From an uncultured Candidatus Saccharibacteria bacterium (GTDB lineage: Bacteria > Patescibacteriota > Minisyncoccia > Phycocordibacterales > WO2-35-19): a stretch of DNA of 64,000 nt. Each line of letters opens with the position of its first letter. Positions within the stretch are counted from its first letter, which is position 1. Positions 1 through 64,000 of this stretch are shown here, in pieces. The translations under genes were made by a program, and so were the position numbers. Location of the stretch: contig CAYTTP010000001.1 in assembly GCA_964440955.1 (NCBI GenBank), positions 14,388 to 78,387 of the forward strand, in the 5' to 3' direction. The notes beneath the pieces were generated by a model. The model was not told the DNA's origin. It ran no database searches and saw only the letters and a program-made list of their open reading frames with translations.

Positions 1-997
1 GAGTCAAAATATTTGGTATCTCTTCATGGTCAGCAAGAGCGGCTGATAGAGCTTTGCCCGATTTCACTTCAAAAAGAGATCTTTCCAAAAGTTCGCGATA
101 AATTTGGTTATCAATGATCGAAGCAGTTACTTCAATCGCTCGCAACATTGGAATACCAGAGAGCACCATTGTACTCATGTTGTCAGAAAAACGTGAGAGA
201 TAGAGTTTGCGATAAAGGTCGCCAACGTAAGGTATATGCAAGCGAAAATCGGAGATCCAACGCTTCCCTTCTTCGGTCGAACCATACCAAATAAGAGCAG
301 TGACCGTACCTAGGACAAAAAGTATGAGTAATATCCAATGGTTCACAAAGAAATCCGAGGTCGACAAGACTATTTTTGTATAAAAAGGTATTTCCTGTCC
401 CGAATCTCGAATGATAACACCGATCTTCGGTACAATAACAGTAAACATAAGTACCATAACCGCAATAAAAGTGAAAATGACGAAGGCTGGGTAAATGAGA
501 GCGTTTTTCGCCTTAGAAGTGACTTCATAGTTTCGATCCATATAATCAGCAAGGTAAGCAAAAGACTGGTCAACATGACCAGACTCTTCACCAGAACGCA
601 CCATGTTTACATAAAAATCTGAAAAGATGCTCGGGTGCTTAGCGAGAGCTTTAGAAATAGTCGAGCCTCCCTGCAAATCGTCAACTATTTGTAGCATATG
701 ATCACGCAAGATAGGGTTTTCGGTTTCAGTACCAATAAGTTTAAAAATCCGTAAAGCTGAGACTTGCGATTGAAACAAAGTAGACATTTGTCTTGAAAGT
801 ATCACAATGTCTTTATTTGAAACTCGATTCAAAAAAGGGATCTTTCTCAAAATATCATCATCGCCCTTACCTTTGATATATGACACGATAAGACCTCGAC
901 GTTGAAGCAAGGTCACGGCCATATCCTCACTTAGGGCTTCAATTTGACCCTCTTCCCTTTTGCCGTCTTTGTTGACTGTTTTATAATTGAAAATCAT
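1..997 (-). CDS. pilC: type IV pilus platform protein PilC/GspF; the C-terminus runs off the window start
   Basis: Translating the minus strand from the ATG at 995-997 gives MIFNYKTVNKDGKREEGQIEAL...SGIPMLRAIEVTAS..., a GspF-like repeat architecture. It is absent from the ORF track because it is open at the window edge. It lies downstream of pilB and pilT. Confidence 0.8.
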   Translation of the reverse strand, partial: MIFNYKTVNKDGKREEGQIEALSEDMAVTLLQRRGLIVSYIKGKGDDDILRKIPFLNRVSNKDIVILSRQMSTLFQSQVSALRIFKLIGTETENPILRDHMLQIVDDLQGGSTISKALAKHPSIFSDFYVNMVRSGEESGHVDQSFAYLADYMDRNYEVTSKAKNALIYPAFVIFTFIAVMVLMFTVIVPKIGVIIRDSGQEIPFYTKIVLSTSDFFVNHWILLILFVLGTVTALIWYGSTEEGKRWISDFRLHIPYVGDLYRKLYLSRFSDNMSTMVLSGIPMLRAIEVTASIIDNQIYRELLERSLFEVKSGKALSAALADHEEIPNILT

Positions 998-1006
998 TTT
1001 TTAATT

Positions 1007-2056
1007 TTAAAGCATCCTTTCAAGTGAGCGCGGGTTGCTCGAATACATATAAGCATCCTCGATCTTTATTTCCCCTTTGTTAACCTTCTCGACCAAACAT
1101 CTGTTGAAATCGATCATCCCCTCACTCGAGCTAGTTTCGATAACCATATTTAGCTCGTGAGTTCGTTTTTCACGGATCAGGTTTGAAACAGCAGAGTTAT
1201 TGAGCAAAAGCTCATAACAAGGCACCAAACCACCTGAGACTTTAGGGATAAGCCTTTGTGAAAAAATACCAGATAGCGAAGCGGCAAGCTGCATGCGCAC
1301 CTGGTTTTGTTGGTTAGCATCAAAAGAGTCTATGATACGATCAACAGTTTGAGCGGCATTGTTGGTGTGCAAAGTCGAAAAAACAAGGTGGCCGGTTTCC
1401 GCAGCGGAGACAGCAGTGATCATTGTGTCCGGATCACGCATTTCACCGACCATGATTACATTCATATCCTCACGAAAACAGTCGTGTAAGGCTTCAGCAA
1501 ACCCTGGCGTATCGAGACCGACTTCGCGTTGGTGAATAACCGACTGCTTAGGGACAAAAAGGTGCTCGATCGGATCTTCGATTGTGATGATATTTTCGAC
1601 TCTCTCTTGGTTGATGATTTCGATCATCGAAGCCAATGTCGTTGATTTGCCGTGACCAGTAGGCCCCACTACCAAAAAGAACCCTGAACGAAGGCGGGCA
1701 AAATTAGCAAGAGATTCAGGTAGCCCAAGGTCCGAGAGAGTTGGCATTTGCTTAGGCACATGTCTGAAAGTGACACAAATCCTCTCTCGCTCAATGAAAG
1801 CATGGGCTCTAAACCTTTCCTGCTTGTGGCTATAAGCAAAGTCAGCACTTTGTTTTTGTTTGAAAGTAGCCTTTTTAAAATCGGAAAGTACGCTCTCGAG
1901 GATCTTTTCCATCATCACTCGCGAGAAGGCTTTGTATTTTGAAAGAGGCACCAATTGTCGAGAGACGCGCAGATAAGGCACCCGATCCTCCGAAATATGG
2001 AGGTCAGAAGCCCCTTCTCTTATCACCAAGTCAAACAATGTTGCTAAGTCTTCCAT
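1007..2056 (-). CDS. pilT: twitching-motility ATPase PilT (pilus retraction)
   Basis: 349 aa. It has a Walker A GPTGHGKST and the HLVFSTLHTNNA motif typical of PilT/PilU. Confidence 0.85.
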   Translation of the reverse strand: MEDLATLFDLVIREGASDLHISEDRVPYLRVSRQLVPLSKYKAFSRVMMEKILESVLSDFKKATFKQKQSADFAYSHKQERFRAHAFIERERICVTFRHVPKQMPTLSDLGLPESLANFARLRSGFFLVVGPTGHGKSTTLASMIEIINQERVENIITIEDPIEHLFVPKQSVIHQREVGLDTPGFAEALHDCFREDMNVIMVGEMRDPDTMITAVSAAETGHLVFSTLHTNNAAQTVDRIIDSFDANQQNQVRMQLAASLSGIFSQRLIPKVSGGLVPCYELLLNNSAVSNLIREKRTHELNMVIETSSSEGMIDFNRCLVEKVNKGEIKIEDAYMYSSNPRSLERML

Positions 2057-2109
2057 TTTTTAAATTATTTATTAAATTATATCGTGCTTTGTTCAAACTG
2101 TGCAAACAC

Positions 2110-3885
2110 CTATAGCGAATTATACTCCTCAAACGGAATCACTCGCTCAAAAACCTTGAGCAGAGCGTCGTCTTTCATGGTAAGCATTCCCTTTGCCCTT
2201 GCGCTCTTCCATATTTCCTGTTCAGTCGGGTTTTTCAAAATTATTTGACGAAGCTCATCATCCATCTCAAGCACTTCCATGACCGCGACCCGCCCCTTCA
2301 CTCCACTAGGACAATTTGGACCAGGCGCGATTTCATAAACTTCCTTACCAATTGTAATTTCTTTTTTGTATTTTTCTGGCAAGTCGTTAAACTGTTCTTC
2401 GATCATCATTTTCAAGCTTGCATCGACTGGTATCGGCTTGCCTGCCCCTGGACAAAAAGTCCTTGCAAGTCTTTGTGCCATCGCAAGTACCAAAGTCGGA
2501 GCAATGAGATATGGGTCAACACCCATATCAATAAGCCTAGGGACAACTCCAATAGCATTGTTGGTGTGAATAGTTGAAAACACCAAGTGACCAGTAAGGG
2601 CCGCTTGAATAGCGAGCTGGGCAGTTTCTTTGTCACGGATCTCACCTACCATTATAATGTCCGGATCTTGACGAAGAGTGGTACGCAAACCGGAAGCAAA
2701 GGTGTAACCAATTTCTGGCCGAACTTGCGACTGACTCATCCCCTCCATATTGTATTCAATCGGATCCTCAAGAGAGAGTACGTTTTTCGTATCTTTATCA
2801 ACCTCGTTTAACATCGAATAAAGAGTGGTTGACTTTCCACTACCAGTCGGACCAGAAATCAAAATGAGTCCATAAGGTTGATTGATGGCGTTCATTATTT
2901 TTTCCAAATTCCTTTTCGATAAACCCAATTCGGAAAGTTTTTTGATACCCTTTTCCTGATCAAGAATACGGATCACCACCTTCTCTCCAAAATAAGTTGG
3001 AAAAGTCGAAACACGAAAATCGACTTTTCGCTCATTCAACTTTGCACTAAAGCGACCGTCTTGCGGCTTTCTTTTTTCGTCTAGGCGCATATTGGACATT
3101 ATTTTTATTCGCGCCACAACCGCAGAATGTACTCTGGCCGGCAAGACAAGTGAAGTGTTCATGATACCATCCACCCGAAACCTCACCCTCACGCTCGAAA
3201 CAGTCGGCTCGATGTGAATGTCGGAAGCTCTGCCATCGATCGCGTAGCGAAGCATGGTCGCCACTATTTTGGTCACCGGAGCGTTTTCCATCACTTTCAC
3301 ACCACTGCCATCCCCACTCTCGACCGAAGCGGACAGGTCATTCACCTCTTCCTCCTCAGTCAATGTTTCTTTCTTTTCCTTATTTTTATCGTCTTCACTC
3401 TCATTCTCTTGGGTGACAAGTTCGGTTTCGAGTTCTGAAAGCACTTTGGTCACCTCTCCTGACAAACCCTTGTAAAGTCTTATGACTTTTTCAAAGTCCT
3501 CATCTGAAATCAAAAAAAGCTTAAACGGCAAATTTACTTTGGAAGAAATAAAGTTGAGCGCGTCCCGTGCTGGTATGTTATCCGGATCGACGACTCCGAC
3601 CTCAAGCACTCCGTCTACAAGCGCAAGTGGTACGAAATGATAATAAGTTGCCGACTCTTCCGGTATATATTCGAGCACCTTACCTGTCACTGACGATACA
3701 TCAACCTCTCTGGTCGGCACACCATAATATTCTGATTTGGCAGCTAAAACATCACCTTCAGAAACACCCATCTCCAAAAGTATTTGATCAATATTTTGTC
3801 TGGAAGATTCAGCTTTGTCACGAATAGCCGCGACCTCACTTGCTTCGATCAGCCCCTTTTTTGCCAAAATGTCCAGTATGCTCAT
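2110..3885 (-). CDS. pilB: type IV pilus assembly ATPase PilB/GspE
   Basis: 591 aa. It has an N-terminal GspII-like domain, an acidic linker, a Walker A GPTGSGKSTTLYSML and a VFSTIHTNNA motif. Confidence 0.85.
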   Translation of the reverse strand: MSILDILAKKGLIEASEVAAIRDKAESSRQNIDQILLEMGVSEGDVLAAKSEYYGVPTREVDVSSVTGKVLEYIPEESATYYHFVPLALVDGVLEVGVVDPDNIPARDALNFISSKVNLPFKLFLISDEDFEKVIRLYKGLSGEVTKVLSELETELVTQENESEDDKNKEKKETLTEEEEVNDLSASVESGDGSGVKVMENAPVTKIVATMLRYAIDGRASDIHIEPTVSSVRVRFRVDGIMNTSLVLPARVHSAVVARIKIMSNMRLDEKRKPQDGRFSAKLNERKVDFRVSTFPTYFGEKVVIRILDQEKGIKKLSELGLSKRNLEKIMNAINQPYGLILISGPTGSGKSTTLYSMLNEVDKDTKNVLSLEDPIEYNMEGMSQSQVRPEIGYTFASGLRTTLRQDPDIIMVGEIRDKETAQLAIQAALTGHLVFSTIHTNNAIGVVPRLIDMGVDPYLIAPTLVLAMAQRLARTFCPGAGKPIPVDASLKMMIEEQFNDLPEKYKKEITIGKEVYEIAPGPNCPSGVKGRVAVMEVLEMDDELRQIILKNPTEQEIWKSARAKGMLTMKDDALLKVFERVIPFEEYNSL

Positions 3886-3897
3886 ACATCTTTTTTA

Positions 3898-4185
3898 TTA
3901 AAGAGAGAAAGGATTTCTCTTTCCGATCAAATCCGAAATAAGCGGCGAAGCAATACTTTTGAGTGATTGAAATTTACCGTCTTCAATCACGGTGGTGTCA
4001 AAGTTTATTGCTTCGACTTGGTTGACCAAAAGGTCAATCGAAGAAGTATCTAGCGGCTCTGCAAAAACCACTTCGTCCGAACTACCACCAAAATTCAATT
4101 TTAATACGACTCCAATAAGGAGAACGAGGACTATCATCAATATTTTTGTTCGATTATTCATGTTTTTATAACCAATATGTTTCAA
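3898..4185 (-). CDS. small membrane-anchored protein in the pilus operon (PilP-like, uncertain)
   Basis: 95 aa with a single N-terminal TM helix. It is wedged between pilO and pilB. Confidence 0.35.
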   Translation of the reverse strand: MKHIGYKNMNNRTKILMIVLVLLIGVVLKLNFGGSSDEVVFAEPLDTSSIDLLVNQVEAINFDTTVIEDGKFQSLKSIASPLISDLIGKRNPFSL

Positions 4186-4705
4186 ACTCTACTGTATACT
4201 CATAAGTATTGTTTTGCTTTGGTGTGATATTTAGAGAGCGAATGTCAAGGATCCTTAAACTTTTTTCAAGCTCTTCCATAAACGAAAGGAAAGATTCGTA
4301 GGAAGTGGTGAAGTTGAAACCAATAAGCCCAGAATGAAAACCTTTTTGATTTGCTGAATCACCTATGGTTTGACCATTTGAAGCTGAAATTTCCTGTTCG
4401 GAAACCCTCTGAATCACGATGCCGTATTTTTTGCCGATCGCCTCCACATCGGCGGTGAGCCTTACAAAATCAAATGAATCAGGCAAGATAGTATCGATGT
4501 CTTGTTTATTTTTATCAGAAAGAGCTGAAAATTGAGCTGCTAGTTGCTGCTTCTTTTCTTCTATTTGATTGATAGTTTCAAGCGAAGCTTCTCGTGCACT
4601 TTTTTCATCCTGTAAGACCTTCATGTCGTTATACATTGGATACGAAAACAAATAACCGACGATCACCGTCATCAACAATATTGATATTTGAGATACGCTG
4701 TTCAT
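4166..4705 (-). CDS. pilO: PilO-like inner-membrane pilus alignment protein
   Basis: One N-terminal TM helix, then a coiled coil and a periplasmic domain. The likely start is MNSVSQ; the longer track ORF overlaps pilN. Confidence 0.55.
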   Translation of the reverse strand: MNSVSQISILLMTVIVGYLFSYPMYNDMKVLQDEKSAREASLETINQIEEKKQQLAAQFSALSDKNKQDIDTILPDSFDFVRLTADVEAIGKKYGIVIQRVSEQEISASNGQTIGDSANQKGFHSGLIGFNFTTSYESFLSFMEELEKSLRILDIRSLNITPKQNNTYEYTVEFETYWL

Positions 4706-4709
4706 GTTT

Positions 4710-5396
4710 TTATAAATCTTCAAATGAAATATCCCCCACTTCCAAATCAATCGGTGCTAAATCATCTTCCAAGGAAGTCGATGTTGCGGTAGAGGTAGAA
4801 ACCCGAAGCGGCACCGAAACTGAAATCGGCGGGTCATAACGAAGAGCACCAGCCTCAACTGTAATAACCGCATCAAAACTTATACTTCCCTTTTCTGAAA
4901 GAGTAAGATTAGAAAAACTAATAGACTGGAAACTTTTTTCGTTTTTCAAAGCATTCTCCTGCAAAGCAACTGCCGCATAGCTTGGTGCCGACCCCTTAAC
5001 ATTCATTCGAAATGTATTTAGATCAGAATCAAAGACAAAACTGTTCCAATTGACACTACGCACCGTTGAGGAGGAGAGCGCCTCAATAGCATTTGAAGCA
5101 ACAAGATGGTTTTGGACGATTCCGCGAGCGATCGAAAGTTTGCGGCTAAAATCGTACATCCTTTTTATGCTCTTGCTATCAATATTTTTTTCAGCTTCGA
5201 CTAGTTGAGACTTAAGCGATTCGATATTGCCTTCTAGCATTTTTTTATACATATATAGACCGGCAGTCATTATCAAGACCAAAATAAAAAAGATCACTAT
5301 CAAAGTCGAAAAAATACTACCCTTCTTTTTTTGAAATGGTTCACTGCTGGTCACTGGACCTTTGGGTATGAAAGAAGATTGAAAATTTGGACCCAT
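4710..5396 (-). CDS. pilN: PilN-like inner-membrane pilus alignment protein
   Basis: 228 aa with an N-terminal TM helix, a coiled coil and a Ser/Thr-rich tail. It sits between the pilM-side insert and pilO. Confidence 0.55.
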   Translation of the reverse strand: MGPNFQSSFIPKGPVTSSEPFQKKKGSIFSTLIVIFFILVLIMTAGLYMYKKMLEGNIESLKSQLVEAEKNIDSKSIKRMYDFSRKLSIARGIVQNHLVASNAIEALSSSTVRSVNWNSFVFDSDLNTFRMNVKGSAPSYAAVALQENALKNEKSFQSISFSNLTLSEKGSISFDAVITVEAGALRYDPPISVSVPLRVSTSTATSTSLEDDLAPIDLEVGDISFEDL

Positions 5397-5408
5397 AGTT
5401 TCCCTCTC

Positions 5409-5439
5409 ATTATACTAAAGAGAAAACAATAGTGTTCAA
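5409..5439 (-). promoter_or_regulatory. sigma70-like promoter plus SD for pilN
   Basis: On the minus strand: TTGAAC(A), an 18-19 nt spacer, TATAAT, then GAGAGGGAAA and ATG. Confidence 0.45.
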
Positions 5440-5456
5440 AAAATGTGTGAATTACA

Positions 5457-5729
5457 CTACATCAATCTTTTTAATTTACGGTACACTTCATCGTCATTTC
5501 TTTTACCAATTAAAAATATAAGGACTTCCGAATCTGAAAATGAATATATTATCCTATACTCACCACTATCAACTCGAAAATACCCGATAAACCCAGTCAT
5601 GGCCTTGCTATCAGGAGGCAATGGATCATTTCCAAGACTAATAGATTTTTTAACTACTTGCTTTTGATGTTTCGTAGGAAGTTTGGAAACAAATTTCTTT
5701 GAAAGTTTTGAAAATCTTATGTTAAGCAT
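5457..5729 (-). CDS. relE: RelE/ParE-family type II toxin
   Basis: 90 aa. The C-terminal ...YRIIYSF...EVLIFLIGKRND...Y pattern is typical of RelE/StbE. It overlaps the upstream antitoxin by 8 nt. Confidence 0.7.
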   Translation of the reverse strand: MLNIRFSKLSKKFVSKLPTKHQKQVVKKSISLGNDPLPPDSKAMTGFIGYFRVDSGEYRIIYSFSDSEVLIFLIGKRNDDEVYRKLKRLM

Positions 5730-5985
5730 TTAGCACAGAATCTATAAATTTTTTGCTTTCAGCGACTCCCAGAAAACCACTTTTTATAGCTTGCTTAGCT
5801 TTTCGTCCCCAATACATGTCAATAATCTTTTCAAAATCCTCGTAACGAGAATAATCTTCTTTTGAAATAAGTACGGCGACCTCACGTCCATTTTTCTTTA
5901 TACCAACAGGAAAGCGGCGGGCTTCATCCAAAAGCCTACCGAAGTTATTTTTTGCTTCCTTTGCTGTAAATATTGTTTTAGCCAT
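5722..5985 (-). CDS. phd: Phd/YefM-family antitoxin
   Basis: MAKTIFTAKEAKNNFGRLLDEA... is the Phd/YefM N-terminal signature. The track ORF extends to 6012 but an internal start fits better. Confidence 0.7.
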   Translation of the reverse strand: MAKTIFTAKEAKNNFGRLLDEARRFPVGIKKNGREVAVLISKEDYSRYEDFEKIIDMYWGRKAKQAIKSGFLGVAESKKFIDSVLNA

Positions 5986-6100
5986 AATAGCTATTATAGC
6001 CAAAGTAGCCACTTTGTCAAATAGATCGTAAATAAAAGACCACCCGTTTCCGAGCGATCGCGTTCACCTCCTTTCTGGTGATTGGTTGAGTTATGTGTAG

Positions 6101-6330
6101 TGTCGAGACTCCGGCAAGACTACCTTGTGATACAGAAACATCCCGAGGATGGATCCGAACAACAAAGTCATCACACCGCAGGAGAACCCGAACCAGATGA
6201 TTGCGATGTTCACGGCCTCGAATACCGGATCGACGTTGCCCACAACTACACATGCGGCTACGGCGATCGAAAAGAGGATGATGGTTATCCCATATCCGAT
6301 AGGTCAAATGACTCTCAAAAACAATCTCAT
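6101..6330 (-). other. small hydrophobic ORF (about 2 TM helices) with an SD and ATG, interrupted by an in-frame TGA after codon 8
   Basis: AGGAGA-N6-ATG MRLFLRVI, then TGA, then PIGYGITIILFSIAVAACVVVGNVDPVFEAVNIAIIWFGFSCGVMTLLFGSILGMFLYHKVVLPESRHYT. The region is GC-rich. Confidence 0.3.
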
Positions 6331-6454
6331 ATTTTTCTCCTAAAGAACTTGGATTTTACTCCCACCGCAGGAAACTTTTTCAAATTCTCTCTGGTAGAAG
6401 TCCGAGGTGTATTCACTCGGACACCGGTTCGTCACCGGATTTTATACTGGCGGG

Positions 6455-7342
6455 CTACTGGGCCTTCTCCACGCGTTTCCACATGGGGACGTAGTGAACG
6501 TCCGGATCAGCAACGTCGAGTTCGGGGTGGGGCTTCACGGTCCACACACCAGGTTTGCAGTAGATCGAAAGCTCGGTAGAGCCTTTACCTACATTCACCC
6601 GGATAGAACCGCAGCCTTCGCGTGTATACCCCTTCCGTTCCGCTTCTCTCTCGCCGTTGCCTTGAAAGACATTCAGCTTGAAATGTTCGGGACGAGCGAA
6701 GGAGAACTTGAACTCCTGCGACTTGGTCACGATCAATCCGGTTTTGTTTTCCAGATTGAACAATACGACCGAGTTCACTTCAGAGACAAGTGTGTTCGCA
6801 CGAGTTTGGCCGAAAAGCGCGTTGAACGCTTTCACACCATCACCCGCTTTCCACTCGAAGTTGTGGTCGTGAGATTCAATCGCTTGAACCTGCGCGACTA
6901 CCGGATATTCAGCGAGTAGCTTGGATTCGCGCTCGATCTTCTTGTCGATGTCGAGCACGCGCTCACCGGTTTTCCGAAGTAAGTTCCGTAATTTACGGAA
7001 TCCTTCGGCCTCAGCGAACATATTGATGGCGAGATGCGAGAAGCTCGGCATGATGCGTTCGGTGTTGCCGAACCCACCTTCAAGCCACTTGCATTCAATT
7101 TCAGCGGCAGCGAGAGCGTTGATCACATCTTCTCCAAAAACTGGAAAGTGGTGATCGGATTCGTGACAGTCGCCGACAATGATGACCTTGGTTTTTCCAG
7201 TGGCTTTCACCTCCTGGATCAACAGGTTCATGTCTACGACGGCCGGGCAGAAATTGCCGGCGATAACGACGCAATCCTCGGCTACCTTCATGTCCAACTC
7301 GTAGCCATTCTTCGGGTCCTGGGTGAACGTAACTTTCTTCAT
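6455..7342 (-). CDS. hypothetical protein; possibly a metal-dependent hydrolase (GDCHESDHH motif). GC-rich and likely horizontally acquired
   Basis: 295 aa ORF preceded by a GGAGA SD. GC content is well above the surrounding sequence. I cannot place it in a family confidently. Confidence 0.5.
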   Translation of the reverse strand: MKKVTFTQDPKNGYELDMKVAEDCVVIAGNFCPAVVDMNLLIQEVKATGKTKVIIVGDCHESDHHFPVFGEDVINALAAAEIECKWLEGGFGNTERIMPSFSHLAINMFAEAEGFRKLRNLLRKTGERVLDIDKKIERESKLLAEYPVVAQVQAIESHDHNFEWKAGDGVKAFNALFGQTRANTLVSEVNSVVLFNLENKTGLIVTKSQEFKFSFARPEHFKLNVFQGNGEREAERKGYTREGCGSIRVNVGKGSTELSIYCKPGVWTVKPHPELDVADPDVHYVPMWKRVEKAQ

Positions 7343-7435
7343 TGTCTTTCTCCTTCTGGGGTTGCCAGTATGTGATTTTCAAGTAGGGTTGGGGCTACCA
7401 ACCGCTTGTACATAGGGTTTAACCTATCTGGATAT

Positions 7436-7464
7436 ATTATAGCAAATTATACCTTATTTGTCAA
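7436..7464 (-). promoter_or_regulatory. consensus sigma70 promoter (TTGACA-17-TATAAT) driving the inserted GC-rich gene
   Basis: On the minus strand: TTGACAaataaggtataatttgcTATAAT. A second TTGACAAAT repeat lies 20 nt upstream. Confidence 0.5.
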
Positions 7465-7541
7465 TTATTTTTTAGATTTGTCAAACAAGTCCTAATAAGC
7501 CTATTTGTAATGGGTTTTTTAAATTATCGTTAGAGCAAAAT

Positions 7542-8633
7542 CTACAACTCCCCCAGTGCTCGGAGGGCACAGCCAACGGCGACTGTAAATTCGGGGCCAG
7601 TCACTTTCAAAACATTTTCCAAGAAAGCAGGAGTTTCTACTTTTTCAAATGGGTTACCTGACACCACTTCAACTTTAAAATTAGAGGCCGCGAGTTCACG
7701 TAAGCCCCGCAAAGCTGACCCGCCACCAGTCAAAAATACCGAGCGAATATTTTCGTTACGCTTTTTTTGAAAAGTAAATAGAAAACGATTGGCTTCAGCA
7801 AATATCTCGGCGGCAATCACACTTGCTGCTTCGCTCAAATCAACCCCTTCAGGTGTTCGCCCCATGCCGATGTTTCGCTTCAATACTTCTGCTTCTTCAG
7901 TAGAGACATTCAAAAGCCGTGCAATATTGGCTGTAATATCTTGCGAGCCTCGGTTTACCGTATGGGAATGGTGAACAAGCCCACGCTCGACAATATAGAG
8001 TTTGGTAGTTGAAGCCCCCATGTCAAAAATCATAAGCGGTCCCTTTACTCCCTCAAGCACTGCTCTCATCGAACTAAAAACCTCGATCTCAAAAAATTTG
8101 GCGTCGATACCAGTTTTGTCCACTATTTCTTTGTATTGATTGATGATGTTGTTGTGGATAGCAACAAGAAGGACATCGAGTGTTTTGGGCTTCATTTCAC
8201 TGTCATCATCAGACTCTATTTTAGGTACGATTGACCAATCAAGAGTCACATCAGAAATCGGCACGGGGATATATTTTCGCGCTTCAATCGGCACTAGGCT
8301 TGCAAGCTCTTTCTCGGTCATTTTTGGTACTTCTATAACCGACATCAAACTCGCTCTGAAAGGTATGGCGAGTCCGGCAATATGAGTACTTAATCCAACC
8401 TCTTTTTCTGCTAGCAAATCACCTATCGCTTGAATTATTTTTTCTGTCGGCAAATTGGTCGACTGACCAACCGACACCTCAGCATAAGGTCCGAGCGAAA
8501 GCTCCCCATAAGTATTGAGGATGGCTTTGTCCCCTTTCTTTTCGAGTTGCACCACTTTGATTGAAGATGAACCTATGTCTATACCCAAAGCGGAAACACT
8601 TTTCTTTTTGAAGATGTCCGAAAGAAAACTCAT
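7542..8633 (-). CDS. pilM: type IV pilus assembly ATPase-like protein PilM (actin fold)
   Basis: 363 aa. The N-terminal GIDIGSSSIKVVQL and the two actin-like (ASKHA) half-domains are typical of PilM and FtsA. Confidence 0.75.
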   Translation of the reverse strand: MSFLSDIFKKKSVSALGIDIGSSSIKVVQLEKKGDKAILNTYGELSLGPYAEVSVGQSTNLPTEKIIQAIGDLLAEKEVGLSTHIAGLAIPFRASLMSVIEVPKMTEKELASLVPIEARKYIPVPISDVTLDWSIVPKIESDDDSEMKPKTLDVLLVAIHNNIINQYKEIVDKTGIDAKFFEIEVFSSMRAVLEGVKGPLMIFDMGASTTKLYIVERGLVHHSHTVNRGSQDITANIARLLNVSTEEAEVLKRNIGMGRTPEGVDLSEAASVIAAEIFAEANRFLFTFQKKRNENIRSVFLTGGGSALRGLRELAASNFKVEVVSGNPFEKVETPAFLENVLKVTGPEFTVAVGCALRALGEL

Positions 8634-8684
8634 ATTGTATGATTATAACATCCTCATTTCGCTCTAGCTACGAGGTGGCAAGAT

Positions 8685-9341
8685 ATGAAAAACATAATAA
8701 GGAAGACGTGGCACAAAGCAATTCTTATACTTTTAGATATTATAGTCCCGGAAGATGTGCGTCTAAGAAAACTTATCCATACCCCACCCGCACAACTCTA
8801 CTCCCTGCTTCCCAAATCACCAGTAAATCTTGCTGATGCCCAAGTATTGTTCGAATACGGCAACAGCAGTGTCAAATTATTGCTTCATGCTTTCAAATAC
8901 AAAAATCATCCGGAAATAAAAAAACGATTTGCCTCCTACCTCCATGATGAGATCGTAGAAATGATTTCAGAGGTCAAGCTGTGGTATGGCGATGCACCCA
9001 TTATCGTACCAATGCCGATGAGCAAAAATGAGAAAAATAAAAAGGGGTTCAACCAATGCGAAGAACTTATTTTAGAATTAAAAAAGCTCGATCCTACTCT
9101 TGAAGTTTGCTTTGATGCTCTTTCAAAAATTAGAGAAACAAAGCGCCAAGCAACTCTCTCCAAGGAAGAACGCCTAAAAAACGTGGTGCATTCGATGTGC
9201 GCCAATCATCAAAAAGTAAAAGGTAAAAATATCATTGTTCTTGATGATGTTTACACCACCCTCTCTTCATTTACCGAAGCTCGTCGAGCGCTTAACGAAG
9301 CCGGCGCCAAAAAAGTTTTTGGAGTATTTATAGCACACTAA
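8685..9341 (+). CDS. comFC: ComF family phosphoribosyltransferase-domain competence protein
   Basis: The C-terminal IIVLDDVYTTLSSFTEARRALNEAGAKKVFGVFIAH is a PRTase-type motif. It is divergent from pilM. Confidence 0.7.
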   Translation: MKNIIRKTWHKAILILLDIIVPEDVRLRKLIHTPPAQLYSLLPKSPVNLADAQVLFEYGNSSVKLLLHAFKYKNHPEIKKRFASYLHDEIVEMISEVKLWYGDAPIIVPMPMSKNEKNKKGFNQCEELILELKKLDPTLEVCFDALSKIRETKRQATLSKEERLKNVVHSMCANHQKVKGKNIIVLDDVYTTLSSFTEARRALNEAGAKKVFGVFIAH

Positions 9342-9370
9342 GAGTCGTAGTTTGGCTACGACTCTTTTTT
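9341..9370 (+). terminator. rho-independent terminator after comFC
   Basis: Hairpin agagtcgtag/ctacgactct followed by TTTTTT. Confidence 0.6.
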
Positions 9371-9493
9371 GAACTTACTTTTTATTTGCTCCAGATAAGC
9401 GATTATGGCCACGAAAACAAAAAGGCCAATGAGTGAAAGTACAGATACAAATCTTGCCATACTTAACACACCATAACACAAACTAGGCCAAAC

Positions 9494-9519
9494 AAAAAAT
9501 CCGCGGAAGCGGATTTTTT
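9494..9519 (-). terminator. bidirectional hairpin terminator after rplE
   Basis: aaaaaatccgc ggaa gcggatttttt. Confidence 0.6.
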
Positions 9520-9535
9520 GTTTGATAATTTAAAA

Positions 9536-10075
9536 TTATTTTTTGAATGGAAAATCTAGAGCTTTGAAAAATTCTAATGCCTTTTTAGGATCTTTGATAT
9601 TGGTGACAATAGTTGCGGCAAAACCAAAGACGTCTTTCAAATCTTCGTCAGCTGTTTCGGGAAATACTGTATGTTCTTTTATTGATAGAGTGTAGTTGCC
9701 CATTTCATCGACGGCAGTAGCAGAAATACCACGAAAATCTTTGGTTCGAGGCAAAGCAACATTGAAAAGCCTGTCTAGGAAGCTCCACATCTTTTCGCCA
9801 CGCAAAGAAACTTGGACACCAACAATGTCGCCAATCCGTGACTTGAAAGTAGCAATCGCCTTTTTGGCGCCTCGCCTGATTGGTTTTTGACCTGTTATTT
9901 TAGCCAACCTATCTTCGACTATTTCTATTTTCTTTTTATCGCTAAAGGAACCAACACCAGAATTTACCACCACCTTTACTATTTTTGGCGCCTGCATGAC
10001 GTTTTTTAGACCCAATTTATCCTTGAGTTCTTTGTATGCTTCCTTTGTTTTTTCTTTCATCAATTTTGTTTTCAT
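9536..10075 (-). CDS. rplE: 50S ribosomal protein L5
   Basis: 179 aa with L5 family motifs (…VSLRGEKMWSFLDRL…). Confidence 0.9.
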   Translation of the reverse strand: MKTKLMKEKTKEAYKELKDKLGLKNVMQAPKIVKVVVNSGVGSFSDKKKIEIVEDRLAKITGQKPIRRGAKKAIATFKSRIGDIVGVQVSLRGEKMWSFLDRLFNVALPRTKDFRGISATAVDEMGNYTLSIKEHTVFPETADEDLKDVFGFAATIVTNIKDPKKALEFFKALDFPFKK

Positions 10076-10095
10076 GTTTTTGTTCTTGTCTGGTT

Positions 10096-10134
10096 CCCCC
10101 TCTCTTGTTGTGAGAGAGGGGGTTAGGGGGTGAG
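10096..10134. repeat. GC-rich palindromic repeat (family copy): ccccctctct…agagaggggg…gggggtgag
   Basis: A hairpin-forming GC-rich island in AT-rich intergenic DNA between rplX and rplE. It ends with the family tail GGGGTGAG. Confidence 0.6.
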
Positions 10135-10350
10135 TTATTGTTTCTTAACGTTCGATACGTGTATTGGTGTTGCTTGTTCAACGATCTTTCCTTTCTCACC
10201 CTGCTTTCGCGCTCTGCGGTGCAATTTTTTAATGTTTACACCATCAATCAAGACAAGAGAAAGTTTTGGAAATGCTTTCACTACTGGACCGGACTTGCCC
10301 TTGTCTTTGCCGGTTATCACTATTACTTTGTCTCCTTTTTTGATTTTCAT
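10135..10350 (-). CDS. rplX: 50S ribosomal protein L24
   Basis: 71 aa with a KOW motif (MKIKKGDKVIVITGKDKGK). Confidence 0.9.
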   Translation of the reverse strand: MKIKKGDKVIVITGKDKGKSGPVVKAFPKLSLVLIDGVNIKKLHRRARKQGEKGKIVEQATPIHVSNVKKQ

Positions 10351-10395
10351 GTTTTTATTCGTGTCATTCGCGCAAATCCGTGGATTGGTGTCGGG

Positions 10396-10773
10396 TTAAA
10401 TAATTTCCGGCGCCAAAGTAACGATCGCCTGGTGTCCAGCTTCTGCTATTTCCCTTGGGATCGGACCAAAAACACGACCAGCCTTTGGCAAGATTTCACC
10501 TTTCTTTTGTTCAACTACAATCACCGCATTTTCATCGAAACGAATGTACGACCCATCCTTACGGCGAAGTGGAGACTTTTGTCTCACCACCATCCCAAGC
10601 AAGACCGCCTTCTTCTTGACCTCTTTTCGGGGCTCAGCCTTTTGAACCGAAAATATTACCAACTCACCTATTTTGGCATATCTTTTTTTTGAGCTACCGA
10701 GTATTTTGAAAATGCGCCCGATTTTCGCTCCGGAATTATCTACCACTTTGACGATTGATCGAGGCTGAATCAT
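10396..10773 (-). CDS. rplN: 50S ribosomal protein L14
   Basis: MIQPRSIVKVVDNSGAK… is the classic L14 N-terminus. Confidence 0.9.
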   Translation of the reverse strand: MIQPRSIVKVVDNSGAKIGRIFKILGSSKKRYAKIGELVIFSVQKAEPRKEVKKKAVLLGMVVRQKSPLRRKDGSYIRFDENAVIVVEQKKGEILPKAGRVFGPIPREIAEAGHQAIVTLAPEII

Positions 10774-10788
10774 TTTAGTAAATTTAAA

Positions 10789-11049
10789 TTAAATGACGAT
10801 GAAGTGCTTGGTCTTTGAAATCGGCCTTGTTTCTCGTATTTCGACCTTGTCGCCCATTTGCTTCACATTGCCAACATCGTGGGCTTTGTATTTTTTGTTC
10901 ACTTTGTAGTACTTCTTGTACTTTGGGTGTTTAACAAAACGCACCACATCAACAACTACCGTGTCTTTCATCTTGTTCGACACGACTACCCCTCGGAGTA
11001 CTTTGCCTCCGACTTTGGTATTTTGCGTTTTTTGAGCCGTTTTTTTCAT
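10789..11049 (-). CDS. rpsQ: 30S ribosomal protein S17
   Basis: 86 aa, …[16 protein letters not shown]…. Confidence 0.85.
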
Positions 11050-11090
11050 TGTTTACAAGTTCTATAAATCTACACAAATTTTCAAAATTA

Positions 11091-11510
11091 TCAAGCGCGC
11101 GCGACCCCCTTTGCTTTTACCGGCAATTTGGTGCCACCTTTGCGAAGAGCTTCAAGACCAACTGCCGCAGTAACACCGTCAACCTCAAACATGATCTGTC
11201 CTGGCAAAACCCTAGCGCAATACCCTTCGATATCACCCTTACCTTTACCCATTTTTACTTCCGCTGGCTTTTTGGTGAAAGGCATGTCTGGGAAAATACG
11301 AATCCAAACGCGACCGGTTTTGCCGACCGCACGACTGATAGCCTTTCTGGCTGATTCGATTTGGTTTGAAGTTATCCTAGCTGCGGTGAGCGCTTTGAGC
11401 CCGTATGAACCAAAAGCTACGGTGATACCGCGAGTTGCTGGAGAAACACGAGCCGGATTGCGTCGCAAGGTCTGCCACTTTCGATATTTTACTTTTTTAG
11501 GAAACAGCAT
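11091..11510 (-). CDS. rplP: 50S ribosomal protein L16
   Basis: MLFPKKVKYRKWQTLRR… There is only a 42 bp gap to rpsQ and no L29 gene between them. Confidence 0.9.
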   Translation of the reverse strand: MLFPKKVKYRKWQTLRRNPARVSPATRGITVAFGSYGLKALTAARITSNQIESARKAISRAVGKTGRVWIRIFPDMPFTKKPAEVKMGKGKGDIEGYCARVLPGQIMFEVDGVTAAVGLEALRKGGTKLPVKAKGVARA

Positions 11511-11546
11511 GTTGGTAAATTAAAATTGAAGATTAAATATTGAAAA

Positions 11547-12206
11547 TTATTTTTTGGCAAAGATTTCACCTTTATATATCCAAACCTTAATACCAATTTT
11601 TCCAAGTGGCAAAAGCGCTTCATAAAAAGCATAGTCGATATCTGCGCGCAAAGTCTGGAGCGGGATACGGCCAACCTTTTTTGATTCAACTCTGGCCATA
11701 TTGGAGCCACCCATAATACCGGAGAGAGTTATCTTCACTCCCTTAACATCACGATTAGCAAACGCCTTTTCAATCATTTGCTTGACCACTCTCCTGAAAG
11801 GCAACCTCTTTTCAAGTCCTTCAGCTACCATTTGAGCCACAATCATTGAGCTCGACTCGGGCGACTTAACCTCTTTCACATCAATCTTAACCTCCTCTTT
11901 CACATTAAGCTTTGCTTTGCGAATAAAGCTCAAAACATCATCACGGAGCTTTGTCATACCCTCGCCACTTCGGCCAATGATAAGTCCTGGGCGTGAAGTC
12001 TCAATGATCACTCTAAAAGTTTTCATGTTGCGCTCGATCTCGATTGAGTTTACATACATACCCTTCAAGCGTTTGGTCAAATATTCGTATATCAAAACGT
12101 CGCCTTTCAAGTTTTCCTTGTATTTTGTTCTTACACCAAACCAACGAGATTTCCAGTCCCTGATTATGCCGAGTCGGTGTGCGTATGGATGTACTTTATG
12201 GCTCAT
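11547..12206 (-). CDS. rpsC: 30S ribosomal protein S3
   Basis: 219 aa with a KH domain (GLIIGRSGEGM). Confidence 0.9.
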   Translation of the reverse strand: MSHKVHPYAHRLGIIRDWKSRWFGVRTKYKENLKGDVLIYEYLTKRLKGMYVNSIEIERNMKTFRVIIETSRPGLIIGRSGEGMTKLRDDVLSFIRKAKLNVKEEVKIDVKEVKSPESSSMIVAQMVAEGLEKRLPFRRVVKQMIEKAFANRDVKGVKITLSGIMGGSNMARVESKKVGRIPLQTLRADIDYAFYEALLPLGKIGIKVWIYKGEIFAKK

Positions 12207-12229
12207 AATAAGTTTATTAAAATTGAAGA

Positions 12230-12577
12230 TTATTTTTTGACTGATATTTTTTCACCCAAAACTATTTTGACTTTGCTGGTTCGCTTTTTGATCGGATGAG
12301 CCGAACCTCGGGATACTGGCCTACGACGATGCAAGACCTGGCCCCCATTCACTTCGATCGATTTTACATACAAATCATTTATATCCAAACCGACATTTTT
12401 GGCATTTGCAACAGCTGACTGCAAAAGTTTATTGAGTGGAGTGCTTGCTCTCTTCACGATCACTTGCAACCTTGCTTCAGCTTCCGATATTTTTTTACCT
12501 CGAAGCGCATCAGCAACAACCCTCACCTTACGAGGTGATTGTCGGTAGTCGTTGAGTTGTGCTGTTACTTCTTTCAT
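12230..12577 (-). CDS. rplV: 50S ribosomal protein L22
   Basis: 115 aa, …SPRKVRVVADALRGK…. Confidence 0.85.
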   Translation of the reverse strand: MKEVTAQLNDYRQSPRKVRVVADALRGKKISEAEARLQVIVKRASTPLNKLLQSAVANAKNVGLDINDLYVKSIEVNGGQVLHRRRPVSRGSAHPIKKRTSKVKIVLGEKISVKK

Positions 12578-12631
12578 TTTCTTGTATTTATATTTGGGCC
12601 ATTCGTGTCAATTTGTGTATTAGGGTCAAAT

Positions 12632-12976
12632 CTATTTCTTCGCTCCTTCTGAGGCAGTCTTGGCTGCCTTCGCTGCGTTAAGCTCTGCCTCCTTCTTCTT
12701 CGCTTCCAATTCCTTTTGCATCTTACCTCCGTGTTTGTTGAACTTACGAGTCAGAGAAAATTCACCCAAGCGGTGGCCAACCATATCTTCAGAAACAAGT
12801 ACTTCAATATGTTCACGGCCATTGTGAACACCAAAAATAAAGCCAACCATTTCAGGCGCGATGACGCAGGCTCTCGACCAAGTTTTTATAACCCCAGTTT
12901 CCTGTGGCTTCTTACCTTCTATCTTTTTCAAGACTCGAGGGTCTACGTATGGTCCTTTTTTGAGTGATCTTGACAT
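12632..12976 (-). CDS. rpsS: 30S ribosomal protein S19
   Basis: [12 protein letters not shown]…HNGREH… with a Lys/Ala-rich C-terminal tail. Confidence 0.9.
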
Positions 12977-13045
12977 AATAAAAGCTCACACGAGCTTGGG
13001 CTCCATACTATACAAATATGAATCTGTTGTCAATCTAAAGGAAAA

Positions 13046-13084
13046 CCTCACCCCAGCCCTCCCCCAGATGCAGGAGAGGGAGCC
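13046..13084. repeat. GC-rich palindromic repeat (family copy, opposite orientation): cctcacccc…ccctcccccagatgcaggagaggg agcc
   Basis: Same family as the 10096 copy. It lies upstream of rpsS and marks the break between the L2 and S19 blocks. Confidence 0.55.
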
Positions 13085-13123
13085 AAAAAAAGCACAAAAC
13101 CCGCAGGCTTTGTGAGCTGCGGG

Positions 13124-13234
13124 TTAATGAGTTACCAAGTTTAGAGCATTTTGTAGCCCTGGAATGACGCACTGGAGAAGGTACCCAAGCACCAACACCA
13201 CTGCGCCCCAAAACACAATCTGGCCTTTTTTCAT
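13124..13234 (-). CDS. 36-aa hydrophobic peptide (MKKGQIVFWGAVVLVLGYLLQCVIPGLQNALNLVTH) with a strong SD
   Basis: A GGAGGAAAAGGCT-ATG Shine-Dalgarno site, unusually strong for this genome. It is flanked by hairpin terminators on both sides. Confidence 0.4.
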   Translation of the reverse strand: MKKGQIVFWGAVVLVLGYLLQCVIPGLQNALNLVTH

Positions 13235-13300
13235 AGCCTTTTCCTCCACTATCAATAGTATAACATTGTTTTACATAAATGTCCAGTGCTTGAAGCCCTA

Positions 13301-13327
13301 AACGCGGTGGGATAGCCCCACCGCGTT
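13301..13327 (-). terminator. hairpin terminator (aacgcggtggg-atagc-cccaccgcgtt)
   Basis: An 11-bp perfect stem followed by a T run, downstream of the 122-aa gene. Confidence 0.5.
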
Positions 13328-13345
13328 TTCAAACTCCATAGCGCC

Positions 13346-13714
13346 CTACTCCTTCTTTTTTCTTTCAAAAAGCAACCGAACAACCGGTGGCAATCTATCT
13401 ATCACCGTCTTGATCTTCTCGTCAGTAGGAGGATTACTCATACCTGCGCCTGACGGAGGATGGATATAGGTGCCATCTGAAAGCCGATAGACACAAACGC
13501 TTCTCGGCTCATAATTCTTTCCATCAATTGCACTTGCGATAGCTGCATCTTCTTTACGAAGATAGATCGCATCGTGAACGGAATCCCCCCCACGACCTTC
13601 AATCTCGACCGTCCATGCTTGAACTTCTGCCGTGATGGTACGACCAAGAGGCCATCGTTGATTATGGGGCTCATTGCTCGAAATTCTACCCCAAGAATCT
13701 TCATCATGACCCAT
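13346..13714 (-). CDS. hypothetical protein (GC-rich)
   Basis: 122 aa ORF with no recognisable motifs. Confidence 0.35.
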   Translation of the reverse strand: MGHDEDSWGRISSNEPHNQRWPLGRTITAEVQAWTVEIEGRGGDSVHDAIYLRKEDAAIASAIDGKNYEPRSVCVYRLSDGTYIHPPSGAGMSNPPTDEKIKTVIDRLPPVVRLLFERKKKE

Positions 13715-13776
13715 AGAATTCAGAATCTCCTTTCTGCTCCAGAGAATACGCTCAAAATTTTAAAAATCAAGCAACA

Positions 13777-15543
13777 TTACATTTTTTTCGGAACCTTTAT
13801 ACCCAAAAGTTTCAGACCTGATTCGAGTACCGTAGCAGTAGCATGAGTAAGAGCGATTTTGTATGGAGAAGTAGGATCACCCTCATCGATTATCTTCCCT
13901 TGCGCATAAAAAGCGTTGAAAGTGGAGGCGAGCTCGGTAAGGTAAGTCACCAGATAATGAGGTTCATATTCGTCGGCACATCTCTCCACTACTTCTGGAA
14001 AACGGTACAAATATCTTTCGAGGTTTGTGATTTCCATTTCATCTGGCCTTCGTGCATTGAAACGATTCAAAAAACTCTTTGAGAAAAATGTCTGGCCGAG
14101 CAAAGCAATGAGACCCGAGGACTTTTTTGAAAAGACGTTTTTTGAATCGTTTTTTTCAGCCTTTTCTAAAACACTCTTCGCCCTCACACAAGTGTATTGG
14201 AGATATGGTCCCGAATCGCCCTCAAACGACAGTGAACTATCAAAATCAAAGACAATGTCGCCACCTGTCGACTGCCGAAGTATCGAATACTTGATCGCCC
14301 CAATCGCTACAATATCTGATATTTCGTCTGCCTCCTTTTCATCAAAACCACGATCCTTTATCTTTTCTTTTATGAGTAATTTTAGATGTTCCAAAAGTGC
14401 TCCAAACGTTATCACTTCACCGGTTCGGGACGACATCTTGCCGGTGGGTAATCGGAGCATTCCATGAGAAATATGTTCGGTCTTTGTCGAAAGCTCCGGA
14501 AAGACTTCTCTCATTGCAGCTAACAATACTTTGAAATATTCGTTAATTTCATTGCCGGTAATAATAATTGATCTGTCATACGCATATTTGTCGTATTTTA
14601 TTTTTGATAGCCCAAGTTCTTTTGCTTCATACACAGGCAATCCTTGAGAATTAACGAAAACGCGAGTATGGAGCCTTGGATCATATTTTTCACCCCTAAA
14701 AATGATAGCTCCTTCACTTTCTTCAAACACTCCCTTCTTCAAAAATTCTAATACCACCTCCTTGGCATAATCAGACACTTCGCTTTCGAAAAAATAGAAA
14801 TCAAATTTTGTACCAAGTTTTTCATACCATATTTCAAAATATTCGAGGCTTACCTTCCTTCCCCACTCATAAAGCTTATTGATTTCCGGATCAGATTTGT
14901 CAAAAATCTTTTTATTTATCTCCTGCATTTCAGACCTAAAATATTCGTGCTCTTTTAGAGAAGTGGCGCCATGAGCATAACATTCACCCAAATACTTTGC
15001 CTTTTCAAATATGGAGCCGTTCACTGTTCCGCCCTTCCTTACCATACTCCAAACAGCATAAGCAACATGCATACCAACATCGCCTTGATAGTTGGCCCGC
15101 TTCACTTTTGCATTGGAAGCCTCAAATAGTCGAGCAACAGACTCACCGATAATATTGGGCATCAAGTGGCCAATATGAAATTCTTTGAACGGATTTGGGT
15201 CGGTATACTCGATAATAACTTTTTGATTTAGAAAATTATTATTTTCGCCATATTTTTCTTTCTTCTCCAAAATATCATCTACACTTTCTTCAAAAAACTT
15301 TTTGGAGAGATAGATATTTATAAAACGTGGAGCGACAAATTGGAGCTTCTCGATTTCTGCGATCTGATTTTCCTCCAACTTTTTAAATATTCCTTCCGCG
15401 TTATCACTGTTTACGATCAAAGTGTAGTCGCCGTTTTGCATTTCCTTTGGATGCACCAAAGTAGGCTCCGAAATATCGGCAACTTCCTTCACCCACCCTT
15501 CAATTTTTTGCTTTATTTGCATACATATATTTATACCACGCAA
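13777..15543 (-). CDS. argS: arginine--tRNA ligase
   Basis: 588 aa with a HIGH-type motif (FHIGHLMPNIIG) and a C-terminal anticodon-binding DALR domain. Confidence 0.9.
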   Translation of the reverse strand: MRGINICMQIKQKIEGWVKEVADISEPTLVHPKEMQNGDYTLIVNSDNAEGIFKKLEENQIAEIEKLQFVAPRFINIYLSKKFFEESVDDILEKKEKYGENNNFLNQKVIIEYTDPNPFKEFHIGHLMPNIIGESVARLFEASNAKVKRANYQGDVGMHVAYAVWSMVRKGGTVNGSIFEKAKYLGECYAHGATSLKEHEYFRSEMQEINKKIFDKSDPEINKLYEWGRKVSLEYFEIWYEKLGTKFDFYFFESEVSDYAKEVVLEFLKKGVFEESEGAIIFRGEKYDPRLHTRVFVNSQGLPVYEAKELGLSKIKYDKYAYDRSIIITGNEINEYFKVLLAAMREVFPELSTKTEHISHGMLRLPTGKMSSRTGEVITFGALLEHLKLLIKEKIKDRGFDEKEADEISDIVAIGAIKYSILRQSTGGDIVFDFDSSLSFEGDSGPYLQYTCVRAKSVLEKAEKNDSKNVFSKKSSGLIALLGQTFFSKSFLNRFNARRPDEMEITNLERYLYRFPEVVERCADEYEPHYLVTYLTELASTFNAFYAQGKIIDEGDPTSPYKIALTHATATVLESGLKLLGIKVPKKM

Positions 15544-15576
15544 AAAGGCAAAAGTAATTTCGTGTGCATTCGCGGA

Positions 15577-16812
15577 TTAGCGTCGCACTCGTAACACCTT
15601 ATCAATCTTCCTAGCAATCTGCATAAAGTCTTTTTCCTTCTTACCACGAGTAGTTTCGGCTGGAGTACCAAGCCTGATACCAGAAGGGTCAAAAGGGCTA
15701 CGCTCATCAAAAGGTACGGTGTTTTTGTTTACGATTATTCCCGCTTTTTCCAATCGCTCTTCCGCTTCTTTGCCCGGCACCCCCTTCCCACCCATCCATG
15801 TATCAACCAAGACAAGGTGTGAGTCAGTACCGCCCGAAACCACTCGCCAGTTTAGATTTTGTAATTCAAGAGCTAAAGCTTTCGCGTTTTTGACTACTTG
15901 CTTTGCATAAGCTTTAAATTTTGAACTATTTGCTTCCGCCAAAGCTACAGCGATCGAGGCTATCTGCCCCATGTGAGGCCCACCTTGCAACCCTGGGAAA
16001 ACTGCTTTATCTATTTTTTTGCCCAATTCGCGATTATCGATTTTTGAAAAAATCATTGCCCCTCTCGGACCGCGCAATGTTTTGTGAGTCGTCGTCGTCA
16101 CTACGTCAGCGTATAAAAACGGTGATGGGTAAACCCCGCCCGCGACAAGTCCAGCAAAATGCGACATATCAACCACCAGATATGTCTGTCGATCATCACC
16201 TTTGGTTCTTTTTTTATTTACCTCATCAACTATTTCTCTGCACTTTTTAAAATCGACAATGCGCGGATAAGCGGTAAAGCCAACAACAACAATGTCGGGC
16301 TTTTCTCTGAGTGCCTCCTCCCGCATTTTTTTGTAATCAACCAATTCGGTTTTTGGGTCAAGCGCTATCGGCACTTGTTGCCAAAACTTGCCAGTAGCCG
16401 AAACTTTGTGCCCGTGAGTAAGGTGGCCACCCGAGGAGAGAGGTAAACCCATGATCACAGGGCGAGTCATGAATTTTGAGTCATGAATTAAGGGAGGACA
16501 CAGAGCCATATACACAGCCAAGTTTGCTGGAGAGCCAGAGAGTGGTTGGACATTGACCTGCCAATCTTTTTCTTTCAATCCAAAAAGTTTGAGTGCTCGT
16601 TTTTGGCAAAGCTCTTCAACCTTGTCAGTGTTTTCCTGCCCGCCATAATACCGTGCCCTTGGATACCCTTCGGCATATTTGTTGTCAAAAATAGAACCAA
16701 GAGCCTCAAGCACATCATTCGAGACATAGTTTTCGGAAGCGATAAGATTGATCACCCTTTTTTGCCTCCCCTTCTCCGCTTCAATAAGTTTTTTTATTTG
16801 AGGGTCTTTCAT
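15577..16812 (-). CDS. glyA: serine hydroxymethyltransferase
   Basis: 411 aa, …LIASENYVS… with a PLP-lysine region (TTTHKTLRGPRG). Confidence 0.9.
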   Translation of the reverse strand: MKDPQIKKLIEAEKGRQKRVINLIASENYVSNDVLEALGSIFDNKYAEGYPRARYYGGQENTDKVEELCQKRALKLFGLKEKDWQVNVQPLSGSPANLAVYMALCPPLIHDSKFMTRPVIMGLPLSSGGHLTHGHKVSATGKFWQQVPIALDPKTELVDYKKMREEALREKPDIVVVGFTAYPRIVDFKKCREIVDEVNKKRTKGDDRQTYLVVDMSHFAGLVAGGVYPSPFLYADVVTTTTHKTLRGPRGAMIFSKIDNRELGKKIDKAVFPGLQGGPHMGQIASIAVALAEANSSKFKAYAKQVVKNAKALALELQNLNWRVVSGGTDSHLVLVDTWMGGKGVPGKEAEERLEKAGIIVNKNTVPFDERSPFDPSGIRLGTPAETTRGKKEKDFMQIARKIDKVLRVRR

Positions 16813-17775
16813 TTATTTTCTATCTTTTTCGTTAAATCCACCAGCTACCGTCATCTCTCCTTTTAAGGCTGGGTGTGGATCATACCCTTCAAGGGTGACC
16901 ATTTCTGGCCTAAAATTTTCTAGATCTTTAATTTCATCACTTAACACAAGTCTCGGTAGTGGTCGAGGTTCTCTAGTGAGCTGTTCTTTCACTTGCTCTA
17001 AATGATTGTGATAAATATGCACATCTCCAAGTGTATGTATAAACTCTCCCGGCTCATACCCAGCAATTTTGGCAATAATCATAGTCAATGCAGCATAACT
17101 TGCAATGTTAAATGGAACACCAAGAAATGTGTCGCAACTCCTTTGATACAAAAGGCAAGATAATTTATTGCCCGAAACATTAAAATGAAAAAGAATATGG
17201 CAGAGAGGAAAACTGAGCGCTTCCCCAGGAAGAGCCATTCCGTATAAAAACTGTGGATTCCAAGCTGACAAAACTGCATGCTTCCTTTCAGGAAAGTTTT
17301 TAAGAGTATCTACAACCCAAGCGAGTTGATCAATTTTTCTCCCATCTGCTGCAGGCCAGGCTCTCCACTGCTCTCCATAAATACGTGGGAGTTCTCCGTG
17401 CTCCTTTGCAAATTTTTCATCCTGCCTTATTTTTTCAACAAACTCCTCTTTGGTTAAGTTTGGCAATTGTCCTTTATCTGCTTTTGCTTTATATATTTTA
17501 TAAGGATAGTCATTCCAAATTGGTACCTTATGATCAACAAGATATTTTATATTCGTCTGACCAGACATAAACCAATAGAGCTCCTGAATGATACTATTCC
17601 AAGGAACTTTTTTTGTAGTCAAAAGAGGAAAACCTTTTGATAAATCGAAGCGTATTTGTCTTCCAAAAATACTAGTTAGACCATTACCCGTATTGTGATC
17701 TTTTTTTTCAACTCCATTATCCAATATATCTTGTAATAATTCGAGATACTGATACTCAGGGTGATCTTTTTTCAT
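16813..17775 (-). CDS. thyA: thymidylate synthase ThyA
   Basis: Catalytic region …LPPCHILFHFNV… and the DTFLGVPFNIASYA motif. The internal start MKKDHPEYQY is more plausible than the long track ORF. Confidence 0.85.
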   Translation of the reverse strand: MKKDHPEYQYLELLQDILDNGVEKKDHNTGNGLTSIFGRQIRFDLSKGFPLLTTKKVPWNSIIQELYWFMSGQTNIKYLVDHKVPIWNDYPYKIYKAKADKGQLPNLTKEEFVEKIRQDEKFAKEHGELPRIYGEQWRAWPAADGRKIDQLAWVVDTLKNFPERKHAVLSAWNPQFLYGMALPGEALSFPLCHILFHFNVSGNKLSCLLYQRSCDTFLGVPFNIASYAALTMIIAKIAGYEPGEFIHTLGDVHIYHNHLEQVKEQLTREPRPLPRLVLSDEIKDLENFRPEMVTLEGYDPHPALKGEMTVAGGFNEKDRK

Positions 17776-17779
17776 GGTA

Positions 17780-18346
17780 TTATTTTTTATTTTTAATAGA
17801 ATCCTCTTTTTTGGGAGTAAAATGATTTGAATTTTTCTTACCATAACGACCCGTCTTTTCGTACCCATTCCTTGTTTGGGAAGTAAGTCTTGCAAATAAT
17901 AATTGAGCAATTTCCATACCAGGTCTTAATATAAGAGGGACATTATTGGTATTTACCAATTCAAATGTAGGATAAAAATAATGCCCAGGATTAAATAACA
18001 TGGCCGTATTGTGTACAACAAGCCCAGCCCTAGCTAAACTGCTCTTACCCGACAATAAAATAAGATGTTCGTGATCTACGCCTATAAATTCCTTCTGTTT
18101 ACCCAAAACACTTTCCCCTGGGTGTAACACAAACTCTTCCCCATCTTTTACTTTTATAGTTCTTGTTTGTGGATATATCTTATTATATGGATCGATAACC
18201 TTTGTCTTGTGTCTATCAGTAACTTCAAATTCATTACCAAGCAATACATCATAACTTGCTGGTTGTAATTGTTTTTCAACAAATGGCTTAATTACAATTT
18301 TTCCCTTCTTAAGAGCCTCTCTTATGTCTACATCAGATAAAAACAT
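17780..18346 (-). CDS. dcd: dCTP deaminase
   Basis: 188 aa with the dCTP deaminase/dUTPase fold (…GLVVHNTA…). Confidence 0.8.
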   Translation of the reverse strand: MFLSDVDIREALKKGKIVIKPFVEKQLQPASYDVLLGNEFEVTDRHKTKVIDPYNKIYPQTRTIKVKDGEEFVLHPGESVLGKQKEFIGVDHEHLILLSGKSSLARAGLVVHNTAMLFNPGHYFYPTFELVNTNNVPLILRPGMEIAQLLFARLTSQTRNGYEKTGRYGKKNSNHFTPKKEDSIKNKK

Positions 18347-18347
18347 T

Positions 18348-19016
18348 TTATTCTATATTAAATACTTTATCCGTCCCATAATAATCTTTCCAATTTTCAT
18401 TATAATACTTAAACATTCTTTCCAACCTATCCTGAGGAAGTTCTGTAACTCCAAATTCAGCCATCAGGGCAAGTAAATCTGCTTTTATAGATTCTGTTTG
18501 TGTCTCGTCATTACTAATTTTTTCAAATTCTGCAAGGTAACCATATCCGGCATTTTTATCTAAACATATATTTATATCACCAACTTTATATTCTTCACGC
18601 TCACGAGACCATTTTGCTTGATAAGTTAAACCTGATTCAAGTAACAAATTATCAAGTCTGTCTAAAGTCATATCTATTTTTGATTCAAACTCCATTCTTG
18701 AGACACCATTTGCGCTTGAATCACTTCCTACAGATGCCTTAACCACTAAAAATACTTCTCCGTCTGCGTCTCTAGTGCGCACAGAAAAGTTTTTACCTTC
18801 CGTTAAAATTTTATTAAATAAATCTCTATCTTCTGATTTTATATGTGATTCAAGTTTATTTTTAAAAAGATTTGTATCTGAAATAATAAAATAATGATTT
18901 AACTGTTTATTTTGTTTTAAAAGCATTCCCCCCCGAGAATGTATTTTCTGTTTTAATGCATTTGCATTTTCTAAGCTTCCAAGCAGACTTTTTATTTCAA
19001 TTTCATAAGTAGACAT
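18348..19016 (-). CDS. CYTH-domain protein (triphosphate tunnel metalloenzyme-like), uncertain
   Basis: 222 aa. The N-terminal EIEIKSLL resembles the CYTH ExExK motif. It is the first gene of the minus-strand dNTP and folate operon. Confidence 0.4.
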   Translation of the reverse strand: MSTYEIEIKSLLGSLENANALKQKIHSRGGMLLKQNKQLNHYFIISDTNLFKNKLESHIKSEDRDLFNKILTEGKNFSVRTRDADGEVFLVVKASVGSDSSANGVSRMEFESKIDMTLDRLDNLLLESGLTYQAKWSREREEYKVGDINICLDKNAGYGYLAEFEKISNDETQTESIKADLLALMAEFGVTELPQDRLERMFKYYNENWKDYYGTDKVFNIE

Positions 19017-19062
19017 TCGTAGGTGATTAAATTATTGTGTAAGTATATCAACGTAAGTATGT

Positions 19063-19566
19063 ATGGCAAATATTGCAAAAAACAAAAAAATCAGCCTAAT
19101 TGTCGTCTTAAGCAAGAAAAATAGAGCTATTGGTATAAAAAATAAGCTTTTATGGAAGATAAATGGCGATTTGCCTCGTTTCAAAAAACTAACTACAGGT
19201 CACCCTATTATAATGGGACGCAAAACATATGAATCGATAGGGCGACCACTTCCAGATAGAACAAATATAATAATCACACGAAACCCTTCCCTAAAAATTG
19301 ATAATTGCCTTATTGCAAATTCTATAGAAGAAGCTGTTAGAATAGCCGAGTGTGCAGAAGGTAGCGATGAAATTTTCATTATAGGTGGTGGAGAGATATT
19401 CAAAGAGTCAATAACTTTAGCTGACCGACTCTATCTCACTGTCGTAAATGATGAGCCAGTGGCTGATACTTTTTTCCCCGAATACTCAAATTTTAGAAAA
19501 GAAATATTTCACGAAGACTGCCACGAACACAACCCGTCTTTTTCATACATAACTTTAGAAAAGTAA
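19063..19566 (+). CDS. folA: dihydrofolate reductase
   Basis: 167 aa, …IGIKNKLLWKINGDLPRFKKLTTGHPIIMGRKTYESIG…. Confidence 0.85.
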   Translation: MANIAKNKKISLIVVLSKKNRAIGIKNKLLWKINGDLPRFKKLTTGHPIIMGRKTYESIGRPLPDRTNIIITRNPSLKIDNCLIANSIEEAVRIAECAEGSDEIFIIGGGEIFKESITLADRLYLTVVNDEPVADTFFPEYSNFRKEIFHEDCHEHNPSFSYITLEK

Positions 19567-19620
19567 TATTTTGCGCAAAACTTGACCATGTGCTAGAAAT
19601 AACTTCGGAAGGAGTTTTCT

Positions 19621-20037
19621 ATGGACAAAACCCTTGTCCTCATTAAACCAGATGCTGTAGAAAAGAGGGTCTGGATCGAGATCATCGACATGTACCGGCA
19701 CAGCGCTGGTCTCGTGGTTTTAAATTCTCGGATAATGAGTCCGCTTCCGAGAGAACTTGCGGAAAGGCTCTATGCCGAACATGAAGGCAAGCCTTTCTAT
19801 CCAGAGCTCATCGGGCACATGACTCAAGGTACCACCATTGCCCTGCTCTTATCAGGGGCGGGCGCAGTCGAAATAGTTCGTAAATACAACGGTGCCACCA
19901 AGCCAGAAAATGCAGAAAGTGGCACAATCCGACGATTCTTTGGTACTCCTGGGAAGGGGCCGGCAAACGCGGTCCATGGATCAGCAAGTGCCGAAGATGC
20001 AGTGCGTGAGATCGCTATTTTCTTCGGAGAAGAGTAG
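19621..20037 (+). CDS. ndk: nucleoside diphosphate kinase (canonical 138-aa form; second ndk in the window)
   Basis: LIKPDAV, YAEHEGKPFYPELIGHMTQG and NAVHGSAS…REIAIFFGE line up closely with E. coli Ndk. GC content is higher than in flanking genes. Confidence 0.85.
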   Translation: MDKTLVLIKPDAVEKRVWIEIIDMYRHSAGLVVLNSRIMSPLPRELAERLYAEHEGKPFYPELIGHMTQGTTIALLLSGAGAVEIVRKYNGATKPENAESGTIRRFFGTPGKGPANAVHGSASAEDAVREIAIFFGEE

Positions 20038-20098
20038 GTCTCTGGGGTGGTTGCGCAATCTGCACAACCACCCTAAACTTTTTATATTAATTTTAAAT

Positions 20099-21118
20099 AT
20101 GACACATAAACGCCCTAAAAATGTTTTAGGTCAAATCCTCAAAAAAATTGCTCCGAAAATAAAGGCCAAAGTATTGCTTGAACCTTATTGGAATGTAGTT
20201 GGTCAGATCATTTTTAAAAATGGCAAAAAGAGCTATTTCCGATACAACACATTAGACCTCAACCCAATGGGAAGTTCGGAAATTGCGAGAGACAAAGATT
20301 ATTCAAATTTTTTCATCAAAAAATTAAAGTATCCGATAGTACCGAAAAGTAAAACTTTTTATTCCGACAATTGGGCACGGGCAATCGGAGAAAACAATAG
20401 AGACATCCATCATGGATGGCAATATGCATCCCAGATAGGGCTTCCGGTTATTGTAAAGCCAAACAGCGGTAGCCAAGGGTCACATGTCGCTTTAGTCCAC
20501 AACAAAAAGGAATTCTATTCGGCACTTAAGGCCATATTCAGAGGAGACAGAATAGCTCTGATCCAAAAACCTGTCTATGGTAAAGATTATAGGATCGTAG
20601 TTTTGGATAATGAAATTATTTCGGCCTATGAGCGAATACCTCTATCGGTACAAGGTGACGGTATATCAACAATACAAAAACTTCTTAAAATAAAACAAGA
20701 TGAATTTATAAAATCAGGCAGAGATACTCGAATAAAAACGAAAGACCCTCGAATACTAATTAAATTAAAACACCAAAAACTAAAGCTCGATTCTATTCCT
20801 AAAAAAGGAGAAGTTATTTTTCTTTTAGACAATGCGAACCTATCGACCGGAGGTGATTCAAACGACGTGACCAAGAAAATTCATCCAAAATTCAAAGATA
20901 TTGCAGTCAATCTCACTAGAGATATGGGGCTTCGATTGTGCGGTGTGGATCTTATTATTGAAGGTGATATAACACAAAAACCAAACAAATATTGGGTATT
21001 AGAAATTAATTCCGCTCCCGGTCTCGATCATTATGTGAAAATCGGCAAAATACAGGAAAAAATTGTTGAAAATTTATACTTAAAAGTCCTAAAACATCTC
21101 CAAAATGAACATCGATAA
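20099..21118 (+). CDS. RimK-like ATP-grasp ligase
   Basis: VIVKPNSGSQGSHVALV, YRIVVLDNEII and WVLEINSAPGL are ATP-grasp (RimK/GshB-like) motifs. The ATG at 20099 removes the overlap of the longer track ORF with ndk. Confidence 0.65.
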   Translation: MTHKRPKNVLGQILKKIAPKIKAKVLLEPYWNVVGQIIFKNGKKSYFRYNTLDLNPMGSSEIARDKDYSNFFIKKLKYPIVPKSKTFYSDNWARAIGENNRDIHHGWQYASQIGLPVIVKPNSGSQGSHVALVHNKKEFYSALKAIFRGDRIALIQKPVYGKDYRIVVLDNEIISAYERIPLSVQGDGISTIQKLLKIKQDEFIKSGRDTRIKTKDPRILIKLKHQKLKLDSIPKKGEVIFLLDNANLSTGGDSNDVTKKIHPKFKDIAVNLTRDMGLRLCGVDLIIEGDITQKPNKYWVLEINSAPGLDHYVKIGKIQEKIVENLYLKVLKHLQNEHR

Positions 21119-21539
21119 CTTAAGAAGTTTAACCAAAAAGTACGATTCATGTATACTCTACAAACCACTTAAGGATGAGATTGACTACACCCTCTCCCAC
21201 TTTCCTCTCCTACTACCTCAAGAAAAAATAATATTACCTTCTGATAAAAATAGTGACCCTTTTGAATTGGTAGATATTTGCATGGAACGTTGTCAAAGTT
21301 TAAAACCATTTATTTTAATACCTGGAAGGAAATTTGATATTTATGGTGCACGGATAGGACACGGCTATGGGTGGTATGATCGATTTCTTTCTAAACTTCC
21401 TCAAACATGGCTTCGAATTGGAGTAGGATACTATTCACAATTATCAATCGAAAAAATCGAAACAAAAATACATGATCAAAAAATGGACATTATTCTTATT
21501 CTAAAAGATCAGGATTGGAAAATTTATAAAGCCAAATAA
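21105..21539 (+). CDS. 5-formyltetrahydrofolate cyclo-ligase (MTHFS) family protein
   Basis: 144 aa with the IGHGYGWYDRFL motif (G-x-G-x-GYYD). Confidence 0.65.
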   Translation: MNIDNLRSLTKKYDSCILYKPLKDEIDYTLSHFPLLLPQEKIILPSDKNSDPFELVDICMERCQSLKPFILIPGRKFDIYGARIGHGYGWYDRFLSKLPQTWLRIGVGYYSQLSIEKIETKIHDQKMDIILILKDQDWKIYKAK

Positions 21540-21540
21540 A

Positions 21541-21572
21541 AACAAAACTCCGTTAAACGGAGTTTTGTTTTT
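21541..21572. terminator. bidirectional terminator between the MTHFS gene (+) and rplK (-)
   Basis: aacaaaactccg ttaa cggagttttgtt followed by T runs. Confidence 0.6.
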
Positions 21573-21591
21573 TAAGAAGTATAATTTGAGA

Positions 21592-22014
21592 TTAACCTTT
21601 TATATCTATCCCCATGCTTCTGCACTGACCTGCGATGATATTGACAGCGGCGTTGAGGTCGTTTGCGTTTAGGTCGGCCATTTTGACCTTAGCGATGTCT
21701 TCGAGTTGAGCGCGAGTTATTTTGCCCACCTTTTGAGTATTTGGTTTGCCCGAACCCTTTTCAACACCGATTGCCTTTAGGATGAGGCTTGAAGCAGGAG
21801 GAGTCTTTAGAATGAAATCAAATGTCCTGTCTTCATAGACTGATATTTCAGCCGGTATTGGACCCGACATGCCTTTGGTTGCATCGTTGAATTTGGTGAC
21901 AAATTCACCAATATTTATACCGGCAGGACCCAAAGCAGTACCTACAGGAGGCGCAGGGGTAGCCTTACCAGCCACAATCACAAGCTTTATTTTTTTGGTT
22001 ATTTTCTTTGCCAT
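21592..22014 (-). CDS. rplK: 50S ribosomal protein L11
   Basis: 140 aa, …[17 protein letters not shown]… No rplA (L1) gene follows it. Confidence 0.9.
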
Positions 22015-22057
22015 TTGCTCTGCTACATTACTATATATAGGTTATTTTTGCAATGTA

Positions 22058-22089
22058 TCCTTTCGATCCCCCTCTTAGGATAATAGGGG
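22058..22089. repeat. GC-rich palindromic repeat (family copy): ccccctcttagga…taggggttaggggtga
   Basis: Intergenic, between nusG and rplK. Confidence 0.55.
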
Positions 22090-22104
22090 TTAGGGGTGAT
22101 ACCT

Positions 22105-22650
22105 TTAAATCTTTTTAATCTGCAAGAAATCAAGTTCTACTGGCGTTTCCCGACCAAACATTGGCACCAACACCTTCACCTTGCCCCGAGATTCATCAAC
22201 CTCACCAACCTTACCTTCCAAATCCTTGAATGGTCCATCGACGATCTTCACAGCATCATCAATCGAAAGGTCAATATTGTGTTTTACTATTTCGCTACTC
22301 ATTCGCTTCATCAAACTATCAACCTCTTTTTGTTCGAGCGGTACTGGGAAAACTCCCGAACCAACAAACCCTGTCACTCGAGGGGTGTTTCTAACTACAT
22401 ACCACGAATCGTCGGTCACGATCATGTCTACCAATACATAACCGGGGTATATTTTTTCCTCTTCCTCGACCCTCTTGTTGCCTTTTATTTTTATTTTCTT
22501 TTCAGTGGGGACGACAACGTTAAATATTTTGTCTCCCATACCAAGTGAATCGATTCTTTGTTTCAAATTTCTAAGAACCGCATTCTCATAGCCAGAATAC
22601 GTATGTATGGCATACCAATGACGACCTTCTTGTATTTGCTGTTTTGACAT
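22105..22650 (-). CDS. nusG: transcription termination/antitermination factor NusG
   Basis: 181 aa with an NGN domain plus a C-terminal KOW. Confidence 0.85.
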   Translation of the reverse strand: MSKQQIQEGRHWYAIHTYSGYENAVLRNLKQRIDSLGMGDKIFNVVVPTEKKIKIKGNKRVEEEEKIYPGYVLVDMIVTDDSWYVVRNTPRVTGFVGSGVFPVPLEQKEVDSLMKRMSSEIVKHNIDLSIDDAVKIVDGPFKDLEGKVGEVDESRGKVKVLVPMFGRETPVELDFLQIKKI

Positions 22651-22666
22651 ATATTAACTAAGAAAT

Positions 22667-22846
22667 TTAGCTGATAAATAAGTTTAATATTTTAGAAAAG
22701 ACGAAATCAAAAAATCCCAAAAAAGCAGCGGTAGCGACCGAAACTATAACAACAACGATTGAGAACAATATTGATTGCCTTTGCGTCGGCCAATTAACCG
22801 AAGACAATTCCGATTTTGTTTCCCTTATATAGCTTCCGATTGACAT
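22667..22846 (-). CDS. secE: preprotein translocase subunit SecE (59 aa)
   Basis: MSIGSYIRETKSELSSVNWPTQRQSILFSIVVVIVSVATAAFLGFFDFVFSKILNLFIS has a single TM helix and sits in the canonical position upstream of nusG. It falls below the ORF-track size cutoff. Confidence 0.7.
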   Translation of the reverse strand: MSIGSYIRETKSELSSVNWPTQRQSILFSIVVVIVSVATAAFLGFFDFVFSKILNLFIS

Positions 22847-22971
22847 AATTTTATGAGTTAACTAATAAAGTCTCCTAAAGAAAAACCCCTTTCGGGGGTC
22901 CTTCTCTATTGATTTGTAATCCCTATTATACTCTTTTACACCAACCTGTCAAATTACTCTTCCTCCCCTCT

Positions 22972-23006
22972 TAGGGTAAGAGGGGGCGAGCGTAGCGGTG
23001 AGGGCG
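22972..23006. repeat. GC-rich palindromic repeat (family copy): cctcccctcttagggtaagagggggcgagcgtagcggtgagggcg
   Basis: Intergenic, between the SIMPL gene and secE. Confidence 0.55.
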
Positions 23007-23031
23007 TTATTTCGGATTTAGCGAGAGTAGG

Positions 23032-23838
23032 CTACTTGATCTCGTAAGTTATTGTCACTTGAGAAGTGATCCTATTTTCACCTACTGGCAATGAAGCTTG
23101 GTTTGCGCCACCCATTCCCATGTCTTTTTCCATATAAGCACCGCCATAGTACATAGGCATATAATTACCCTGTTCATTGATGTACATCACCTTGCCAAGC
23201 TTCACACCAAGCTGTTTAGCCATAGTCTTTGCTTGTTCCTTTGCTTTCTTGATCGCCTCTGCTCTAGCTTGTGCGATAAATTCATCCTTATTGTCTACTG
23301 TGAAATCAAGACCACTAACATTTGAAATCTTTAGAGCACCAATAGCCCCAACCAAGTCACCTGCCTTCTTAGTATCACGAACTTTTACCAAGATAGTTTG
23401 ACTTGCCTCATAACCTACAAGCTCACTCTTGCCTGAAGGGCAAGACATACCATAAACACAAGGAGGTTGATTCCACTCATATTTTGGGTAAACATTGTAG
23501 CTTATTGTCTTGATATCCTTTTCATCTACACCAAAAGACTTGAGTGACGATAGGGCCGCATTCACTTTGGTATTCATGGCCTCTTGAGCTGACTGCACCG
23601 ATTCGGAAGTCTCGGTTACTGTAAAATTGAAAGACGCGATATCAGGTATTGCATAAGCCTCACCTTCGCCACTTACCATGATAGTCGACTGCGGATACAC
23701 TTCATTGCCTGCTCGAGGAAGACGCTTAAGATCGGCAAAAACTTTGACTAGCAAAAACAGTGAAAGAAGTCCGAGAGTAACCACGATAAACTGACCGATT
23801 TTTTTCGAGTATTCCTCACCAAAAAATTGATTCAACAT
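23032..23838 (-). CDS. SIMPL-domain (DUF541/YggE-like) periplasmic protein
   Basis: 268 aa with an N-terminal TM helix. The fold pattern matches the 26 kDa periplasmic immunogenic protein family. Confidence 0.55.
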   Translation of the reverse strand: MLNQFFGEEYSKKIGQFIVVTLGLLSLFLLVKVFADLKRLPRAGNEVYPQSTIMVSGEGEAYAIPDIASFNFTVTETSESVQSAQEAMNTKVNAALSSLKSFGVDEKDIKTISYNVYPKYEWNQPPCVYGMSCPSGKSELVGYEASQTILVKVRDTKKAGDLVGAIGALKISNVSGLDFTVDNKDEFIAQARAEAIKKAKEQAKTMAKQLGVKLGKVMYINEQGNYMPMYYGGAYMEKDMGMGGANQASLPVGENRITSQVTITYEIK

Positions 23839-23965
23839 TTTATTTTTAAATTAACCTTATAATATGATTTTCGCTCCCAAGAAACGTCTCTTCGAAAAGG
23901 TCCTCGGGTGAGGTCCCCAGACCATTTTCTCAGAGAGTTTCTTGTTCGCTCAACTTCCGCCAATA

Positions 23966-24775
23966 CTAACACAGATCGAGTAAGTTTTGGAATAAGCTCG
24001 CGACCGTAAGCGGCCCGACCCCACCCGGCACCGGCGAAAGTGCGTCAACAATCGGCTCGACTTCGTCAAATATAACGTCACCAACCACCTTACCTGTGTC
24101 TAAGCGCCTAATACCAACATCAATCACTATTTGACCCTTGCTTACGAAGCGAGCATCTATAAGGTGAGGTACGCCGGTTGCCGACACGACAATATGAGCC
24201 CCCTTACACTTCTCCCTTAGCTCATCGGGCGGAGTTTCCTTGTCACACACAAGCACAATAGCTCCTCCTCGAGAAAATTCCTTGGCAATAGGGCTGCCAG
24301 CTACTCTAGAATTGCCGACTACTGTCACTCTTTTGCCAGTGTAATCTATTTCATAAAATTTTAAAATTTCAAAAACACCGCGAGCAGTAGCCGGTATAAC
24401 ACGAGAAGACCCGGATAGCCCATCTGCATCCTTCTTCTCAGGAATAAGCGAAACTAGTTTTTCTGTGTCAATTTTCTCTGGCAGAGGCAGTTGCACGATA
24501 ACACCATTTATATTTTCATCAGCAATTATTTTTAACAGCTCATGTTCTAATTCCTCATGCAAAACATCCTCACCAAACTTTGAGATAGACACTCCCACCC
24601 CTATTTCTTCGCCAAATTCCTTTTTGCGTTTCAAATAAATAGCGGTGTCCGGTGAGTCGCCAACGGTCAATATAGAAAGAGTAGGCTTGTGTGTCTTTTC
24701 CCTTATCCTTGCTTTGAGTTCAGCTCTTATTTTTTCTGCAACCGGCTTACCAAAAAGTATTTTTGCCATTTCCAC
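23966..24775 (-). CDS. folD: bifunctional methylenetetrahydrofolate dehydrogenase/cyclohydrolase
   Basis: 269 aa, …VVGNSRVAGSPIA… and …PVPGGVGPLTVA…. Confidence 0.85.
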   Translation of the reverse strand: MEMAKILFGKPVAEKIRAELKARIREKTHKPTLSILTVGDSPDTAIYLKRKKEFGEEIGVGVSISKFGEDVLHEELEHELLKIIADENINGVIVQLPLPEKIDTEKLVSLIPEKKDADGLSGSSRVIPATARGVFEILKFYEIDYTGKRVTVVGNSRVAGSPIAKEFSRGGAIVLVCDKETPPDELREKCKGAHIVVSATGVPHLIDARFVSKGQIVIDVGIRRLDTGKVVGDVIFDEVEPIVDALSPVPGGVGPLTVASLFQNLLDLC

Positions 24776-24811
24776 ACTATACCACAGCTTCAGGATGTTA
24801 TTATAATATGT

Positions 24812-25381
24812 ATGAATCGATCGAAAATAAAAAATGTCTTTTTCATTATTTTCCTCTTCCTCTGCGCAGTGGCTGCTCTTTTGTACGGTCTTTACGGTGA
24901 ATCAATAAGCCTCGCTCGGGCAGTCGAATACATAGACAGTTTTGGAGCTAAAGGTCCAATAGTGTTTATGGTTATTTATATAATTGTCACCATATTTTTG
25001 CCCTCAACTCCACTCATGATCCTTTCCGGTATTCTCTTTGGTTTCTATAATGGTTTACTCTATACTGTCCTTGCAGGCTTCATAAACTCAGTGATCGTAT
25101 TTGCCGCGAGCCGCCAGTTGGGCAAAGATTTCATCGAAAACCTACTGTCCAAAAAATACCTTTCCAAAATAGAAAGATACAACAAACGGCTCGAGGGTGG
25201 CGCAATTTCCGACTTGGTTATTTTGCGCATCCTACCAATAATGCCTTTCAATGTATTGAATATTGCAATGGGTGTCTCTAAAATAAAATTCAAAGACTAT
25301 TGTATAGGCACTCTTATAGGACTCGCACCTTCAAACATATTTTCAGTCTATGCTGGAGCCTTTCTAACCAAAATTTTCTAA
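24812..25381 (+). CDS. DedA/TVP38 family membrane protein
   Basis: Multi-TM protein with the conserved G-x-x-x-PS-x-x-x-Y region. The internal start MNRSKIK avoids overlap with folD. Confidence 0.6.
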   Translation: MNRSKIKNVFFIIFLFLCAVAALLYGLYGESISLARAVEYIDSFGAKGPIVFMVIYIIVTIFLPSTPLMILSGILFGFYNGLLYTVLAGFINSVIVFAASRQLGKDFIENLLSKKYLSKIERYNKRLEGGAISDLVILRILPIMPFNVLNIAMGVSKIKFKDYCIGTLIGLAPSNIFSVYAGAFLTKIF

Positions 25382-25386
25382 ATACA

Positions 25387-27132
25387 CTAATCCTTCCTCT
25401 CGCCTATTTGTTCACGCCACATCGCCGAGTATAGACCACCTTGAGCCACAAGCTCATCATGGTTCCCCGCTTCCACCACCGAGCCCTTTTCCAACACAAA
25501 AATACGGTCAGCGTGCATAATAGTCGAAAGACGATGAGCAATGAGCACAGTAATGTGAGTCTTCAAAGCGGATATATTTCTCAGGGTTTTACCGATCTCC
25601 CCTTCGGTAATCGAATCGAGTGCGGAGGTAGCTTCATCAAAAATAAGAAGTCCTGGATCTCGCAACAGAGCACGAGCAATCGAGAGTCTTTGCTTTTCGC
25701 CTCCAGAAACTTTAACTCCCCCTTCCCCGATCACCGTGTCGAGACCTTTTCCTCCACGCGTGAGCAAATTTTGACATTGAGCTTTTTGGAGTGCATCGAT
25801 ACATTCTTCATCGGTTGCTTTTGGATTGACGAAAAGTAAGTTTTCGCGAATAGTGCCAGAAAATAGTTGCGTATCTTGAGTGACAAAACCGATTTGAGAA
25901 CGCAATTCCTCCTTATCGATTTGGTCGTACCGCTCGCCATTATACAAAATAACACCTGAAGTTGGGTTATAAAGACCGACCAACAACTTTACGAGAGAAG
26001 TCTTACCTGAACCAGATGGACCAACAAAGGCAATCGTCTCACCTTTGACTACCCTAAACGAAATATCAGCCAAAGCCATCGAGGTACTGGATGCGTAGCC
26101 GAAAGCGACATTTTCAAATTGAAGAGTATCGAGTTTGCCAATACTTCTTGGCGAGACAGACCTCGGCTCGGCAGAAGTCTGCATAAGTTTTTCATAATTT
26201 GCGAGCGAAGCTTCGGCCTGACGATAAGTGGCAATGAAGCTTGTGATTTGAGAAAGTGGGAAAAATAACCAAAACGAATAAATATTGAGCGATAAATATT
26301 GGCCAAAAGTTATCCTTTCGGTGAAGATGAGGTAAAACAAAAACAAATACAAACCTGCGCGAATAAAATTTGTCACCGTACCTTGGACAAAGTCGAGCAA
26401 GCGTAAGTAACGTAATTTTTTGAGTTCGAGCTTCAATATCTTTTCAGTGACTAAGTTTAAACGTTCCACCTCTTGCTTCGCGAGTCCGAGCGACTTCACA
26501 AGCTCGATGTTGCGAAGTGACTCGGTCGTTGCCCCAGCAAGAGCGGTCGTCTCAGCGACGATTACCTGCTGGATTTCCTTTATCTTTTTCGAAAACAAAA
26601 GCGTGATTGTCGAAACAACCGCAATCATTCCAATAAAAATAATTGGGATAAGCCAATACACAAGTGCGGTATAGACCAAAATAAACCCAAGAATGATAAC
26701 CGAAATAAATACGACATTCACTGTTTCAATGACAAGCTTTTCGGTATCTTGCCTTGCTTTTTGAAGCTTCCCCAGAGTCTCACCGCTCCGCTCGTCTTCA
26801 AAAACTGCATAAGGTAGATCAAGTGAATGCTTCACCCCCTCGCGATACATGTCGGCGCCTGAACGCTGGCTCACCGTATTCAAGAAATAATCCTGAAAAT
26901 TTTTTGCGACCCTTGAGACAAGTGCGTTGCCAACAAAAACCAACAAAAGAAATATCGTCCCGCGGAAAAAATCATCCTGCGAGATGTCGCGAAAGCGCAA
27001 GGCGTAGTCGTCAATGATCCGTTGGAAGATAATAGGTTCAAAAAGACTAAATACTTGATTCACAATTGCAAGTAAAACCACCCCAGCACACATCCATCGG
27101 TATTTATTTAGATATGAAAATAGTATTTTCAT
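25387..27132 (-). CDS. ABC exporter (fused TMD-NBD, MsbA-like)
   Basis: 581 aa with 6 TM helices, a Walker A GPSGSGKTS, the signature VSGGEKQRLSIARAL and a Walker B LLIFDEATSALD. Confidence 0.85.
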   Translation of the reverse strand: MKILFSYLNKYRWMCAGVVLLAIVNQVFSLFEPIIFQRIIDDYALRFRDISQDDFFRGTIFLLLVFVGNALVSRVAKNFQDYFLNTVSQRSGADMYREGVKHSLDLPYAVFEDERSGETLGKLQKARQDTEKLVIETVNVVFISVIILGFILVYTALVYWLIPIIFIGMIAVVSTITLLFSKKIKEIQQVIVAETTALAGATTESLRNIELVKSLGLAKQEVERLNLVTEKILKLELKKLRYLRLLDFVQGTVTNFIRAGLYLFLFYLIFTERITFGQYLSLNIYSFWLFFPLSQITSFIATYRQAEASLANYEKLMQTSAEPRSVSPRSIGKLDTLQFENVAFGYASSTSMALADISFRVVKGETIAFVGPSGSGKTSLVKLLVGLYNPTSGVILYNGERYDQIDKEELRSQIGFVTQDTQLFSGTIRENLLFVNPKATDEECIDALQKAQCQNLLTRGGKGLDTVIGEGGVKVSGGEKQRLSIARALLRDPGLLIFDEATSALDSITEGEIGKTLRNISALKTHITVLIAHRLSTIMHADRIFVLEKGSVVEAGNHDELVAQGGLYSAMWREQIGERKD

Positions 27133-27134
27133 AA

Positions 27135-27671
27135 TTACATCGCACCATCAACACCACGCCAGAGGTTGGAAGTGTTTATTGCTTCGTTGCCGGAAGCTTT
27201 GACATACAAGAAGAGTTGCATTTTGTATGAAGGCAACATCTTGACGATCATATCGAGCAAAAGATTGCCCTTTGTTTCCATACCAGCACCCCACAAGTCT
27301 ATCTCTTTTTTTAATTCTTCGTCATCAAATTTGAAAAAAGTTTCTTTCATTTCTATCTCCTGCTTGTCGATCATTTCAGCAAAGTTTTCAAGAGTGACCT
27401 CATTCTTTGCTTTTTCGCTGTACTCTTTATAAAGTGACGGATTATTTTCCAAAATCACTTTTAGCGAAGCTGCGCCAGAATACGCCAAATATTGCAACAA
27501 TTCGAGAGTCGTCCTTTGTTTTTCGGTCGGCTTATAATTTTCTGAACCCTTTGGCACCTTAGTCGCCAAGTGTTTAATAATCCGCAAATCGTTTGCAATA
27601 CCGTTCCAAATTTGTTCTTTCGAAAACATATTTATACTGGTTATGGATAAGAGATGAGTAGTATAGCACAC
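27135..27671 (-). CDS. hypothetical protein
   Basis: 178 aa ORF. The likely start is the internal MFSKEQIW. No family assigned. Confidence 0.4.
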   Translation of the reverse strand: MCYTTHLLSITSINMFSKEQIWNGIANDLRIIKHLATKVPKGSENYKPTEKQRTTLELLQYLAYSGAASLKVILENNPSLYKEYSEKAKNEVTLENFAEMIDKQEIEMKETFFKFDDEELKKEIDLWGAGMETKGNLLLDMIVKMLPSYKMQLFLYVKASGNEAINTSNLWRGVDGAM

Positions 27672-27731
27672 TCAATTTTTCAAAGACAAAATAAAGGATA
27701 AAAATCCATCATTTTGTTGAAAAATTAATGG

Positions 27732-27804
27732 GTGACCAGTGGGCTTTGCTCCCACGACCTCTTCTTCCACAGAGAAGCGCTCTACTAGCTGAGCTATGGC
27801 CACC
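27732..27804 (-). tRNA. tRNA-His(GUG) with an encoded G-1/C73 pair; the T-loop is non-canonical
   Basis: The reverse complement reads G-GTGGCCA-TA-GCTCAGCTAGTAGAGC-G-CTTCT CTGTGGA AGAAG-AGGTC-GTGGG AGCAAAG CCCAC-TGGTCAC-C. The cloverleaf folds. The T-loop AGCAAAG lacks T54-Psi55. Confidence 0.55.
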
Positions 27805-27888
27805 AATAAGACAAAAATACTTTGTCGAAAGTATTGTGTCATAAAAACATATATTTTTCCAGAAGCATTAAATTAAATAAGGAGACTG

Positions 27889-27908
27889 GTGCGCAGGACA
27901 GGAGTTGA
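27889..27908. repeat. exact 20-bp direct repeat of the tRNA-Leu 3' end (att-like)
   Basis: gtgcgcaggacaggagttga occurs at 27889-27908 and again at 28011-28030, where it is the 3' end of tRNA-Leu. Confidence 0.6.
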
Positions 27909-28011
27909 TTCTTACAGAATCTGTACAGGTTTCCTATTTTTTCGAACAAAGTTCTCAAAAATTAGGAGAACCTTTTCAACTCCGCTCACAAATTTCCATG
28001 TATTCAATTTG

Positions 28012-28093
28012 TGCGCAGGACAGGAGTTGAACCTGCAAGCCTCTCGGCGCTACCACCTCAAGGTAGTGCGTCTACCAGTTTCGCCACCTGCGC
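28012..28093 (-). tRNA. tRNA-Leu(GAG)
   Basis: The reverse complement reads GCGCAGG-TG-GCG AAACTGGTAGA CGC-A-CTACC TTGAGGT GGTAG-long variable arm-GCAGG TTCAACT CCTGT-CCTGCGC-A. The anticodon is GAG. Confidence 0.8.
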
Positions 28094-28139
28094 AATACAA
28101 ACGAGTCTACATCAAAAATCACCTTTTTTCAACGAGTTC

Positions 28140-28176
28140 GCCCAGCCGCAGTAATTACTGCGGCTGGGCTTTTTTG
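28140..28176 (+). terminator. perfect 15-bp palindromic hairpin followed by TTTTTT (plus-strand orientation) next to tRNA-Leu
   Basis: gcccagccgcagtaa/ttactgcggctgggc then ttttttgc. There is no obvious plus-strand gene upstream. Confidence 0.4.
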
Positions 28177-28178
28177 CT

Positions 28179-28448
28179 TCATGGGCGACGGGTCGAGTAG
28201 TTCGATCTCCGCCCATCGCCTCCGTAGGCCGAGCCATAAGTTGGCTGCTTTGATTCTTCAATGAGTCTTTTTGTCTCTTCAACGGCTTTTTCACCAGCCC
28301 TAAGCCGCCTATTCCTGAGAAAAACAAAATTCTCGATTTCCAAGAGCCTTTTTCGCTCAGATGGAGTAAAATCCTCTGGACGACGTCCTAAACAAAATGA
28401 CAATATCTTGTCATCAGCAGTCCAGTCACGGTCTCTTCGTCTTGACAT
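28179..28448 (-). CDS. hypothetical small basic protein
   Basis: 89 aa ORF, GC-rich. It ends just before the palindromic hairpin. Confidence 0.3.
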   Translation of the reverse strand: MSRRRDRDWTADDKILSFCLGRRPEDFTPSERKRLLEIENFVFLRNRRLRAGEKAVEETKRLIEESKQPTYGSAYGGDGRRSNYSTRRP

Positions 28449-28501
28449 GTTGAGCTAAACCTCCACCCGCAAAATAACACATTATAAAAAATTTAGCAAA
28501 C

Positions 28502-28525
28502 AAAAAATCCCACTTGGGATTTTTT
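28502..28525 (-). terminator. hairpin terminator after rplS
   Basis: aaaaaatccca ctt gggatttttt. Confidence 0.6.
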
Positions 28526-28527
28526 GT

Positions 28528-28560
28528 TCCCTCCCCTTTGGGGAGGGTCAGGGAGGGGCC
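28528..28560. repeat. GC-rich palindromic repeat (family copy): ccctcccctttggggagggtcagggaggggcc, abutting the rplS stop codon
   Basis: Same family. The final C of the repeat is the first base of the L19 stop codon on the minus strand. Confidence 0.55.
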
Positions 28561-28988
28561 TATTCTAGATTTTTTTCCTCACTAACTTCTTCCGATTCAG
28601 TTTCCTCTACTTCAGGGAGTTGTTGGATATTTCGCATCTGTCGGCGAATGTCTTTAGCTGCTTTTTCGCGAATATGATACAGCTTGGCACGGCGCACTTT
28701 AGAACGCTTGACTAGTTCTATTTTCTCAATAAGAGGTGAATAAATCGGAAAAATGCGCTCCACTCCGACCCCGCTTGCTACCTTGCGAAGAGTGAAAGTA
28801 CCACCCGCTTCCTTGCCGTGCTTAACCGCCAAACAAAGCCCTTCAAACTGCTGGAGGCGAGTTTTTGGTTTACCTGTTTTTTTATCCTTCTCGATAATCT
28901 TTTGGGTAACACGCACAGTATCCCCACTTCGAATGTCGAGGTCCTTTCTTTCCTTCATATTCACGTTTGAAATTTTTATGTTATTCAT
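28560..28988 (-). CDS. rplS: 50S ribosomal protein L19
   Basis: …GDTVRVTQKIIEKDKK…RLQQFEGLCLAVKHGKEAGGTFTLRKVASGVGVERIFPIYSPLIEKIELVKRSKVRRAKLYHIR. Its position directly after rplB is unusual. Confidence 0.85.
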   Translation of the reverse strand: MNNIKISNVNMKERKDLDIRSGDTVRVTQKIIEKDKKTGKPKTRLQQFEGLCLAVKHGKEAGGTFTLRKVASGVGVERIFPIYSPLIEKIELVKRSKVRRAKLYHIREKAAKDIRRQMRNIQQLPEVEETESEEVSEEKNLE

Positions 28989-29836
28989 TATTTGTTTTTG
29001 CCTACCTTCCTCCTCGATACAATAAATTTATTCGAATACTTCTTCGAGCGGCGTGATTTTTGGCCCTTGCCAGTTGGCTTACCCCAAAGCGATATCGCTC
29101 GACGACGACCACGGCCTTGCCTACCCTCACCTCCTCCATATGGATGGTCAACTGGGTTTTGGGCCGTACCACGAACAGTAGGGCGAATACCCTTCCACCT
29201 GCTTTTGCCAGCTTTACCATAGCTCTCAAGACGCTTTTCTTCATTTGAAACTTCACCAATACTTGCAAAACAAGTTTCTTTCACTTTTCGGATTTCAGTT
29301 GAAGGCATTTTCAAATCTACAAAACCAGCATCCTTTGCCACTACTTGGACAAAATTACCTGCTGAACGAGCGATTTTTGCCCCACCTTTCGGCTTCAATT
29401 CAACGTTGTAAACAAAAGTACCGACTGGTATTTCCTTGAGCATTGTGCGGTTGCCGGGTTTGATATCAGCAGTTTCGCTTGTGATGCAAACATCACCCAC
29501 CCTCACATTCCTAGGCAAAAGTACATAGCGCTTTTCACCATCGTGATAAACAGCAAGGCCAATGAAGCCAGTACGGTTTGGGTCGTACTCAACCGATTTT
29601 ATAGTATAAGGAATATTTATTTTGTTGTATGAAAAATCAACATCCCGAAAAAGTCGCTTGTGACCACCTCCTTTGTGGCGCACACTGATCCGGCCGGCAT
29701 TGTTTCTACCTACTCGCCTTGCATTACCGAAAGTGAGCGACTTTTGAGGTGTATGACCACTAAGCAAATCACCATAGCGAACTACCGACATGTTGCGCCT
29801 TGATTTTGATGTTGGTTTGTATGTTTTAAGTGCCAT
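28988..29836 (-). CDS. rplB: 50S ribosomal protein L2
   Basis: 282 aa, …GRNNAGRISVRHKGGGHKRLFR…. Confidence 0.9.
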   Translation of the reverse strand: MALKTYKPTSKSRRNMSVVRYGDLLSGHTPQKSLTFGNARRVGRNNAGRISVRHKGGGHKRLFRDVDFSYNKINIPYTIKSVEYDPNRTGFIGLAVYHDGEKRYVLLPRNVRVGDVCITSETADIKPGNRTMLKEIPVGTFVYNVELKPKGGAKIARSAGNFVQVVAKDAGFVDLKMPSTEIRKVKETCFASIGEVSNEEKRLESYGKAGKSRWKGIRPTVRGTAQNPVDHPYGGGEGRQGRGRRRAISLWGKPTGKGQKSRRSKKYSNKFIVSRRKVGKNK

Positions 29837-29859
29837 TGCGATAAATTAAAAATTGAAGA

Positions 29860-30150
29860 TTATTCTATTTTGTCACCATCCTTCAAATAAACGTAAGCTT
29901 TTTTAACCCCCGGCTTAGACCCACGCTTGCCACGAACAAAAACGCGCTTGGCTGGGTTTTTAACAATACGTACAGACTTTGGTTTTACCTTATGATATTC
30001 AGCCACAGCCTTAGCAACACTTTTTTTGGTAGCCGTGCTTTCAATCTCAAAAACATAAACATTTTTAGACATCAGTACGCTCGCCTTTTCGGTCACACGA
30101 GGCGCCTTCAAAGTATGGGTGTATTCTGTTTTATTTTTTGCCTTAGTCAT
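29860..30150 (-). CDS. rplW: 50S ribosomal protein L23
   Basis: 96 aa, …LKAPRVTEKAS…. Confidence 0.85.
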   Translation of the reverse strand: MTKAKNKTEYTHTLKAPRVTEKASVLMSKNVYVFEIESTATKKSVAKAVAEYHKVKPKSVRIVKNPAKRVFVRGKRGSKPGVKKAYVYLKDGDKIE

Positions 30151-30153
30151 TAT

Positions 30154-30813
30154 TTATTTCGTCTTAGTGGTGAAAGTTTTGATCGCGACCTCCGGATCAG
30201 TCATCACTAAATATTTGTATTGCAAAAGGTCAATTACGTTCAAATCTTTAGCGAGACCGACTTCGATATTACCAAAGTTGCTGAAGCTCTTTTCTACGTT
30301 CAAATCACGCTTAGAAAGCGAAATATAGGCCGTATTCTTGCGTCTTGAAAGGCCAGAAAAATCTTTGTTTTTTGAAAGAGAAGTAAGGACAGCCTTTGCT
30401 TCCTTTGTCTTTGGAGCAGCAAACAAAAGAGTGTCGAGGAAAATTATCTCACCGTCTTTAAATTTTTGAGAAAGTACAGTGAAAAGAGCTTTGGTTTTCA
30501 TCTTCTTATTTATTTTTCGGCTGTAGTCACGCTCATTCCTTGGGCCATGTGAAATACCTCCACCAACCCAAATAGGGCTACGACGTGAACCATGCCTTGC
30601 ACGACCGGTACCCTTTTGGCGCCATGGCTTGATGCCCGAACCAGAAACCTCGCCACGATTTTTGGTATGAGCTATCGGAGTGCGCATATTGCCCATGATC
30701 GAAGTGACGACCTGGTGGACCAAAGCGTCATTTTTTGGCAAACCGAAAATGCTTTCTGGGAGTTTTACCTTTCCGATTTCCTTTCCTGTTTGGTTGTATA
30801 TTGCTGATTCCAT
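30154..30813 (-). CDS. rplD: 50S ribosomal protein L4
   Basis: 219 aa, …[25 protein letters not shown]…. Confidence 0.9.
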
Positions 30814-30860
30814 GTTTGTAATTGAATTATGAATCTTGATTTATGAATTATGCATAATTC

Positions 30861-31508
30861 TTACCTGCCCGAATGACTCGGTCGGGCGGGATTCATACTT
30901 CGTACTTCAACTATCGTACCGCGGCGACCAGGGACTGCGCCTCTCAACATTACAGTGTTCGATTCAGCATCAATGCCCGCGACCATCAAATTTTTGACAG
31001 TCACCCGCTCGCCACCCATCCGGCCGGCCATGCGCATACCCTTGATGACGCGACCTCCAGCACGACCACCGCCACCAATAGAACCCGGCTCACGTTCAGA
31101 GTGTTTTTGACCATGACTTCTTGGTCCCCCATGGAAGCCGTGTCGCTTAACCACACCTTGAAAGCCCTTACCTTTTGAAATGGCTGAAACAGTAACAAAA
31201 TCACCAACTTTGACCGCTTCAAGAGAGATAGTGTCGCCCTTCTTCAAGTCACCAACTTCTGCCGTCCTATATTCTTTGATGACCTCGGGAAGAGCCATAT
31301 CCTTCAATTGTCCTTTGACCGCCTTCGAAACATTCTTATCTTTTCGAGTGCCGGCCCCAATTTGTACTGCGTTATAGCCATCTTTCTCTGTATTTTTGGT
31401 AGTGATCACCGTCATTGGCATGACCGACAAAACAGTCACCGGCAAAACAGCTCCTTCTTCAGAGAAAATTTGGGTCATATTCACTTTTTTCGCCAACAAA
31501 AATTTCAT
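30861..31508 (-). CDS. rplC: 50S ribosomal protein L3
   Basis: 215 aa, …GKGFQGVVKRHGFHGGPRSHGQ…. Confidence 0.9.
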   Translation of the reverse strand: MKFLLAKKVNMTQIFSEEGAVLPVTVLSVMPMTVITTKNTEKDGYNAVQIGAGTRKDKNVSKAVKGQLKDMALPEVIKEYRTAEVGDLKKGDTISLEAVKVGDFVTVSAISKGKGFQGVVKRHGFHGGPRSHGQKHSEREPGSIGGGGRAGGRVIKGMRMAGRMGGERVTVKNLMVAGIDAESNTVMLRGAVPGRRGTIVEVRSMNPARPSHSGR

Positions 31509-31668
31509 TGTTTTGAAGTTGACTGCCGCAGGCTCGCCATAAGGAGAACCCAGAGCAAAATAAAAGGCCTACTGGCTTTTGCATAGACTAACAAACCGCC
31601 TCAAAAAAGTCAAAGGGCGGGACGTCTTCGACACCCCGCCCTATATTAACTTCTAGTGGTCTCACCCC

Positions 31669-32070
31669 CTAACTCCGAAAAGTCAGGTCGCCCGGAGACA
31701 GGCGATCAAACTTCTTCCGAGCCATATGACTGGTTACGGGAAGAATAGAAAACAAGACCACTATGCTGATACCGACCATCAATAGACCCGTTTTCGGTTC
31801 AATGAAGGCCAAGATTGACCCGAAAAATAAAAACGCGAGGAAAAGACCAATCATCCGAGCAATCAACGCATCCCGATATTCAGAGATTTTCTCCCTTTTT
31901 TCATCGGCGGCGCGCTGTTCTTGTCCCAACTTCACAGTCCTGACCACTTGGTCTAGATAATCAGCGACAAGTTCTTCGGGCGACCCTGTGTCTCTGTTGA
32001 GCTCTCGAAGCCGAGTCATTGTGGATATTGGAATCTTCACAAGAATGAAGGATCCTTGCTCTTCGTTCAT
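31669..32070 (-). CDS. hypothetical membrane protein inserted between rpsJ and rplC
   Basis: 133 aa with a soluble N-terminal part and two C-terminal TM helices. It occupies the normally tight S10-L3 junction. Confidence 0.5.
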   Translation of the reverse strand: MNEEQGSFILVKIPISTMTRLRELNRDTGSPEELVADYLDQVVRTVKLGQEQRAADEKREKISEYRDALIARMIGLFLAFLFFGSILAFIEPKTGLLMVGISIVVLFSILPVTSHMARKKFDRLSPGDLTFRS

Positions 32071-32103
32071 GCTTCCACCTCCTCCCAGTTTTATACCACA
32101 AAA

Positions 32104-32140
32104 ACAAAAACCCCGCCGGTGTGCCGGCGGGGTTTTTGTT
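32104..32140 (-). terminator. GC-rich hairpin terminator downstream of rpsJ
   Basis: aaaaaccccgccgg tgtg ccggcggggttttt. Confidence 0.6.
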
Positions 32141-32158
32141 TTTGTGTCGTTTGCCTTG

Positions 32159-32207
32159 CCCCTCCCTCTCCTAAGTCTAGGAGAGGACGAGCGAAGCGAG
32201 GGTGAGG
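32159..32207. repeat. GC-rich palindromic repeat (family copy): cccctccctctcctaagtctaggagagga cgagcgaagcgagggtgagg, abutting the rpsJ stop
   Basis: Consensus-like copy with a CTAGGAGAGG core and a GGGTGAGG tail. Confidence 0.6.
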
Positions 32208-32208
32208 T

Positions 32209-32577
32209 CTACGCTATCTTCACATCAATGTTCACGCCACTAGGGAGTGAAAGATTGGTGAGGGCGTCCATTATTTTTGGAGTCGGGTTTATGATGTCGA
32301 TCACCCGGCGGTGTACCCGCATTTCAAACTGTTCACGAGCGTTTTTGTATACGAATGGCGCGCGGTTTACGGTGTACTTTTTGATTTCAGTCGGCAAAGG
32401 GATCGGTCCTACCACCTGCGCATCATAGCGCAAAGCGGTATCGATGATTTGCTTAACCGAAATATCAAGTACCTTATACTCGTAAGCCATCACTCGAATA
32501 CGAAGCTTCGAAACAGCTTCCTCCTTTTTCTTTGAGACTTTCTTGGTTTTAGATTCTTTTTTTAACGTGCTTTCCAT
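32209..32577 (-). CDS. rpsJ: 30S ribosomal protein S10
   Basis: The C-terminal 100 aa match S10 (…RIRVMAYEYKVLD…VHRRVIDI…). The N-terminus carries a Lys-rich extension. Confidence 0.85.
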   Translation of the reverse strand: MESTLKKESKTKKVSKKKEEAVSKLRIRVMAYEYKVLDISVKQIIDTALRYDAQVVGPIPLPTEIKKYTVNRAPFVYKNAREQFEMRVHRRVIDIINPTPKIMDALTNLSLPSGVNIDVKIA

Positions 32578-32634
32578 ATTCTGATTGAAAATTGAAGATT
32601 AAAAATTTTTAATTTCTAATTTTCAATTTTTAAT

Positions 32635-33837
32635 TTACTTAATGATCTTGGTCACTACTCCCGCACCGACAGTTTTGCCTCCTTCACGGATAGCAAATTT
32701 TTGCTTTTCTTCAAGAGCGATCGGCGAAACGAGTTTGACATTGAAGGTTGCAGTATCGCCAGGCATTACCATTTCAACACCCTGGGCAAGAGTCACTTCG
32801 CCAGTCACGTCGGTAGTACGGATATAGAATTGAGGTTTGTATCCAGTGAAAAATGGAGTGTGGCGACCACCTTCTTCCTTTTTCAAGATGTAAACTTCAG
32901 ACTCAAACTCAGTATGAGGAGTCACGCTACCTGGCTTTGCAAGCACCTGACCTCGGTGTACGTCTTCCTTTTTCAAGCCTCGGATCAAGATACCTGCATT
33001 GTCTCCAGCTTCACCACGATCGAGTGATTTGTTGAACATTTCGATACCGGTCACTGTTGTTTTTTGAGCATCTTTAAGACCGATAACCTCAACATCTTCA
33101 CCTACTTTGATGACACCGCGCTCGATTTTTCCAGTTACTACTGTACCTCTACCTTCAATCGAGAAGATATCTTCAACAGGCATAAGGAATGGCTTATCAA
33201 GATCACGAATAGGATTTGGAATATAAGTATCAACGGTGCTTATAAGTTCAAGAACTTTTTGAGCCCATTCATCAGAAGGATCTTTGGCTTCAAGAGCCTT
33301 GAGTCCAGAGCCACGGATGACAGGAGTGTTTGCTCCGTCATAGCCGTTTTTAGTAAGGAGTTCACGAATTTCTTCTTCTACCAAGTCAATAAGGTCCTTG
33401 TCAGGCACCATGTCGCACTTGTTCAAAAAGACTACGATCTTAGGCACACCGACTTGTTTAGCAAGCAAGATGTGTTCACGAGTTTGAGGCATCACACCAT
33501 CAGTAGCAGCAACCACAAGGATGGCGCCATCCATTTGAGCTGCACCAGTGATCATGTTTTTGATGTAGTCAGCGTGACCTGGAGCATCAATGTGAGCGTA
33601 GTGACGACCTGGGGTCCAATATTCGGAGTGGTGGAGAGCGATGGTTATTCCTCGAGCTTTTTCTTCAGGGGCATTATCAATGCTGTCGACTGCTTCGACA
33701 CGTGCACCGTAGCCAGTCGCTTTGTTTAAATCAAGGACATGAAGAATAGACGCGGTCAAAGTTGTCTTGCCGTGGTCGACGTGACCAACTGTTCCAACGT
33801 TTACGTGTGGTTTTGAACGATCAAAAGTTTCTGCCAT
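32635..33837 (-). CDS. tuf: elongation factor Tu
   Basis: 400 aa with [18 protein letters not shown] and NKCD motifs. Confidence 0.95.
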
Positions 33838-33930
33838 AATTTTTAAATATTAAATTCCCTATAATTTTTAAACGCTTCCAAAGAGCGCCCTTTTCATTGT
33901 CCTTCAAATGTAACAAATAGTTCAAAACTG

Positions 33931-34230
33931 TCAAGCAAATATGGCAGCGGTGGCTTTTTTGAGACGCGCCATTTCTTCGGAGACTATAGCCGAGAAGTCT
34001 GGTACCCGAGTTTTTAGAAACTTTATTACTTCCTCATAGTTGCCTTCGGCCTTGCCTACCACCTCTTCAAACTCATTCATTTTGGCCTCGTCAAGCTCAT
34101 CCACCGAACGCTCAATGACAGCCTCAAAAAGCAAGTTACCTATCTTTTCGATCATTTCATCCTGCTCGGTCGACACAACCCCCTCCAGGCCGAAGTCTTT
34201 TATTATTTTTGTTTTAAGTTCGTTGTTCAT
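33931..34230 (-). CDS. hypothetical acidic protein
   Basis: 99 aa ORF immediately downstream of the 880-aa gene. No family assigned. Confidence 0.4.
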   Translation of the reverse strand: MNNELKTKIIKDFGLEGVVSTEQDEMIEKIGNLLFEAVIERSVDELDEAKMNEFEEVVGKAEGNYEEVIKFLKTRVPDFSAIVSEEMARLKKATAAIFA

Positions 34231-34241
34231 GTTTTTTAAAG

Positions 34242-36884
34242 TTATGCGGCCCTGCTTTGGAGTTGGTGTTTCGATACAGCAAGCTCATTGAGCCGACCAA
34301 AAAATTGTTCTACGGTCTCGTTTTCATAAGGCTTTATGTCATTACCGACATACTGCATCATTTGATTCATCCTCTCCATCAATGCTTGATGAGTTTTTGA
34401 AGCACCAAGTACCTCAACCGCCGCCTCATCCAACCCTGGTGAAATCGAGTTTTGGGTAAAAAATGTTATAACCGCCTTGGCCGGCATTTTTTTGACTGCA
34501 AGCCATTCCGGGTTTATTTCCCCACCCTGTTTTGGGCCGGTACCAAAAAATCCAGTTTTCTTGCCATACAAATCATCAAGTTCATATTTCAAATTGTTTT
34601 CTAGAGAGTTCGACGCCATCAAAGAGTTTGTATGGCGATCGACATCGCTACTCATTGATCGCACAAGTTCGAGTTCGGGTTTTGCTTTGGGTAATGGCTC
34701 CAAAACGGCAGGTGGCTCCTCGGCTTCTGGTATCTTATTTTTTATTTCTTCTATTATGTCCTGAAATTCTTTCATAAAATCTCTGAATTCAGGGCTACTG
34801 ATATCTTTATTTTTATAAAAGGTTTTTATTTTTTCTCCTGAATCTTGCAAATAACTTATCCATTCATCCAACTCTTTTGGTTTATCAAGAGAAGTGGAGA
34901 CTTTCATTTTTTGCATTTGCAAAAGTTCCAAAAAAACTCTCCTTTCCTTTTGGACCTCCGAAAAAGTATGGAAAACTTGATTTTCCATAGGATCCAAACC
35001 TTCTGGAGCTTTAAATGACTCGTCTGATGTTGCATCCACTATACCTGCCGCCTTAGGTTTTTGACTCAAAATCTCTTCTACCTTCACTTCGGTATTTGGG
35101 TTTGCTTCGACCCAGGCCGATATTTTTTTATTATTTTCCAATATCAAATCCTGCTTTGCCGAGTCAAGTCCATCGGCCTTTTCAAAAACACCTTCGATGT
35201 ATTTTTTGTCTTCAAAAAGCTTGGTGAAATCGAGTTTGTCACCTTGCCAAATCACCCCACCACTTCTCGTACCAAAGGCAGTCGGGTCACTATTGACCTC
35301 ATTTATCAAATGATTTACGACAAAAGTCTTTTGGGCTTCGCTCATATTGGCAAAGCGTTCGTTGCTCTCGAGTGAACCGTGCAAAATTTTCCAAAGAGAG
35401 TCTCCTTTCTCAACAGTGTGAAGCGCGCGCGAAGGGTCCTTCAGGATCGACTCATTTTCAACTTTCGCTTTAGCCAAGACTTCCTCTTTTGCTTCCATCT
35501 CCGATGGGCCAGTTGATTGAGTTTTTGACACTCCAACTTCGGTAGTTCCTGTTTTTGGCTTTTCTTCAAAAGAGACGCCGGTTTTTATGTTGCCGTTTAA
35601 CAGGCCTTCCGTTAACCCAACAATAAGTCCTGTACCCGCACCTGCCCCAATAGTGACCGCCGCTTTTTTGATTTTTGCGTTTCGTCTTTCTTTTTCATAA
35701 TACTCGGCTATAGAGCGTAGTTTTTGGGCCTGTTCGGCAAGCGAAATGTTTTCATCGTTTAGCACCAACTGCTTTTCCTCCTCCTCTTTTTTGTTAAGCT
35801 CTTCCACTGACCAGCTTTTCTTGTTTTCGGCCCATATACCAGCCGCAGTCGAAAAACCAAACGAAGCCGCTCTCTTTGCTACACCAAAACCACCGTAAGC
35901 GATAGCTCCTCCGGCTGTTAGCGTCCCCAAAGCATAACCAACTCCACCTCCCACCAAAACCAAAGAGGAAGTGATAGCAAACCTTGTCAATTTATCCTGT
36001 TTCAAAAACCAAGAAACCGCCTTGTTTTTCAAAAGCCCTCTCGCCTTTTCAAGTACCTTGTCTCCCAAAGTTTCGCCCCACACCTTTCTAAATTCCTCCA
36101 AGTATTCTTTTTGATCATTGATCAAAAATTCGTTTCGGGCTTCTTTGAGCAGATCGGGGTTTTCGCCATATTCAGACTTCATTTCATCTACAACCAAAAC
36201 TCTCGCCTGCTCGTACAAACTCTTAGCCCTTTCTCGATCGTCTACGATTCTTTTATGCTCTTCTTCAGTTGTCCCACCTTTTAGACTTTTTTTGGCCACA
36301 TACTCAAGCTCGGCATACCGGCTTCTTGCTTGTTTAAAATTTTTATAGGCTTCGCTCTCTCGCCAACCTTCAACATTTACCTGCTTAGCTTCTGGGACAG
36401 CTCCGCTTTTTTTATCTTGAGTGTCAAATAAATCAGGGTAAAGCGTCAGCCTATCTTTATTAGAAGATTTTCTGGAATTCTGTATTTCAAGCAAAAATTC
36501 AGTAAGACTTTCTAGATCAGCGTCAGGTCCCAAAGTAAGGAAACCTGATGTACCAACCATATCGTGAGCCGTCGAACCATTGGTGGATAATCTTACTTTA
36601 TCTATATAGGTATCAATCGGATCTTTCAATCCAGCCTTTCTTAGAGCATCCAAAAATGTTTCAAATAACTTCTCATTTGACCCCCTAGCCGCGTCTATTT
36701 CAAAACCCATCTTTTGAATCTCCTGCTTGACCTCCTCAGCATGGGCAACCTCCGCTTTGGTCCGCCCATCCGGACCAACTACCAAATCATCGTTGCTTAT
36801 ACCATCAAGGTTTAAATCTTTAATAGCCTGTGTGTCAGCATCACTCAAAACATAATGTGACAAATCATCTTTTGAAGGATTCAT
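34242..36884 (-). CDS. large hypothetical membrane protein (880 aa) with central glycine-zipper TM hairpins and a LysM-like segment
   Basis: Continuous 880-aa ORF with a coiled-coil N-terminal region and central GGGVGYALGTLTAGGAIAYGGFGVA and GAGAGTGLIVGLTEGLL segments. VEKGDSLWKIL resembles a LysM core. Confidence 0.6.
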   Translation of the reverse strand: MNPSKDDLSHYVLSDADTQAIKDLNLDGISNDDLVVGPDGRTKAEVAHAEEVKQEIQKMGFEIDAARGSNEKLFETFLDALRKAGLKDPIDTYIDKVRLSTNGSTAHDMVGTSGFLTLGPDADLESLTEFLLEIQNSRKSSNKDRLTLYPDLFDTQDKKSGAVPEAKQVNVEGWRESEAYKNFKQARSRYAELEYVAKKSLKGGTTEEEHKRIVDDRERAKSLYEQARVLVVDEMKSEYGENPDLLKEARNEFLINDQKEYLEEFRKVWGETLGDKVLEKARGLLKNKAVSWFLKQDKLTRFAITSSLVLVGGGVGYALGTLTAGGAIAYGGFGVAKRAASFGFSTAAGIWAENKKSWSVEELNKKEEEEKQLVLNDENISLAEQAQKLRSIAEYYEKERRNAKIKKAAVTIGAGAGTGLIVGLTEGLLNGNIKTGVSFEEKPKTGTTEVGVSKTQSTGPSEMEAKEEVLAKAKVENESILKDPSRALHTVEKGDSLWKILHGSLESNERFANMSEAQKTFVVNHLINEVNSDPTAFGTRSGGVIWQGDKLDFTKLFEDKKYIEGVFEKADGLDSAKQDLILENNKKISAWVEANPNTEVKVEEILSQKPKAAGIVDATSDESFKAPEGLDPMENQVFHTFSEVQKERRVFLELLQMQKMKVSTSLDKPKELDEWISYLQDSGEKIKTFYKNKDISSPEFRDFMKEFQDIIEEIKNKIPEAEEPPAVLEPLPKAKPELELVRSMSSDVDRHTNSLMASNSLENNLKYELDDLYGKKTGFFGTGPKQGGEINPEWLAVKKMPAKAVITFFTQNSISPGLDEAAVEVLGASKTHQALMERMNQMMQYVGNDIKPYENETVEQFFGRLNELAVSKHQLQSRAA

Positions 36885-37047
36885 AGGTACTTCAAATTAT
36901 ACGTTCAAAATCGTTTTAAACAAAACTTGACTGTGAAGAACGTAGGGTATATAATGTGATCCAATACTGAATGACCCGAAATTCCGCCCGAAAGCGGAAT
37001 TTCTGTTTATAAGTACTTATAATTTATCCGCATAATCTTCGTATTAT

Positions 37048-38208
37048 ATGTTTGACCTAAAAATCATAAATTCAGTCCTTGACCAGCTCGAAGAGGAGCG
37101 CGGCATCCCAAAGGAAAAAGTACTCGAAGCAATCGAGCTTTCCCTCGCTGCCGCCTACAAAAAAGAGTACGGCAAGCGCGGGCAAATCATCCGTGCCACT
37201 TTCAACATTCAAACCGGTGAAGTTGAAATGAATCAAGTAAAAATCGTAGTTGATGAGAGCAAGGTTTTCATGAACAAGGAAGATCTTGAAGAAGCTCTTG
37301 AAGACGCCGAGGCAAACGACGATGACCGAGTCCTCTACAACCCCGAGCACCACATCCTCCTTGAAGATGCGAAGAAGATAAAGAAAGGGGCCGAGCTCGG
37401 CGACGAAATCTCCTTCCCTCTCGAATCAAAAGGCGACTATGGACGCATTGCCTCCCAAACAGCAAAACAAGTCATCATGCAAAAAATCCGCGAAGCTGAA
37501 CGGTCTTCGGTACTCGATGAATTTGGCGCTCGTGAAGGCGACATCGTAACAGGTACTGTCCAGCGTATTGAGCGCGGCAATATTTTTATCGATGTCGGAC
37601 GTGCTGTCGGTATCCTCCCTTATGAAGAACAAATCCCCGGTGAACGCTTTACTCAAGGTGAGCGAGTTCGGAGCTTTATGTACAAAGTTGAGGATGGCCC
37701 CAAAGGAGTTGTCCTTAGGCTTTCACGCTCACATCCGAAGTTTTTGATAAAGCTTTTCGAAAACGAAGCGCCAGAACTAGCAAGCGGCACAATCGAGATC
37801 AAGGCCGTAGCTCGCGAAGCAGGCTCGCGCTCAAAAATAGCGGTCGCCACCAATGATCAATATATTGATCCGGTAGGTGCCCTTGTAGGTCAACGCGGAG
37901 TACGTGTCTCGACAGTGACTGGAGAATTACACGGTGAAAAAATAGATGTTATTGAATGGTCAGAAAATCCTAGTGAATTTATCGAAGACGCTCTCTCTCC
38001 GGCCAAAATAGCAAGTGTCGAAATAGACGAAGAAAACCGTGAAGCAAAAATAACAGTAAGTGAAGACCAGCAGTCGCTTGCTATCGGTAAAGGCGGCCAA
38101 AACGTACGCCTCGCGGCCAAACTGACTGGCTGGAGAATTGATATCAAATCAGTAGCCGGCCAAGAGCTAGAAACAGCTGACGGTACGAAGACAAACAACG
38201 AAGAATAG
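37048..38208 (+). CDS. nusA: transcription termination/antitermination factor NusA
   Basis: 386 aa with an N-terminal domain, an S1 domain and two KH domains (…IAIGKGGQNVRLAAKLTGWRIDIK…). Confidence 0.9.
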   Translation: MFDLKIINSVLDQLEEERGIPKEKVLEAIELSLAAAYKKEYGKRGQIIRATFNIQTGEVEMNQVKIVVDESKVFMNKEDLEEALEDAEANDDDRVLYNPEHHILLEDAKKIKKGAELGDEISFPLESKGDYGRIASQTAKQVIMQKIREAERSSVLDEFGAREGDIVTGTVQRIERGNIFIDVGRAVGILPYEEQIPGERFTQGERVRSFMYKVEDGPKGVVLRLSRSHPKFLIKLFENEAPELASGTIEIKAVAREAGSRSKIAVATNDQYIDPVGALVGQRGVRVSTVTGELHGEKIDVIEWSENPSEFIEDALSPAKIASVEIDEENREAKITVSEDQQSLAIGKGGQNVRLAAKLTGWRIDIKSVAGQELETADGTKTNNEE

Positions 38209-38256
38209 CCCTTCCTCCTTCCCTCTCTTAACTCTAGGAGATGGGTTGAGGTGAGG
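38209..38256. repeat. GC-rich palindromic repeat (family copy): cccttcctccttccctctcttaactctaggagatgggttgaggtgagg
   Basis: Intergenic, between nusA and ppa. It has the CTAGGAGA core and a GGTGAGG tail. Confidence 0.6.
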
Positions 38257-38280
38257 TATTAAAATTAATTTTAAATCACT

Positions 38281-38805
38281 ATGAACTTATGGCACGAAAT
38301 TGATCCGGGCTCGAAAGAAAGCATGAATGTAATAATCGAGATCAATAAAGGATCAAAAAACAAATACGAAATCGACAAAAAAACCGGTCTTATCGCCCTT
38401 GACCGTGTTGCGCACACCGCCCAAGACTTCCCTTTTGATTATGGTTTTGTCCCTCAAACTCTTTGGCACGACAATGACCCGCTCGATGTAATACTCCTTA
38501 CTACTCACCCACTATTACCTGGTATATTGGTCCACGCAAGACCAATCGCCATCATGAACATGATAGATAGCGGTGAAGGTGATGACAAAATAATCGCAGT
38601 ACCAACTGATGATCCACGTTTTGCTGATATCAAAGATTTGACCGACATCAACAAACACACCATAAAGGAAATAGAGCACTTCTACTCGACCTACAAGAAA
38701 CTTCAAAACAAAGTAGTTGAAGTACATGGTTTTAAAGGAAAAGAAGTTGCTGAATCTGCTTTTGAAGAAGGGCGCAAACTATACGCTGACAAGTACTCAA
38801 AATAA
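38281..38805 (+). CDS. ppa: inorganic pyrophosphatase (family I)
   Basis: 174 aa, …DPLDVILL… and …DDKIIAV… are PPase signatures. Confidence 0.85.
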   Translation: MNLWHEIDPGSKESMNVIIEINKGSKNKYEIDKKTGLIALDRVAHTAQDFPFDYGFVPQTLWHDNDPLDVILLTTHPLLPGILVHARPIAIMNMIDSGEGDDKIIAVPTDDPRFADIKDLTDINKHTIKEIEHFYSTYKKLQNKVVEVHGFKGKEVAESAFEEGRKLYADKYSK

Positions 38806-38853
38806 GCTATAATATATTCATCCCGACACGGCTGATTACTATTAACGTTTAAA

Positions 38854-39471
38854 ATGAAAAAAATATTACTATCCGTTGCCGCACTTTCGTTTGCGGTTAT
38901 ACCTACTATAAGCTTTGCCCAAGAAGCTGAGGTTGAAGCACGAGTCGAAGCAAAAACCAATATCAAAGCAAATATTGGTCAAAAGCGTGATGATATAAAA
39001 AGCGCGATCCAAGAAAAGAAGGAGGAATTAAAAACAAATATGCAGGAAAGGCGTGATGAAGCGCGTAGCAAAATCGAAGACAGGATCAAACAATTTGTAA
39101 GCAATGTTAAGGAGAGATTTGGTGCAGCAATAGAAAGACTCAATACTCTCTCTGCCCGTATTGATTCCCGAATCGAAAAGCTCGAACAGGAAGGCAAACA
39201 AGACGTAAGCGAAGCTAAAACCCTTTCAGCGACAGCTAAAGTCAAAATCACTACCGCAAGCGAGAGTGTTGCTAAAATAACAGTGAATGTTTCTTCTGAT
39301 TCAAACGCTACTACTACCGAAGCCATTAAATCGGCTTTCGAAATAACTCGCAAATCAATTGAACAAGCTAAAAAGGATATAAAATCGGCTCACGAAGCAC
39401 TTATTGACGTTGTTGAATCATTGAAAGCAAGCGCCGAAGCAAATGTTGAAGTAAAAGCAGAAACAAATTAA
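38854..39471 (+). CDS. secreted coiled-coil protein (signal peptide; apolipoprotein-like repeats)
   Basis: N-terminal MKKILLSVAALSFAVIPTISFAQE signal peptide followed by amphipathic helical repeats. Confidence 0.5.
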   Translation: MKKILLSVAALSFAVIPTISFAQEAEVEARVEAKTNIKANIGQKRDDIKSAIQEKKEELKTNMQERRDEARSKIEDRIKQFVSNVKERFGAAIERLNTLSARIDSRIEKLEQEGKQDVSEAKTLSATAKVKITTASESVAKITVNVSSDSNATTTEAIKSAFEITRKSIEQAKKDIKSAHEALIDVVESLKASAEANVEVKAETN

Positions 39472-39490
39472 AAAATTATAAAATAACCAC

Positions 39491-39799
39491 ATGGATAACA
39501 TGAATCCAAACCAAATGCCTCCGATGGGTATGATACCGGAGCAAAAATCAGGCAAGGGCCCTCTTATTGCCGTCATTATCATCCTCATACTGATCGTAAT
39601 CGGTAGCCTATACTTCTTGAAACAAAGAAACTCCCAAATGAAATATACTCCGCAAATACAGAGTGAGAGCGATGAGGTAACCGCCTCCCTCAAAGCTCAG
39701 AGTTCTTCAGATGAATTAGATTCGATCGAGGCCGACCTCAAATCTTCGAACTACGACAACCTAGACCAAGGCGCCGCCGCCCTACAAGCTGAGTTATAA
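39491..39799 (+). CDS. small membrane-anchored protein
   Basis: 102 aa with a Pro/Met-rich N-terminus, one TM helix and an acidic tail. Confidence 0.45.
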   Translation: MDNMNPNQMPPMGMIPEQKSGKGPLIAVIIILILIVIGSLYFLKQRNSQMKYTPQIQSESDEVTASLKAQSSSDELDSIEADLKSSNYDNLDQGAAALQAEL

Positions 39800-39806
39800 T
39801 TTTTTC

Positions 39807-39829
39807 AAAAACCGCCTGAAGCGGTTTTT
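39807..39829 (+). terminator. hairpin terminator
   Basis: aaaaaccgc ctgaa gcggttttt. Confidence 0.6.
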
Positions 39830-39867
39830 GTTTACAACAAAGCTTTTTCGATGTAGACTCATTTTCT

Positions 39868-41031
39868 ATGAAATACAACATAACGGTCAAAAAACTACCC
39901 CAATCGGAAGTAGAGATTTCCTGCTCACTTGAAGCAAGTCTACTAGAAGCTGCTCACAAAAAAGCCTTTGAGATGATAGGTCTTTCCCTCGATGTGCCAG
40001 GTTTTCGCAAAGGTCACATTCCTCAAAACATCATTCTCGAAAAAGTTGGTGAGCGATTTATCCTCGAAGAAGCAGCTGATATTTTGCTCAAAGAGCATTT
40101 CCCTAAAATCGTGCTTGAGGAGAAGCTTGACCTCATCGGCCGCCCACAAATCGCAATCAAAAAACTTGCTTTGGGTAATCCATTCGAGTTTAGTGCGACA
40201 ATTGCGGTGATGCCTGAAGTGAAGTTGCCTGATTATAAAAAACTAGCTTCTGCCGTTATGAATGAAGCCACCTCCGCAAAAATAGAAACCACGGCGACCG
40301 AGGGAGAAGTGGACGAGGTGCTTTTACAAATAAGAAAAAACAAAGCACATTTTGATTGGCATAAGATGCAAAAAGAAAAGCCCCTCCCCAACCCTCCCCA
40401 AAAGGGAGGGAGCCAAAATGAAGGACACGAGGCACATGCTCATATTGATTTTAACGACGAAAAAAATCTACCAGTCTTGGACGACGAGTTTGCCAAAGCT
40501 GCCGGCAATTTCAAAAATCTTGCTGAACTAAAAGAAAAAGTAAAAGAAAATTTGGAAAAAGAGAAAGAGTTGAAAAATATCGAAAAGCGACGAGCCAAAA
40601 TATTGGACCAATTGGTCGAGGCAACCAAAATAGATGTACCAAAGATTTTGGTAGAGAGTGAAATAGATAAGTCGCTCGCCCAAATGAAAGACAGCGTCAC
40701 TCAAATGGGCCTCACTTGGGAAGCTTATCTTTCAAACTCAATCAAAGATGAGCAAAAAAACAAGGACAGCAAGGAAGTGATAGCCGAAGCTGAAGCCAAA
40801 TTGCGCGAAGATCTAAAAGAAAGTGCTCTCAAAAAAGCCAAGACCCAACTCATCTTCAATGAGATCGCCACCAAAGAAAATATAAAAATTGACGAAACCG
40901 TCCTCCAAAACGAAGTCCAAACCCTTCTCACTCACTACCCTGATGCTAAGGAAGAATCGGCTCGTATTTACGTCTCCACCATCCTCATGAATTCCGAAGT
41001 CTTAAAACTACTCGAAAAAGCCTCTGACTAA
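39868..41031 (+). CDS. tig: trigger factor (short form, apparently without a PPIase domain), with a GC-rich repeat inserted in frame
   Basis: N-terminal ribosome-binding region (…VPGFRKGHIPQNIILEK…) and a C-terminal TF domain. The segment 40381-40414 cccctccccaaccctccccaaaagggagggagcc encodes KPLPNPPQKGGS within the ORF. Confidence 0.75.
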   Translation: MKYNITVKKLPQSEVEISCSLEASLLEAAHKKAFEMIGLSLDVPGFRKGHIPQNIILEKVGERFILEEAADILLKEHFPKIVLEEKLDLIGRPQIAIKKLALGNPFEFSATIAVMPEVKLPDYKKLASAVMNEATSAKIETTATEGEVDEVLLQIRKNKAHFDWHKMQKEKPLPNPPQKGGSQNEGHEAHAHIDFNDEKNLPVLDDEFAKAAGNFKNLAELKEKVKENLEKEKELKNIEKRRAKILDQLVEATKIDVPKILVESEIDKSLAQMKDSVTQMGLTWEAYLSNSIKDEQKNKDSKEVIAEAEAKLREDLKESALKKAKTQLIFNEIATKENIKIDETVLQNEVQTLLTHYPDAKEESARIYVSTILMNSEVLKLLEKASD

Positions 41032-41144
41032 TCATCATCTCGCCTAAATATCATTATTTTAAAGAATATTTTGCGATCTTCCTTGTTTTTTGATTGACAA
41101 ATAACATATAATCATGATATAATTGATTTTAGAAAGAAGGTCCC

Positions 41145-41375
41145 ATGAATATCAAAGAGATAGAAAAGTTGTTAGGTCGTATCCAACACAGAAACCCGCT
41201 CCCATGGAAAGCAGAGAGGCGCGGTGATTACGTTTTCGTAGCCTCGCCCAGAGAAGGACGGGAACCTGTGATTGTTGCTCACATCCCCGGCCCAAATCAA
41301 GAAGAAAACCTCGCGGTTGCAAGATTGATTGCAGAAGCAGTCAATTCGCTGTCTCAACAACCGATCTCAGGGTAA
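41145..41375 (+). CDS. hypothetical small protein (GC-rich)
   Basis: 76 aa ORF with a GAAGG SD. Confidence 0.3.
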   Translation: MNIKEIEKLLGRIQHRNPLPWKAERRGDYVFVASPREGREPVIVAHIPGPNQEENLAVARLIAEAVNSLSQQPISG

Positions 41376-41397
41376 GGTCGTCTGATCTTCCCACACA

Positions 41398-41440
41398 CAA
41401 AAGGTCACTGAATGATGATATCGAACAGTGACCTTTTTTG
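41398..41440. terminator. bidirectional hairpin terminator
   Basis: aaaaggtcactg-N16-cagtgacctttttt (12-bp stem). Confidence 0.55.
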
Positions 41441-41450
41441 CACAAAAAAA

Positions 41451-41696
41451 CTACTTCTTCGAATCAAGGTGACGAAACATTGCCTTCGTATCTTTGAAAG
41501 GCCCGATAGTTTTTTTTGATTTTACCTCTAAAAGACCGTTAGCGATTTCCCTATCAAGAATAGTTTTTGGTTCAAGTTTGATACCACCCGGCACCACCTT
41601 CACTTCCAAAAAGTCTCCTATTTCTACCTTAGCCCCCTTCCTTATTATTTCAGGGATAACAATTTGGTATTTATTTTTTACTTTTACTAGTTCCAT
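41451..41696 (-). CDS. AbrB/SpoVT-type DNA-binding small protein (antitoxin-like)
   Basis: 81 aa. The N-terminal KYQIVIPEIIRKGAKVEIGDFLEV resembles a swapped-hairpin AbrB/MazE fold. Confidence 0.45.
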   Translation of the reverse strand: MELVKVKNKYQIVIPEIIRKGAKVEIGDFLEVKVVPGGIKLEPKTILDREIANGLLEVKSKKTIGPFKDTKAMFRHLDSKK

Positions 41697-41783
41697 AACT
41701 CCATAGTATCACTCTCTATTCCATAGTTCAACTATCCAACTATTCAACTAATATCAATACAAATGAATAGTTTGTGAGGTTTA

Positions 41784-42515
41784 TTAGATAACTAATTTAG
41801 CCAAAGCGGCAATTGCGGCGGTTTCGGCACGAAGAGTTAGGGGTCCGAGAGAGTGAATTTGAGCACCGTGAGCTTTGGCTAGCTCGACTTCCTTTTCACT
41901 CCAACCCCCTTCAGGACCGATGAATAGGACTGAATTATGAAGCTTGAATTTCGAATCATGAAATATATTTTCACCCTCTCCTAGATCTAGGAGAGGGTCA
42001 GGCGTAGCGAGGGGTGAGGTTGTATGGAAAATAAATGCCCCCTTCCCATAATTCATAATACACTCTTCATAATCAACCGACTCCCCCACCTCCGGCACAT
42101 CGCCCCTACCACACTGCTCGGAGGCTTCAATCGCTATTTTTCGCAAACGTTCCATATTTATATTTTTCTTCTCGCTTCTCTCCGAGATCGTAGGCACGAT
42201 CTTTGACACCCCTAGCTCGGTCGCTTTTTCAACTACCCATTCCATCTTGTCTTTTTTAACAATCGCCTGAAAAAGTGTGATTTTATTTTTTGGTATTATA
42301 CTCCCCCTCTTTTCCAAAACCTCTACTTCCGCCTCTCTATTGTTCAAAACATTGATGGTACAAACATATTCAAAACCACTACCATCAAAAAGCACGACTT
42401 GATTGCCAACATTATAACGAAAAACATTGCGCCATTGATGGACGATAACCTCATCATCAATTTTGACTCGTTTACCTTTTAATTCTGTATTTAAATAAAA
42501 CCTATGCAAACGCAT
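41784..42515 (-). CDS. rsmE: 16S rRNA (uracil1498-N3)-methyltransferase RsmE, with an in-frame GC-rich repeat insertion
   Basis: RsmE N-terminal PUA-like and C-terminal SPOUT motifs (…FIGPEGGWSEKE…). The repeat 41973-42019 is translated in frame as TSPLATPDPLLDLGEGE. Confidence 0.7.
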   Translation of the reverse strand: MRLHRFYLNTELKGKRVKIDDEVIVHQWRNVFRYNVGNQVVLFDGSGFEYVCTINVLNNREAEVEVLEKRGSIIPKNKITLFQAIVKKDKMEWVVEKATELGVSKIVPTISERSEKKNINMERLRKIAIEASEQCGRGDVPEVGESVDYEECIMNYGKGAFIFHTTSPLATPDPLLDLGEGENIFHDSKFKLHNSVLFIGPEGGWSEKEVELAKAHGAQIHSLGPLTLRAETAAIAALAKLVI

Positions 42516-42538
42516 AATTTTATGCTATCATTTTTCGC

Positions 42539-43132
42539 ATGAAAAACAAAGAATACAATTCAATACTTGTCCCAACCGTTATCGAAAAAACCCATCAAGG
42601 CGAACGAGCTTATGACATCTATTCCCGTCTTTTAAAAGATCGGATCATTTTTTTGGGTGGCCAAATTGAAGACACAATGGCAAACCTTATCATTGCCCAA
42701 CTACTTTTCCTTCAAGCGGAAGATTCCAAAAAAGACATTCACATGTACATAAACTCTCCCGGCGGCTCGGTCACTTCCACTCTTGCCATTATTGACACGA
42801 TGAAATTCATCAAGCCCGAAATTGCCACTTATTGTGTCGGTATTGCGGCCTCTGGCGCCGCCATGGTGCTCTCGGCTGGCACCAAAGGGAAAAGATTTAT
42901 TTTGAAAAATGCGGAAGTGATGATCCACCAGCCATTAGGTGGTGCTGAGGGTCAAGCAACTGATATTGCTATAACTGCAAAGCATATCCTTAAAACAAAA
43001 GACAATTTGAACAAAATGCTCTCTGAACACACAGGCCAACCTCTTTCAAAAATTGAAAACGATGTCGAGCGCGACTTCTTCATGTCAGCTGACGAAGCCA
43101 AAAAATACGGCATCGTCGATAAAATACTCTAA
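42539..43132 (+). CDS. clpP: ATP-dependent Clp protease proteolytic subunit
   Basis: 197 aa with a Ser (GIAASGAAM), His (MIHQPLGG) and Asp catalytic triad context. Confidence 0.9.
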
Positions 43133-43211
43133 AATCTTCGGGCTGGAAAAAGTTTGCAAAATATTGTAAACTCTAGGTGTTAACCATAAATCAACAAATT
43201 GAAAACTTATC

Positions 43212-44741
43212 ATGTCATTAAAATTAACGATGTTCCTTGCGGGGTTTGCCTCGCTTATAGGAATAGGTTTTGGATATTTCCTTAGGTGGATCATATCCCT
43301 AGGGCAAAAAGGTTCGGTTGAGCTCCGCATCAAGCAGATGGAGCTCCACGCCAGAGAAGAAGCTAAACGAATAGTCGAAGAAGCAGAGTCGAAAGCCGAA
43401 CAAACAATCAAAGAGTCACGAATAGAATTTAAAGAGCGCGAAGAAAAAGTAAAAAAAACCGAGGATAGATTGATCAAAAAAGAAGAATTTCTAGACAAAC
43501 GCCAGCTCGATATTGACAAAGAAGTCGAACACATCAAAGAAAAAGTAGCAGAGGTCAAAAATCTTCGGGAAAAAGCCGAAGCGATTGAAAAGCAAAAATA
43601 TGAAGAGCTTCAAAAAGTTGCTAAGCTTGGCGAGAGTGAGGCTCGTGAAATCCTAATCAAAGAAATCGAAAGAAAATCGGAAGAGGATATTTTGGTGCGC
43701 CTTCAAAAACTAGAGAGCCAAGGTTTGGAAAAGATCGAAGCAAGAGCAAAAGAAATACTTGCTATCTCAATCCAACGTTTTGCAAACTCGGTATCGTCGG
43801 AGATATTTTCGACCAGTGTCCCAATTGCTTCTGACGAAATCAAGGGTAAGATAATCGGCAAAGAAGGACGCAACATCAAAGCTTTTGAACGCGCTTCGGG
43901 AGTTGAAGTTATTGTTGATGATACACCAGGAGTCATCACCCTTTCTTCGCATGACCCAGTACGTCGCCAAATCGCCCGCCTCGCTCTTGAAAACCTAATC
44001 CAGGACGGACGCATCCAGCCGGCTAAAATCGAAGAAATGATAGACAAAGCCAAGCAGGAAATAAACAAGATAATGAAAGAAAAGGGCGAACAGGCGGTTT
44101 ATGAATGTGGTGTATTCAATCTTGACCCACGCATCGTCGCCATTTTAGGCCGTTTACATTTCCGTACTTCCTACGGCCAAAATGTTTTGCAACATTCAAT
44201 CGAAATGTCTCATGTCGCTGGTATGATAGCCTCCGAACTTGGAGCAAATGTAGCGATAGCTAAGGCAGGTGCCCTCCTACACGACATTGGTAAAGCAGTC
44301 GATCATGAAATAGCTGGTACCCATGTAGAAATTGGTCGCCGTATTCTCCAAAAATTTGGCGCCGACGAACGCATCATCCGAGCGATGGAGTCTCACCACA
44401 ACGAGTACCCGTATTCAACTCTCGAATCTTACATCGTCCAATCGGCTGACGCTATTTCCGGAGCTCGCCCAGGCGCAAGGAAGGATAGCGTCGAAAACTA
44501 TTTGAAGCGCCTAGGTGAACTTGAATCCATCGCTCTAAACCAAAAAGGAGTTGAAAAAGCCTATGCCCTGCAAGCTGGCCGAGAAATACGAGTTTTCGTC
44601 ACTCCTTCCGAAGTGACTGATGTCGAAGCTAAGTCCCTCGCTCGCAATATCGCTATCCAAATCGAAAACGAACTCAAATATCCAGGTGAAATTAGAGTGG
44701 TGGTGATAAGAGAATCCCGAACTATCGAATTTGCTAGGTAA
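43212..44741 (+). CDS. rny: ribonuclease Y
   Basis: N-terminal TM helix, a coiled coil, a KH domain (IIGKEGRNIKAFE) and an HD domain (LLHDIGK). Confidence 0.85.
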   Translation: MSLKLTMFLAGFASLIGIGFGYFLRWIISLGQKGSVELRIKQMELHAREEAKRIVEEAESKAEQTIKESRIEFKEREEKVKKTEDRLIKKEEFLDKRQLDIDKEVEHIKEKVAEVKNLREKAEAIEKQKYEELQKVAKLGESEAREILIKEIERKSEEDILVRLQKLESQGLEKIEARAKEILAISIQRFANSVSSEIFSTSVPIASDEIKGKIIGKEGRNIKAFERASGVEVIVDDTPGVITLSSHDPVRRQIARLALENLIQDGRIQPAKIEEMIDKAKQEINKIMKEKGEQAVYECGVFNLDPRIVAILGRLHFRTSYGQNVLQHSIEMSHVAGMIASELGANVAIAKAGALLHDIGKAVDHEIAGTHVEIGRRILQKFGADERIIRAMESHHNEYPYSTLESYIVQSADAISGARPGARKDSVENYLKRLGELESIALNQKGVEKAYALQAGREIRVFVTPSEVTDVEAKSLARNIAIQIENELKYPGEIRVVVIRESRTIEFAR

Positions 44742-46137
44742 GCTGATATTTTTTCCCCTCCTCTGGAAATATAGCTTCCACACCCACATAGTCTCGGATA
44801 CGCTGACATAGAAAAAGTGAAGATTTTGGTTCGCCCATAATAACAAAAACTTTTTTGAGTCCTGTCTGACTCCCCTCTCCTGCGTCTAGGAAAGGGGTCG
44901 GGGGTGAGGTCTTCACACTCTCGACAAACTCCACCAAGTGCTCAGAGTCCATGTGCGAAGAATACCCGTCCACTTTGGCGACCGTCGCCTCAACCTTTAT
45001 CTTTTCTCCGTCTATTTTTACCTCCTTCGCCCCATCTTCGAGCCTACGCCCCAGAGTACCAACCGATTGATAACCCACCATGATCAGGGTATTTTTTGCA
45101 TCTCCCAAAATACGTTCCTCGTGACTCCTTATCCTCCCACCTTCCGACATACCCGAACCGGCGAGGATGATTTTTGGATCTGGAGTATTTTCGATAAGCG
45201 CCGACTCTCTCGCTCCATGAGTCATTATAAGTTTTGGAAATTTAAAAATATCATCACCCGACTCGATTTCGTCCCTCACTTCTTTTTTGAAATCATGTGC
45301 ATATTTTTTATAAATACCGGTCACCCGAAGTGCAAGCGGTGAATCCAAAAAAACCGGCACCTCTGGTAGTTCCCCTGACTCGATCATTTTGTTAAGTTCG
45401 TACAAAATGACTTGCGTCCGCTCAATCGAAAAAGCGGGAATCACAATCGTCCCCTGTTTCTTGATGCCAGCCAAAATCAAATCTCTCAGTCTTTCCTTTC
45501 TTTGGTCTCGATTTTCGTGGTTTCGATCACCATAGACGCTCTCCATTACCATATAATGAGCCCCTTTGGGTATTTCTACATCCGGCAAAAGAGGCGATGG
45601 CGAGTTACCCAAATCACCAGTAAAGGCAATCGTCCTTGCCTCTTTGCCGCTATCGCAAGTAACAAGGCAGATAGCCGAACCAAGCACATGACCGGCATTT
45701 ATGCATTTTAGTTTACAATTTTTAAAAAGCTCTTTTTCCTCATCATAACCAACCCCCTCCCACAACGAAAAAGCTTGAGCAATATCAGACTTTTCATATA
45801 ACGAACCACCCCGCACAAGCATCACCTTATAAGCATCTTCAAGCATGGGTAAAGAGAGCTCTTTGGTTTCTATTGTCGAAATTATTTTGCCCCTAAAACC
45901 ATCGCTCACCAATTTTGGCACTCGCCCAATATGATCCATATGAGCATGAGTAATGATTAAAAAATCAATGGTGGTAGGATCATAAGCAAAGTCGCTTTCG
46001 TTCAATTGGTTTGCCTCCAAGTCGCCCTGGATCAAACCACAATCAACCAAAATCCTTTTATTATCCCATTCCAATAAAATATTGGCCCCAGTCGCTCGGC
46101 CAACTCCTCCAAAAAAAGTCAAAAATTTTTCGCTCAT
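44734..46137 (-). CDS. metallo-beta-lactamase fold / beta-CASP ribonuclease (RNase J-like), with an in-frame GC-rich repeat insertion near the C-terminus
   Basis: HAHMDH motif plus beta-CASP region. The repeat 44872-44909 is translated as TSPPTPFLDAGEGS. Confidence 0.7.
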   Translation of the reverse strand: MSEKFLTFFGGVGRATGANILLEWDNKRILVDCGLIQGDLEANQLNESDFAYDPTTIDFLIITHAHMDHIGRVPKLVSDGFRGKIISTIETKELSLPMLEDAYKVMLVRGGSLYEKSDIAQAFSLWEGVGYDEEKELFKNCKLKCINAGHVLGSAICLVTCDSGKEARTIAFTGDLGNSPSPLLPDVEIPKGAHYMVMESVYGDRNHENRDQRKERLRDLILAGIKKQGTIVIPAFSIERTQVILYELNKMIESGELPEVPVFLDSPLALRVTGIYKKYAHDFKKEVRDEIESGDDIFKFPKLIMTHGARESALIENTPDPKIILAGSGMSEGGRIRSHEERILGDAKNTLIMVGYQSVGTLGRRLEDGAKEVKIDGEKIKVEATVAKVDGYSSHMDSEHLVEFVESVKTSPPTPFLDAGEGSQTGLKKVFVIMGEPKSSLFLCQRIRDYVGVEAIFPEEGKKYQLT

Positions 46138-46559
46138 ATCGAAAGCTGTTTATTCCTATCTTGGTCAAGCTCTTTCATGTAGGCATACATACAGGCCACC
46201 AAGGCTCCTAAGGTATCCATGATAAGGTCGAGGACCGTATCGGGAATATATTCGCGAGTCGCGGTTGAGGTAATACCAAAAAATAATTCAAAAGCCTCCC
46301 AAAATACTCCGATTATGATAAGTGACAAAAGTGAGACTAGCAAAAAATTTAGGCCACGACGCGACGTAGGCTCAAAAATCCCCGAAAAAAAGTAAAGCCA
46401 GAGAGTGAAAAGTGCAATCCACGCACCGCCCAAAAAGTGCATGAACGAGTCAAATTCGTGGATCGTCCAATAAAAGTATAAAGTGGTAGCTAACTGATGT
46501 AGAGCTCCAATCACTATCAAAAGGCCAAACATTTCCTTAAACAGGGGTTTTTTGAACAT
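46134..46559 (-). CDS. hypothetical 4-TM membrane protein
   Basis: 141 aa hydrophobic ORF. Confidence 0.45.
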   Translation of the reverse strand: MFKKPLFKEMFGLLIVIGALHQLATTLYFYWTIHEFDSFMHFLGGAWIALFTLWLYFFSGIFEPTSRRGLNFLLVSLLSLIIIGVFWEAFELFFGITSTATREYIPDTVLDLIMDTLGALVACMYAYMKELDQDRNKQLSI

Positions 46560-46594
46560 AATAAAATCTTATCATCCAAAACCTCGTTTGCCCA

Positions 46595-46639
46595 CCGACG
46601 AAAAATCCCAAAACGTATTGCTTTGGGATTTTTCGTCGG
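46595..46639 (-). terminator. terminator at the end of the S14…ndk operon
   Basis: ccgacgaaaaatccc-N15-gggatttttcgtcgg (15-bp stem). A second small hairpin follows it. Confidence 0.6.
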
Positions 46640-46771
46640 ACCGCCCGGAATATTCCCTATTTTTTAGAATAGGTGGGTGGCCTCGATTGGGACTTTACGT
46701 CACAAAAAGTTAGCCTCCCTGAATATAAATTAAGTAGAAAATACCGAACGGTCCTAGAGTCAATTATACTC

Positions 46772-47392
46772 CTACTCCAAGAGGCCATCCATATTTACAT
46801 CATACAAAATTTGTTCTTGGATAAGTTTGTAGTTTATAAGTTCATCGTCATTAAACCAATGCTTTATTTCCATCTCTGCCTCCTTCACCGAACCAGAACC
46901 ATGAACCAAGTTTCTAACCGAGCGACCATCTTGATCAGCTAGTTCATAAGAATCAAGAACAAAATCACCCCTTATTGAACCAACATCAGACGAACGAGGC
47001 TCGGTGCCTCCAGTTATTTTGCGAGCAAGCTCAACTGCATGCAAACCCTGCCAGACCATGAGGATAACTGGACCGCTTGTCATATATTTTTTTAGTTTCT
47101 CCAAGACGATTGCGGTTATCTCATACGGATCCTCTGAAGGCGGTTTATTACCACGTTCACGTGCCATTTTTATACGCTTTTCTCCGGTCACTCTCCGCCA
47201 TTCTGGGTCAAGAGTGTAAAATTGCTCGATTTGCTCTTCAGTTGGCAAAGCCATTTTAGTAGCAACGAGTTTTAAACCCCTTCTTTCAAAACGACCTATT
47301 ATCTCACCGATTAGTGATCGTTGAATACCGTCAGGTTTTATTATTATCAAAGTTCTCTCTGTTTTTGGATGCATAAAATTTTCAATCTTCAA
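46772..47392 (-). CDS. ndk: nucleoside diphosphate kinase (long 206-aa form with insertions)
   Basis: TLIIIKPDGIQR… and NLVHGSGSVKEAEMEIKHWF match Ndk. It is the last gene of the r-protein/secY/adk/map operon. Confidence 0.75.
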   Translation of the reverse strand: MKIENFMHPKTERTLIIIKPDGIQRSLIGEIIGRFERRGLKLVATKMALPTEEQIEQFYTLDPEWRRVTGEKRIKMARERGNKPPSEDPYEITAIVLEKLKKYMTSGPVILMVWQGLHAVELARKITGGTEPRSSDVGSIRGDFVLDSYELADQDGRSVRNLVHGSGSVKEAEMEIKHWFNDDELINYKLIQEQILYDVNMDGLLE

Positions 47393-47399
47393 TTTTTAA

Positions 47400-48164
47400 T
47401 TACTTTGTCAACACTTCTATTTTCCCATCATACCCTACTGCAACCGTGTGTTCAAAATGAGCCGAGAGCGATTTGTCACGAGTAATGTAGGTGTAGCCAT
47501 CAGAGAGCTTTTTGATATCACGACTACCTAGAGTAAGCATAGGTTCGATAGCAATCACGAGCCCCGGCGAGAGCTTTGGACCCTCCCCACGCTTGGCTTT
47601 GTTTGGTACAAAAGGCTCTTCATGAACATGATAACCCACCCCATGCCCCGAGAGGCCTTCCACTATACCAAGATCGTGTTTTATCGCTGTTTGCATAACC
47701 GCATCGCCTATATCACCTATATGACCATTTAGTCTCATTGCTTTAATACCACGATCAAGGGCTTCGCGAGTAGCTTGGATTAGGGTAGATGCTTCTTTGG
47801 AAATCGAACCGACTGCAACTGTGATCGCTGCATCTGTTATCAAACCTTCATAAACAAGCCCTAAATCAAGAGTGACCACATCACCCTCAAAGAGCATGCG
47901 CTCATCAGGTATACCATGCACTATTTCTTCATTTATCGAAACACACAGAGAGGCCGGGTATGGGTATTTGGCATCACGCGGCTGATAGCCTAAAAACGCA
48001 GCTGTGCAACCAGCCTCGTCGATCAACTGCTCAGCATAAGCATTCAAATCACTTGTCCTTACACCTGGCTTAACCCTCTTCGCCACCTCTCTCAAAATGC
48101 GGGCGTGGATCGCTCCACCCTTCTTCATGGTTTCTATTTCTTCTTTAGTTTTATATTTGATCAT
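47400..48164 (-). CDS. map: methionine aminopeptidase type I
   Basis: 254 aa with pita-bread fold metal ligands (…D…D…H…E…E pattern). Confidence 0.85.
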   Translation of the reverse strand: MIKYKTKEEIETMKKGGAIHARILREVAKRVKPGVRTSDLNAYAEQLIDEAGCTAAFLGYQPRDAKYPYPASLCVSINEEIVHGIPDERMLFEGDVVTLDLGLVYEGLITDAAITVAVGSISKEASTLIQATREALDRGIKAMRLNGHIGDIGDAVMQTAIKHDLGIVEGLSGHGVGYHVHEEPFVPNKAKRGEGPKLSPGLVIAIEPMLTLGSRDIKKLSDGYTYITRDKSLSAHFEHTVAVGYDGKIEVLTK

Positions 48165-48762
48165 TTTTATCGAGTGTCATCTTCAAAATATCTTGGTGAA
48201 CTTCTTCAATTGGACGGTTGCCATCTATACTTATAAACTGATAGCGCGAATTATTTTTGAAATACTCCAGAGCCTGGACCGCATTTTCATCGTACCAATC
48301 AAGACGTCTTTCGACATCTTCTTTGGTATCATCAGCGCGCTTTCGATTTAAAAGCCTTTCGGCAGCTACTTCCCGAGGAATATCGATCAATATGACATAA
48401 GGGTTTTCCCTTCCAAAAAACTTCATAGCCGAATCAAGGATTGGTGCTTCGTGCGACCGACGAGAGAGACCATCGAGCACCATATGTTCCTCTCCCGAAA
48501 CATGCTTCACCAAATATTCTGTCCAAACCCAAATCGGCAAAAACTCAGGCAAAAGACCTCCCTCCGCCATTATTTCCCTTGTTTTTTTAGCGGTAAGTGA
48601 AGCTTCTTTGGCAAATTCACGAAACTTCTGCCCCGTCTCCAAATACAAAACATCACGCTTAGGGTCACGCTCTTTTAGCTTCTCGATGAGCATTTTGGCC
48701 TGGGTACCCTTACCACAACCCGATCGCCCAAAAAATATAAATGTTTGAAGATTTAGAGACAT
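48151..48762 (-). CDS. adk: adenylate kinase
   Basis: 203 aa with a P-loop GRSGCGKGTQ. Confidence 0.85.
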   Translation of the reverse strand: MSLNLQTFIFFGRSGCGKGTQAKMLIEKLKERDPKRDVLYLETGQKFREFAKEASLTAKKTREIMAEGGLLPEFLPIWVWTEYLVKHVSGEEHMVLDGLSRRSHEAPILDSAMKFFGRENPYVILIDIPREVAAERLLNRKRADDTKEDVERRLDWYDENAVQALEYFKNNSRYQFISIDGNRPIEEVHQDILKMTLDKNDQI

Positions 48763-48865
48763 TGAATTATGAAGTAAGGATTATAAGTTAAGCATAATAA
48801 TGAAAATGATTATGCACAAGCCCTTGCTTTTTGCATAATTCATTATTCATTATTGCTAATTCAAT

Positions 48866-50137
48866 CTAGTACTCCCTCGCTGAAATTTGAGCGTCAATTT
48901 TCTTTACAAGATCAATAACCACAGATACAACAATGAGCAAACTTGTACCACCGATAGCGACTGCGCTTATACCGGTCACCGCCTGCATCACAAGAGGCAA
49001 AACTGCGATCACTGCCAAAAAGAGGGCGCCAACCAAGGTCAAACGAAGCAAAATGTTGGAGATATGGGAAGAAGTCGGAAGTCCAGGCCTTATACCTGGT
49101 ATGAATGCTCCACTCCTTTGTAGGTTTTTTGATATAGAGTCAGGGTCAAAAGTGACCGCAGTGTAGAAATAAGTGAAAATAAAAACAAGTGCAAAATAAG
49201 CAATTGCATAAAATGTCTGGTTGGTCATAAATGAAAGCACTGCCGCCGATGCACTTTGAACAAAACTATTTTGTACGTTTGCCAAAAACTGAACCAACAT
49301 TTGAGGCAACATCAAGATAGCAAGAGCAAAAATTATTGGTATTACTCCAGCCTGGTTAACCCTAAGTGGGATATAGGTCGAAGCGCCACCATACATTTTG
49401 TTGCCCCTCACCTGCTTTGCATAAGTGACTGGTATTGGACGCTCTGCTTCAGTCACGACGACTACCCCCCATATAACAAGCGCTGCGGCAGCAATGAAGC
49501 CGAGGTAGGAAGGTAGCTGGGAAGCATCGAAAGAGAAGAAGAGTTTCCCTATCTCGTTTGGCAAAACCGAAACAATACCAGCAAAAATAATGAGCGACAC
49601 ACCATTACCTATACCAAACTCAGTGATAAGTTCTCCAAGCCACATAAGTAGGAGCGAGCCAGCCGTAATGACAAGCAAATTGGTCGCTAGGTCAAAATAA
49701 CCAAGTCTTGCCAAAATACCCTGATTTTGAAGCAACGAAATGAAAGCAAAACCCTGCATGACTCCAAGCGGGATAGTGAGCAGTCGCGAATATTGTGAAA
49801 ATTTCCTTCGGCCCGCCTCACCTTCCTCTTGATACATTTCCTTCATCTTTGGAAAGATGATGGTGAAAAGTTGCATGATAATGGAAGCAGTGATGTAAGG
49901 CGAAACACCAAGCATGATGATCGAAAGCTTAGCTAAACCACCACCCGAAAAAAGGTTCAACAAATTGAAAAAATCGTTGTTGGAAAGAAACTGCTCGAGA
50001 CGCAAAGTATCAATCCCTGGGATTGGGATCACCGCCAAGAGCCTAAAAGCAACAAGGATGAAAAGAGTGAAAAAAATCCTCTTTCGGAGCACCCTGTCGC
50101 CGAAGACCAAATTTAGTTTATGAGCGAAGGTATTCAT
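48866..50137 (-). CDS. secY: preprotein translocase subunit SecY
   Basis: 423 aa with 10 TM helices and the usual SecY conserved blocks. Confidence 0.9.
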   Translation of the reverse strand: MNTFAHKLNLVFGDRVLRKRIFFTLFILVAFRLLAVIPIPGIDTLRLEQFLSNNDFFNLLNLFSGGGLAKLSIIMLGVSPYITASIIMQLFTIIFPKMKEMYQEEGEAGRRKFSQYSRLLTIPLGVMQGFAFISLLQNQGILARLGYFDLATNLLVITAGSLLLMWLGELITEFGIGNGVSLIIFAGIVSVLPNEIGKLFFSFDASQLPSYLGFIAAAALVIWGVVVVTEAERPIPVTYAKQVRGNKMYGGASTYIPLRVNQAGVIPIIFALAILMLPQMLVQFLANVQNSFVQSASAAVLSFMTNQTFYAIAYFALVFIFTYFYTAVTFDPDSISKNLQRSGAFIPGIRPGLPTSSHISNILLRLTLVGALFLAVIAVLPLVMQAVTGISAVAIGGTSLLIVVSVVIDLVKKIDAQISAREY

Positions 50138-50148
50138 TTATGCTTATT

Positions 50149-50598
50149 TTATTCTTCTTTTGAAACTTTACCACCTAAGGATTCGATCGCTGTGCGAGCC
50201 CCGGCCGAAACTTCTACGCCGATAAAATTGAAATTTTTAGTAAGTTCACCACCAACCAATATCTTGATACGAGGAGTGACTCCGCTTTTAATAGAAACGA
50301 GCTCCTTAGCAACAAGTGTCGCTGGGCTTATAGTTGCACCCTTTTCAAAAACTTTTTCGATGTCACCAAGTTTTATAGCTTTCGCTTCATCCAAGCGAGT
50401 TTTCAAAGAGTTTTTGCCACGACCACGAAGTTTTGGTAGTCGTTTTATAATATCGCGCCATTCAGGTCGCTTTTTTCTACCTGATCGAGCATTTTGACCC
50501 TTGGTACCACGTCCCGAAGTCTTACCTCGAGAACCGCCACGACCAACCTGCTTCGCCTTTCGATTGGAACTATTCTTTTTTAGGTTATGGAATTGCAT
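50149..50598 (-). CDS. rplO: 50S ribosomal protein L15
   Basis: 149 aa with a Gly/Arg-rich N-terminus. There is no L30 gene between it and rpsE. Confidence 0.85.
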   Translation of the reverse strand: MQFHNLKKNSSNRKAKQVGRGGSRGKTSGRGTKGQNARSGRKKRPEWRDIIKRLPKLRGRGKNSLKTRLDEAKAIKLGDIEKVFEKGATISPATLVAKELVSIKSGVTPRIKILVGGELTKNFNFIGVEVSAGARTAIESLGGKVSKEE

Positions 50599-50635
50599 AT
50601 TTCTGATTGAAGATTAAAAATTGAAAATTTGGAGT

Positions 50636-51250
50636 TTAACTTTTAACTTTCAACTGTTGCAATGCTTTAATGGTAGCGCGAGCAATGTTGAGTTTATTTT
50701 TTGATCGAGAGAGTATCTTCGAAGATACTTGGCTTACTCCAGCAAGCTCAAGGACAGTACGTACGGCGCTTCCGGCAATCACTCCCTTACCTGGAGCTGG
50801 CATAATGCTAACTTGTGCACTTGAATATTTAGCAAAAACCGGATGATTGATAGACTTTTTGTCGTTGAGTGCAACCTTGACCATCTCTTTTTTAGCAGCT
50901 CGCATCGCTTTGTCGACTGCGATCGGAGTGTCAGACGACTTACCAACACCAACACCTACCCGACCCTTTCGGTCGCCAATTGCAATCGCGATCGAAAAAC
51001 TAAAACGACGACCACCGGAAGTCACACGAGTAACCCGCCTAACATTCAAGATTTTGTTATCAAATTCTTGCTTAACTCGCTCCACCCGACGTGAAGGTCG
51101 GCGCTCGTTTTTGCGACGATCGCCTCGTGGACCAAAGTCCTTTTTGCCCTCCGGTGCCAAAGCGCCACTATCGGTCGCGACTGCGTTAAGAGTCGCTTCT
51201 TCAACCACCTCCTCTGTACCTTCTATTATTTTTTCCTCTTGATTGTCCAT
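50636..51250 (-). CDS. rpsE: 30S ribosomal protein S5
   Basis: 204 aa. The core …VTRVTSGGRRFSFSIAIAIGDRKGRVGVGVGKS… follows an acidic and basic N-terminal extension. Confidence 0.85.
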   Translation of the reverse strand: MDNQEEKIIEGTEEVVEEATLNAVATDSGALAPEGKKDFGPRGDRRKNERRPSRRVERVKQEFDNKILNVRRVTRVTSGGRRFSFSIAIAIGDRKGRVGVGVGKSSDTPIAVDKAMRAAKKEMVKVALNDKKSINHPVFAKYSSAQVSIMPAPGKGVIAGSAVRTVLELAGVSQVSSKILSRSKNKLNIARATIKALQQLKVKS

Positions 51251-51257
51251 TGTTTAA

Positions 51258-51608
51258 TTAAAATTTAAGTCCACCTTCACGGGCGCCGAGAGCAAGAGCT
51301 GCGACAACACCAGTGTATTCAAAACCTCCTCGATCGAAAACCACCTTTATAACACCCTCTTTGAGAGCTGCCCCCGCCAAAGTTTGTCCAACCTTAAGAG
51401 CTTTTTCCAACAAAGTACCTTTGCCTTTCATCTTTTCACTTGTAGCCATAACCAAAGTCATGCCTTTGGTATCATCAATGATTTGAGCAGAAATATGTTT
51501 GTTTGAACGAAAGACCGAAAGTCGAGGCTTTTCTGATGTGCCAAAAATCTTGGCTCGTACTCGCTTCCTACGTCTATCCCTTTGCTGTTGTTTTGTTTTA
51601 GTATCCAT
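51258..51608 (-). CDS. rplR: 50S ribosomal protein L18
   Basis: 116 aa, …[17 protein letters not shown]…. Confidence 0.85.
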
Positions 51609-51645
51609 CGAGATTGATTGAAAATTGAAGATTCAAAATTAAAAA

Positions 51646-52179
51646 TTAGACAGACTTTTTTCCTTGCTTTCGGCGGATCACTTCGCCCTCGTACCTAAAG
51701 CCCTTGCCTTTGTAAGGTTCAGGCTTCTTCAAAGAACGAACCTTGGCTGCGAAGCTTCCCACCAATTCCTTGTCTATACCAGAAACCGTGATAAGGTTCT
51801 TTTCCGCCTTTACGGTAAGACCTTGAGGTATTTCAACATTGACTGGGTGGGAAAATCCGAGCGCCAAGACCAAAGTATTGCCATTCACTTGAGACTTATA
51901 GCCGACACCCTCGAGAATGAGCTTCTTTTCAAAACCCTCATTCACGCCCTTGATCATATTCTTTATATGAGAGCCATAAGTCCCCCAAAGAGCGCGGGTT
52001 TCCTTAGTGTCCTTAACTAAAGCAAGGCGAATATCGTTTCCTTCAATCATGATAGCAATATCTGGACGAAACATCCGGTCAAGCGACCCTTTAGGTCCTT
52101 TGACAGACAAAAGACCATTGTCGAATTTTACTTCGGTCTTCTCTCCAATCATTATTCCTTTTTTGCCTATTCTACTCAT
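51646..52179 (-). CDS. rplF: 50S ribosomal protein L6
   Basis: 177 aa with two L6 repeats. Confidence 0.85.
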   Translation of the reverse strand: MSRIGKKGIMIGEKTEVKFDNGLLSVKGPKGSLDRMFRPDIAIMIEGNDIRLALVKDTKETRALWGTYGSHIKNMIKGVNEGFEKKLILEGVGYKSQVNGNTLVLALGFSHPVNVEIPQGLTVKAEKNLITVSGIDKELVGSFAAKVRSLKKPEPYKGKGFRYEGEVIRRKQGKKSV

Positions 52180-52230
52180 TGTTTTTATATTTGTATCATT
52201 CGTGTGAATTCGTGAATCTAGTGTTGCACT

Positions 52231-52626
52231 TTACCAGATATTAAACAAAAATTCGCCACCAAGGTTTGCTTTCTTAGCATCCATATCAGCCATAATACCT
52301 TTTGGAGTTGAGAAAACCGACATTCCAAAACCTCGACGAAAACGCTTTATTTCCTTCGCTTTAGCGTACAATCGGCGCGATGGCTTTGAAATACGGTCTA
52401 CATCTTGGACTTTTGGTTTACCATCTTCACCGTATAAAAGAGCGACGTTCAAGACAAAGTGGTTGCCTTTGGTTGTTTTTGAAACTTCGCCCACAAAGCC
52501 CTTCTCGGAGAGCAAAGTAGCGATTGCAAACTTCATTTTTGAAAAAGGTAGGGAAATATTCGCCTTGCCGACACGGCCCGCGTTTTTGATTCGTATTATA
52601 AAATCTCCGATTGTGTCTGTAGTCAT
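52231..52626 (-). CDS. rpsH: 30S ribosomal protein S8
   Basis: MTTDTIGDFIIRIKNAG…. Confidence 0.9.
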   Translation of the reverse strand: MTTDTIGDFIIRIKNAGRVGKANISLPFSKMKFAIATLLSEKGFVGEVSKTTKGNHFVLNVALLYGEDGKPKVQDVDRISKPSRRLYAKAKEIKRFRRGFGMSVFSTPKGIMADMDAKKANLGGEFLFNIW

Positions 52627-52704
52627 TGTTTTTCGAGGCGATTTTTCCCTTCGACAGGCTCAGGGTAAAGAGCCTAAAAAGAAGTGAAATCTACCAAGAT
52701 ATTG

Positions 52705-52926
52705 TTACCAAGATGATTTCTTAACTCCCGGTATTCTACCGGTATTTGCAAGCTCCCTGAAGCATATACGACAGAGACCAAAGTCACCCATATATGCTCT
52801 CGATCGGCCACATTTGAAACAGCGTCGAACGATCCGAGTGCTGAATTTCGGCTTCTTTTGTGATCTTGCGATTACTGAAGTTTTTGCCATTTCTATTAAA
52901 TAACCCCGTATAAAAGGGGCTTCCAT
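52705..52926 (-). CDS. rpsZ: 30S ribosomal protein S14 type Z (zinc-binding)
   Basis: 73 aa with CFKCGRS…CRIC, a CxxC…CxxC arrangement. Confidence 0.8.
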
Positions 52927-52985
52927 ACATTATCAAAAGACTAAAAAATAGTCAAACTCTTGGGAAAGATAGATCGGCGACAGCA

Positions 52986-53333
52986 ATGGTATTGCAACAT
53001 ATCACTAAAACGTGGTATAAATTTGGCGGAAAGGAAGAAAAAATGCGGGAATTTCTCACCACGCCAGATACCCAGACAACGCCAGACCGTGGACTAAAAT
53101 GCCTGGAGGGATTGAACTTCGTCTTCACCTGCAACGGCCGAGACGGGAAATCAAACACCCTCACAGGCTCCATCACTGAGGCGCACACTCATGATGGCGA
53201 GATGCGACTAAAAGTATCAGCAAGGTTATTTCGGGGAGAGGAAGTAGATTTCTTAGCCTTCAAAGAAGAAGGCTATTGGGTGGTGAAGACGACGCACAGC
53301 ACCATACCAGGTTATTTCAAAATCGTCCCCTAG
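52986..53333 (+). CDS. hypothetical protein (GC-rich)
   Basis: 115 aa ORF; an alternative start is MREFL at 53042. It is followed by a terminator. Confidence 0.35.
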   Translation: MVLQHITKTWYKFGGKEEKMREFLTTPDTQTTPDRGLKCLEGLNFVFTCNGRDGKSNTLTGSITEAHTHDGEMRLKVSARLFRGEEVDFLAFKEEGYWVVKTTHSTIPGYFKIVP

Positions 53334-53356
53334 CTCGCCCACCACTACCACCTCCC

Positions 53357-53386
53357 AGGCCGCCTTCGCGGCCTTTTATTTTTTAA
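53357..53386 (+). terminator. hairpin terminator (aggccgcc ttc gcggcct plus T run)
   Basis: GC stem followed by TTTTATTTTTT. Confidence 0.6.
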
Positions 53387-53397
53387 GTTTTAAAAAA

Positions 53398-53883
53398 CTA
53401 TTGGATATTTCTAGCCTTATCATACAGATCAAAAATAATATCTACCGTATATGAACGGTTTTGAGGCAATTCATCTCTTTTAAACCAACCGGCTTCCAAT
53501 ACTTCAAAACCATCGACTTCAAATTTTCTACTATCAGCTTGGGCCAAATACACATATACCGTATCTTTTTTATACTCCCTCGTATTTAGAAAACTTCCTA
53601 TTGATTGAATATTGTTAGCGGCAACCCCAGCCTCTTCTTTTAGTTCTCTTGCTGCCGCCCGCTCTGGACTCTCCCCGCGTTTTATCCCACCGCCGGGCAC
53701 TGTCCAACACTTATGTCCATAACTTATCCGCACCAACAAAAATTCTCCATGAGACTCTACCAAACATTTCACCCCGCTCGTGTGAGGGCGAAATACAAAG
53801 TAGTATAAAGTTCTCAAATAATCGGCGATTTTTAATATATACATATTTGAGTATTTTAATACTAAAATTATAAAACCTTGCAA
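53398..53883 (-). CDS. NUDIX hydrolase
   Basis: Nudix box GGGIKRGESPERAAARELKEEAGV. Confidence 0.75.
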   Translation of the reverse strand: MQGFIILVLKYSNMYILKIADYLRTLYYFVFRPHTSGVKCLVESHGEFLLVRISYGHKCWTVPGGGIKRGESPERAAARELKEEAGVAANNIQSIGSFLNTREYKKDTVYVYLAQADSRKFEVDGFEVLEAGWFKRDELPQNRSYTVDIIFDLYDKARNIQ

Positions 53884-53995
53884 TATTAATCAAATAAAAA
53901 GACTAGTCTACCACAAGGCCAGCCCACTAGAACGGGCTGGCCTTAGACTTTTAAAAACATTGAATTCGTGTAGAATGATCAATATTGATCAGATA

Positions 53996-54128
53996 ATAAG
54001 GAAGGGTGTCAGAGTGTTGATTTCCGAGCCTACGCAGGAAATCAAAGCCGGACCGAGCGTAGGCGAGGGAGGCGGGGTCGCGAGATTTTTCTAGCCAGAA
54101 AAATACTTGTGACCTAATGTGCACCTCG
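53996..54128 (+). repeat. degenerate partial duplicate of tRNA-Ser (5' 17 nt, then about 94 nt containing a GC-rich repeat-family fragment, then a D/anticodon-like segment)
   Basis: ataaggaagggtgtcagagtg is shared with the real tRNA at 54163-54183. gtgacctaatgtgcacct echoes tRNA positions 17-33. gagcgtaggcgagggaggcggggtcgcg resembles the repeat-family tail. Confidence 0.45.
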
Positions 54129-54168
54129 TTTATTTTGGAGGAGTAAGGTAAGGTATAAAAATAAATAA

Positions 54169-54257
54169 GGAAGGGTGTCAGAGTGGTCTAATGTGCATCT
54201 TTGCTAAAGATGTGTGCCCTTTAAAAGGCACCGAGGGTTCGAATCCCTCCCCTTCCG
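54169..54257 (+). tRNA. tRNA-Ser(GCU)
   Basis: GGAAGGG acceptor; anticodon arm CATCT-TTGCTAA-AGATG with GCT at positions 34-36; long variable arm GTGCC…GGCAC; T-arm GAGGG-TTCGAAT-CCCTC; acceptor 3' strand CCCTTCC; discriminator G. One mismatch in the D-stem. Confidence 0.75.
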
Positions 54258-54472
54258 CAAAAAAGCGAGAGCACGCAAGCTTTTTTGCGGAAGTCGCTCT
54301 ACAAGAGCGAGTTTCGCGTAGCGAAATGGGAGGGATTCGAAGGCCGGAAGAAATTTTTTAGCAAAAAAATTTCTGAGGCGGGGTCGCGCAAAAATTTAGC
54401 AAAATTTTATGTGTGACCGAATCCCTAGAAACACTCTCGAGTCGTGAAAATTTTTGGTTTTGGTTCCAACGC

Positions 54473-55255
54473 TTATTTTTTATTGAAGCGCTTAAAGTAG
54501 TCATCGATTTCGCCACGAAGTTCAATTCCAACTCGTTCAAAACAATCTAATAAATCTTTGTATGTGCCTTTACCACCAAGAAAATCCCAAAATTCATCAG
54601 CTACTTTAAGCTCATTATCCAAATCAAGCATTCCACGCATTGTCCATCGAGTGTAGGGTTCTGGTTCGTAAGGATTATATGGAATTGCGATAAATGTGTT
54701 TATATCGGCTTTTGGATTGTTCGCCAAAGTTACAGCGACCCATTCAAGTAGTGTTCGTTTAAATTCCTTAAATCCTCCAGCATTAGGTTTTGCTGTTTTT
54801 ATATCAAATAAATAATAACCGCCGTCTTTTGATTCAAACATTAAATCTACTTTGGTAGGTTTTGCTTTTATCATCTCACCAGACTGACAAACTTTTCTTA
54901 TTCGTTCAATTTCTTCTTTTTTGTTTGGTGATGATGTCGCTGTCGTTAGCCCGTCAATAATTTTCTGTATTTCTGCTTGTGCGCCAGTGCTTATACGATC
55001 TCCGGCAGTAGCTTGGCATGTAGCCATTTTAAAATTCTTTTGTGCTAAAGCTAAGCCAACCGGTTCAAAAATACTTGTTCCAAAATTAGTATTGAGCGAA
55101 TGGATAAATGAATAAAGTGCCAATCTATCCTTACCCAAAAGACGAGTATGGAATGGCATCGAAGCCGGTTCCGGTTTGTAATTTTGGAATTTGTTTCTGA
55201 GACTTGCTTTTAATACATCCTCAACATTCTTAACTTGTTCTTTTGATAGTGTCAT
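54473..55255 (-). CDS. type II restriction endonuclease (PD-(D/E)xK fold)
   Basis: 260 aa. The putative catalytic region is …MFESKDGGYYLFDIKTAK… It lies 4 nt downstream of a DNA methyltransferase gene. Confidence 0.6.
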   Translation of the reverse strand: MTLSKEQVKNVEDVLKASLRNKFQNYKPEPASMPFHTRLLGKDRLALYSFIHSLNTNFGTSIFEPVGLALAQKNFKMATCQATAGDRISTGAQAEIQKIIDGLTTATSSPNKKEEIERIRKVCQSGEMIKAKPTKVDLMFESKDGGYYLFDIKTAKPNAGGFKEFKRTLLEWVAVTLANNPKADINTFIAIPYNPYEPEPYTRWTMRGMLDLDNELKVADEFWDFLGGKGTYKDLLDCFERVGIELRGEIDDYFKRFNKK

Positions 55256-55259
55256 AAAA

Positions 55260-56834
55260 TTATACTGATTTAAAATGAAAAATTATTTCGGAATATGGAT
55301 TCCTGTCCCGTTCTGTTCGATTCAAAACAGGTCTTTTAAATTGATTCACAATCTTCATTCCAGATTTTTCAGCAATTTCTGGATAGAGATTGTATTTATC
55401 GTTTGCCACAAGGAAAATGTCATAATCATCTTTTAAGTATTTCTTACAATTATTTAGCACATCAGCTATTCCTTGGGCGTATGATCTACGTGCCTCCTGT
55501 CCTTGTCCTTTGTAAAGAGGACCAATTTCTAGATCGTCTTTTCTCTTAAAACCCAGCAAATCATAAGCATAGGCGTGTTGTTCGTGATAATCTATCTGTC
55601 CAACATATGGAGGCGAGCAAAATATACCCGAAATTTTTTGTTTTTTGAGAATCTTTGCAAACTCCGGATTTTGCTTTTCAACTTTTTCAAAAATATCCAC
55701 AGCTCTTGAATCACCAGCAATAGCCGAGTAATGGACTGGTTTTCGCAATCTTTCAAATTCCTTAATTCTTGAAACTGTATCGTAAGCGTAACGATTAAGC
55801 ATTGTTTTTATAGAGAACAACGGCTTGCAAATCTTTTTATGCTTATAACAATAGTATGTAGTTAGTTGAGGTTCTTTTAGAGTAGCAAGATCACTGTGTG
55901 TTGTAGCTCGGCATGACCTAATTGTTCGACTCAAAATCAGAGCTAAAATCTTTTTTGTTTTCACATCCTTCTCTTGCTTTATGGTGTTAAAGACATGATT
56001 AATTTCTTTTCTCACATTATCCATAAACCAAGTGTCTAAAAATGATTCAGTCTTGTCTTGTTTCAGTTTTATTGAATATTTTTTGAGTAATTTTTGATAT
56101 GTAGGCAAAAACTCCTTTTCTTTTTCTGAAGAAAACTTTTTTTCATCAAAATTTCCCTGATTTATTTTATATTTGAAATCTGAGCCGGGAAAATGTTTGT
56201 TATTAAATTTTGCCAATTCTGCCAACAACTCTGTTTCAAATTCTTGTATTCTGTTATCATGCTCAAAAGTATCTATTGCGGAGAGCATTTTTTTAATTGC
56301 TTTCTGTAAATAGTCGTGATCATAGTTTGTTGCCTTGCAACTCGCAATCATGCAATTAAACTCAGACACATCAATACCCACGGAATGGATACCCATTTCT
56401 AGTGACTGAATAATTGTTGTTCCTGAACCTAAAAAAGGATCGAGGACTATATCACCGGTTTTAAAATAAACTTCTTTTTTAAAATCATCAGTATGGGAAT
56501 CAATAAAATATTCAACCAGTTGCGGAATATATTTTCCTTTGTATGGATGTAATCTATGAACATGCTTCGTCGTATCTTTTTCCCTGAGATTATCAAAAGA
56601 CAACGCCCAGTTTAAGTCATCGCCAAGTTGTTTTTTCCAATCAATCTCTCGTTTACCTTTCCATGATTCGTAATACTTTTTCAAATCATTCAAATCAACA
56701 AGGGTTGATCCATTTTCTCCAAGTTTCTTAACCTTACCGTATTGAACAAGGTAAGAAATATTTGTTGGCGATACTTCTTTTTCAAGATAGTCCGTCGCCC
56801 ATTTTGATGCTTCGTGTATAGTTACTAATGACAT
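55260..56834 (-). CDS. DNA methyltransferase (amino-MTase with motif I DPFLGSGTT and motif IV SPPY; N6-adenine or N4-cytosine)
   Basis: 524 aa. FxGxG-type DPFLGSGTT lies near residue 130 and CSPPYVGQIDY near residue 415, an alpha-like motif order. Confidence 0.75.
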   Translation of the reverse strand: MSLVTIHEASKWATDYLEKEVSPTNISYLVQYGKVKKLGENGSTLVDLNDLKKYYESWKGKREIDWKKQLGDDLNWALSFDNLREKDTTKHVHRLHPYKGKYIPQLVEYFIDSHTDDFKKEVYFKTGDIVLDPFLGSGTTIIQSLEMGIHSVGIDVSEFNCMIASCKATNYDHDYLQKAIKKMLSAIDTFEHDNRIQEFETELLAELAKFNNKHFPGSDFKYKINQGNFDEKKFSSEKEKEFLPTYQKLLKKYSIKLKQDKTESFLDTWFMDNVRKEINHVFNTIKQEKDVKTKKILALILSRTIRSCRATTHSDLATLKEPQLTTYYCYKHKKICKPLFSIKTMLNRYAYDTVSRIKEFERLRKPVHYSAIAGDSRAVDIFEKVEKQNPEFAKILKKQKISGIFCSPPYVGQIDYHEQHAYAYDLLGFKRKDDLEIGPLYKGQGQEARRSYAQGIADVLNNCKKYLKDDYDIFLVANDKYNLYPEIAEKSGMKIVNQFKRPVLNRTERDRNPYSEIIFHFKSV

Positions 56835-56843
56835 AAGTTTATT

Positions 56844-57470
56844 TTATAATTCTTTTCTTAATACTCCTACGACCTTTCCTTGAATGACGACATTTGATTC
56901 GTAAAACGGCTTCATGGTTTGATTTGCTGGAACAAGTTTTACCCTATCTTTTTCCCTGTATATTTTTTTAAGTGTTACTTCGTTTCTATCTGGCATATAC
57001 GCAACTGCTTTTTCTCCATCTTCGATAGTTTGTTGATCGTGAACAATAACAATATCGCCATCCATAATTCCTTCCTCAATCATACTTAATCCAGAAACTT
57101 TGAGCGCATAATATTGAGAAGGACTACGAAGCATTGATCGTGGCACTTCAATCATTTCTTCGGTGCGTATTGCTTCAATGGGACCACCAGCAGAAATAAT
57201 TCCGAGAAGTGGTATATCGACAAGTGGTGATTTATAATCCTGTGGAGCAATGATCGATCGTTTCCTGCCTCTTTCCATTTTTAATAAACCTTTTTTCCAT
57301 AAAGCGTGAACATGTTGATGTATTGTCGGCACTGACACATCAAAATGCTTCGCTGTTTCGACTTGCGAAGGGGCATAACCATTCTCTCGTCGATAAGCAC
57401 GAATAAAATCCAAAACCTCGGCCTCACGCTTGGTTGGTTTATCTGTTGTAACACTTGACTCTTCTTTCAT
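56844..57470 (-). CDS. lexA: LexA repressor (S24 peptidase)
   Basis: 208 aa. The N-terminal LexA winged HTH (…EVLDFIRAYRRENGYAPSQVETAKHFDVSVPTIHQHVHALWKKGLL…), a cleavage-site region and the S24 Ser/Lys dyad region (VSGLSM…GDIVIV…K) are present. Confidence 0.85.
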   Translation of the reverse strand: MKEESSVTTDKPTKREAEVLDFIRAYRRENGYAPSQVETAKHFDVSVPTIHQHVHALWKKGLLKMERGRKRSIIAPQDYKSPLVDIPLLGIISAGGPIEAIRTEEMIEVPRSMLRSPSQYYALKVSGLSMIEEGIMDGDIVIVHDQQTIEDGEKAVAYMPDRNEVTLKKIYREKDRVKLVPANQTMKPFYESNVVIQGKVVGVLRKEL

Positions 57471-57475
57471 GAGTT

Positions 57476-57485
57476 TAGTATACTA
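57476..57485. promoter_or_regulatory. perfect 10-bp palindrome TAGTATACTA 6 nt upstream of the lexA start; candidate operator
   Basis: A self-complementary sequence overlapping the lexA ribosome-binding region, in the 91-bp divergent lexA/HNH intergenic region. Confidence 0.35.
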
Positions 57486-57561
57486 CCTAAAGATAACCTA
57501 AACAAGCACTGGTTATCCACAGAATTAAAGGTCGAAACAATAAGCTAAACAATTAACCATT

Positions 57562-57861
57562 ATGGCAAGAAATCGAAGTACAAAACGCGATGGAGCATCT
57601 TTTGATGAAGCAGTAATTGAAGCTGTTTGGAAAAAAGGAACTCCGGAATCATATGAAAGTTTTCGGAAAGATGTCTGCGGCGCTAGTATGCAACGTTCAA
57701 AATACGGAGAGACTGTACAATGGGGTTGGGAGATTGATCACATCAAACCAGTCGCCTTGGGTGGCTCAGACGATTTGAGCAATTTGCAACCGCTCCAGTG
57801 GGAAAATAATCGTGCGAAGAGCGATGAGTACCCACACAAAACATGTGCTGTCAGAAGCTAG
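57562..57861 (+). CDS. HNH endonuclease (99 aa, free-standing)
   Basis: HNH motif …WEIDHIKPVALGGSDDLSNLQPLQWENNRAK…. Confidence 0.75.
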   Translation: MARNRSTKRDGASFDEAVIEAVWKKGTPESYESFRKDVCGASMQRSKYGETVQWGWEIDHIKPVALGGSDDLSNLQPLQWENNRAKSDEYPHKTCAVRS

Positions 57862-57975
57862 GTGCTTGGAAAACGTGCTGATGTAAATAGAGCCTGCGTA
57901 CTTGATACGACACTCTGAACTTCAGCTACGATGGAACGGCACGCACAAAGGCGATTGGAAAGCACACCTTCCAAC

Positions 57976-58000
57976 AAAATCCCCTTACGGGGATTTTGTT
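57976..58000 (+). terminator. hairpin terminator after the HNH gene
   Basis: aaaatcccc ttac ggggatttt. Confidence 0.55.
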
Positions 58001-58717
58001 ATTGTGAATCTTATAGGGAGCCGTCCGCGTTAGCTGGCGAATTCGTGCGCGCATTGGGCGGGCGGGGCAAGCACATATAGATTTGCTTGTGCCTAGCACA
58101 ATCCGCTTTTTAGAGTTATCACAGGCTCAATCGAAGCCACAGAGCGAATACGAAGCAAACACCGAGCAGGCATCGTGAGCGAATGCGAACGGCCTATGCG
58201 AGGTGGTTGCGAAGTGTGAGCGTACTCTCGAACTATCACAAAACGCAGATACGGGGAGCGCCTCGCACCGACGCGAATGACGGAGGAAAGGACGGACAAA
58301 ATATCGCCACAATGCTAAAATATAAATACAAGTCCTTTCTGGAGGAATGAAGCGTCGGAATCAAAACCAAAAATTTCCTTTCCATTTTTTGTCGGCTCCC
58401 CCCACACCCCCCGCCGAAAATCTAAGAAAGGAAGGAAAATTTTTGGTTTTGTACCGCGACCGAAGGGAGCGGACGAGGCGCGCATTAGCATTTAGTCATT
58501 TGGATTCTGCTCGAAATACATTCGAACTTTGTCCAACAAACACCGCAAACGCAAACTGTCTGTCGCAGACAGAAACAGTTTTCAGTTTGCGGAAGGGAGA
58601 AAGTGCTTTGAATAGCACTTTCGTGAGGATTCGAAAGGCGGAGCGGGCCCCGCTTTAGCAAAAGCGGGAGCGAGCCAGGGTCGTGAAAATTTTTGAGCGA
58701 CGGCGAAAAAATTATTC

Positions 58718-58741
58718 ATGACCGAATCCCCTCTTCCGCCA
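58718..58741 (+). repeat. degenerate direct repeat of the tRNA-Ser 3' end (att-like)
   Basis: tgaccgaatcccctcttccgccag compared with the tRNA 3' end ggttcgaatccctccccttccgcaa. Flanking motifs (ttagcaaaa, gtcgtgaaaatttttg, ggattcgaa) are shared with 54330-54455. Confidence 0.5.
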
Positions 58742-58842
58742 GTATTTTTGAAAAACAATGCTCAAAATTCTTTTGTTTTGCGGTACATTTAAAAACTAAG
58801 AAGTGATAAAATAGGTGAGCCTCCAAAAGACCAAAAACAAAA

Positions 58843-59439
58843 ATGAAAGATAAAGAAATACCCACAAATCCAGATCAATTTTTCCCTTGGTTAAAGACAG
58901 AGAGCGAGAAACTTTGGGAAGACATTGAACTCAATAATACTATTTACGGATTTCAATTGCAGGCTGGAACAAAATGGCTCCCCGGTCTCAATGACGAGCA
59001 AATCGCAAACTATGAGAAAGACGTTGGATTTATTTTTCCTAAAGTCTTTAGAACATTCCTTAAATACATGAATGGTACTGATAAACAAACAATAAATGTA
59101 TATGGTGGTTCCGACAAACCACATACTTATGGTGTCGGTTACTATTCTTATCCAAGAGATATTCAAGCAGTCAAAGACATGATCACTTGGATTTTTGAAG
59201 AATACAAGATATCAGAAAAAGACTTAGAGAAACAAACCATTCCTCATGTGTTGCCAATCATATCGCACAGATTTATCGTGGCAGATAGGTGCGAAACAAA
59301 TCCGGTACTGTCAATGCATGGTACAGATACGATTTTATACGCTAATTCTTTGCAAGACTTTTTAATTAGCGATATTTTCGCCAATCATCAACGAGAGTCA
59401 GATTTACAAAATATAGAAGTGAAGTTTTGGTTGGATTAA
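58843..59439 (+). CDS. SMI1/KNR4 (SUKH-1) family protein, a putative immunity protein
   Basis: 198 aa. …FFPWLKTESEK… and …KWLPGLNDEQIANYEKDVGFIFPKVFRTFLKYMNGTD… follow the SUKH pattern (W, LP, Y, FL, NG). Confidence 0.6.
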   Translation: MKDKEIPTNPDQFFPWLKTESEKLWEDIELNNTIYGFQLQAGTKWLPGLNDEQIANYEKDVGFIFPKVFRTFLKYMNGTDKQTINVYGGSDKPHTYGVGYYSYPRDIQAVKDMITWIFEEYKISEKDLEKQTIPHVLPIISHRFIVADRCETNPVLSMHGTDTILYANSLQDFLISDIFANHQRESDLQNIEVKFWLD

Positions 59440-59459
59440 TCATCATTTATAATAAAAAT

Positions 59460-59687
59460 ATGAACAAACAACTTGTGGTTATCTTAATAGTTATTATCTT
59501 TATCCTCGGCGGGCTTTTGTATGTTTACAATAGCGAACCTACCACCTACCAAAACGAAGTGGCCTGCACTATGGATGCTATGCTTTGTCCCGATGGATCA
59601 TACGTAGGTAGACAGGGTCCAAACTGCGAATTCGCCCCTTGCCCAATACCAGAGGGAGCAATGATGGAAGACGGCACGATCGAATAG
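59460..59687 (+). CDS. small membrane-anchored Cys-rich protein
   Basis: MNKQLVVILIVIIFILGGLLYVY TM helix, then CTMDAMLCPDGSYVGRQGPNCEFAPCP. Confidence 0.4.
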   Translation: MNKQLVVILIVIIFILGGLLYVYNSEPTTYQNEVACTMDAMLCPDGSYVGRQGPNCEFAPCPIPEGAMMEDGTIE

Positions 59688-59739
59688 TTGGTATTACATA
59701 CAAGATTGCGCAATACTTCATGTACCGCATAATAAGGTC

Positions 59740-61959
59740 ATGAAATTAAATGACAGTATCGAAACAATAGGCAGACTTACCCCCACTCAAAAAAAGGCTT
59801 TGGCCGTTTTAGGAATACGAAAAATTGGTGACCTTTTGAGGCATTTCCCCACTCGTTATGGCAACCAAGTGCCGATAAAGTCGATAGAGTTTTTGACAGC
59901 CGGCGAAGAAGCTGTTTTGTACGGCAAAATATCAAAACTAAAAACCGGAAAAACTTTTAGAGGCAGAGTGCCAATAGGAAGCGCGACAATCGAAGACTCG
60001 ACTGGCAAAATACAAGCCACTTGGTTTAGCCAACCCTACATCGCCAAAATGTTCAGCGAAGACACTTTAGTGCGCATAGAAGGCAAAGTTTCCCAAAAAA
60101 AGTCCGGCGAACTTTCATTCATAAATCCAAAAATAGAAAAAGCAACTTCCATACCCGAAGGTACAAGCGACTCTCTCTTTGGTTCAAAAGACGATCATAG
60201 CCTCTCCCCCACCTACCCAGAAACAAGAAATATTTCGAGCAACTGGATATACCATCACATCCAAAAAATATTCAAAAGTGGCATCCTCGACTCTCTAGAA
60301 GACCCAATACCAGAAATATTGCTCAAAAAATATTCCCTGCCTTCAATCTCGACTGCACTTTTTTGGATACACGCGCCACGCAAAAAAGAAGATGCCGAAA
60401 TAGCAAGGAAACGATTTGCCTTCGAAGAAATATTTTTGATCCAGCTCGACCGCCAAAAAGAGCGGTTGCTCGCCGAACGAGAAAATACATTTAAAATCGA
60501 TATTGGAAAAGAAGAGCTAGAAAAATTTATCAGCGATTTTGAATTCCCCCTTACCAATGCCCAAAGGAGATGCATCGACAGTGCTATTGCCGATATGAAA
60601 AGCGGTCACCCAATGTCGCGACTTATCGAGGGCGATGTCGGGAGTGGCAAAACAGCAGTAGCAGCCTCGGTATGCCATGCAATAGTCCAAACGACTCCAC
60701 CCAATCGCGAATACGGTTCGTTGCAAGTAGCTTATATGGCACCAACCGAAATACTCGCCGAACAACACTTTGAGTCATTTATAAAATATTTCAAAAAATA
60801 CAATATTCCCGTCGGTCTCATCACCGGCAGTGGTGCCAAAAAATTTCCCTCCAAGACAAACAGCGCTGAAGCTACCAAGATCTCAAAACCACAAATGCTC
60901 AAGTGGGTGAAAGATGGTCAAATACCAATCCTAATCGGCACCCATGCCCTCATCCAAAAAAGTGTATCTTTCAAAAACTTAGGCCTTATCGTCATTGACG
61001 AACAACACCGCTTCGGAGTTAAACAAAGAAAAGAGTTGCGAAAGAAACAACCTGCCCGAACGACTAGCATTCAGTTGGGCGGGGATATTGCGCCACATTT
61101 ACTTTCAATGACCGCAACCCCCATCCCGCGAACTTTAGCCCTCACTCTTTTTGGCGACCTCGACCTTTCAATACTCGACGAACTCCCGCCGGGCAGAAAA
61201 CCGGTTGAAACCAAAATAATACTCCCTCATCAAAGGGAAGAGGTGTATGAAAAAGTACGCGAAGAACTAAAATCAGGCAGACAGGCGTATGTGATTTGCC
61301 CTCGCATTGCAGAGGCCGATCCCGCCCGCCTCGATGACGTGTCGGGCAGGCAAAATTCAACATCGCAATTATTAAATTTACGTTCAGTCACCGAAGAAAC
61401 AAAATATCTTCAAGAAAAAATATTTCCAGAATACAAAATAATGAGCATCACCGGCAAAATGACTCCAAAGGAAAAGGAGGAAACGATGCGCCACTTTAAG
61501 GAAGGTAAGGGCAATATTTTGGTCGCCACCTCTGTTGTAGAAGTAGGGGTAAATGTTCCAAACGCAACCGTGATCATAATCGAAAACGCCGAGCGGTTTG
61601 GTCTTGCCCAGCTTCACCAATTGCGCGGAAGAGTCTTGCGGAGTAGTCACAAACCATACTGTTTTGTCTTTGCTCAATCAAATTCACAAAAGACTATCGT
61701 CCGCTTAAAATCATTTACCACTGCCAAAAACGGTTTTGAACTCGCTGAAGCCGACTTGAAACAGCGTGGCAGTGGCGATTTGTTTGGCAATAAACAATGG
61801 GGGGTTTCGGACCTAGCAATGGAAGCTCTAAAAAATTTGAAAATGGTCGAGTTTGCCCGTAGTGAAGCAAGGGCCTTGCTCGAAGAAGATATCGAGCTAT
61901 CCAAATTCCCCATCCTCAAAAAACATCTTCTCGAAAAAACCTCGGTACATATGGAGTAG
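59740..61959 (+). CDS. recG: ATP-dependent DNA helicase RecG
   Basis: 739 aa with a wedge domain, helicase motifs (GDVGSGKT, DEQHRFGV, a QLRGRV-type motif VI) and a C-terminal RecG-specific region. Confidence 0.85.
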   Translation: MKLNDSIETIGRLTPTQKKALAVLGIRKIGDLLRHFPTRYGNQVPIKSIEFLTAGEEAVLYGKISKLKTGKTFRGRVPIGSATIEDSTGKIQATWFSQPYIAKMFSEDTLVRIEGKVSQKKSGELSFINPKIEKATSIPEGTSDSLFGSKDDHSLSPTYPETRNISSNWIYHHIQKIFKSGILDSLEDPIPEILLKKYSLPSISTALFWIHAPRKKEDAEIARKRFAFEEIFLIQLDRQKERLLAERENTFKIDIGKEELEKFISDFEFPLTNAQRRCIDSAIADMKSGHPMSRLIEGDVGSGKTAVAASVCHAIVQTTPPNREYGSLQVAYMAPTEILAEQHFESFIKYFKKYNIPVGLITGSGAKKFPSKTNSAEATKISKPQMLKWVKDGQIPILIGTHALIQKSVSFKNLGLIVIDEQHRFGVKQRKELRKKQPARTTSIQLGGDIAPHLLSMTATPIPRTLALTLFGDLDLSILDELPPGRKPVETKIILPHQREEVYEKVREELKSGRQAYVICPRIAEADPARLDDVSGRQNSTSQLLNLRSVTEETKYLQEKIFPEYKIMSITGKMTPKEKEETMRHFKEGKGNILVATSVVEVGVNVPNATVIIIENAERFGLAQLHQLRGRVLRSSHKPYCFVFAQSNSQKTIVRLKSFTTAKNGFELAEADLKQRGSGDLFGNKQWGVSDLAMEALKNLKMVEFARSEARALLEEDIELSKFPILKKHLLEKTSVHME

Positions 61960-62000
61960 GAGAAATATAGAAAAATAAAAATACAAATTACAAACAGAAG

Positions 62001-62027
62001 GCGGTGCGGACCCTCTGTCCGCACCGC
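62001..62027. terminator. GC hairpin (gcggtgcggac-cctct-gtccgcaccgc) between recG and a convergent gene
   Basis: An 11-bp stem. It has no strong T run, so it is a weaker terminator call. Confidence 0.4.
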
Positions 62028-62035
62028 TAATCCCA

Positions 62036-62299
62036 TCACTTCTTTCCGTAGTGTTTGTTGATCTCTTCCAAAAAGGCGTCACGGACGCCCTTAGGAAGCC
62101 CTTTCTTCATCCTAACAACAGCCCAATATGCGCTTATGGCCATGTCTTCACTCAGCGGAGTTGCCCCCTCTCTTCCCACAAGAAAAAGTTCCTTTAGGGT
62201 ATGTGATTCGAAGGAGACAGGACCTTCATCCAATCTCTCAACCATCCACGCTGATTCGCTGGCAGTATCTCCAATACTGAATCTTTTGATTCTGAACAT
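62036..62299 (-). CDS. hypothetical protein
   Basis: 87 aa ORF. Confidence 0.35.
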   Translation of the reverse strand: MFRIKRFSIGDTASESAWMVERLDEGPVSFESHTLKELFLVGREGATPLSEDMAISAYWAVVRMKKGLPKGVRDAFLEEINKHYGKK

Positions 62300-62401
62300 C
62301 TAAGCTCCTTCTACGAATAAGAATACCTAAATACCATAATTATTCAAACTATCAACAATCGAACCTTTAAATACATAGTATGTAATACTATAATTAGATA
62401 T

Positions 62402-63067
62402 ATGAAAAAACCCAAAGAAAAAGAATCAGCTTTGAAGATGAGAGCGAGAGGCATGAGCTATTCTCAGATAAAATCAAAAATAAAAGTTAGCAAAAGTACT
62501 TTAAGTACTTGGTTAGAAAATCACCCTCTTTCACCAGAAGACATAGTCAGGCTTCGCGACTTGAACCCAATCAGAATAGAAAAATATCGCAATACACGAT
62601 TAAAAAATAGAGAAGAAAAATTAAAAAATATATATAACCAAATTTCTAAAGAAATAGGTATTTTGTCTGAGAGAGAATTGTTTTTAGCTGGCTTATTTTT
62701 ATACTGGGGAGAAGGAACAAAAGCCGCAAGAGATATGGTCGCTTTTACAAATACCGATCCTGATATGGTTAAATTTTTTATAAGATGGATCAATCTATTT
62801 GGTATAGAAAAAAATAGTCTAAAAGTAAAATTGCATCTATACAGCGATATGGATGTAGAAGAAAAAGTGGAGTTTTGGTCAAATCAATTATCTATACCAA
62901 AACAAAATTTTAGAAAACCTTATATAAAAGAGTCTAAATTTTCTTCACTCACCTATAAAAATTCTTTCGGTCAAGGTACCTGTACAGTAATTTATGGAAG
63001 TTCAGAAATCCATAATAGAATAATTATGGGATTAAAATATCTACGAGAAGTTGTTTCTGGTAAATAA
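62402..63067 (+). CDS. HTH-domain protein with a LAGLIDADG-like segment (homing-endonuclease-like, uncertain)
   Basis: N-terminal resolvase-type HTH (MSYSQIKSKIKVSKSTLSTWL). The central LAGLFLYWGEGTK resembles a LAGLIDADG motif. It lies immediately upstream of a tRNA. Confidence 0.4.
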   Translation: MKKPKEKESALKMRARGMSYSQIKSKIKVSKSTLSTWLENHPLSPEDIVRLRDLNPIRIEKYRNTRLKNREEKLKNIYNQISKEIGILSERELFLAGLFLYWGEGTKAARDMVAFTNTDPDMVKFFIRWINLFGIEKNSLKVKLHLYSDMDVEEKVEFWSNQLSIPKQNFRKPYIKESKFSSLTYKNSFGQGTCTVIYGSSEIHNRIIMGLKYLREVVSGK

Positions 63068-63087
63068 TTATATTAGTATGAAATTAT

Positions 63088-63160
63088 GCGCGCATAGCTC
63101 AGTTGGTAGAGCATTCCGCTTATACCGGAACGGTCCTTGGTTCGAGTCCAAGTGCGCGCA
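63088..63160 (+). tRNA. tRNA with anticodon UAU (tRNA-Ile reading AUA)
   Basis: GCGCGCA-TA-GCTC AGTTGGTA GAGC-A-TTCCG CTTATAC CGGAA-CGGTC-CTTGG TTCGAGT CCAAG-TGCGCGC-A. A textbook cloverleaf with positions 34-36 reading TAT. Confidence 0.7.
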
Positions 63161-63206
63161 CAAAATATTTACGACGACAAACGTCTAAAAAACTTAAAAA
63201 AGCAAA

Positions 63207-63662
63207 TTAAAGTGACGAAGCAACGAGAGAGCAGTCCATGCCAGAGCTAAGAGAAGCAAGTGTTATTTGTACCGAGCGGTTGTCACTATCGACACACCAA
63301 GCGTTTGCATTGTTGCTCTCAAGAGGCATAGCAACTACAAAACCAGAGCCGTTAGACTGACACCTACCATCAGCACCAGACTTTGCAAAAGCATCATCTA
63401 TATAAGTTTGAACGCTGGCGTTACCCAACAATCCGGTCAAAGTAGAGGCGCTACAAGTAGTACTTTGTGCCTGAGTACCATAACCATTGTTATCGCCATA
63501 ATAAATCTCGGCTACTGATCGAATATTTACAAGAGCCGTCTTGATGGCAGCATCGGCGCCTTTGGCTCGAGAGTTACTTAAGGAGGTAAGTACGATTGAA
63601 GAGAGTACTCCAATAATGGCTATTACGACCAAAAGCTCAATAAGTGTAAAACCTCTATTCAT
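63207..63662 (-). CDS. type IV pilin / pseudopilin (prepilin-type N-terminal cleavage and methylation domain)
   Basis: MNRGFTLIELLVVIAIIGVLSSIV… is the class III signal peptide. Paired Cys residues sit in the C-terminal region. Confidence 0.8.
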   Translation of the reverse strand: MNRGFTLIELLVVIAIIGVLSSIVLTSLSNSRAKGADAAIKTALVNIRSVAEIYYGDNNGYGTQAQSTTCSASTLTGLLGNASVQTYIDDAFAKSGADGRCQSNGSGFVVAMPLESNNANAWCVDSDNRSVQITLASLSSGMDCSLVASSL

Positions 63663-63720
63663 GGTTGATTAACCAATTATAACAAAAGCCAAGCTCCAAA
63701 AGTTTGGAGCTGTGGATAGG

Positions 63721-64000
63721 CTATATTGTTTCGATCCTTTTTGGCTGGATGCCATTTGCAATCAAAATAGATTCAAATTCGTCACGTTCAATATTTTCGA
63801 CTTCAATCAAGCGTTTAGCGATCGTATCCAAAAGAGGACGATGATTTTTTATTATTTCTTCCGCTCTAGCATAAGCCTCCTTCATTATTTTCGAAACCTC
63901 CTTGTCAATAAGTGCCCCTACCTCTTCAGAATATTCCTTTTCATCTACTCCCCGACCAAAAAGTGCTTTTCCACCCGAACTTTCAAGGGCCATGGGGCCA
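63721..64000 (-). CDS. ftsH: ATP-dependent zinc metalloprotease FtsH (C-terminal fragment; the gene continues beyond the window end)
   Basis: …YSEEVGALIDKEVSKIMKEAYARAEEIIKNHRPLLDTIAKRLIEVENIERDEFESIL matches the FtsH C-terminal helical region. The reading frame stays open to the window edge. Confidence 0.65.
   Translation of the reverse strand, partial: GPMALESSGGKALFGRGVDEKEYSEEVGALIDKEVSKIMKEAYARAEEIIKNHRPLLDTIAKRLIEVENIERDEFESILIANGIQPKRIETI

Follow-up and report, generated by a model that had tools for sequence, protein, structure and literature searches.

Phage morons, as known from lambdoid phage genomics, are autonomous units of promoter, gene and terminator which are of deviant composition and lie between two genes, and the early operons of phage T7 are polycistronic, with RNase III processing hairpins between their genes; phage RNase III sites take the form of double hairpins placed between genes. 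Together with type II toxin–antitoxin (TA) pairs such as E. coli RelBE and YefM–YoeB, these are the described systems closest to the locus analysed here, the 2.1-kb spacer between pilM and pilN in a genome of Candidatus Zambryskibacteria (Patescibacteria). The window, i.e. the whole stretch of DNA that was analysed, is 64,000 nucleotides long, and the features discussed below are collected in Table 1.

In our reading this spacer holds two unrelated selfish inserts, stacked one beside the other, in front of a native pilN promoter that they left undisturbed, for which we would give a probability of roughly 0.75. This is a joint figure covering an insertion hot spot, two independent inserts, a truncated copy of the unit built around a 295-aa gene (ORF295) and an ancestral pilN promoter, together with the occurrence of that unit singly, in a moron-like layout, at scattered and unrelated Patescibacteria loci.

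Table 1. Features in and around the pilM–pilN spacer (window positions).
Feature	Position	Strand	Basis or remarks
PilN-position gene	4710..5396	-	Downstream flank; synteny, 34–48% identity to the post-pilM gene of relatives
Native pilN promoter region	5397..5456	-	Degenerate GTAATTCACA box, TGAACA-18-TATAAT (5438–5409), then SD
Probable RelE/ParE-superfamily toxin, 90 aa	5457..5729	-	phrog_1213 RelE-like, 5.6e-10, full length
Phd/YefM antitoxin, 87 aa	5722..5985	-	PF02604, E 6.9e-11; TIGR01552, 3e-10
Phd–RelE promoter	5977..6020	-	TTGACA-16-TATAAT (6020–5993), 12/12; palindrome 5977–6004
Intrinsic terminator ending the GC-rich element	6030..6059	-	Terminator scan; stem 6059–6038 plus T-run
Pseudogene of 79-aa two-TM protein	6091..6330	-	ATG 6330–6328, SD AGGAG, stop codon 6093–6091
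Intergenic structured spacer (IGS)	6331..6454	-	Hairpins; blastn to L052
ORF295, 295 aa	6455..7342	-	GC-rich; no close solved fold
Leader, 91 nt, three hairpins	7340..7430	-	Conserved; covariance model R1
Sigma-70 promoter of the ORF295 element	7436..7464	-	TTGACA-17-TATAAT, 12/12 match
Native spacer remnant 3' of the pilM stop codon	7507..7541	-	Boundary approximate
pilM	7542..8633	-	Upstream flank of the insertion site; PF11104 PilM_2, E 2.6e-40

Almost every feature listed in an initial annotation of the locus is present in the sequence, and the rise in GC content that it reported for 6.0–7.4 kb is borne out, the 1400 nt of highest GC in the window lying at 6032–7431. The annotation had, however, described the spacer as one GC-rich cassette, and composition divides it into two modules: the first (5397–6029), containing the Phd/YefM–RelE pair, is AT-rich (GC 0.338, z -1.9), whereas the second (approximately 6030–7506), consisting of promoter, leader, ORF295, double hairpin, dead 79-aa gene and terminator, is biased in the opposite direction (0.49 against 0.34), with GC falling from about 0.5 to about 0.35 at the terminator. 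The upward deviation is confined to the ORF295 module, and the GC3 of ORF295 is 0.649, compared with 0.388±0.075 for the window background (z 3.45).

According to the same annotation, a composite addiction cassette had been acquired in a single event, had split the pilMNO operon and had supplied a new promoter restoring pilN expression. All of the parts are indeed found side by side in the pilM–pilN spacer, on the same strand, and the GC-rich part is foreign, but the TA pair occupies the same junction without ORF295 in three relatives, the other ORF295 loci are all devoid of a TA pair, the pilN promoter and its accompanying box exist in relatives free of any insert, and the hydrolase signature attributed to ORF295 is absent. 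Horizontal acquisition survives for the GC-rich part, which is missing from the junction in relatives, but not for a unit that would include the TA genes, which relatives also carry between pilM and pilN. The model of a single cassette is already largely refuted and we regard it as very unlikely. Promoter-like hits as a class showed no enrichment (11 found compared with 10.0 expected), and the three promoters discussed here are supported because they are conserved in related loci, not because of scan counts.

The native part of the spacer is best seen by comparison with relatives, among which the junction was readable in approximately 33, out of 43 PilM loci fetched. The pilM product is 65–78% identical to PilM from Zambryskibacteria MAGs, and the PilN-position gene, which found no match of its own in a Pfam search, is followed downstream by PilO (PF04350), PilB and PilT. 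In most relatives the gap from pilM to pilN is only 56–100 nt long and still contains AGTAATCAACA…TTTACAC-17-AGTATAAT; this combination of box and promoter is found in front of pilN in nearly all Zambryskibacteria relatives, with an insert or with none, the pilN promoter region of the window aligns with it, and per locus the box was found at the pilM/pilN junction only. The promoter and Shine-Dalgarno sequence (SD) annotated in front of pilN are thus real (10/12 score), but the accompanying proposal that a new promoter had re-established pilN–pilC expression fails, since the promoter is old and conserved in relatives without an insert. This conservation identifies it as ancestral, with no operon having been "repaired", and expression of pilN–pilT would rely on it, left intact by both inserts, the transcript being expected to start approximately 7 nt past 5409.

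Inserts at this junction sit upstream of the pilN promoter and box, and unrelated ones of 0.4–1 kb are found in the same place in six further loci (L013, L014, L016, L019, L039 and L041), that of L016 being a DUF559 endonuclease (E 4e-32). The spacer between pilM and pilN is accordingly a hot spot for insertion, in which the stretch just upstream of the lineage-specific box would collect small selfish DNA.

The first insert, adjoining pilN, would be the Phd/YefM–RelE pair with its own consensus promoter. The antitoxin, whose real ATG lies at 5985, scores above the cut-offs of both of its families (PF02604, 42.2 bits with a cut-off of 29.8; TIGR01552, 39.3 bits with a cut-off of 20.8). The toxin stays below the 23-bit cut-off of PF05016 (19.9 bits) and far under the curated cut-off of TIGR02683; among solved structures E. 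coli RelE comes closest to it (E 1.2e-3), and it likely belongs to the RelE/ParE superfamily. The toxin gene follows the antitoxin gene in the same direction and overlaps it by 8 nt (ATGCTTAA), as had been annotated, and on these family matches and this gene order the pair is a genuine, ordinary type II pair. An inverted repeat (I12; 14-nt arms, 86% complementary) spans the -10 element and the ATG, and as the -10 element ends just 7 nt ahead of the ATG the mRNA may be leaderless, with a transcript start expected at or adjoining the ATG itself. As in other pairs of this family, the antitoxin would presumably bind this palindrome and counteract a toxin that cleaves mRNA in a ribosome-dependent manner, and loss of the locus would presumably be difficult as a result.

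The same pair with the same promoter is present at the pilM/pilN junction of three other Zambryskibacteria species (L007, L011 and L035), whose antitoxins are 63–82% identical to that of the window and in which TTGACAAAGTGGCTACTTTGGCTATAAT(A/G)GCTA is conserved. In L007 and L035 the box is duplicated directly, over 15 nt, on the two sides of the pair, which is patchily distributed on a PilM+PilB+PilT tree.

The second insert, situated between pilM and the TA promoter, would be a truncated copy of a self-contained GC-rich transcription unit, which in its full form would comprise a consensus promoter, a three-hairpin leader, ORF295, structured intergenic spacers, variable small genes and a terminator. 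The consensus promoter and the GC-rich 295-aa frame (GC 0.524) are both confirmed, and TTGACA/TTGACT-17-TATA(A/C)T is found in 11 homologous loci at the same distance from the leader; the transcript is expected to start approximately 7 nt past 7436, at CAGAUAGG…. A second TTGACA lies upstream of this promoter, at 7484–7479. The left end of the unit (approximately 7506) is placed by one pairwise alignment, and nucleotide similarity to the ORF295 element of locus L051 begins at position 36 of the 199-nt spacer. No mobility gene, integrase or tRNA target for the unit was found in the window, and a search for terminal inverted repeats or a target-site duplication around the GC-rich island gave nothing convincing. 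A direct repeat (6013–6031 and 7477–7495, 79%) is also present in the L051 copy and is therefore probably part of the element itself.

An insert of this kind in a MAG contig raises the question of whether assembly or binning fused GC-rich DNA of a different organism to the contig. Three Logan contigs all stop at the same base, 76 nt past the ORF295 stop codon, and the right junction, from the terminator of the island to the Phd promoter, is known from the window contig only, both of which would suit such an artefact. The junction from pilM through the promoter to ORF295 is, however, identical in three independent Logan assemblies from separate runs, the gene order ORF295, IGS, ORF79 matches that of locus L052, a clean terminator ends the unit directly before the conserved Phd promoter, and units of the same kind are flanked by host genes in a further 12 assemblies, two NCBI MAG contigs of more than 90 kb among them. 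An artefact is for these reasons scarcely credible.

The leader consists of hairpin P1 (AUAGG/CCUAU), hairpin P2 (outer stem CAAG/CUUG, inner part UUGG-UAGCC-CCAA) and hairpin P3 (CUGG-YAACC-CCAG), the last of which ends 2 nt ahead of the SD AAGGAG. When folded individually the leader of every homologue gives the same structure, and covariance model R1 finds 11 loci at E values from 1e-10 to 1e-22 and a single site in the window. In an alignment that was fitted to the model, 90.7% of the cells are paired compared with 82.4% in shuffles, and nine pairs are changed on both sides, a number equalled in 0 of 500 shuffles; slid controls gave 26–48% pairing. The leader is more conserved than the ORF295 coding sequence, and Rfam, searched at gathering thresholds and at E≤10, gave no family for it or for the intergenic spacers. 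A leader peptide was considered, as two gene calls appear to join MYKRLVAPTLLENHILATPE to the ORF, and was rejected: L053, L057 and L063 lack the ATG, while compensatory changes preserve the hairpins.

ORF295 could bind the two near-identical UGG-NARCC-CCA hairpins in the leader of its own mRNA, and as the second of these abuts the Shine-Dalgarno sequence, binding there would repress its own translation. We infer such autogenous repression from the sequence and predicted structure of the leader and put it forward tentatively, as the leading candidate for the mode of action of ORF295, though not a probable one.

Downstream of ORF295 the IGS contains, in order, a CCGGUGACGAACCGG hairpin, a GUCCGAG…CUCGGAC hairpin and a hairpin closed by CUUCUACC…GGUGGGAG. 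In sequence it combines IGS1 with IGS2 of the longer L052 element, with positions 3–113 matching IGS1 (79%) and positions 67–392 matching IGS2 plus ORF79 (88.8%) in blastn, and ORF187 of L052 is missing from this copy, having probably been lost by recombination between the two intergenic spacers. The small hydrophobic ORF of the initial annotation is indeed present as sequence, but as a pseudogene of a 79-aa membrane protein, a nonsense TGA at 6306–6304 replacing the TGG (Trp) of the homologues (P0035–P0037 and L052 2992–3231, which read MRLFLRVIWP…). A donor with recoded TGA was considered and rejected: the homologues have TGG at this site, ORF295 is free of in-frame TGA, and the host uses TGA as a stop, e.g. 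in 11091–11510. It is likely that, in this copy, only ORF295 is still functional.

ORF295 belongs to a tiny family, with 14 members among 5.8 billion proteins and 21 matches of its profile among 1.84 billion representatives, and a metagenome scan added one short locus. The protein itself gave no match beyond noise at E≤0.1 in Pfam, PHROG, NCBIfam or PADLOC, 30 members of the family gave nothing in these same collections, hydrolase families included, and sequence-profile searches of the PDB with A1 and A2 produced noise only. The GDCHESDHH motif reported alongside the "hydrolase-like" label is conserved only at G57, D58 and C59; its HESDHH portion reads DDHNG, DDHHGD etc. in homologues and lies in a low-pLDDT loop, and the invariant residues are instead IESH-H (155–160), C262, H272 and PMW (286–288). 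An AF2 model was obtained (pLDDT 85.5, pTM 0.76), and Foldseek returned nothing at E≤1e-3 for two AF2 models against the PDB and for the first model against BFVD.

Several identities were considered for the protein and rejected. A metallophosphoesterase, HD or other metal hydrolase has neither a profile match nor a conserved His/Asp motif to support it, and integrase/RuvC, EcoT38I restriction endonuclease and cytidine-deaminase folds were matched weakly and inconsistently (TM≤0.22). For an IS element or a TnpB/IscB-type nuclease with ωRNA, there is no Pfam match, the RNase-H-like Foldseek matches are sub-threshold (TM≤0.22), the gene is single-copy in the window, and Rfam gave no HEARO or ωRNA even at E≤10. 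As to a type III TA system (ToxIN-like), the leader has two similar hairpins but neither tandem repeat units nor a terminator, and neither ToxN nor PADLOC gave a match.

The ORF295 part is absent from the pilM/pilN junction of all of the approximately 33 readable relatives, and homologues were found in Patescibacteria-type contexts only, each at a different locus, adjoining rpsO, def/fmt, rpmB, ychF, pth/der or a serine-recombinase element and never pilM. The promoter, the leader and the 3' hairpins travel along with the gene, and in 12 of 13 loci a GC3 of 0.58–0.68 compares with flanks of GC 0.34–0.47, which supports a foreign and self-contained unit. A simple recent transfer leaves unexplained that GC3 stays high in members which are only 43–55% identical.

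This persistence of GC3 among such diverged members is what might be expected of a vertically inherited host gene kept GC-rich by selection, e.g. on mRNA structure or expression level, and not by transfer, and the distant members P0032 and P0011 are host-like in composition. Such a gene would, however, hardly be absent from the syntenic site in every readable relative, lie in a different neighbourhood in every genome and number just 14 proteins in 5.8e9, and the ribosomal-protein genes of the window do not show high GC3; vertical inheritance is in our view highly improbable.

A phage, satellite or integrative-element remnant or moron, resembling an early operon with processing hairpins rather than a free-standing chromosomal element, would account for the layout of promoter, genes and terminator, the foreign composition, the small genes without any known match and the intergenic double hairpins reminiscent of phage RNase III sites. 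In L051, moreover, the neighbours of ORF295 include a serine recombinase, an HTH_17 protein and a primase-like gene, and assemblies fragment around ORF295. Yet tblastn against 50,697 phage records (INPHARED) and PLSDB plasmids was empty, IMG/VR held neither a relative (protein scan) nor the leader motif (motif scans), no gene of the unit matched a PHROG, the neighbouring element in L051 is AT-rich, unlike the ORF295 gene, and P0032, a distant homologue situated between pth and der, has the character of a resident host gene. On balance a phage origin appears unlikely.

Literature searches on the ORF295 unit found nothing. It could be an undescribed, Patescibacteria-specific mobile operon, in which a protein of new fold recognises its own leader hairpins and maybe the intergenic double hairpins, so that self-regulation or RNA processing would be coupled to cassette-like gain and loss of genes and GC-richness would be kept wherever the operon landed; this is a speculative option that we consider doubtful.

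For the type IV pilus cluster, which is of importance to the episymbiotic lifestyle of Patescibacteria, the reading of two stacked inserts means that its own promoter is retained and that the inserts have not rewired it. The analysis points to a hot spot for insertion before pilN across Zambryskibacteria, along with a box that may be regulatory (AGTAATCAACA), and it delimits a "dark matter" gene unit of great rarity, equipped with a promoter, a covariation-supported RNA leader and structured spacers, in which ORF295 and the leader offer experimenters a defined protein/RNA pair. Small mobile units without recognisable mobility genes would thus appear to circulate among the reduced genomes of Patescibacteria.

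Compared with known type II systems (E. coli RelBE and YefM–YoeB, and P1 Phd–Doc for the antitoxin fold), the first insert has the antitoxin gene first with the toxin gene overlapping it, a Phd/YefM domain, a small basic, probably RelE-like toxin, a putative operator palindrome over the promoter and a position in a variable intergenic site; it differs in a toxin that falls below the curated Pfam and NCBIfam cut-offs, in the closeness of the -10 element to the ATG of a maybe leaderless mRNA, and in the duplicated pilN-promoter box around the pair in two relatives.

The leader of the second insert resembles translational operators such as the MS2/PP7 coat-protein hairpin and ribosomal-protein leaders, in that UGG-NARCC-CCA, with invariant loop and closing pairs, occurs twice, the second time 2 nt from the Shine-Dalgarno sequence, and in that it is conserved above the coding sequence; ORF295 is, however, unlike known RNA-binding folds, and the likeness suggests a possible mode of working only. 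With T7-type early operons and integron arrays the unit shares a similar double hairpin after each gene, a gene content varying by copy and a deletion that maps between spacers, but its first gene has its own promoter and the processing is putative. An integron cassette array was rejected, as the spacers end in GGGAGTAAA…AAGTTCTTT, attC core sites (RYYYAAC…GTTRRRY) are lacking, and no integrase (IntI) is found within the window region.

Phage morons are matched by the near-consensus promoter and terminator belonging to the unit itself, a GC content unlike that of both flanks, a co-directional position inside an unrelated cluster, between two of its genes, and presence or absence among close relatives. 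The ORF295 unit departs from them in residing in Patescibacteria chromosomes and not in known phages, in its conserved structured leader and structured intergenic spacers, and in the size of its longer copies, which hold up to five genes.

The pilM-to-pilN distance in the window is 2145 nt, in a pilus operon whose PilM is 65–78% identical to that of MAGs labelled Candidatus Zambryskibacteria or Patescibacteria. Forty-three PilM loci were fetched and all pil genes mapped on each of them. In most Zambryskibacteria the gap is just 56–100 nt, and these short spacers always hold AGTAATCAACA, next TTTACAC-17-(G)AGTATAAT, and after it the pilN start codon. In almost every Zambryskibacteria relative (spacers of loci L007–L047) this 11-mer immediately precedes the pilN -35, and it occurs at no other place in those loci of 8–17 kb; as a candidate operator or UP-like element, it may control the pilus genes. 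The window carries a diverged box and promoter (GTAATTCACA…TGAACA-18-TATAAT), including a degenerate copy of the 11-mer. Since box and promoter are conserved in the relatives, pilN normally has a promoter of its own, and that of the window is, from this comparison, ancestral and not, as the initial annotation thought probable, a new one restoring pilN expression.

Coordinates of the features discussed (window unless a locus is named)
Feature	Position	Strand	Basis or content
pilM	7542–8633	minus	PF11104, E 2.6e-40
ORF295 promoter	7464–7436	minus	TTGACA-17-TATAAT, 12/12
ORF295 leader (91 nt)	7340–7430	minus	hairpins P1, P2, P3
ORF295 (295 aa)	6455–7342	minus	
Intergenic double hairpin	6331–6454	minus	GC hairpin + CUUCC…GGGAG-closed hairpin
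Intergenic double hairpins, L052	2098–3868		GC hairpin + CUUCC…GGGAG-closed hairpin
Intergenic double hairpin, L004	6943–7111		GC hairpin + CUUCC…GGGAG-closed hairpin
Terminator of ORF295 unit	6059–6038	minus	
Phd promoter	6020–5993	minus	12/12
Phd/YefM antitoxin	5722–5985	minus	PF02604, E 6.9e-11; TIGR01552, 3e-10
RelE/ParE-like toxin (90 aa)	5457–5729	minus	
Diverged box + pilN promoter	5455–5409	minus	
Degenerate AGTAATCAACA copy	5445–5457	minus	
AGTAATCAACA example, L008	6715–6725		pilM/pilN spacer
PilN-position gene	4710–5396	minus	position
PilO	4166–4750	minus	PF04350
95-aa ORF	between PilO and PilB	minus	ORF call
PilB	2110–3885	minus	T2SSE
PilT	1007–2056	minus	T2SSE

The region just upstream of the box varies among the relatives, with unrelated 0.4–1 kb inserts in L013, L014, L016, L019, L039 and L041. 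A DUF559 (Vsr-like endonuclease) gene occupies the same spacer in L016, a Zambryskibacteria-like MAG (9438–9860; PF04480, E 4e-32), in support of reading the pilM/pilN spacer as a lineage-wide insertion hot spot, in which the window carries two nested, independent inserts. GC-rich palindromic repeats such as CCCTTCTCTTGTTGTAAGAGAAGGG, which spurious ORFs translate as 'PSPCEGEG' or 'GGVGG', lie at L007 3300–3360 and in the junction inserts of L013, L014, L016 and L019; they also adjoin ORF295 units, downstream in L057 and upstream in L063, and look like REP/MITE-type elements of Patescibacteria.

The spacer had been described as a single GC-rich, horizontally acquired cassette. Its GC-rich part is real: positions 6032–7431 are the GC-richest 1400 nt of the entire window, and ORF295 has GC 0.524 and GC3 0.649 versus 0.388±0.075 in 63 other ORFs (z 3.45). 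The toxin–antitoxin region (5397–6029), however, is AT-rich (GC 0.338, z -1.9), which makes two compositional modules, and although the DNA is foreign, the inserts are separate and the toxin–antitoxin pair is common to relatives at the same site. The initial annotation was largely right in observation and half right in interpretation. Strongly AT-rich stretches at 17764–19163 and about 55000–57000, with the lowest GC of the window (0.31–0.35), may also be foreign, or else fast-evolving.

The Phd/YefM–RelE pair with its 8-nt overlap (ATGCTTAA) was confirmed, the true antitoxin start being the ATG at 5985 and not the GTG at 6012. The same pair lies at the junction in L007, L011 and L035, with proteins 63–82% and 53–73% identical to those of the window and a nearly identical promoter/operator, TTGACAAAGTGGCTACTTTGGCTATAAT(A/G)GCTA; in L007 and L035 a 15-nt duplicate of the box flanks it on both sides. 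Lineages bearing it are scattered on a PilM+PilB+PilT neighbour-joining tree, L007 being sister to the empty L009, so this ordinary pair has been gained or lost repeatedly here. The Phd -10 (5998–5993) ends just 7 nt ahead of the ATG (5985–5983), an interval that lacks a Shine-Dalgarno sequence (5983–5998, minus); the spacing is similar in L007, L011 and L035, and the mRNA may be leaderless.

ORF295 belongs to a rare family: just 14 relatives were found among 5.8e9 proteins, a profile search gave 21 matches among 1.84e9 cluster representatives, and phage, plasmid and IMG/VR collections lack the family. None of the 13 distinct genomic contexts recovered places another homologue at the pilM/pilN junction; the neighbours are rpsO, def/fmt (twice), rpmB, ychF, pth/der, a metallo-β-lactamase-fold gene, a methyltransferase and, once, a serine-recombinase/primase block. 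In 12/13 loci the genes have GC 0.51–0.54 and GC3 0.58–0.68 versus flanks of GC 0.34–0.47; the exceptions are the distant members P0011 and P0032, with a native-looking composition. By sequence, no profile library or solved structure matches ORF295; the 'hydrolase' label has no basis, and of the proposed GDCHESDHH motif GDC alone is conserved. An AF2 model built from 30 sequences reaches high confidence (pLDDT 85.5, pTM 0.76) and predicts an α/β domain at the N-terminus, a long helix, and a β-rich domain at the C-terminus; Foldseek returned nothing at E≤1e-3 in PDB (both models) or BFVD (first model only), the best TM-scores (≤0.22) being scattered over unrelated folds. In L004, from the PATE-6 Zambryskibacteria MAG, precomputed Pfam domains show a tyrosine recombinase split by an intein that contains a LAGLIDADG endonuclease (9428–11611), 2.5 kb away from the homologue; a second pilB/pilC cluster lies about 2 kb on the opposite side.

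Non-coding parts travel with the gene. The textbook promoter noted initially is present, as TTGACA/TTGACT-17-TATA(A/C)T across the family, followed by a leader beginning at the predicted transcription start (CAGAUAGG…) and by a 3' hairpin (CGCCAGTAT…CCGGU-loop-ACCGG). Individual folding of each of 11 leaders gave the same three hairpins, with compensatory variants in the outer stem of P2 (CAAG/CUUG; CUAGC/GCUAG in L053; GUGCG/CGCAC in L056) and in its inner stem (GGUUGG/CCAACC; AACUGG/CCAGUU in L055; UCUGG/CCAGA in L053). The covariance model R1 recovered 11/11 leaders (E 1e-10 to 1e-22) and a single site in the window. In the alignment, which was fitted to the covariance model, 90.7% of cells are paired versus 82.4% in shuffles and 26–48% in slid controls, and 9 pairs changed on both sides, a count reached by 0/500 shuffles. 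An upstream peptide (MYKRLVAPT…) was rejected as not conserved; its ATG is missing from L053, L057 and L063, and it is therefore the leader RNA that is constrained. Rfam holds no match for the leader. The core UGG-NARCC-CCA is invariant and common to P2 and P3, the latter ending 2 nt ahead of AAGGAG; our best guess is that the protein would bind the duplicated hairpins and repress its own translation. The leader of the distant, host-like P0032 (L064 9010–9176) is different: it contains a CCUACC/GGUAGG hairpin and the repeat GGGAAACC twice. A structured leader may persist across the family despite changes in its sequence.

Longer copies exist: in L052 the order is ORF289, ORF187, ORF79, ORF135, ORF218 and a terminator, all five genes being GC-rich and without family matches. 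Each L052 spacer holds a GC-rich hairpin, different in sequence every time, and directly after it a long AT-rich hairpin closed by CUUCC…GGGAG; these double hairpins may be RNA processing or recombination sites. The first 113 nt past ORF295 in the window match the first L052 spacer, and 6030–6388 is 88.8% identical to L052 2933–3259 (second spacer and ORF79), so ORF187 was lost from the window copy through recombination between two spacers, and ORF79 afterwards acquired a nonsense codon. The reported small hydrophobic ORF is there, as a remnant of this 79-aa protein: an in-frame ATG at 6330 with a strong Shine-Dalgarno is followed by TGA at 6306–6304, a position occupied by TGG (Trp) in L052 and the three database homologues. 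As a stop, TGA is rare in the window (2/66 ORFs versus 44 TAA and 20 TAG); recoding was rejected, long ORFs being intact under table 11. A tRNA-Ile with anticodon UAU lies at 63088–63161 (+); such tRNAs are uncommon in bacteria, where AUA is mostly read by a lysidine-modified CAU tRNA.

Three independent short-read assemblies confirm the pilM→ORF295 arrangement, all ending 76 nt past the ORF295 stop codon; the chief caveat is that no contig but that of the window shows the junction between island and toxin–antitoxin pair. The three are Logan assemblies of different runs and break off at one and the same base within the spacer hairpin (L001 6964, L002 3495, L003 1822; window ~6379), and the L050 and L051 contigs likewise stop 42–94 nt after the gene, which suggests a graph branch point caused by strain variants or by a cassette shared in the community.

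Around the unit, whose left end would lie near 7506 by similarity to L051 and whose terminator stands directly ahead of the Phd promoter, neither inverted repeats nor a convincing target duplication turned up. Being undescribed and having a covariation-supported RNA leader, the ORF295 unit is moderately interesting: a promoter-bearing, moron-like unit.

Follow-up and report, generated by a model that had tools for sequence, protein, structure and literature searches.

Probable dispersal of a modular ribosomal-protein gene supercluster in a Zambryskibacteria-like Parcubacteria clade

Results

The analyzed stretch of 64,000 nucleotides, called the window throughout, carries its ribosomal-protein genes in three blocks, all on the minus strand and read in the order C, A, B. 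We regard this gene order, with considerable confidence, as real and inherited, and as derived from a modular supercluster that was dispersed in a Zambryskibacteria-like Parcubacteria clade. Direct observation covers the identities of the genes, the conservation of synteny, the agreement of independent assemblies, and, for the promoter and leader sequences, enrichment and covariation. The clade of the window is an extreme case of a loosening of the cluster that is seen across the wider group.

Gene blocks of the window

All genes named in a preliminary description of this DNA were identified in the window with Pfam. The three permuted minus-strand blocks, claimed there to run in the order third, first, second, correspond to C, A, and B below.

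46772..52890, minus: block C, S14, S8, L6, L18, S5, L15, secY, adk, map, and an NDK-like gene (Pfam)
46772-47392, minus: NDK-like gene with an insertion, end of block C (Pfam)
52705-52890, minus: S14; the long ORF extends to 52926 (Pfam)
32209..33934, minus: tuf-rpsJ unit with promoter-like site (Pfam and promoter scan)
32635-33837, minus: tuf (Pfam)
32209-32577, minus: S10 (Pfam)
28560..31508, minus: L3-L4-L23-L2-L19 unit (Pfam)
28988-29836, minus: L2 (Pfam)
28560-28988, minus: L19 (Pfam)
27730..28093, minus: tRNA-His(gtg) and tRNA-Leu(gag), 3′ of block A (ARAGORN, Rfam)
21592..22846, minus: secE-nusG-rplK, no rplA next (Pfam)
9536..12976, minus: block B, S19, L22, S3, L16, S17, L14, L24 (71 aa), and L5 (Pfam)
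12632-12976, minus: S19 (Pfam)
9536-10075, minus: L5 (Pfam)

Block C is separated from block A by 12.9 kb, and A from B by 15.2 kb; the contiguity of the S10-spc-alpha supercluster, from S10 through L17 on one strand, was not found in the window. Within the blocks the genes follow the canonical order, save for the added L19, the inserted ORF X133, and the missing L29 and L30. The rplS gene directly follows rplB, as had been claimed, with the L2 stop and the L19 start overlapping by one base (TAATG at 28988-28990), and this join is common to loci L001-L005. The start of S14 is most likely at 52890 (61 aa) rather than at 52926, because the extra 12 codons fall in the leader. Block C is preceded by tRNA-Ser, while map is followed by the NDK-like gene, a DUF2238 gene, and rnj. 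The cumulative GC skew declines steadily along the window, and all modules probably remain on the leading strand.

Synteny in relatives and validity of the assembly

The preliminary description advised a comparison of synteny, and the links between C, A, and B, together with their flanks, were found to recur across loci L001-L005, L164, and L092. In independent MAGs and metagenome contigs, at about 65-74% nucleotide identity to the window, L19 likewise joins L2, C is linked to A, and block B has the window's flanks on either side. Five MAGs (L001-L005, L2 78-83% identical) contain nusA, u880, DUF5663, and tuf to L2, and then L19, which in L005 is followed by folD-SIMPL-secE, linking block A to secE. 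A single 47-kb contig, CAZFHL010000002.1, holds both block A (L001) and block C with flanks (L164), the latter matching the window in order and flanks; the C-to-A linkage is also present in L002. The order in L092 is secE-nusG-L11, dcd, glyA, argS, S19 to L5, a PRTase-like gene, and pilM, in which the window's succession of L11, dcd/glyA/argS, and S19 after secE-nusG recurs. The ndk gene is adjacent to map in L035, L089, L116, L144, and L164; in L043 it also follows map, at a distance of 2.9 kb. In a neighbor-joining tree of three proteins (L3, L4, and L2), built without support values, the genomes in which L19 follows L2 were monophyletic, their sister lineages were canonical, and other L2|S19 breaks were scattered. 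The L2|S19 junction was broken independently several times in the wider group sampled.

Logan contigs (SRR13608701, -02, -04, and -05) were 100% identical to the window over 42231-54377 (L161, block C with flanks), 6379-21510 (L165, block B with flanks), 10854-12970, and 52111-53931, while L167 and L168 carried S10-X133-L3-L4-L23-L2-L19 in the window's order, as judged by gene content. These runs form one accession series, probably from the study of the source genome, and serve as a check on the assembler and not on the biology; biological replication of the gene order comes from the independent relatives. That assembly or binning created the three-block order as an artefact, through a chimeric contig fused at repeats or tRNAs, is extremely improbable. 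Blocks B and C with their flanks were identical in separate per-run assemblies, the order of block A was reproduced in two more, and each linking segment was seen in at least one independent relative (CAZFHL010000002.1/L002, L005, L092). Such an artefact could be suggested by the metagenomic origin of the window, by the GC-rich repeats and tRNAs near some block ends, and by the assembly-graph branch points that exist nearby, given that one Logan contig stops at 54377 and another diverges at 54388; however, the branch point at 54.38 kb falls outside the ribosomal blocks. Misassembly at the junctions, about which the preliminary description had been cautious, is thus excluded by the per-run assemblies, the gene order of block A, and the synteny of relatives.

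Missing ribosomal-protein genes

The genes reported as missing in the preliminary description were indeed not found at the places where they would be expected. The slot of rpmC, between rplP and rpsQ, is the following spacer.

11050..11090, minus: L16-S17 spacer, 41 bp, rpmC (L29) slot (HMM and alignment)

An HMM built from the L29 sequences of 59 relatives had no match anywhere in the 64-kb window, while it matched L092 and L081-L083. The 41-bp spacer was identical in the Logan assemblies of two runs, and the alignment showed the post-L16 spacer to be kept where rpmC is missing in the window. Because L092 and L081-L083 retain the gene, the loss of L29 is placed within the clade, and rpmC appears to have been cleanly deleted in the window's own lineage; L29 is also missing at the L16-S17 slot in 13 other fetched loci. 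The spacer between rpsE and rplO, where rpmD had been noted as absent in line with CPR expectation, is 37 bp long, which leaves no L30 there; in relatives this spacer measures 8-134 bp. Where rplA would be expected after rplK there is instead an oppositely oriented gene for a 5-FTHF cyclo-ligase, and rplA apparently does not follow rplK in L092 either, within the scope of that locus. The alpha genes (infA, rpmJ, S13, S11, S4, rpoA, and L17) do not follow map, where the NDK-like gene is found instead, and relatives with 0.6-1.2 kb of sequence past map have other ORFs there and no alpha operon. A tblastn search for the alpha operon with E. coli queries gave no hit in the window or in any of the loci, and so had no positive control.

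Parts of two reports on CPR genomes describe the loss of L30 in all CPR, of L1 in the OD1-L1 group, and sporadically of L28, L29, L32, and L33 (PMC5220378; 10.1101/2022.01.07.475337), and L29 loss is named for Peregrinibacteria in a part of the latter (10.1101/2022.01.07.475337). The window resembles these reported complements in that L30 is missing from the S5-L15 slot and L29 from the L16-S17 slot, and the lack of L1 behind L11 is consistent with OD1-L1, but it differs from the reported losses in that its L29 loss arose within the clade. Most missing genes are lineage traits, while L29 is deleted here though clade relatives have it.

Open junctions and predicted expression signals

In the wider group sampled, insertions of 0.1-9.7 kb are already present at the junctions where the breaks fall, S10|L3, L2|S19, and L5|S14. 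In the fetched loci, the L2-S19 gap ranges from 0.04 to 9.7 kb, while the L5-S14 and S10-L3 gaps reach 2.9 and 6.4 kb, respectively. The preceding hit lies at a median distance of 756 bp from S19 and 682 bp from S14, as compared to ∼15-170 bp for genes inside modules. The junction gaps contain 302 ORFs in 218 clusters, 186 of them singletons, and the gap genes include rplJ-rplL, MazF, HlyD, and opposite-strand histidine kinases. The open junctions, the map-ndk arrangement, and the absence of L30, of a post-map alpha operon, and probably of L1 are clade-wide or CPR-wide, and not oddities of the window genome.

A sigma-70-like site (at least 9 of 12 matches) was present upstream of S19 in 78% of 134 loci; S14 and tuf had one in 37% and 36%, respectively, as compared to 8-32%, mostly about 10%, for genes inside modules. 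Terminator-like hairpins followed S10 (19%), L2 (17%), L5 (22%), and secY (21%) more often than other genes (0-12%, mostly under 7%). In the window, every block has a predicted promoter and a predicted terminator.

52891..52955, minus: putative block C promoter TTGACT-17-TAATGT, leader hairpin CCCC-N8-GGGG, U-rich tract, and S14 start (read from sequence)
33934-33907, minus: promoter-like site TTGACA-16-TACATT (TG-extended), before tuf (promoter scan)
28529-28498, minus: terminator-like hairpin 3′ of rplS (scan)
12977..13114, minus: block B upstream region (sequence scans)
13114-13093, minus: predicted terminator of the unit upstream of block B (scan)
13033-13005, minus: predicted block B promoter TTGACA-17-TAGTAT (scan)
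12997-12982, minus: S19 leader hairpin AAGCTC-GTGT-GAGCTT with U-rich tract (scan)
9488..9525, minus: terminator-like hairpin with 17-bp stem, directly 3′ of rplE (scan)

The generic consensus scan misses the putative S14 promoter of the window; the same promoter-hairpin-U-tract architecture is found upstream of S14 in relatives. The predicted promoter before L3 is weak, with TAGTCT as the -10 element. S19, and often S14, have their own predicted TTGACw-17-TAGTAT promoter (16/17 spacer) and a short covarying leader hairpin. The leader consensus from 60 loci, AGCTC-N4-GAGCTT-nTTTnnTT, is kept with compensatory changes. Pairing in the hairpin was 80.7%, versus 20-51% when the partners were slid, and 16 compensatory cells were counted versus 6.0 expected, a value reached by 0 of 500 shuffles. 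A covariance model trained on S19 leaders alone also detected sites just 5′ of S14 in 10 untrained loci. The terminator scan lists the S19 leader at 12997-12982 as AAGCTCGTGTGAGCTT then TTATTATG. With a GC-containing stem and a U-rich tract between predicted promoter and start codon, this leader fits the form of an intrinsic terminator or attenuator, and it could equally be a 5′ stabilizing stem–loop. In Rfam 15, tRNAs alone passed the gathering threshold in the window and no ribosomal leader family was matched, while the S19 and S14 leaders, when scanned permissively, gave only chance-level matches (E ≥ 1.9). As judged from these predicted promoters and leaders, the blocks are sub-operons found across the wider group rather than arbitrary fragments.

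X133 and GC-rich palindromic repeats

A membrane-protein gene, a terminator, and a GC-rich repeat had been described between rpsJ and rplC, and a 133-aa ORF (X133), a terminator-like hairpin, and the repeat are present there. The repeat belongs to a dispersed palindromic family with seven copies of two subtypes.

32097..32200, minus: GC-rich palindromic element (core 32164-32186) together with a hairpin, immediately 3′ of the rpsJ stop (sequence scans)
32097-32146, minus: perfect hairpin with 23-nt arms, after S10 (sequence scans)
31669-32070, minus: X133 ORF, 133 aa (no Pfam hit)
31642-31614, minus: terminator-like hairpin after X133 (scan)
28521-28559, minus: GC-rich palindrome after rplS (sequence scans)
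13051-13080, minus: GC palindrome before the S19 promoter (sequence scans)

X133 comes with a strong Shine-Dalgarno sequence, GGAGGAGG, and its product has two hydrophobic segments. It had no Pfam hit, matched itself alone among 1.84 billion representative proteins, and was not found in the S10-L3 gaps of clade relatives; it is an ORFan gained at the S10|L3 border in the window's own lineage.

Other copies of the repeat lie after nusA and in frame inside tig, rnj, and apparently rsmE. The rnj copy is an insertion of 11-14 residues relative to L164, L074, and L069, and the tig copies add 7 and 9 residues in comparison with L002, while the rsmE copy is read in frame, with no orthologue for comparison. 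The palindromic unit is both intergenic and in frame inside conserved genes, as is defining for RPE-like elements. Rickettsia palindromic elements are short palindromic repeats found between genes and in frame inside conserved genes. The window family is similar in this respect, with insertions of 7-16 residues relative to orthologues, but the host lineage is different and the intergenic copies adjoin terminator-like hairpins.

The claim that block ends coincide with GC-rich repeats and tRNAs was borne out in part: repeats lie by blocks A and B, but block C showed none at its two ends, and the tRNAs are close to block ends rather than at them, 0.4 kb beyond block A and 1.2 kb ahead of block C. 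The copies that follow S10 and L19 and the one that precedes the S19 promoter, along with tRNA-His and tRNA-Leu after block A and tRNA-Ser before block C, could point to a recent rearrangement of the window genome by recombination at these repeats or tRNA genes. This is very unlikely, as the same order occurs in relatives with only 65-74% nucleotide identity, which makes the rearrangement old, and copies also lie elsewhere. The element was not found at the junction flanks of clade relatives, either after L19 (L001, L002, L004, L005) or before S19 (L092), hence the repeats do not explain the breaks; it is also rare, with 8 strict matches in about 1.8 Mb of fetched loci, Logan copies of the window genome set aside.

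Discussion

The dispersal is best explained if the S10-spc supercluster of the wider group sampled is a chain of separately promoted modules rather than one tight operon array. These modules are fusA-(DUF5663)-tuf-S10, L3 to L2, S19 to L5, and S14 to map(-ndk), with terminator-like hairpins at the borders S10|L3, L2|S19, and L5|S14, and a predicted TTGACw-16/17-TAGTAT promoter, short 5′ leader hairpin, and U-rich tract before S19 and S14. We propose that unrelated genes accumulated at the borders many times because each module is expressible alone. In the window's clade, 13-15 kb of housekeeping genes probably came to separate the modules, whose order became C-A-B, and rplS was recruited behind rplB with coupled stop and start; in addition, the window's own lineage appears to have lost rpmC precisely and gained X133 at S10|L3. 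The predicted promoters and terminators are presumably in use. The distribution on the neighbor-joining tree suggests that modularity preceded and permitted dispersal, and the process may have been largely neutral.

Alternatively, dispersal could have been selected, with new neighbors rewiring the regulation of modules and the leader hairpin serving each module as an attenuator of its own; examples would be S19-L5 behind argS and thymidylate/folate genes, L19 behind L2, and ndk behind map. The covarying promoter-plus-hairpin leader kept upstream of S19 and S14, the translational coupling of L2 and L19 through the TAATG overlap, and the recurrent map-ndk adjacency are consistent with this idea. 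We consider it unlikely, since junction contents vary between lineages and are mostly singleton ORFs, which fits neutral accumulation better than a selected neighborhood. The selective and the neutral account overlap on everything but the driving force.

The blocks are internally colinear with the canonical str-S10-spc-alpha supercluster. The operon borders of E. coli in this cluster are S17|L14 and L36|S13, whereas the breaks in the window, L2|S19 and L5|S14, fall within what in E. coli are the S10 and the spc operon, respectively. The window further differs from the canonical supercluster in its lost contiguity, C-A-B order, detached fusA, added L19, missing L29 and L30, and absence of post-map alpha genes. 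As in the known loosening of a conserved translation-gene array in the course of evolution, multigene insertions lie at operon borders and the order within operons is kept; here, however, the borders are different ones, S10|L3, L2|S19, and L5|S14, with a predicted promoter-and-leader module of their own, the pieces are reordered, and the host is a small-genome CPR bacterium.

More tentatively, and with some doubt, the near-universal S10-spc array may have become a set of independently regulated modules within a large Parcubacteria (Paceibacteria-type) radiation, with a new leader heading S19 and S14, allowing repeated dispersal and leaving the window lineage with ribosomes that have no L1, L29, or L30. 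If so, the S19/S14 leader, a candidate from sequence, could be a new ribosomal-protein autoregulatory attenuator. In the E. coli S10-operon leader, L4 causes NusA-dependent attenuation. The leader described here likewise consists of a promoter-proximal hairpin and then a U-rich tract heading a ribosomal-protein operon, but it has no sequence or Rfam similarity to the E. coli leader, its hairpin is much shorter (5-7 bp), and it precedes S19 and S14 rather than S10.

Arrangement of the ribosomal-protein genes in the window

About 80 ORFs of the window were scanned against Pfam. Every gene named in the preliminary description was confirmed, all three blocks lie on the minus strand, and the split and permuted ribosomal-protein cluster that it had depicted is real.

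Gene blocks and intervening genes, in minus-strand order (Pfam)
52.9 to 46.8 kb, minus strand: block C, S14-S8-L6-L18-S5-L15-secY-adk-map, then a nucleoside-diphosphate-kinase (NDK)-like gene
C-to-A interval: DUF2238 gene, rnj, rny, clpP, rsmE, tig, ppa, nusA, 880-aa protein, DUF5663 gene
33.8 to 28.5 kb, minus strand: block A, tuf-S10, a 133-aa ORF (X133), L3-L4-L23-L2-L19
A-to-B interval: tRNA-His, tRNA-Leu, ABC transporter, folD, SIMPL-family gene, secE-nusG-rplK, thymidylate/folate set, argS
13.0 to 9.5 kb, minus strand: block B, S19-L22-S3-L16-S17-L14-L24-L5

The genes between the blocks are housekeeping genes, and the GC content does not shift across the block junctions. The cumulative GC skew drops steadily across the window, which suggests that all blocks are probably on the leading strand. 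L2 and L19 overlap in the sequence TAATG. The most likely start of S14 is at 52890, giving 61 aa, while the 73-aa ORF from 52926 has its start within the leader. The exact sequence look-up with L2, a 282-aa ORF here versus 267 aa with a later start in the public gene call, gave no match, while those with S8, L16 and L19 succeeded. The L24 protein (10135-10350) is only 71 aa long, comprising the KOW domain and about half of the L24 C-terminal domain, which fits the shortened ribosomal proteins reported for CPR bacteria.

The possibility of an assembly error at the junctions was checked by comparing the window with per-run Logan assemblies and with relatives, and was not supported by either.

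Logan matches to the window
42231-54377: SRR13608701, 100% identity
6379-21510: SRR13608704, 100% identity
10854-12970: SRR13608702, 100% identity
52111-53931: SRR13608705, 100% identity

The order S10-X133-L3-L4-L23-L2-L19 is also carried by two more Logan contigs. Taken together, these contigs take in the sequence on either side of blocks B and C, as well as the join of L2 to L19, the inserted X133 gene and the 41-bp spacer between L16 and S17. Hence, the identical per-run contigs and the two contigs with the block A gene order rule out misassembly.

A separate observation concerns the tRNA-Ser(gct) region (54169-58376), where one Logan contig (L161) stops at 54377 and another, from a different run (L162), departs from the window at 54388 into mur genes. 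Beyond this point the window instead has genes for a TdeIII-type restriction enzyme, a methylase, and LexA-like and HNH proteins. The restriction-enzyme segment, which has a low GC content (0.32-0.35), is flanked by a 27-nt inverted repeat (54448-54474 and 58350-58376, 93% complementary), and is probably a strain-variable island.

Conservation of the gene order among relatives

The architecture is common to relatives at only 65-74% nucleotide identity. Five MAGs (loci L001-L005) carry nusA, the 880-aa protein gene, the DUF5663 gene, tuf to L2, and then L19, and L005 extends past L19 into folD-SIMPL-secE. The 47-kb contig CAZFHL010000002.1 bears block A (locus L001) as well as block C (locus L164), the latter with recG upstream and DUF2238-rnj-rny-clpP downstream. 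The metagenome contig JACCDR010133967.1 (L092) contains secE-nusG-L11, dcd, glyA, argS, S19 to L5, a PRTase-like gene and pilM. In a neighbour-joining tree of L3, L4 and L2 from 93 loci and the window, the genomes with L19 directly after L2 formed one clade, and in its sister lineages L2 is followed by S19. L2 and S19 have also become separated in lineages dispersed across the tree, and hence independently. S14 comes after L2 in L038, DUF2238-rnj lies 3-7 kb past L2 in L069 and L074, and other genes follow L2 in L053, L037 and L059, with S19 not present in the 5.7-10 kb of available sequence; L113 has S19 without L2 upstream, and recG after L5. No earlier description of a split of this cluster in Parcubacteria was found in the literature searched, which does not prove its absence from the literature.

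The 880-aa protein (34242-36884), which has no Pfam domain, is encoded upstream of DUF5663-tuf, at the position of fusA in canonical relatives, and is conserved in L001, L002, L004 and L005.

Borders between the modules

The gene order of the window is best understood as an extreme case of a trend, seen across the group, toward a modular ribosomal-protein supercluster. The modules (tuf-S10, L3 to L2, S19 to L5, and S14 to map) would be separately promoted, and in one clade they would have moved apart and changed order, with two lineage-specific extras, the recruitment of L19 in the clade and, in the lineage of the window itself, the deletion of L29.

The distances between genes mark the same borders in loci with the canonical order, where the L2-S19 gap ranges from 42 bp to 9.7 kb, the L5-S14 gap reaches 2.9 kb and the S10-L3 gap 6.4 kb. 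S19 lies a median of 756 bp from the hit before it and S14 682 bp, versus roughly 15-170 bp for genes within modules; the L2-S19 gaps are tight (14-114 bp) in eight more distant loci. The 302 ORFs in border gaps fall into 218 clusters, including 186 singletons, and the contents include rplJ-rplL (9 loci), opposite-strand histidine kinases, diacylglycerol kinase, MazF and HlyD/ABC exporters. In one lineage of Parcubacteria (L015 12383-13338, L049 11480-12378, L071 11009-11494 and six other loci), L2 is directly followed by rplJ-rplL (L10, L7/L12), with S19, if the locus has it, coming after them. Here, too, ribosomal genes have been recruited into an open junction.

Promoters were sought in the 150 nt preceding each cluster gene, in all loci. 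A sigma-70-like site that matched at 9 or more of 12 positions was present before S19 in 78% of 134 loci (37% at 10 or more of 12), before S14 in 37% and before tuf in 36%, while module-internal genes had such a site in 8-32%, mostly about 10%. Terminator-like hairpins followed S10 in 19%, L2 in 17%, L5 in 22% and secY in 21%, and the remaining genes in 0-12%, mostly below 7%. Each putative unit of the window bears promoter- or terminator-like signals predicted from the sequence, including an S14 promoter candidate that the generic scan missed.

Predicted signals of the putative units of the window
S14, 5' side, minus strand: promoter TTGACT-17-TAATGT and a CCCC-N8-GGGG hairpin
tuf, minus strand: TG-extended promoter-like site
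S10, 3' side, minus strand: GC palindrome, then a perfect hairpin with 23-nt arms
X133, minus strand: own Shine-Dalgarno sequence and a terminator
L19, 3' side, minus strand: GC palindrome and a terminator
13033-13005, minus strand: block B promoter, TTGACA-17-TAGTAT
12997-12982, minus strand: block B leader hairpin
Block B end, minus strand: terminator with a 17-bp stem after L5

A shared leader hairpin upstream of S19 and S14

The S19 leaders follow one design, which is TTGACw, 16-17 nt, TAnTAT, 7-14 nt, a hairpin with the consensus AAGCTC-N4-GAGCTT, a U-rich tract and ATG. RNAalifold on a MAFFT alignment of these leaders gave only 3 pairs, and the 6-bp helix was therefore specified by hand and tested by shuffles and slid partners, and then by model-based realignment. 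The data showed that 80.7% of the helix was paired in 60 sequences, versus 20-51% with slid partners, and that it had 16 compensatory cells versus 6.0 ± 2.1 in shuffles, with 0 of 500 shuffles reaching 16. The alignment fitted to the model is biased toward the structure, and 90.7% of its cells are paired. A covariance model trained on S19 leaders only also matched sites outside the training set: ten just upstream of S14, three before further S19 genes, two before fusA/tuf, and one immediately past L2 in L069. No Rfam family matches the leader, tRNA being the sole family found in the Rfam searches. This conserved leader may act as an attenuator or may form a 5' stabilising stem–loop, and it is a candidate new cis-regulatory element that lends itself to testing.

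The predicted combination of TTGACw-16/17-TAGTAT, hairpin and U-rich tract heads the S19 and S14 sub-operons in many Parcubacteria (window 12982-13033; comparison loci L006-L160).

Missing genes and the X133 insert

The genes that the preliminary description listed as missing are indeed absent from their usual slots, but for L30, L1 and the alpha operon this is not peculiar to this genome. L30 is absent from all CPR bacteria and L1 from the OD1-L1 group (PMC5220378; bioRxiv 10.1101/2022.01.07.475337). The gene infA was found after map in none of the relatives examined, and those with 0.6-1.2 kb beyond map have other ORFs there. In L035, L089, L116, L144 and L164, map is immediately followed by the NDK-like gene, which in L043 is 2.9 kb downstream of map. 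Hence, the missing alpha operon and the NDK-like gene after map characterise the group and are no peculiarity of this genome. A tblastn search with E. coli infA, L36, S13, S11, S4, L17, L1, L30 and L9 gave no credible match in the window; the same queries also matched none of the loci, which left this search without a positive control, and the Pfam scan of window ORFs was relied on.

The noted lack of rpmC (L29) between rplP and rpsQ holds, as the gene is cleanly removed in the window with the spacer after L16 retained. L29 is kept between L16 and S17 in L092 and L081-L083, and thirteen other fetched loci have a short L16-S17 gap, with L29 not in the fetched sequence. The deletion, as seen in the 64 kb of the window, belongs to the lineage of the window itself, and this clean within-clade loss from the usual slot is a datable addition to the known CPR ribosomal-protein losses.

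The membrane-protein ORF described between rpsJ and rplC, X133, is present, with its order repeated in the two Logan contigs. It has no Pfam match and no homologue among 1.84 billion representative proteins, and it is not found in the S10-L3 gaps of clade relatives (10, 239, 263 and 1740 bp). X133 stays an ORFan.

GC-rich palindromic repeats

A GC-rich palindromic element of 35-50 nt has seven copies in the window, in two subtypes, ACCTCACCCC..CCCTCTCCTAGAnnnAGGAGAGGG and GCCCCTCCC.GACCCTCCCCAAAGGGGAGGG.

Copies of the element
13051-13080
28521-28559
32159-32200
38221-38243
40380-40418
41974-42030
44873-44902

Four intergenic copies adjoin terminators, after S10, after L19, before the S19 promoter and after nusA. 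The other three are in-frame in rsmE, rnj and tig, encoding peptides such as TSPLATPDPLLDLGEGE. Those in rnj and tig are insertions relative to orthologues in L002, L164, L069 and L074, while the rsmE copy was read in-frame without an orthologue for comparison. The elements resemble Rickettsia palindromic elements, including the in-frame copies inside genes. Such repeats at the block ends could be considered the cause of the breaks. However, the element is uncommon, with 8 strict matches across about 1.8 Mb of fetched loci when Logan contigs from the window genome are not counted, and those clade-relative flanks that were read lack it at the junctions, which rules this out. Thus, the element marks operon ends here, but did not cause the old rearrangement.

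Significance of the split cluster

The loosening of the translation-gene array through insertions at operon borders is already a known kind of event (PMC6735719, PMC8046335). The split cluster is not a new system, but a known kind of event in a new form. What was least expected is that the classical S10 and spc operons are broken internally at recurring positions, and that S19 and S14 share a covarying leader. The S10-spc array is among the most conserved prokaryotic gene orders. A lineage in which it is broken within these operons, at recurring borders that bear a promoter and leader of their own, offers a natural experiment on cluster cohesion. CPR phylogenomics and curation often use a set of 16 ribosomal proteins whose genes are taken to be syntenic and on a single scaffold. 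With these genes in three blocks in the clade, and kilobases of unrelated genes between them in the wider group, contigs can be expected to break there, so that "single-scaffold" filters would lose or mis-score these genomes.

Other features of the window

The window has two NDK genes. The canonical 138-aa gene (19621-20037) sits in the folate/thymidylate cluster, while the form of about 200 aa after map (46772-47392) is matched by Pfam in two separate parts, suggesting an insertion within the protein. The tRNA at 63088-63161 has the anticodon TAT and was called as tRNA-Ile by ARAGORN; such a tRNA is uncommon in bacteria, where AUA is usually read by a lysidine-modified CAT anticodon. Shine-Dalgarno sequences are nearly absent from the window genes, with the exceptions of X133 and L19. 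An AT-rich motif, AATCTTCAATTTT on the coding strand, recurs in spacers between ribosomal-protein genes, 10-30 nt upstream of the S10, L2, S3, L16, L18 and L15 starts (e.g., 11517-11549, 32578-32615, 50598-50630 and 51616-51648), and could serve as a signal for translation initiation or processing that is specific to the lineage.

Follow-up and report, generated by a model that had tools for sequence, protein, structure and literature searches.

BoxC-like repeats at stop codons and within protein-coding genes of a Patescibacteria genome

The window (the whole stretch of 64,000 nucleotides analysed here) carries a dispersed family of short GC-rich repeats, as its preliminary description had proposed. 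By their sequence, we assign these repeats to the BoxC class, also called PIT (potential intrastrand triplex) or TMECO. The copies are probably selfish or neutral members of this class, which may spread via DUF559, a small Vsr-like PD-(D/E)XK endonuclease whose gene co-occurs with such repeats in other genomes. The novelty implied for the family is not supported, as the "GGGTGAGG tail" noted earlier corresponds to the third strand of the BoxC/PIT/TMECO intrastrand triplex motif, known in E. coli and 262 proteobacterial genomes (Holder 2015, PMC4666352). Our literature search turned up no description of these elements in CPR bacteria or Patescibacteria, in agreement with the earlier claim, and the Patescibacteria host is new relative to the literature found.

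Repeat copies in the window

Alignments recover ten GC-rich elements of 32–52 bp, all where the preliminary description had placed its copies (at least ten), while the fragment that it added at 54050 is weak, amounting to a GCGTAGGCGAGGGAGG-like stretch. In each copy, a loop joins a C-rich arm to a G-rich arm to make a hairpin, after which come a second loop and a G-rich tail that mirrors the G-arm. Five copies are intact; those at 13046, 22058, 22972, 38209 and 44872 are degenerate yet recognisable. The copies in the window exceed chance expectation. A loose pattern (CCCTC-N4-14-GAGGG-N0-22-GGNGRG) matches six distinct sites and none in 100 dinucleotide-preserving shuffles, and a strict three-strand finder, set to 8-nt arms with no more than one mismatch overall, returns five matches (10096, 28529, 32165, 40381, 41973) and none in 30 shuffles. 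Four independent assemblies of the window genome are 100% identical across the copy sites; the copies are therefore not assembly artefacts. The intergenic copies and their neighbouring terminators are:

10096..10135, + strand: intact short copy in the spacer from the rplX (L24) stop to the rplE start, with C-arm CCCCCTCTCT and G-arm AGAGAGGGGG, a TTA loop and the tail GGGGGTGAGT; the sense strand at the L24 stop reads TAA followed by CTCACCCCC
13044..13084, - strand: degenerate short copy that follows a terminator hairpin and lies upstream of the rpsS block's promoter-like site
22066..22099, + strand: degenerate short copy; its extended C-rich end AGGT-ATCACCCC, to 22104, abuts the nusG stop codon directly (TAA followed by AGGTATCACCCC)
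22963..23008, + strand: degenerate long variant with a GCGTAGC mini-hairpin, 27 nt past the stop of a SIMPL-family gene
28528..28561, + strand: intact short copy, CCCTCCCC / GGGGAGGG / GGGAGGGG, abutting the rplS stop directly (TAG followed by GCCCCTCCC)
28499-28528: canonical terminator hairpin, next after the rplS copy
32159..32210, + strand: long variant with a GCGAAGC mini-hairpin, abutting the rpsJ stop directly (TAG followed by ACCTCACCC)
32097-32146: bidirectional terminator, next after the rpsJ copy
38209..38259, + strand: degenerate copy with tail-like blocks on both sides, beginning at the first base past the nusA stop
54050..54077, + strand: possible remnant GAGCGTAGGCGAGGGAGGCGGGG, of low confidence, upstream of a tRNA

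Placement of the intergenic copies

Five of the seven intergenic copies begin 0–1 nt past the native stop codon (L24, nusG, rplS, rpsJ and nusA), despite 14–50 nt of free spacer downstream. The preliminary description had counted only two, near rplS and rpsJ. This stop-adjacent placement is new relative to the literature found. The C-rich strand is the sense strand in eight of the ten copies. Most copies had been described as lying at gene 3' ends, which stands in so far as most follow a stop codon and precede the next signal, but they are not themselves terminators. The window copies themselves bear neither terminator nor promoter features, a separate canonical terminator comes after the rplS copy and another after the rpsJ copy, and PIT elements in E. 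coli show neither promoter nor terminator activity (PMC4666352). The hairpins predicted for the sense transcripts have energies of about -9 to -27 kcal/mol (-16 to -27 in most cases), and several have z-scores of -3 to -5. The earlier proposal that copies mark breakpoints of the ribosomal-protein blocks is suggestive only: copies do occur at the interruption between S10 and L3, after L2-L19 and upstream of S19, but another lies inside the intact L24-L5 block.

Copies are present at some orthologous sites and absent from others. The nusA-ppa spacers of the relatives L005, L007 and L008 are empty where the window has copy 38209, whereas L010 carries a copy at the same rpsJ site as the window. 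Relatives also have stop-adjacent copies: L010 at the stops of rpsJ and RNase Y, L004 at that of RNase Y. Sites in common (the rpsJ stop, the RsmE loop, the beta-CASP loop and the RNase Y stop) occur despite protein identities of only 55–60%. Copies are more alike within one genome than at the same site across genomes. The long variants of L010 share CCACACGAAGTGA and those of the window have GAGCGWAGCGA, even at the common rpsJ site; the copies at 6711 and 10504 in L006 are 1 nt apart in sequence. No mobility event was seen among the four identical assemblies of the window genome or among ten assemblies of the L010 species, which are >99.8% identical at every copy, and no target-site duplication was detectable at the copies.

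The patchy orthologous sites, the likeness of copies within a genome and the lack of terminator or promoter features of their own lead us to read the copies as selfish or at best neutral DNA, not as gene-specific regulators. In this very gene-dense Paceibacteria genome, they would survive only where 35–50 extra bases are tolerated: just past a stop codon but before the real terminator or the start codon that comes next, in the gap that separates a terminator from a promoter, or in frame within loops of variable length, those of RsmE (disordered in the model), trigger factor and the beta-CASP RNase. The sites common at 55–60% protein identity could equally be ancient retained elements under selection and concerted evolution, that is, elements with a function, and near-exact placement at stop codons is unexpected for neutral junk.

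Such a function might be that of mRNA cis-elements, in which a post-stop hairpin shields the 3' end from exonucleases or modulates termination, the release of ribosomes or the coupling with the following gene, with the coding copies as by-products. We consider this possible but unlikely. It would fit the placement past stop codons in the window and its relatives, the common orientation of eight copies relative to transcription and the stable folding of the sense transcripts. Some E. coli REP elements near stop codons act in such mRNA roles. REP elements at most 15 nt from a stop codon reportedly lower translation of the upstream gene, according to Liang, Rudd and Deutscher in 2015. However, an RNA hairpin needs neither the conserved tail nor its mirror covariation, and purine-motif triplexes do not form in RNA (PMC4666352). 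In other phyla, stop abutment does not characterise the family (17/250 vs 11/250), relatives have the same genes without a copy, and a role of this kind would be senseless for the three copies inside ORFs. The inactivity of the E. coli PIT elements as terminators or promoters also speaks against it.

Three-strand anatomy and family identity

The consensus common to the window and its relatives, TCCCCTCTCC-loop-GGAGAGGGG-TTA-GGGGTGAGGT, resembles the E. coli TMECO copies, CCCTCTCCC-TTGA-GGGAGAGGG-TTA-GGGTGAGGG. The tail matches the G-arm as a mirror at 209 of 236 positions, against 124 of 236 as a direct repeat. A sequence scan found BoxC-type motifs in many phyla, and consistent T-A-A or C-G-G triads occur in 142 of 153 distinct matches when three positions are left free, a pattern that indicates three-strand covariation. 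The second loop is usually TTA-like; in the long variant it is replaced by a mini-hairpin of 7–11 nt that covaries (GCGAAGC, GCGTAGC, CACGAAGTG, GCCCGAAGGGC, GGCCGAAGGCC and others). This long variant is new relative to the literature found.

As single-stranded DNA, the G-rich strand could fold back twice to give a purine-motif triplex. For E. coli members, others have shown triplex folding in vitro, whereas in vivo footprinting did not detect a stable triplex (PMC4666352). The window copies may fold in the same way, possibly also in vivo. That the sequence instead forms a G-quadruplex/hairpin switch, or an i-motif on the C-rich strand, as a regulatory or replication-pausing DNA structure, seems improbable to us. 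The G-arm and tail do yield runs such as GGGG-TTA-GGGG-TGAGG, and a preprint sharing the same sequence words proposes a conserved G-quadruplex-hairpin-duplex switch in E. coli (10.1101/032615). But the triads hold position by position (G-arm A with tail A, G with G, the invariant A with T), which a triplex needs and a quadruplex does not, and CD and NMR on the E. coli element favour the triplex (PMC4666352).

BoxC, PIT and TMECO denote the same elements of E. coli and other Proteobacteria (Bachellier et al. 1990s; Hoyne & Maher 2000, 2002; Holder et al. 2015, PMC4666352). The window copies have their three-block layout and nearly the same sequence, CCCTCNCC(C)-loop-GG(G)NGAGGG-TTA or CCG-GGGTGAGG(G). 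Both are multi-copy and dispersed with no associated transposase reported, and both form inverted doublets now and then and lie at variable or rearranged loci. The differences lie in the host, a Patescibacteria genome of about 42% GC, and in the arms, which measure 7–11 nt and are often lengthened by A/T pairs to which T residues in the tail correspond. Whereas E. coli copies show no orientation bias, those in the window strongly favour a start just past a stop with the C-rich strand sense, and the loop-2 mini-hairpin of the long variant falls outside the N3 definition.

Association with DUF559 nuclease genes

The association of the repeats with DUF559 genes appears in both directions of retrieval. 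Retrieval by motif alone places a DUF559 gene 5–170 nt from a copy in 8 of 120 loci, and retrieval by protein similarity alone (79 DUF559 loci) gives a copy within 250 bp in 58/79 and on both sides in 41/79. Close to the DUF559 gene there are 140 copies in 37.3 kb, elsewhere 23 in 160.8 kb. The typical unit, of ~460 bp, has a DUF559 gene between two near-identical, inverted copies; 27 of the 41 two-sided loci show the arrangement TM(+)-gene-TM(-), and flanking copies are 79% identical within a unit vs 64% between units. The link recurs at E. coli ycjD, in Deinococcus, Picosynechococcus, Klebsiella and Neisseria, and in the relatives L010 and L006.

The repeat-flanked gene suggests an autonomous unit or a homing site. 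Given the tight linkage, solo copies and doublets may depend on the DUF559 gene as non-autonomous partners, or may be its homing sites, and the family could have spread in this way; the copies would then be mobile, with a role for the nuclease. The association could also reflect a shared preference of gene and repeat for the same unstable spots between genes. The 80 kb of the window genome examined hold no DUF559 gene, transposase or RAYT.

The repeat-adjacent gene belongs to the Vsr/DUF559 clan of nucleases. This clan has a precedent for selfish homing in the group I intron homing endonuclease I-Bth0305I (PMC3424549), and a role in very-short-patch repair has been proposed for the Caulobacter DUF559 protein VsrA (PMC12907096). 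Activity on BoxC-type DNA has not been reported, and E. coli YcjD is uncharacterised.

The proposed system of solo and doublet repeats with one flanked enzyme gene is reminiscent of REPINs and their RAYT (an IS200/IS605-type Y1 transposase). It is nevertheless very unlikely that the copies are themselves REP/REPIN elements moved by a RAYT. They share with REPs the form of short GC-rich palindromes, mainly extragenic and at gene 3' ends, often near stop codons, and the REP signature GTAG occurs in two of the three long-variant copies (22972 and 41973, within GCGTAGCGA) and in the weak 54050 remnant. GTAG is, however, not conserved: it is missing from the short variant and replaced by GAAG in copy 32159 and L010 and by GATTAG in L007. 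No Y1 transposase is found among the annotated genes of the 80 kb of the window genome and seven related loci; the co-occurring gene encodes instead the PD-(D/E)XK nuclease. Moreover, REPs are species-specific, whereas the BoxC-type sequence is conserved across phyla.

In-frame copies inside three genes

Three copies lie in frame inside genes, as first described. The three genes are essential, the encoded peptides are exact and the gene identities are backed by Pfam:

39868..41031, + strand: tig (trigger factor; N and C domains only)
40378..40415, - strand: intact short copy in tig, read as KPLPNPPQKGGS, residues 171-182
41784..42515, - strand: rsmE (16S rRNA U1498 methyltransferase family)
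41970..42022, + strand: long variant in rsmE with perfect 13-bp arms and a GCGTAGC mini-hairpin, read as TSPLATPDPLLDLGEGE, residues 166-182
44734..46137, - strand: metallo-beta-lactamase / beta-CASP / RMMBL RNase gene
44869..44912, + strand: short copy with one arm mismatch in the RNase gene, read as TSPPTPFLDAGEGS, residues 410-423

These in-frame copies too are new relative to the literature found; in E. coli, copies are reported as "always intergenic". The added peptides are Pro-rich, then Gly/Glu-rich, and several orthologs are gapped at all three sites. The RsmE loop measures 62 aa in the window against 44–49 aa in most of 114 homologs, the surplus being the repeat, and an AlphaFold2 model places the insert in a disordered loop (pLDDT <50 and no secondary structure at residues 169-172 and 175-192). 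In trigger factor, the insertion site is gapped in five of seven orthologs. Length varies at the beta-CASP site, where L006 and L010 have copies of their own.

The view that these segments are ancestral low-complexity linkers merely resembling the intergenic repeats is scarcely credible and is already contradicted at the DNA level: although all three sites vary in length in every relative and several relatives are Pro/Gly-rich there too, those segments are copies of each genome's own variant, the shortest homologs lack the segment, the tig and rsmE copies pass the strict three-strand finder, with one arm mismatch in the beta-CASP copy, and the rsmE copy is among the best preserved in the window.

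Equally improbable is that the copies are Rickettsia palindromic elements (RPEs), close analogues of these or a CPR-specific new family of that kind. RPEs are roughly 100–150 bp long. The window copies are far shorter, their defining feature is a mirror-repeat tail, a third block that RPEs lack, and RPEs are confined to Rickettsiales and unrelated in sequence. The sequence is also present in E. coli and in many further phyla, so the family is not specific to CPR bacteria, nor is it Rickettsia-like; length and wide distribution thus already contradict RPE membership. What survives of the earlier comparison is a likeness of behaviour, not of family: both are multi-copy palindromic repeats kept in frame in conserved protein genes of a reduced genome, with the peptide at a tolerated surface position.

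Anatomy of the repeats

The preliminary description had placed at least ten related GC-rich elements and one fragment in the window. Reading of 11 positions and mutual alignment recovered all ten elements at the following sites, whereas the fragment at 54050 is weak.

Positions of the ten copies and their hosts or neighbours
10096: rplX (L24)
13046: rpsS block
22058: nusG
22972: SIMPL-family gene
28528: rplS
32159: rpsJ
38209: nusA
40381: inside the tig ORF
41973: inside the rsmE ORF
44872: inside the beta-CASP RNase ORF

All ten copies share one layout in the same orientation, CCCTCTCC - loop - GGAGAGGG - short linker - GGGGTGAGGT, and measure 32–52 bp. The arms (CCCTCTCC, CCCTCCCC or CCCCTCT) are 7–11 nt long, with Watson-Crick pairing ranging from 6/7 to 11/11, and enclose hairpin loops of 3–10 nt, a few of which exceed 6 nt. 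The linker ahead of the G-rich tail, loop 2, comprises 3–4 nt in seven copies (TTA, CTG, TCA, TTG, TCG) and 9–14 nt with a mini-hairpin in three. This mini-hairpin reads GCGAAGC or GCGTAGC in the window, CACGAAGTG in L010 and CACGATTAGTG in L007, two of the seven related loci (L004–L010). Long variants with covarying stems also occur beyond Paceibacteria, as GAGCGAAGCGAG in an alphaproteobacterium and as GCCCGAAGGGC, GGCCGAAGGCC and GGCCGGCGAAGCCGGCC elsewhere. A mini-hairpin serving as a turn ahead of the third strand fits a fold-back model.

The pattern CCCTC-N4-14-GAGGG-N0-22-GGNGRG occurs at 6 distinct sites in the window, compared with 0 in 100 dinucleotide-preserving shuffles. A strict three-strand finder, which tolerates no more than a single mismatch over 8-nt arms and mirror tail together, detected five copies (10096, 28529, 32165, 40381 and 41973) and none in 30 shuffles; the remaining five (13046, 22058, 22972, 38209 and 44872) are degenerate, yet still recognisable. 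The sites are 100% identical in four independent public assemblies of the window genome (L001–L003, L011), which thus yielded no strain polymorphism at the copies, and no additional copy turned up in 16 kb outside it (L012, L013). An Rfam E-value search of the entire window returned no family on any copy. The G+C content of the window is about 42%, its GC skew is negative over the whole length, and RsmE homologs assign it to the Patescibacteria / Paceibacteria, the nearest non-self homolog being 61% identical.

Family identity

The G-rich tail mirrors the G-arm (GGAGAGGGG versus GGGGTGAGG, with a T facing one A). Across 25 Paceibacteria copies, tail–G-arm triads (G·G, A·A, T·A) account for 209/236 positions, compared with 124/236 matches under a direct-repeat reading, and the mirror rule also covers the A/T base pairs at the foot of the hairpin (AAGGAGAGGGG versus GGGGTGAGGTT). 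The window copies belong to a known family, the BoxC repeat of E. coli, for which Hoyne and Maher introduced the name PIT and Holder et al. (PMC4666352) the name TMECO. The published pattern is CCCTCNCCC-N3-6-GGGNGAGGG-N3-GGGNGAGGG, with TTA or CCG as loop 2, and was counted 23 times in K-12 and 3610 times in 262 proteobacterial genomes (Holder et al. 2015, PMC4666352). The window copies have the CCCTCNCCC / GGGNGAGGG arm type with the 3–6 nt loop, a few loops being longer, as well as the third G-rich block that mirrors the G-arm. K-12 copies such as CCCTCTCCCTTGAGGGAGAGGGTTAGGGTGAGGGT (PMC4666352) have nearly the same sequence as copies in the window and in the related locus L006. The long variant of the window, however, falls outside the published definition, in which loop 2 is N3.

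TMECO copies are described as ‘always located intergenically’ and as lacking orientation bias (PMC4666352). In contrast, 3/10 window copies lie inside ORFs, a departure from a reported property of the E. coli copies and not from a structural criterion, and the C-rich strand is the sense strand in 8/10, including all three coding copies. CD and NMR showed that the E. coli element folds in vitro into a purine-motif triplex, whereas in vivo footprinting did not reveal one (PMC4666352); by likeness to these sequences, the window copies may also fold into triplexes. New to the family are the patescibacterial host, the coding copies, the placement at stop codons and the long variant, and a literature search on such repeats in Patescibacteria found no paper.

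To survey other phyla, we scanned one genome per species (596 Gb) for CCCTCYCC-N3-9-GGRGAGGG-N2-20-GGGTGRGG and obtained at least 120 matching loci. The 93 matches listed include Planctomycetota, Bacteroidota, Cyanobacteria, Chloroflexota, Proteobacteria, Verrucomicrobia and others, among them an Acidobacteriota-type MAG and a Bifidobacterium. Chance matches to so short a pattern are expected in 596 Gb, but many loci are multi-copy and the free positions covary: across the at least 120 loci, the three free positions read T-A-A or C-G-G in 142/153 distinct matches. If this distribution is correct, a repeat regarded for thirty years as an intergenic structural curiosity of E. coli spans many phyla, including the Candidate Phyla Radiation (CPR). 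In a Bacteroidales MAG (L050:61-251), the same repeat forms a head-to-tail array with a 78-bp period.

The preliminary description had likened the copies to Rickettsia palindromic elements (RPEs), and this comparison holds for their behaviour but not for their kind. RPEs are Rickettsiales sequence families of roughly 100–150 bp. Like them, the window copies persist in frame inside conserved protein genes; by description, they differ in size (32–52 bp) and in range (many phyla). Of the REP / REPIN features, the conserved GTAG by the palindrome is found only in two long-variant window copies and the weak 54050 remnant, the position being GAAG or GATTAG elsewhere. No RAYT (Y1 transposase) gene, which REPIN repeats typically flank, was present in 80 kb of the window genome or in the seven related loci of 10–20 kb, nor any transposase among the window genes.

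Copies within coding sequences

Translation of rsmE, tig and the beta-CASP RNase gene bears out that three copies lie in frame and encode exactly the peptides first described. Pfam assigns PUA_4 and Methyltrans_RNA to RsmE, Lactamase_B / Beta-Casp / RMMBL to the RNase, and Trigger_N and Trigger_C to trigger factor. With perfect 13-bp arms, the rsmE copy ranks among the best preserved of the window; of its six reading frames only two are open, and rsmE uses one of them. In a 30-sequence alignment, the 17-residue insert falls within a hypervariable stretch bounded by the conserved FD.SG strand and by FIGPEGGW, where the shortest homologs have no residues at the insert position. This stretch comprises 62 aa in the window compared with usually 44–49 aa among 114 homologs. 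In an AlphaFold2 model of RsmE (mean pLDDT 84.6), residues 169–172 and 175–192 have pLDDT values below 50 and no secondary structure, and are flanked by strands 161–163 and 195–199.

For tig and the beta-CASP gene, we took orthologs from the seven related loci, which had been fetched via RsmE homologs and keep the gene order. Five of seven trigger factor orthologs have a 16-residue gap opposite KPLPNPPQKGGS plus a few residues, and the beta-CASP copy falls in a C-terminal loop of variable length. In this clade, trigger factor (window 39868-41031) has only the Pfam N and C domains and lacks the PPIase domain; a second insertion in the window protein, of 12 residues and within DEQKNKDSKEVIAEA, does not stem from a repeat.

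Repeats encoded within translation and RNA-processing proteins would, if the finding is true, repeatedly supply reduced genomes with loop variants of essential proteins. They may also mislead annotation, since Pro-rich then Gly/Glu-rich peptides could be mistaken for genuine protein features or spurious ORFs.

Recurrence in related genomes

A profile search with the window copies (nhmmer) showed that six of the seven related loci contain this element, with the consensus TCCCCTCTCC-TTnnnAA-GGAGAGGGG-TTA-GGGGTGAGGT. The RsmE and beta-CASP loops of L006 each contain a copy of a variant particular to this locus, the two differing by 1 nt; L010 has a copy in the beta-CASP loop, and L004, L005 and L008 also have copies in the RsmE loop. 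Among the 114 RsmE homologs, a regular expression for peptide signatures (for example TSPLTPLLAKKRG, APPPNPLPEGEG, SSPTPSLTTREG) flags 18 occupied loops, and judgement by eye gives roughly 20–25. The RsmE loop between EQCGR and GPEGGW also holds other palindrome-like inserts in other Paceibacteria (homologs P0002–P0120), namely ESLELKAKSLE...SSKLKPLS, LNHESRIMNH before LHNSYF, and GASTGANFHPKKLAYTPEVF; it therefore seems to gather several repeat families.

A long-variant copy directly follows the rpsJ stop in L010 as in the window, and none does in L006. In L005, L007 and L008, nusA and ppa are separated by a short AT-rich spacer without a copy, and the window retains an intact 24-nt spacer downstream of its copy. 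Similarity is higher among the copies of one genome than among copies that share a site in different genomes, as in the mini-hairpin module, which reads GAGCGWAGCGA in the window versus CCACACGAAGTGA in L010. Such recurrence fits repeated insertion at a few tolerant sites and, equally well, old copies homogenised by gene conversion. Of the hallmarks of a MITE, terminal inverted repeats plus a target-site duplication, the duplication was not seen at solo copies, the relatives (55–60% protein identity) being too diverged for flank alignment.

Placement after stop codons

The preliminary description counted two copies abutting a stop codon; this proved an underestimate, as five of the seven intergenic copies start 0–1 nt after a native stop on the sense strand.

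Junctions of stop codon and repeat
L24: TAA then CTCACCCCC
nusG: TAA then AGGTATCACCCC
rplS: TAG then GCCCCTCCC
rpsJ: TAG then ACCTCACCC
nusA: TAG then CCCTTCCTCC

In four of these five cases a spacer of 14–50 nt was on offer, and a rough estimate that assumes uniform placement per spacer gives a probability of <1e-4 for the abutment. The rpsJ stop can be taken as native because the rpsJ C-terminus is conserved. The L24 ORF (window 10135-10350) encodes only 71 aa and matches the 65-position Pfam L24 profile no further than position 31; since the ORF ends exactly where the repeat starts, the repeat may have truncated it.

The same abutment recurs in relatives: L010 has it at both the RNase Y and the rpsJ stop, and L004 at the RNase Y stop. 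Among 250 copies of other phyla, 17 lie tail-first and 11 hairpin-first within 5 nt of the stop of a long ORF, a weak bias that does not support abutment as a general family property. Stop placement is thus a trait of this lineage, or of very compact genomes, rather than of the family.

The copies are not intrinsic terminators, as no U-run follows the hairpin of any copy in the sense transcript, A-rich or mixed sequence standing there instead. The E. coli element lacks promoter and terminator activity (PMC4666352). Separate canonical terminators follow the rplS copy (28499-28528) and the rpsJ copy (32097-32146), and the 13046 copy is preceded by a terminator and followed by a promoter-like TTGACA...TATAGT. 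Sense transcripts nevertheless form stable hairpins with folding energies of about -9 to -27 kcal/mol, most of them -16 to -27. Given this stability, an effect at the mRNA level after stop codons is possible. Perfect palindromes of the A-run / GC-stem / T-run type at window 32097-32146, 28499-28528, 46595-46639 and 21538-21572 do not belong to the repeat family and resemble bidirectional intrinsic terminators.

Ribosomal-protein blocks

The order of ribosomal-protein genes was derived from Pfam and precomputed annotations.

Gene order around the copies
Minus strand, part 1: S10, copy and terminator, 133-aa ORF, L3-L4-L23-L2-L19, copy and terminator
Minus strand, part 2: a stretch of about 15 kb with two copies and with unrelated genes, among them nusG and L11
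Minus strand, part 3: terminator, copy and promoter, S19-L22-S3-L16-S17-L14-L24, copy, L5
S8...SecY block: 40 kb away

Three copies stand at the edges of ribosomal blocks and one stands within a block. That the copies mark breakpoints of these blocks is suggestive, the events being few, and agrees with the locally elevated rearrangement to which the E. coli element has been tied (PMC4666352). The E. coli instability may also bear on the fragmentation of ribosomal-protein operons in CPR genomes.

Elsewhere in the window, a TdeIII-type restriction endonuclease (54473-55255), an N6/N4 DNA methylase (55260-56834), LexA (56844-57470) and a small HNH endonuclease (57562-57861) follow one another in that order. 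A large protein without a Pfam hit (window 34242-36884), with orthologs in L004–L010, adjoins a DUF5663 gene and ranges in size from 880 to 1288 aa among relatives.

Association with a DUF559 endonuclease

The repeats are firmly associated, in many phyla, with genes for DUF559 (PF04480), a small Vsr-like endonuclease. In L010, a 116-aa DUF559 gene between tig and its neighbour is bracketed by near-identical copies (11843-11882 and 12283-12323), and in L006 two long-variant copies bracket such a gene (L006:1029-1496). In the sample collected by the repeat motif only, 8/120 loci (from at least 120) encode a DUF559 protein 5–170 nt from a copy, in different phyla; one of these eight genes has an internal stop, and 5/8 have copies on both sides.

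A reciprocal sample of 80 metagenomic loci was drawn by DUF559 protein patterns only, derived from a four-sequence alignment; one locus, 100% identical to the L010 query, was set aside, leaving 79 (L136–L214). A copy lies within 250 bp of the gene in 58/79 and on both sides in 41/79. Copy density is about 26-fold higher near the DUF559 gene (140 in 37.3 kb) than elsewhere (23 in 160.8 kb). Of the 41 two-sided loci, 27 have the layout copy(+) - gene - copy(-). The proposed unit, an ORF with two near-identical copies within about 250 bp, is thus present in L010, in L006 and in 41/79 unrelated loci; its median length is 464 bp, and its two copies are 79% identical, compared with 64% between units.

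The association extends to named genomes and plasmids. On Deinococcus proteolyticus pDEIPR03 the order is copy - gene - copy, the copy downstream of the gene beginning 3 nt past its stop, and the gene also adjoins copies on Picosynechococcus PCC 7002 pAQ6, a Klebsiella plasmid and an N. gonorrhoeae record. In E. coli K-12, where ycjD was the sole DUF559 gene seen, TMECO no. 9 lies downstream of it at a distance of about 170 bp (L134:1205-1761). E. coli inverted doublets, in which copy(+) and copy(-) enclose a short spacer, have the layout of the DUF559 unit minus the gene. The DUF559/Vsr clan is of the PD-(D/E)XK type and counts among its members the homing endonuclease of a group I intron (PMC3424549), and one Caulobacter member has been proposed as a Vsr-like repair enzyme (PMC12907096).

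Together, these layouts suggest that the DUF559 nuclease could mobilise the repeats or home into doublets. More broadly, BoxC / triplex repeats, an orphan family on record since the 1990s and spread over many bacterial phyla, might be non-autonomous copies or homing sites of a very small selfish DUF559 element of about 460 bp bracketed by two repeats, surviving in ultra-compact CPR genomes as in-frame peptides in essential proteins, a scenario that we put forward tentatively and consider possible rather than probable. No DUF559 gene was present in the window or the 16 kb beyond, and ten assemblies of the L010 species, all >99.8% identical, each have all copies and the DUF559 gene, which yielded no evidence on recent mobility. 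In open-access text, we found no paper connecting these repeats to DUF559 or ycjD. The DUF559 link, provided that it holds and is unpublished, is the most valuable result here. It provides the first concrete enzyme candidate for the origin, movement or upkeep of the repeats, with E. coli ycjD as a direct test case.

ycjD is reportedly mentioned in a paper on the eefABC pump. A search of E. coli found no clean empty ycjD site; the locus is variable beside the BoxC copy (L134:1163-1240, corresponding to E. coli K-12 1351162-1351239). The fabI-ycjD interval is broken about 10–40 nt from this copy in approximately 38% of 5426 complete E. coli genomes.
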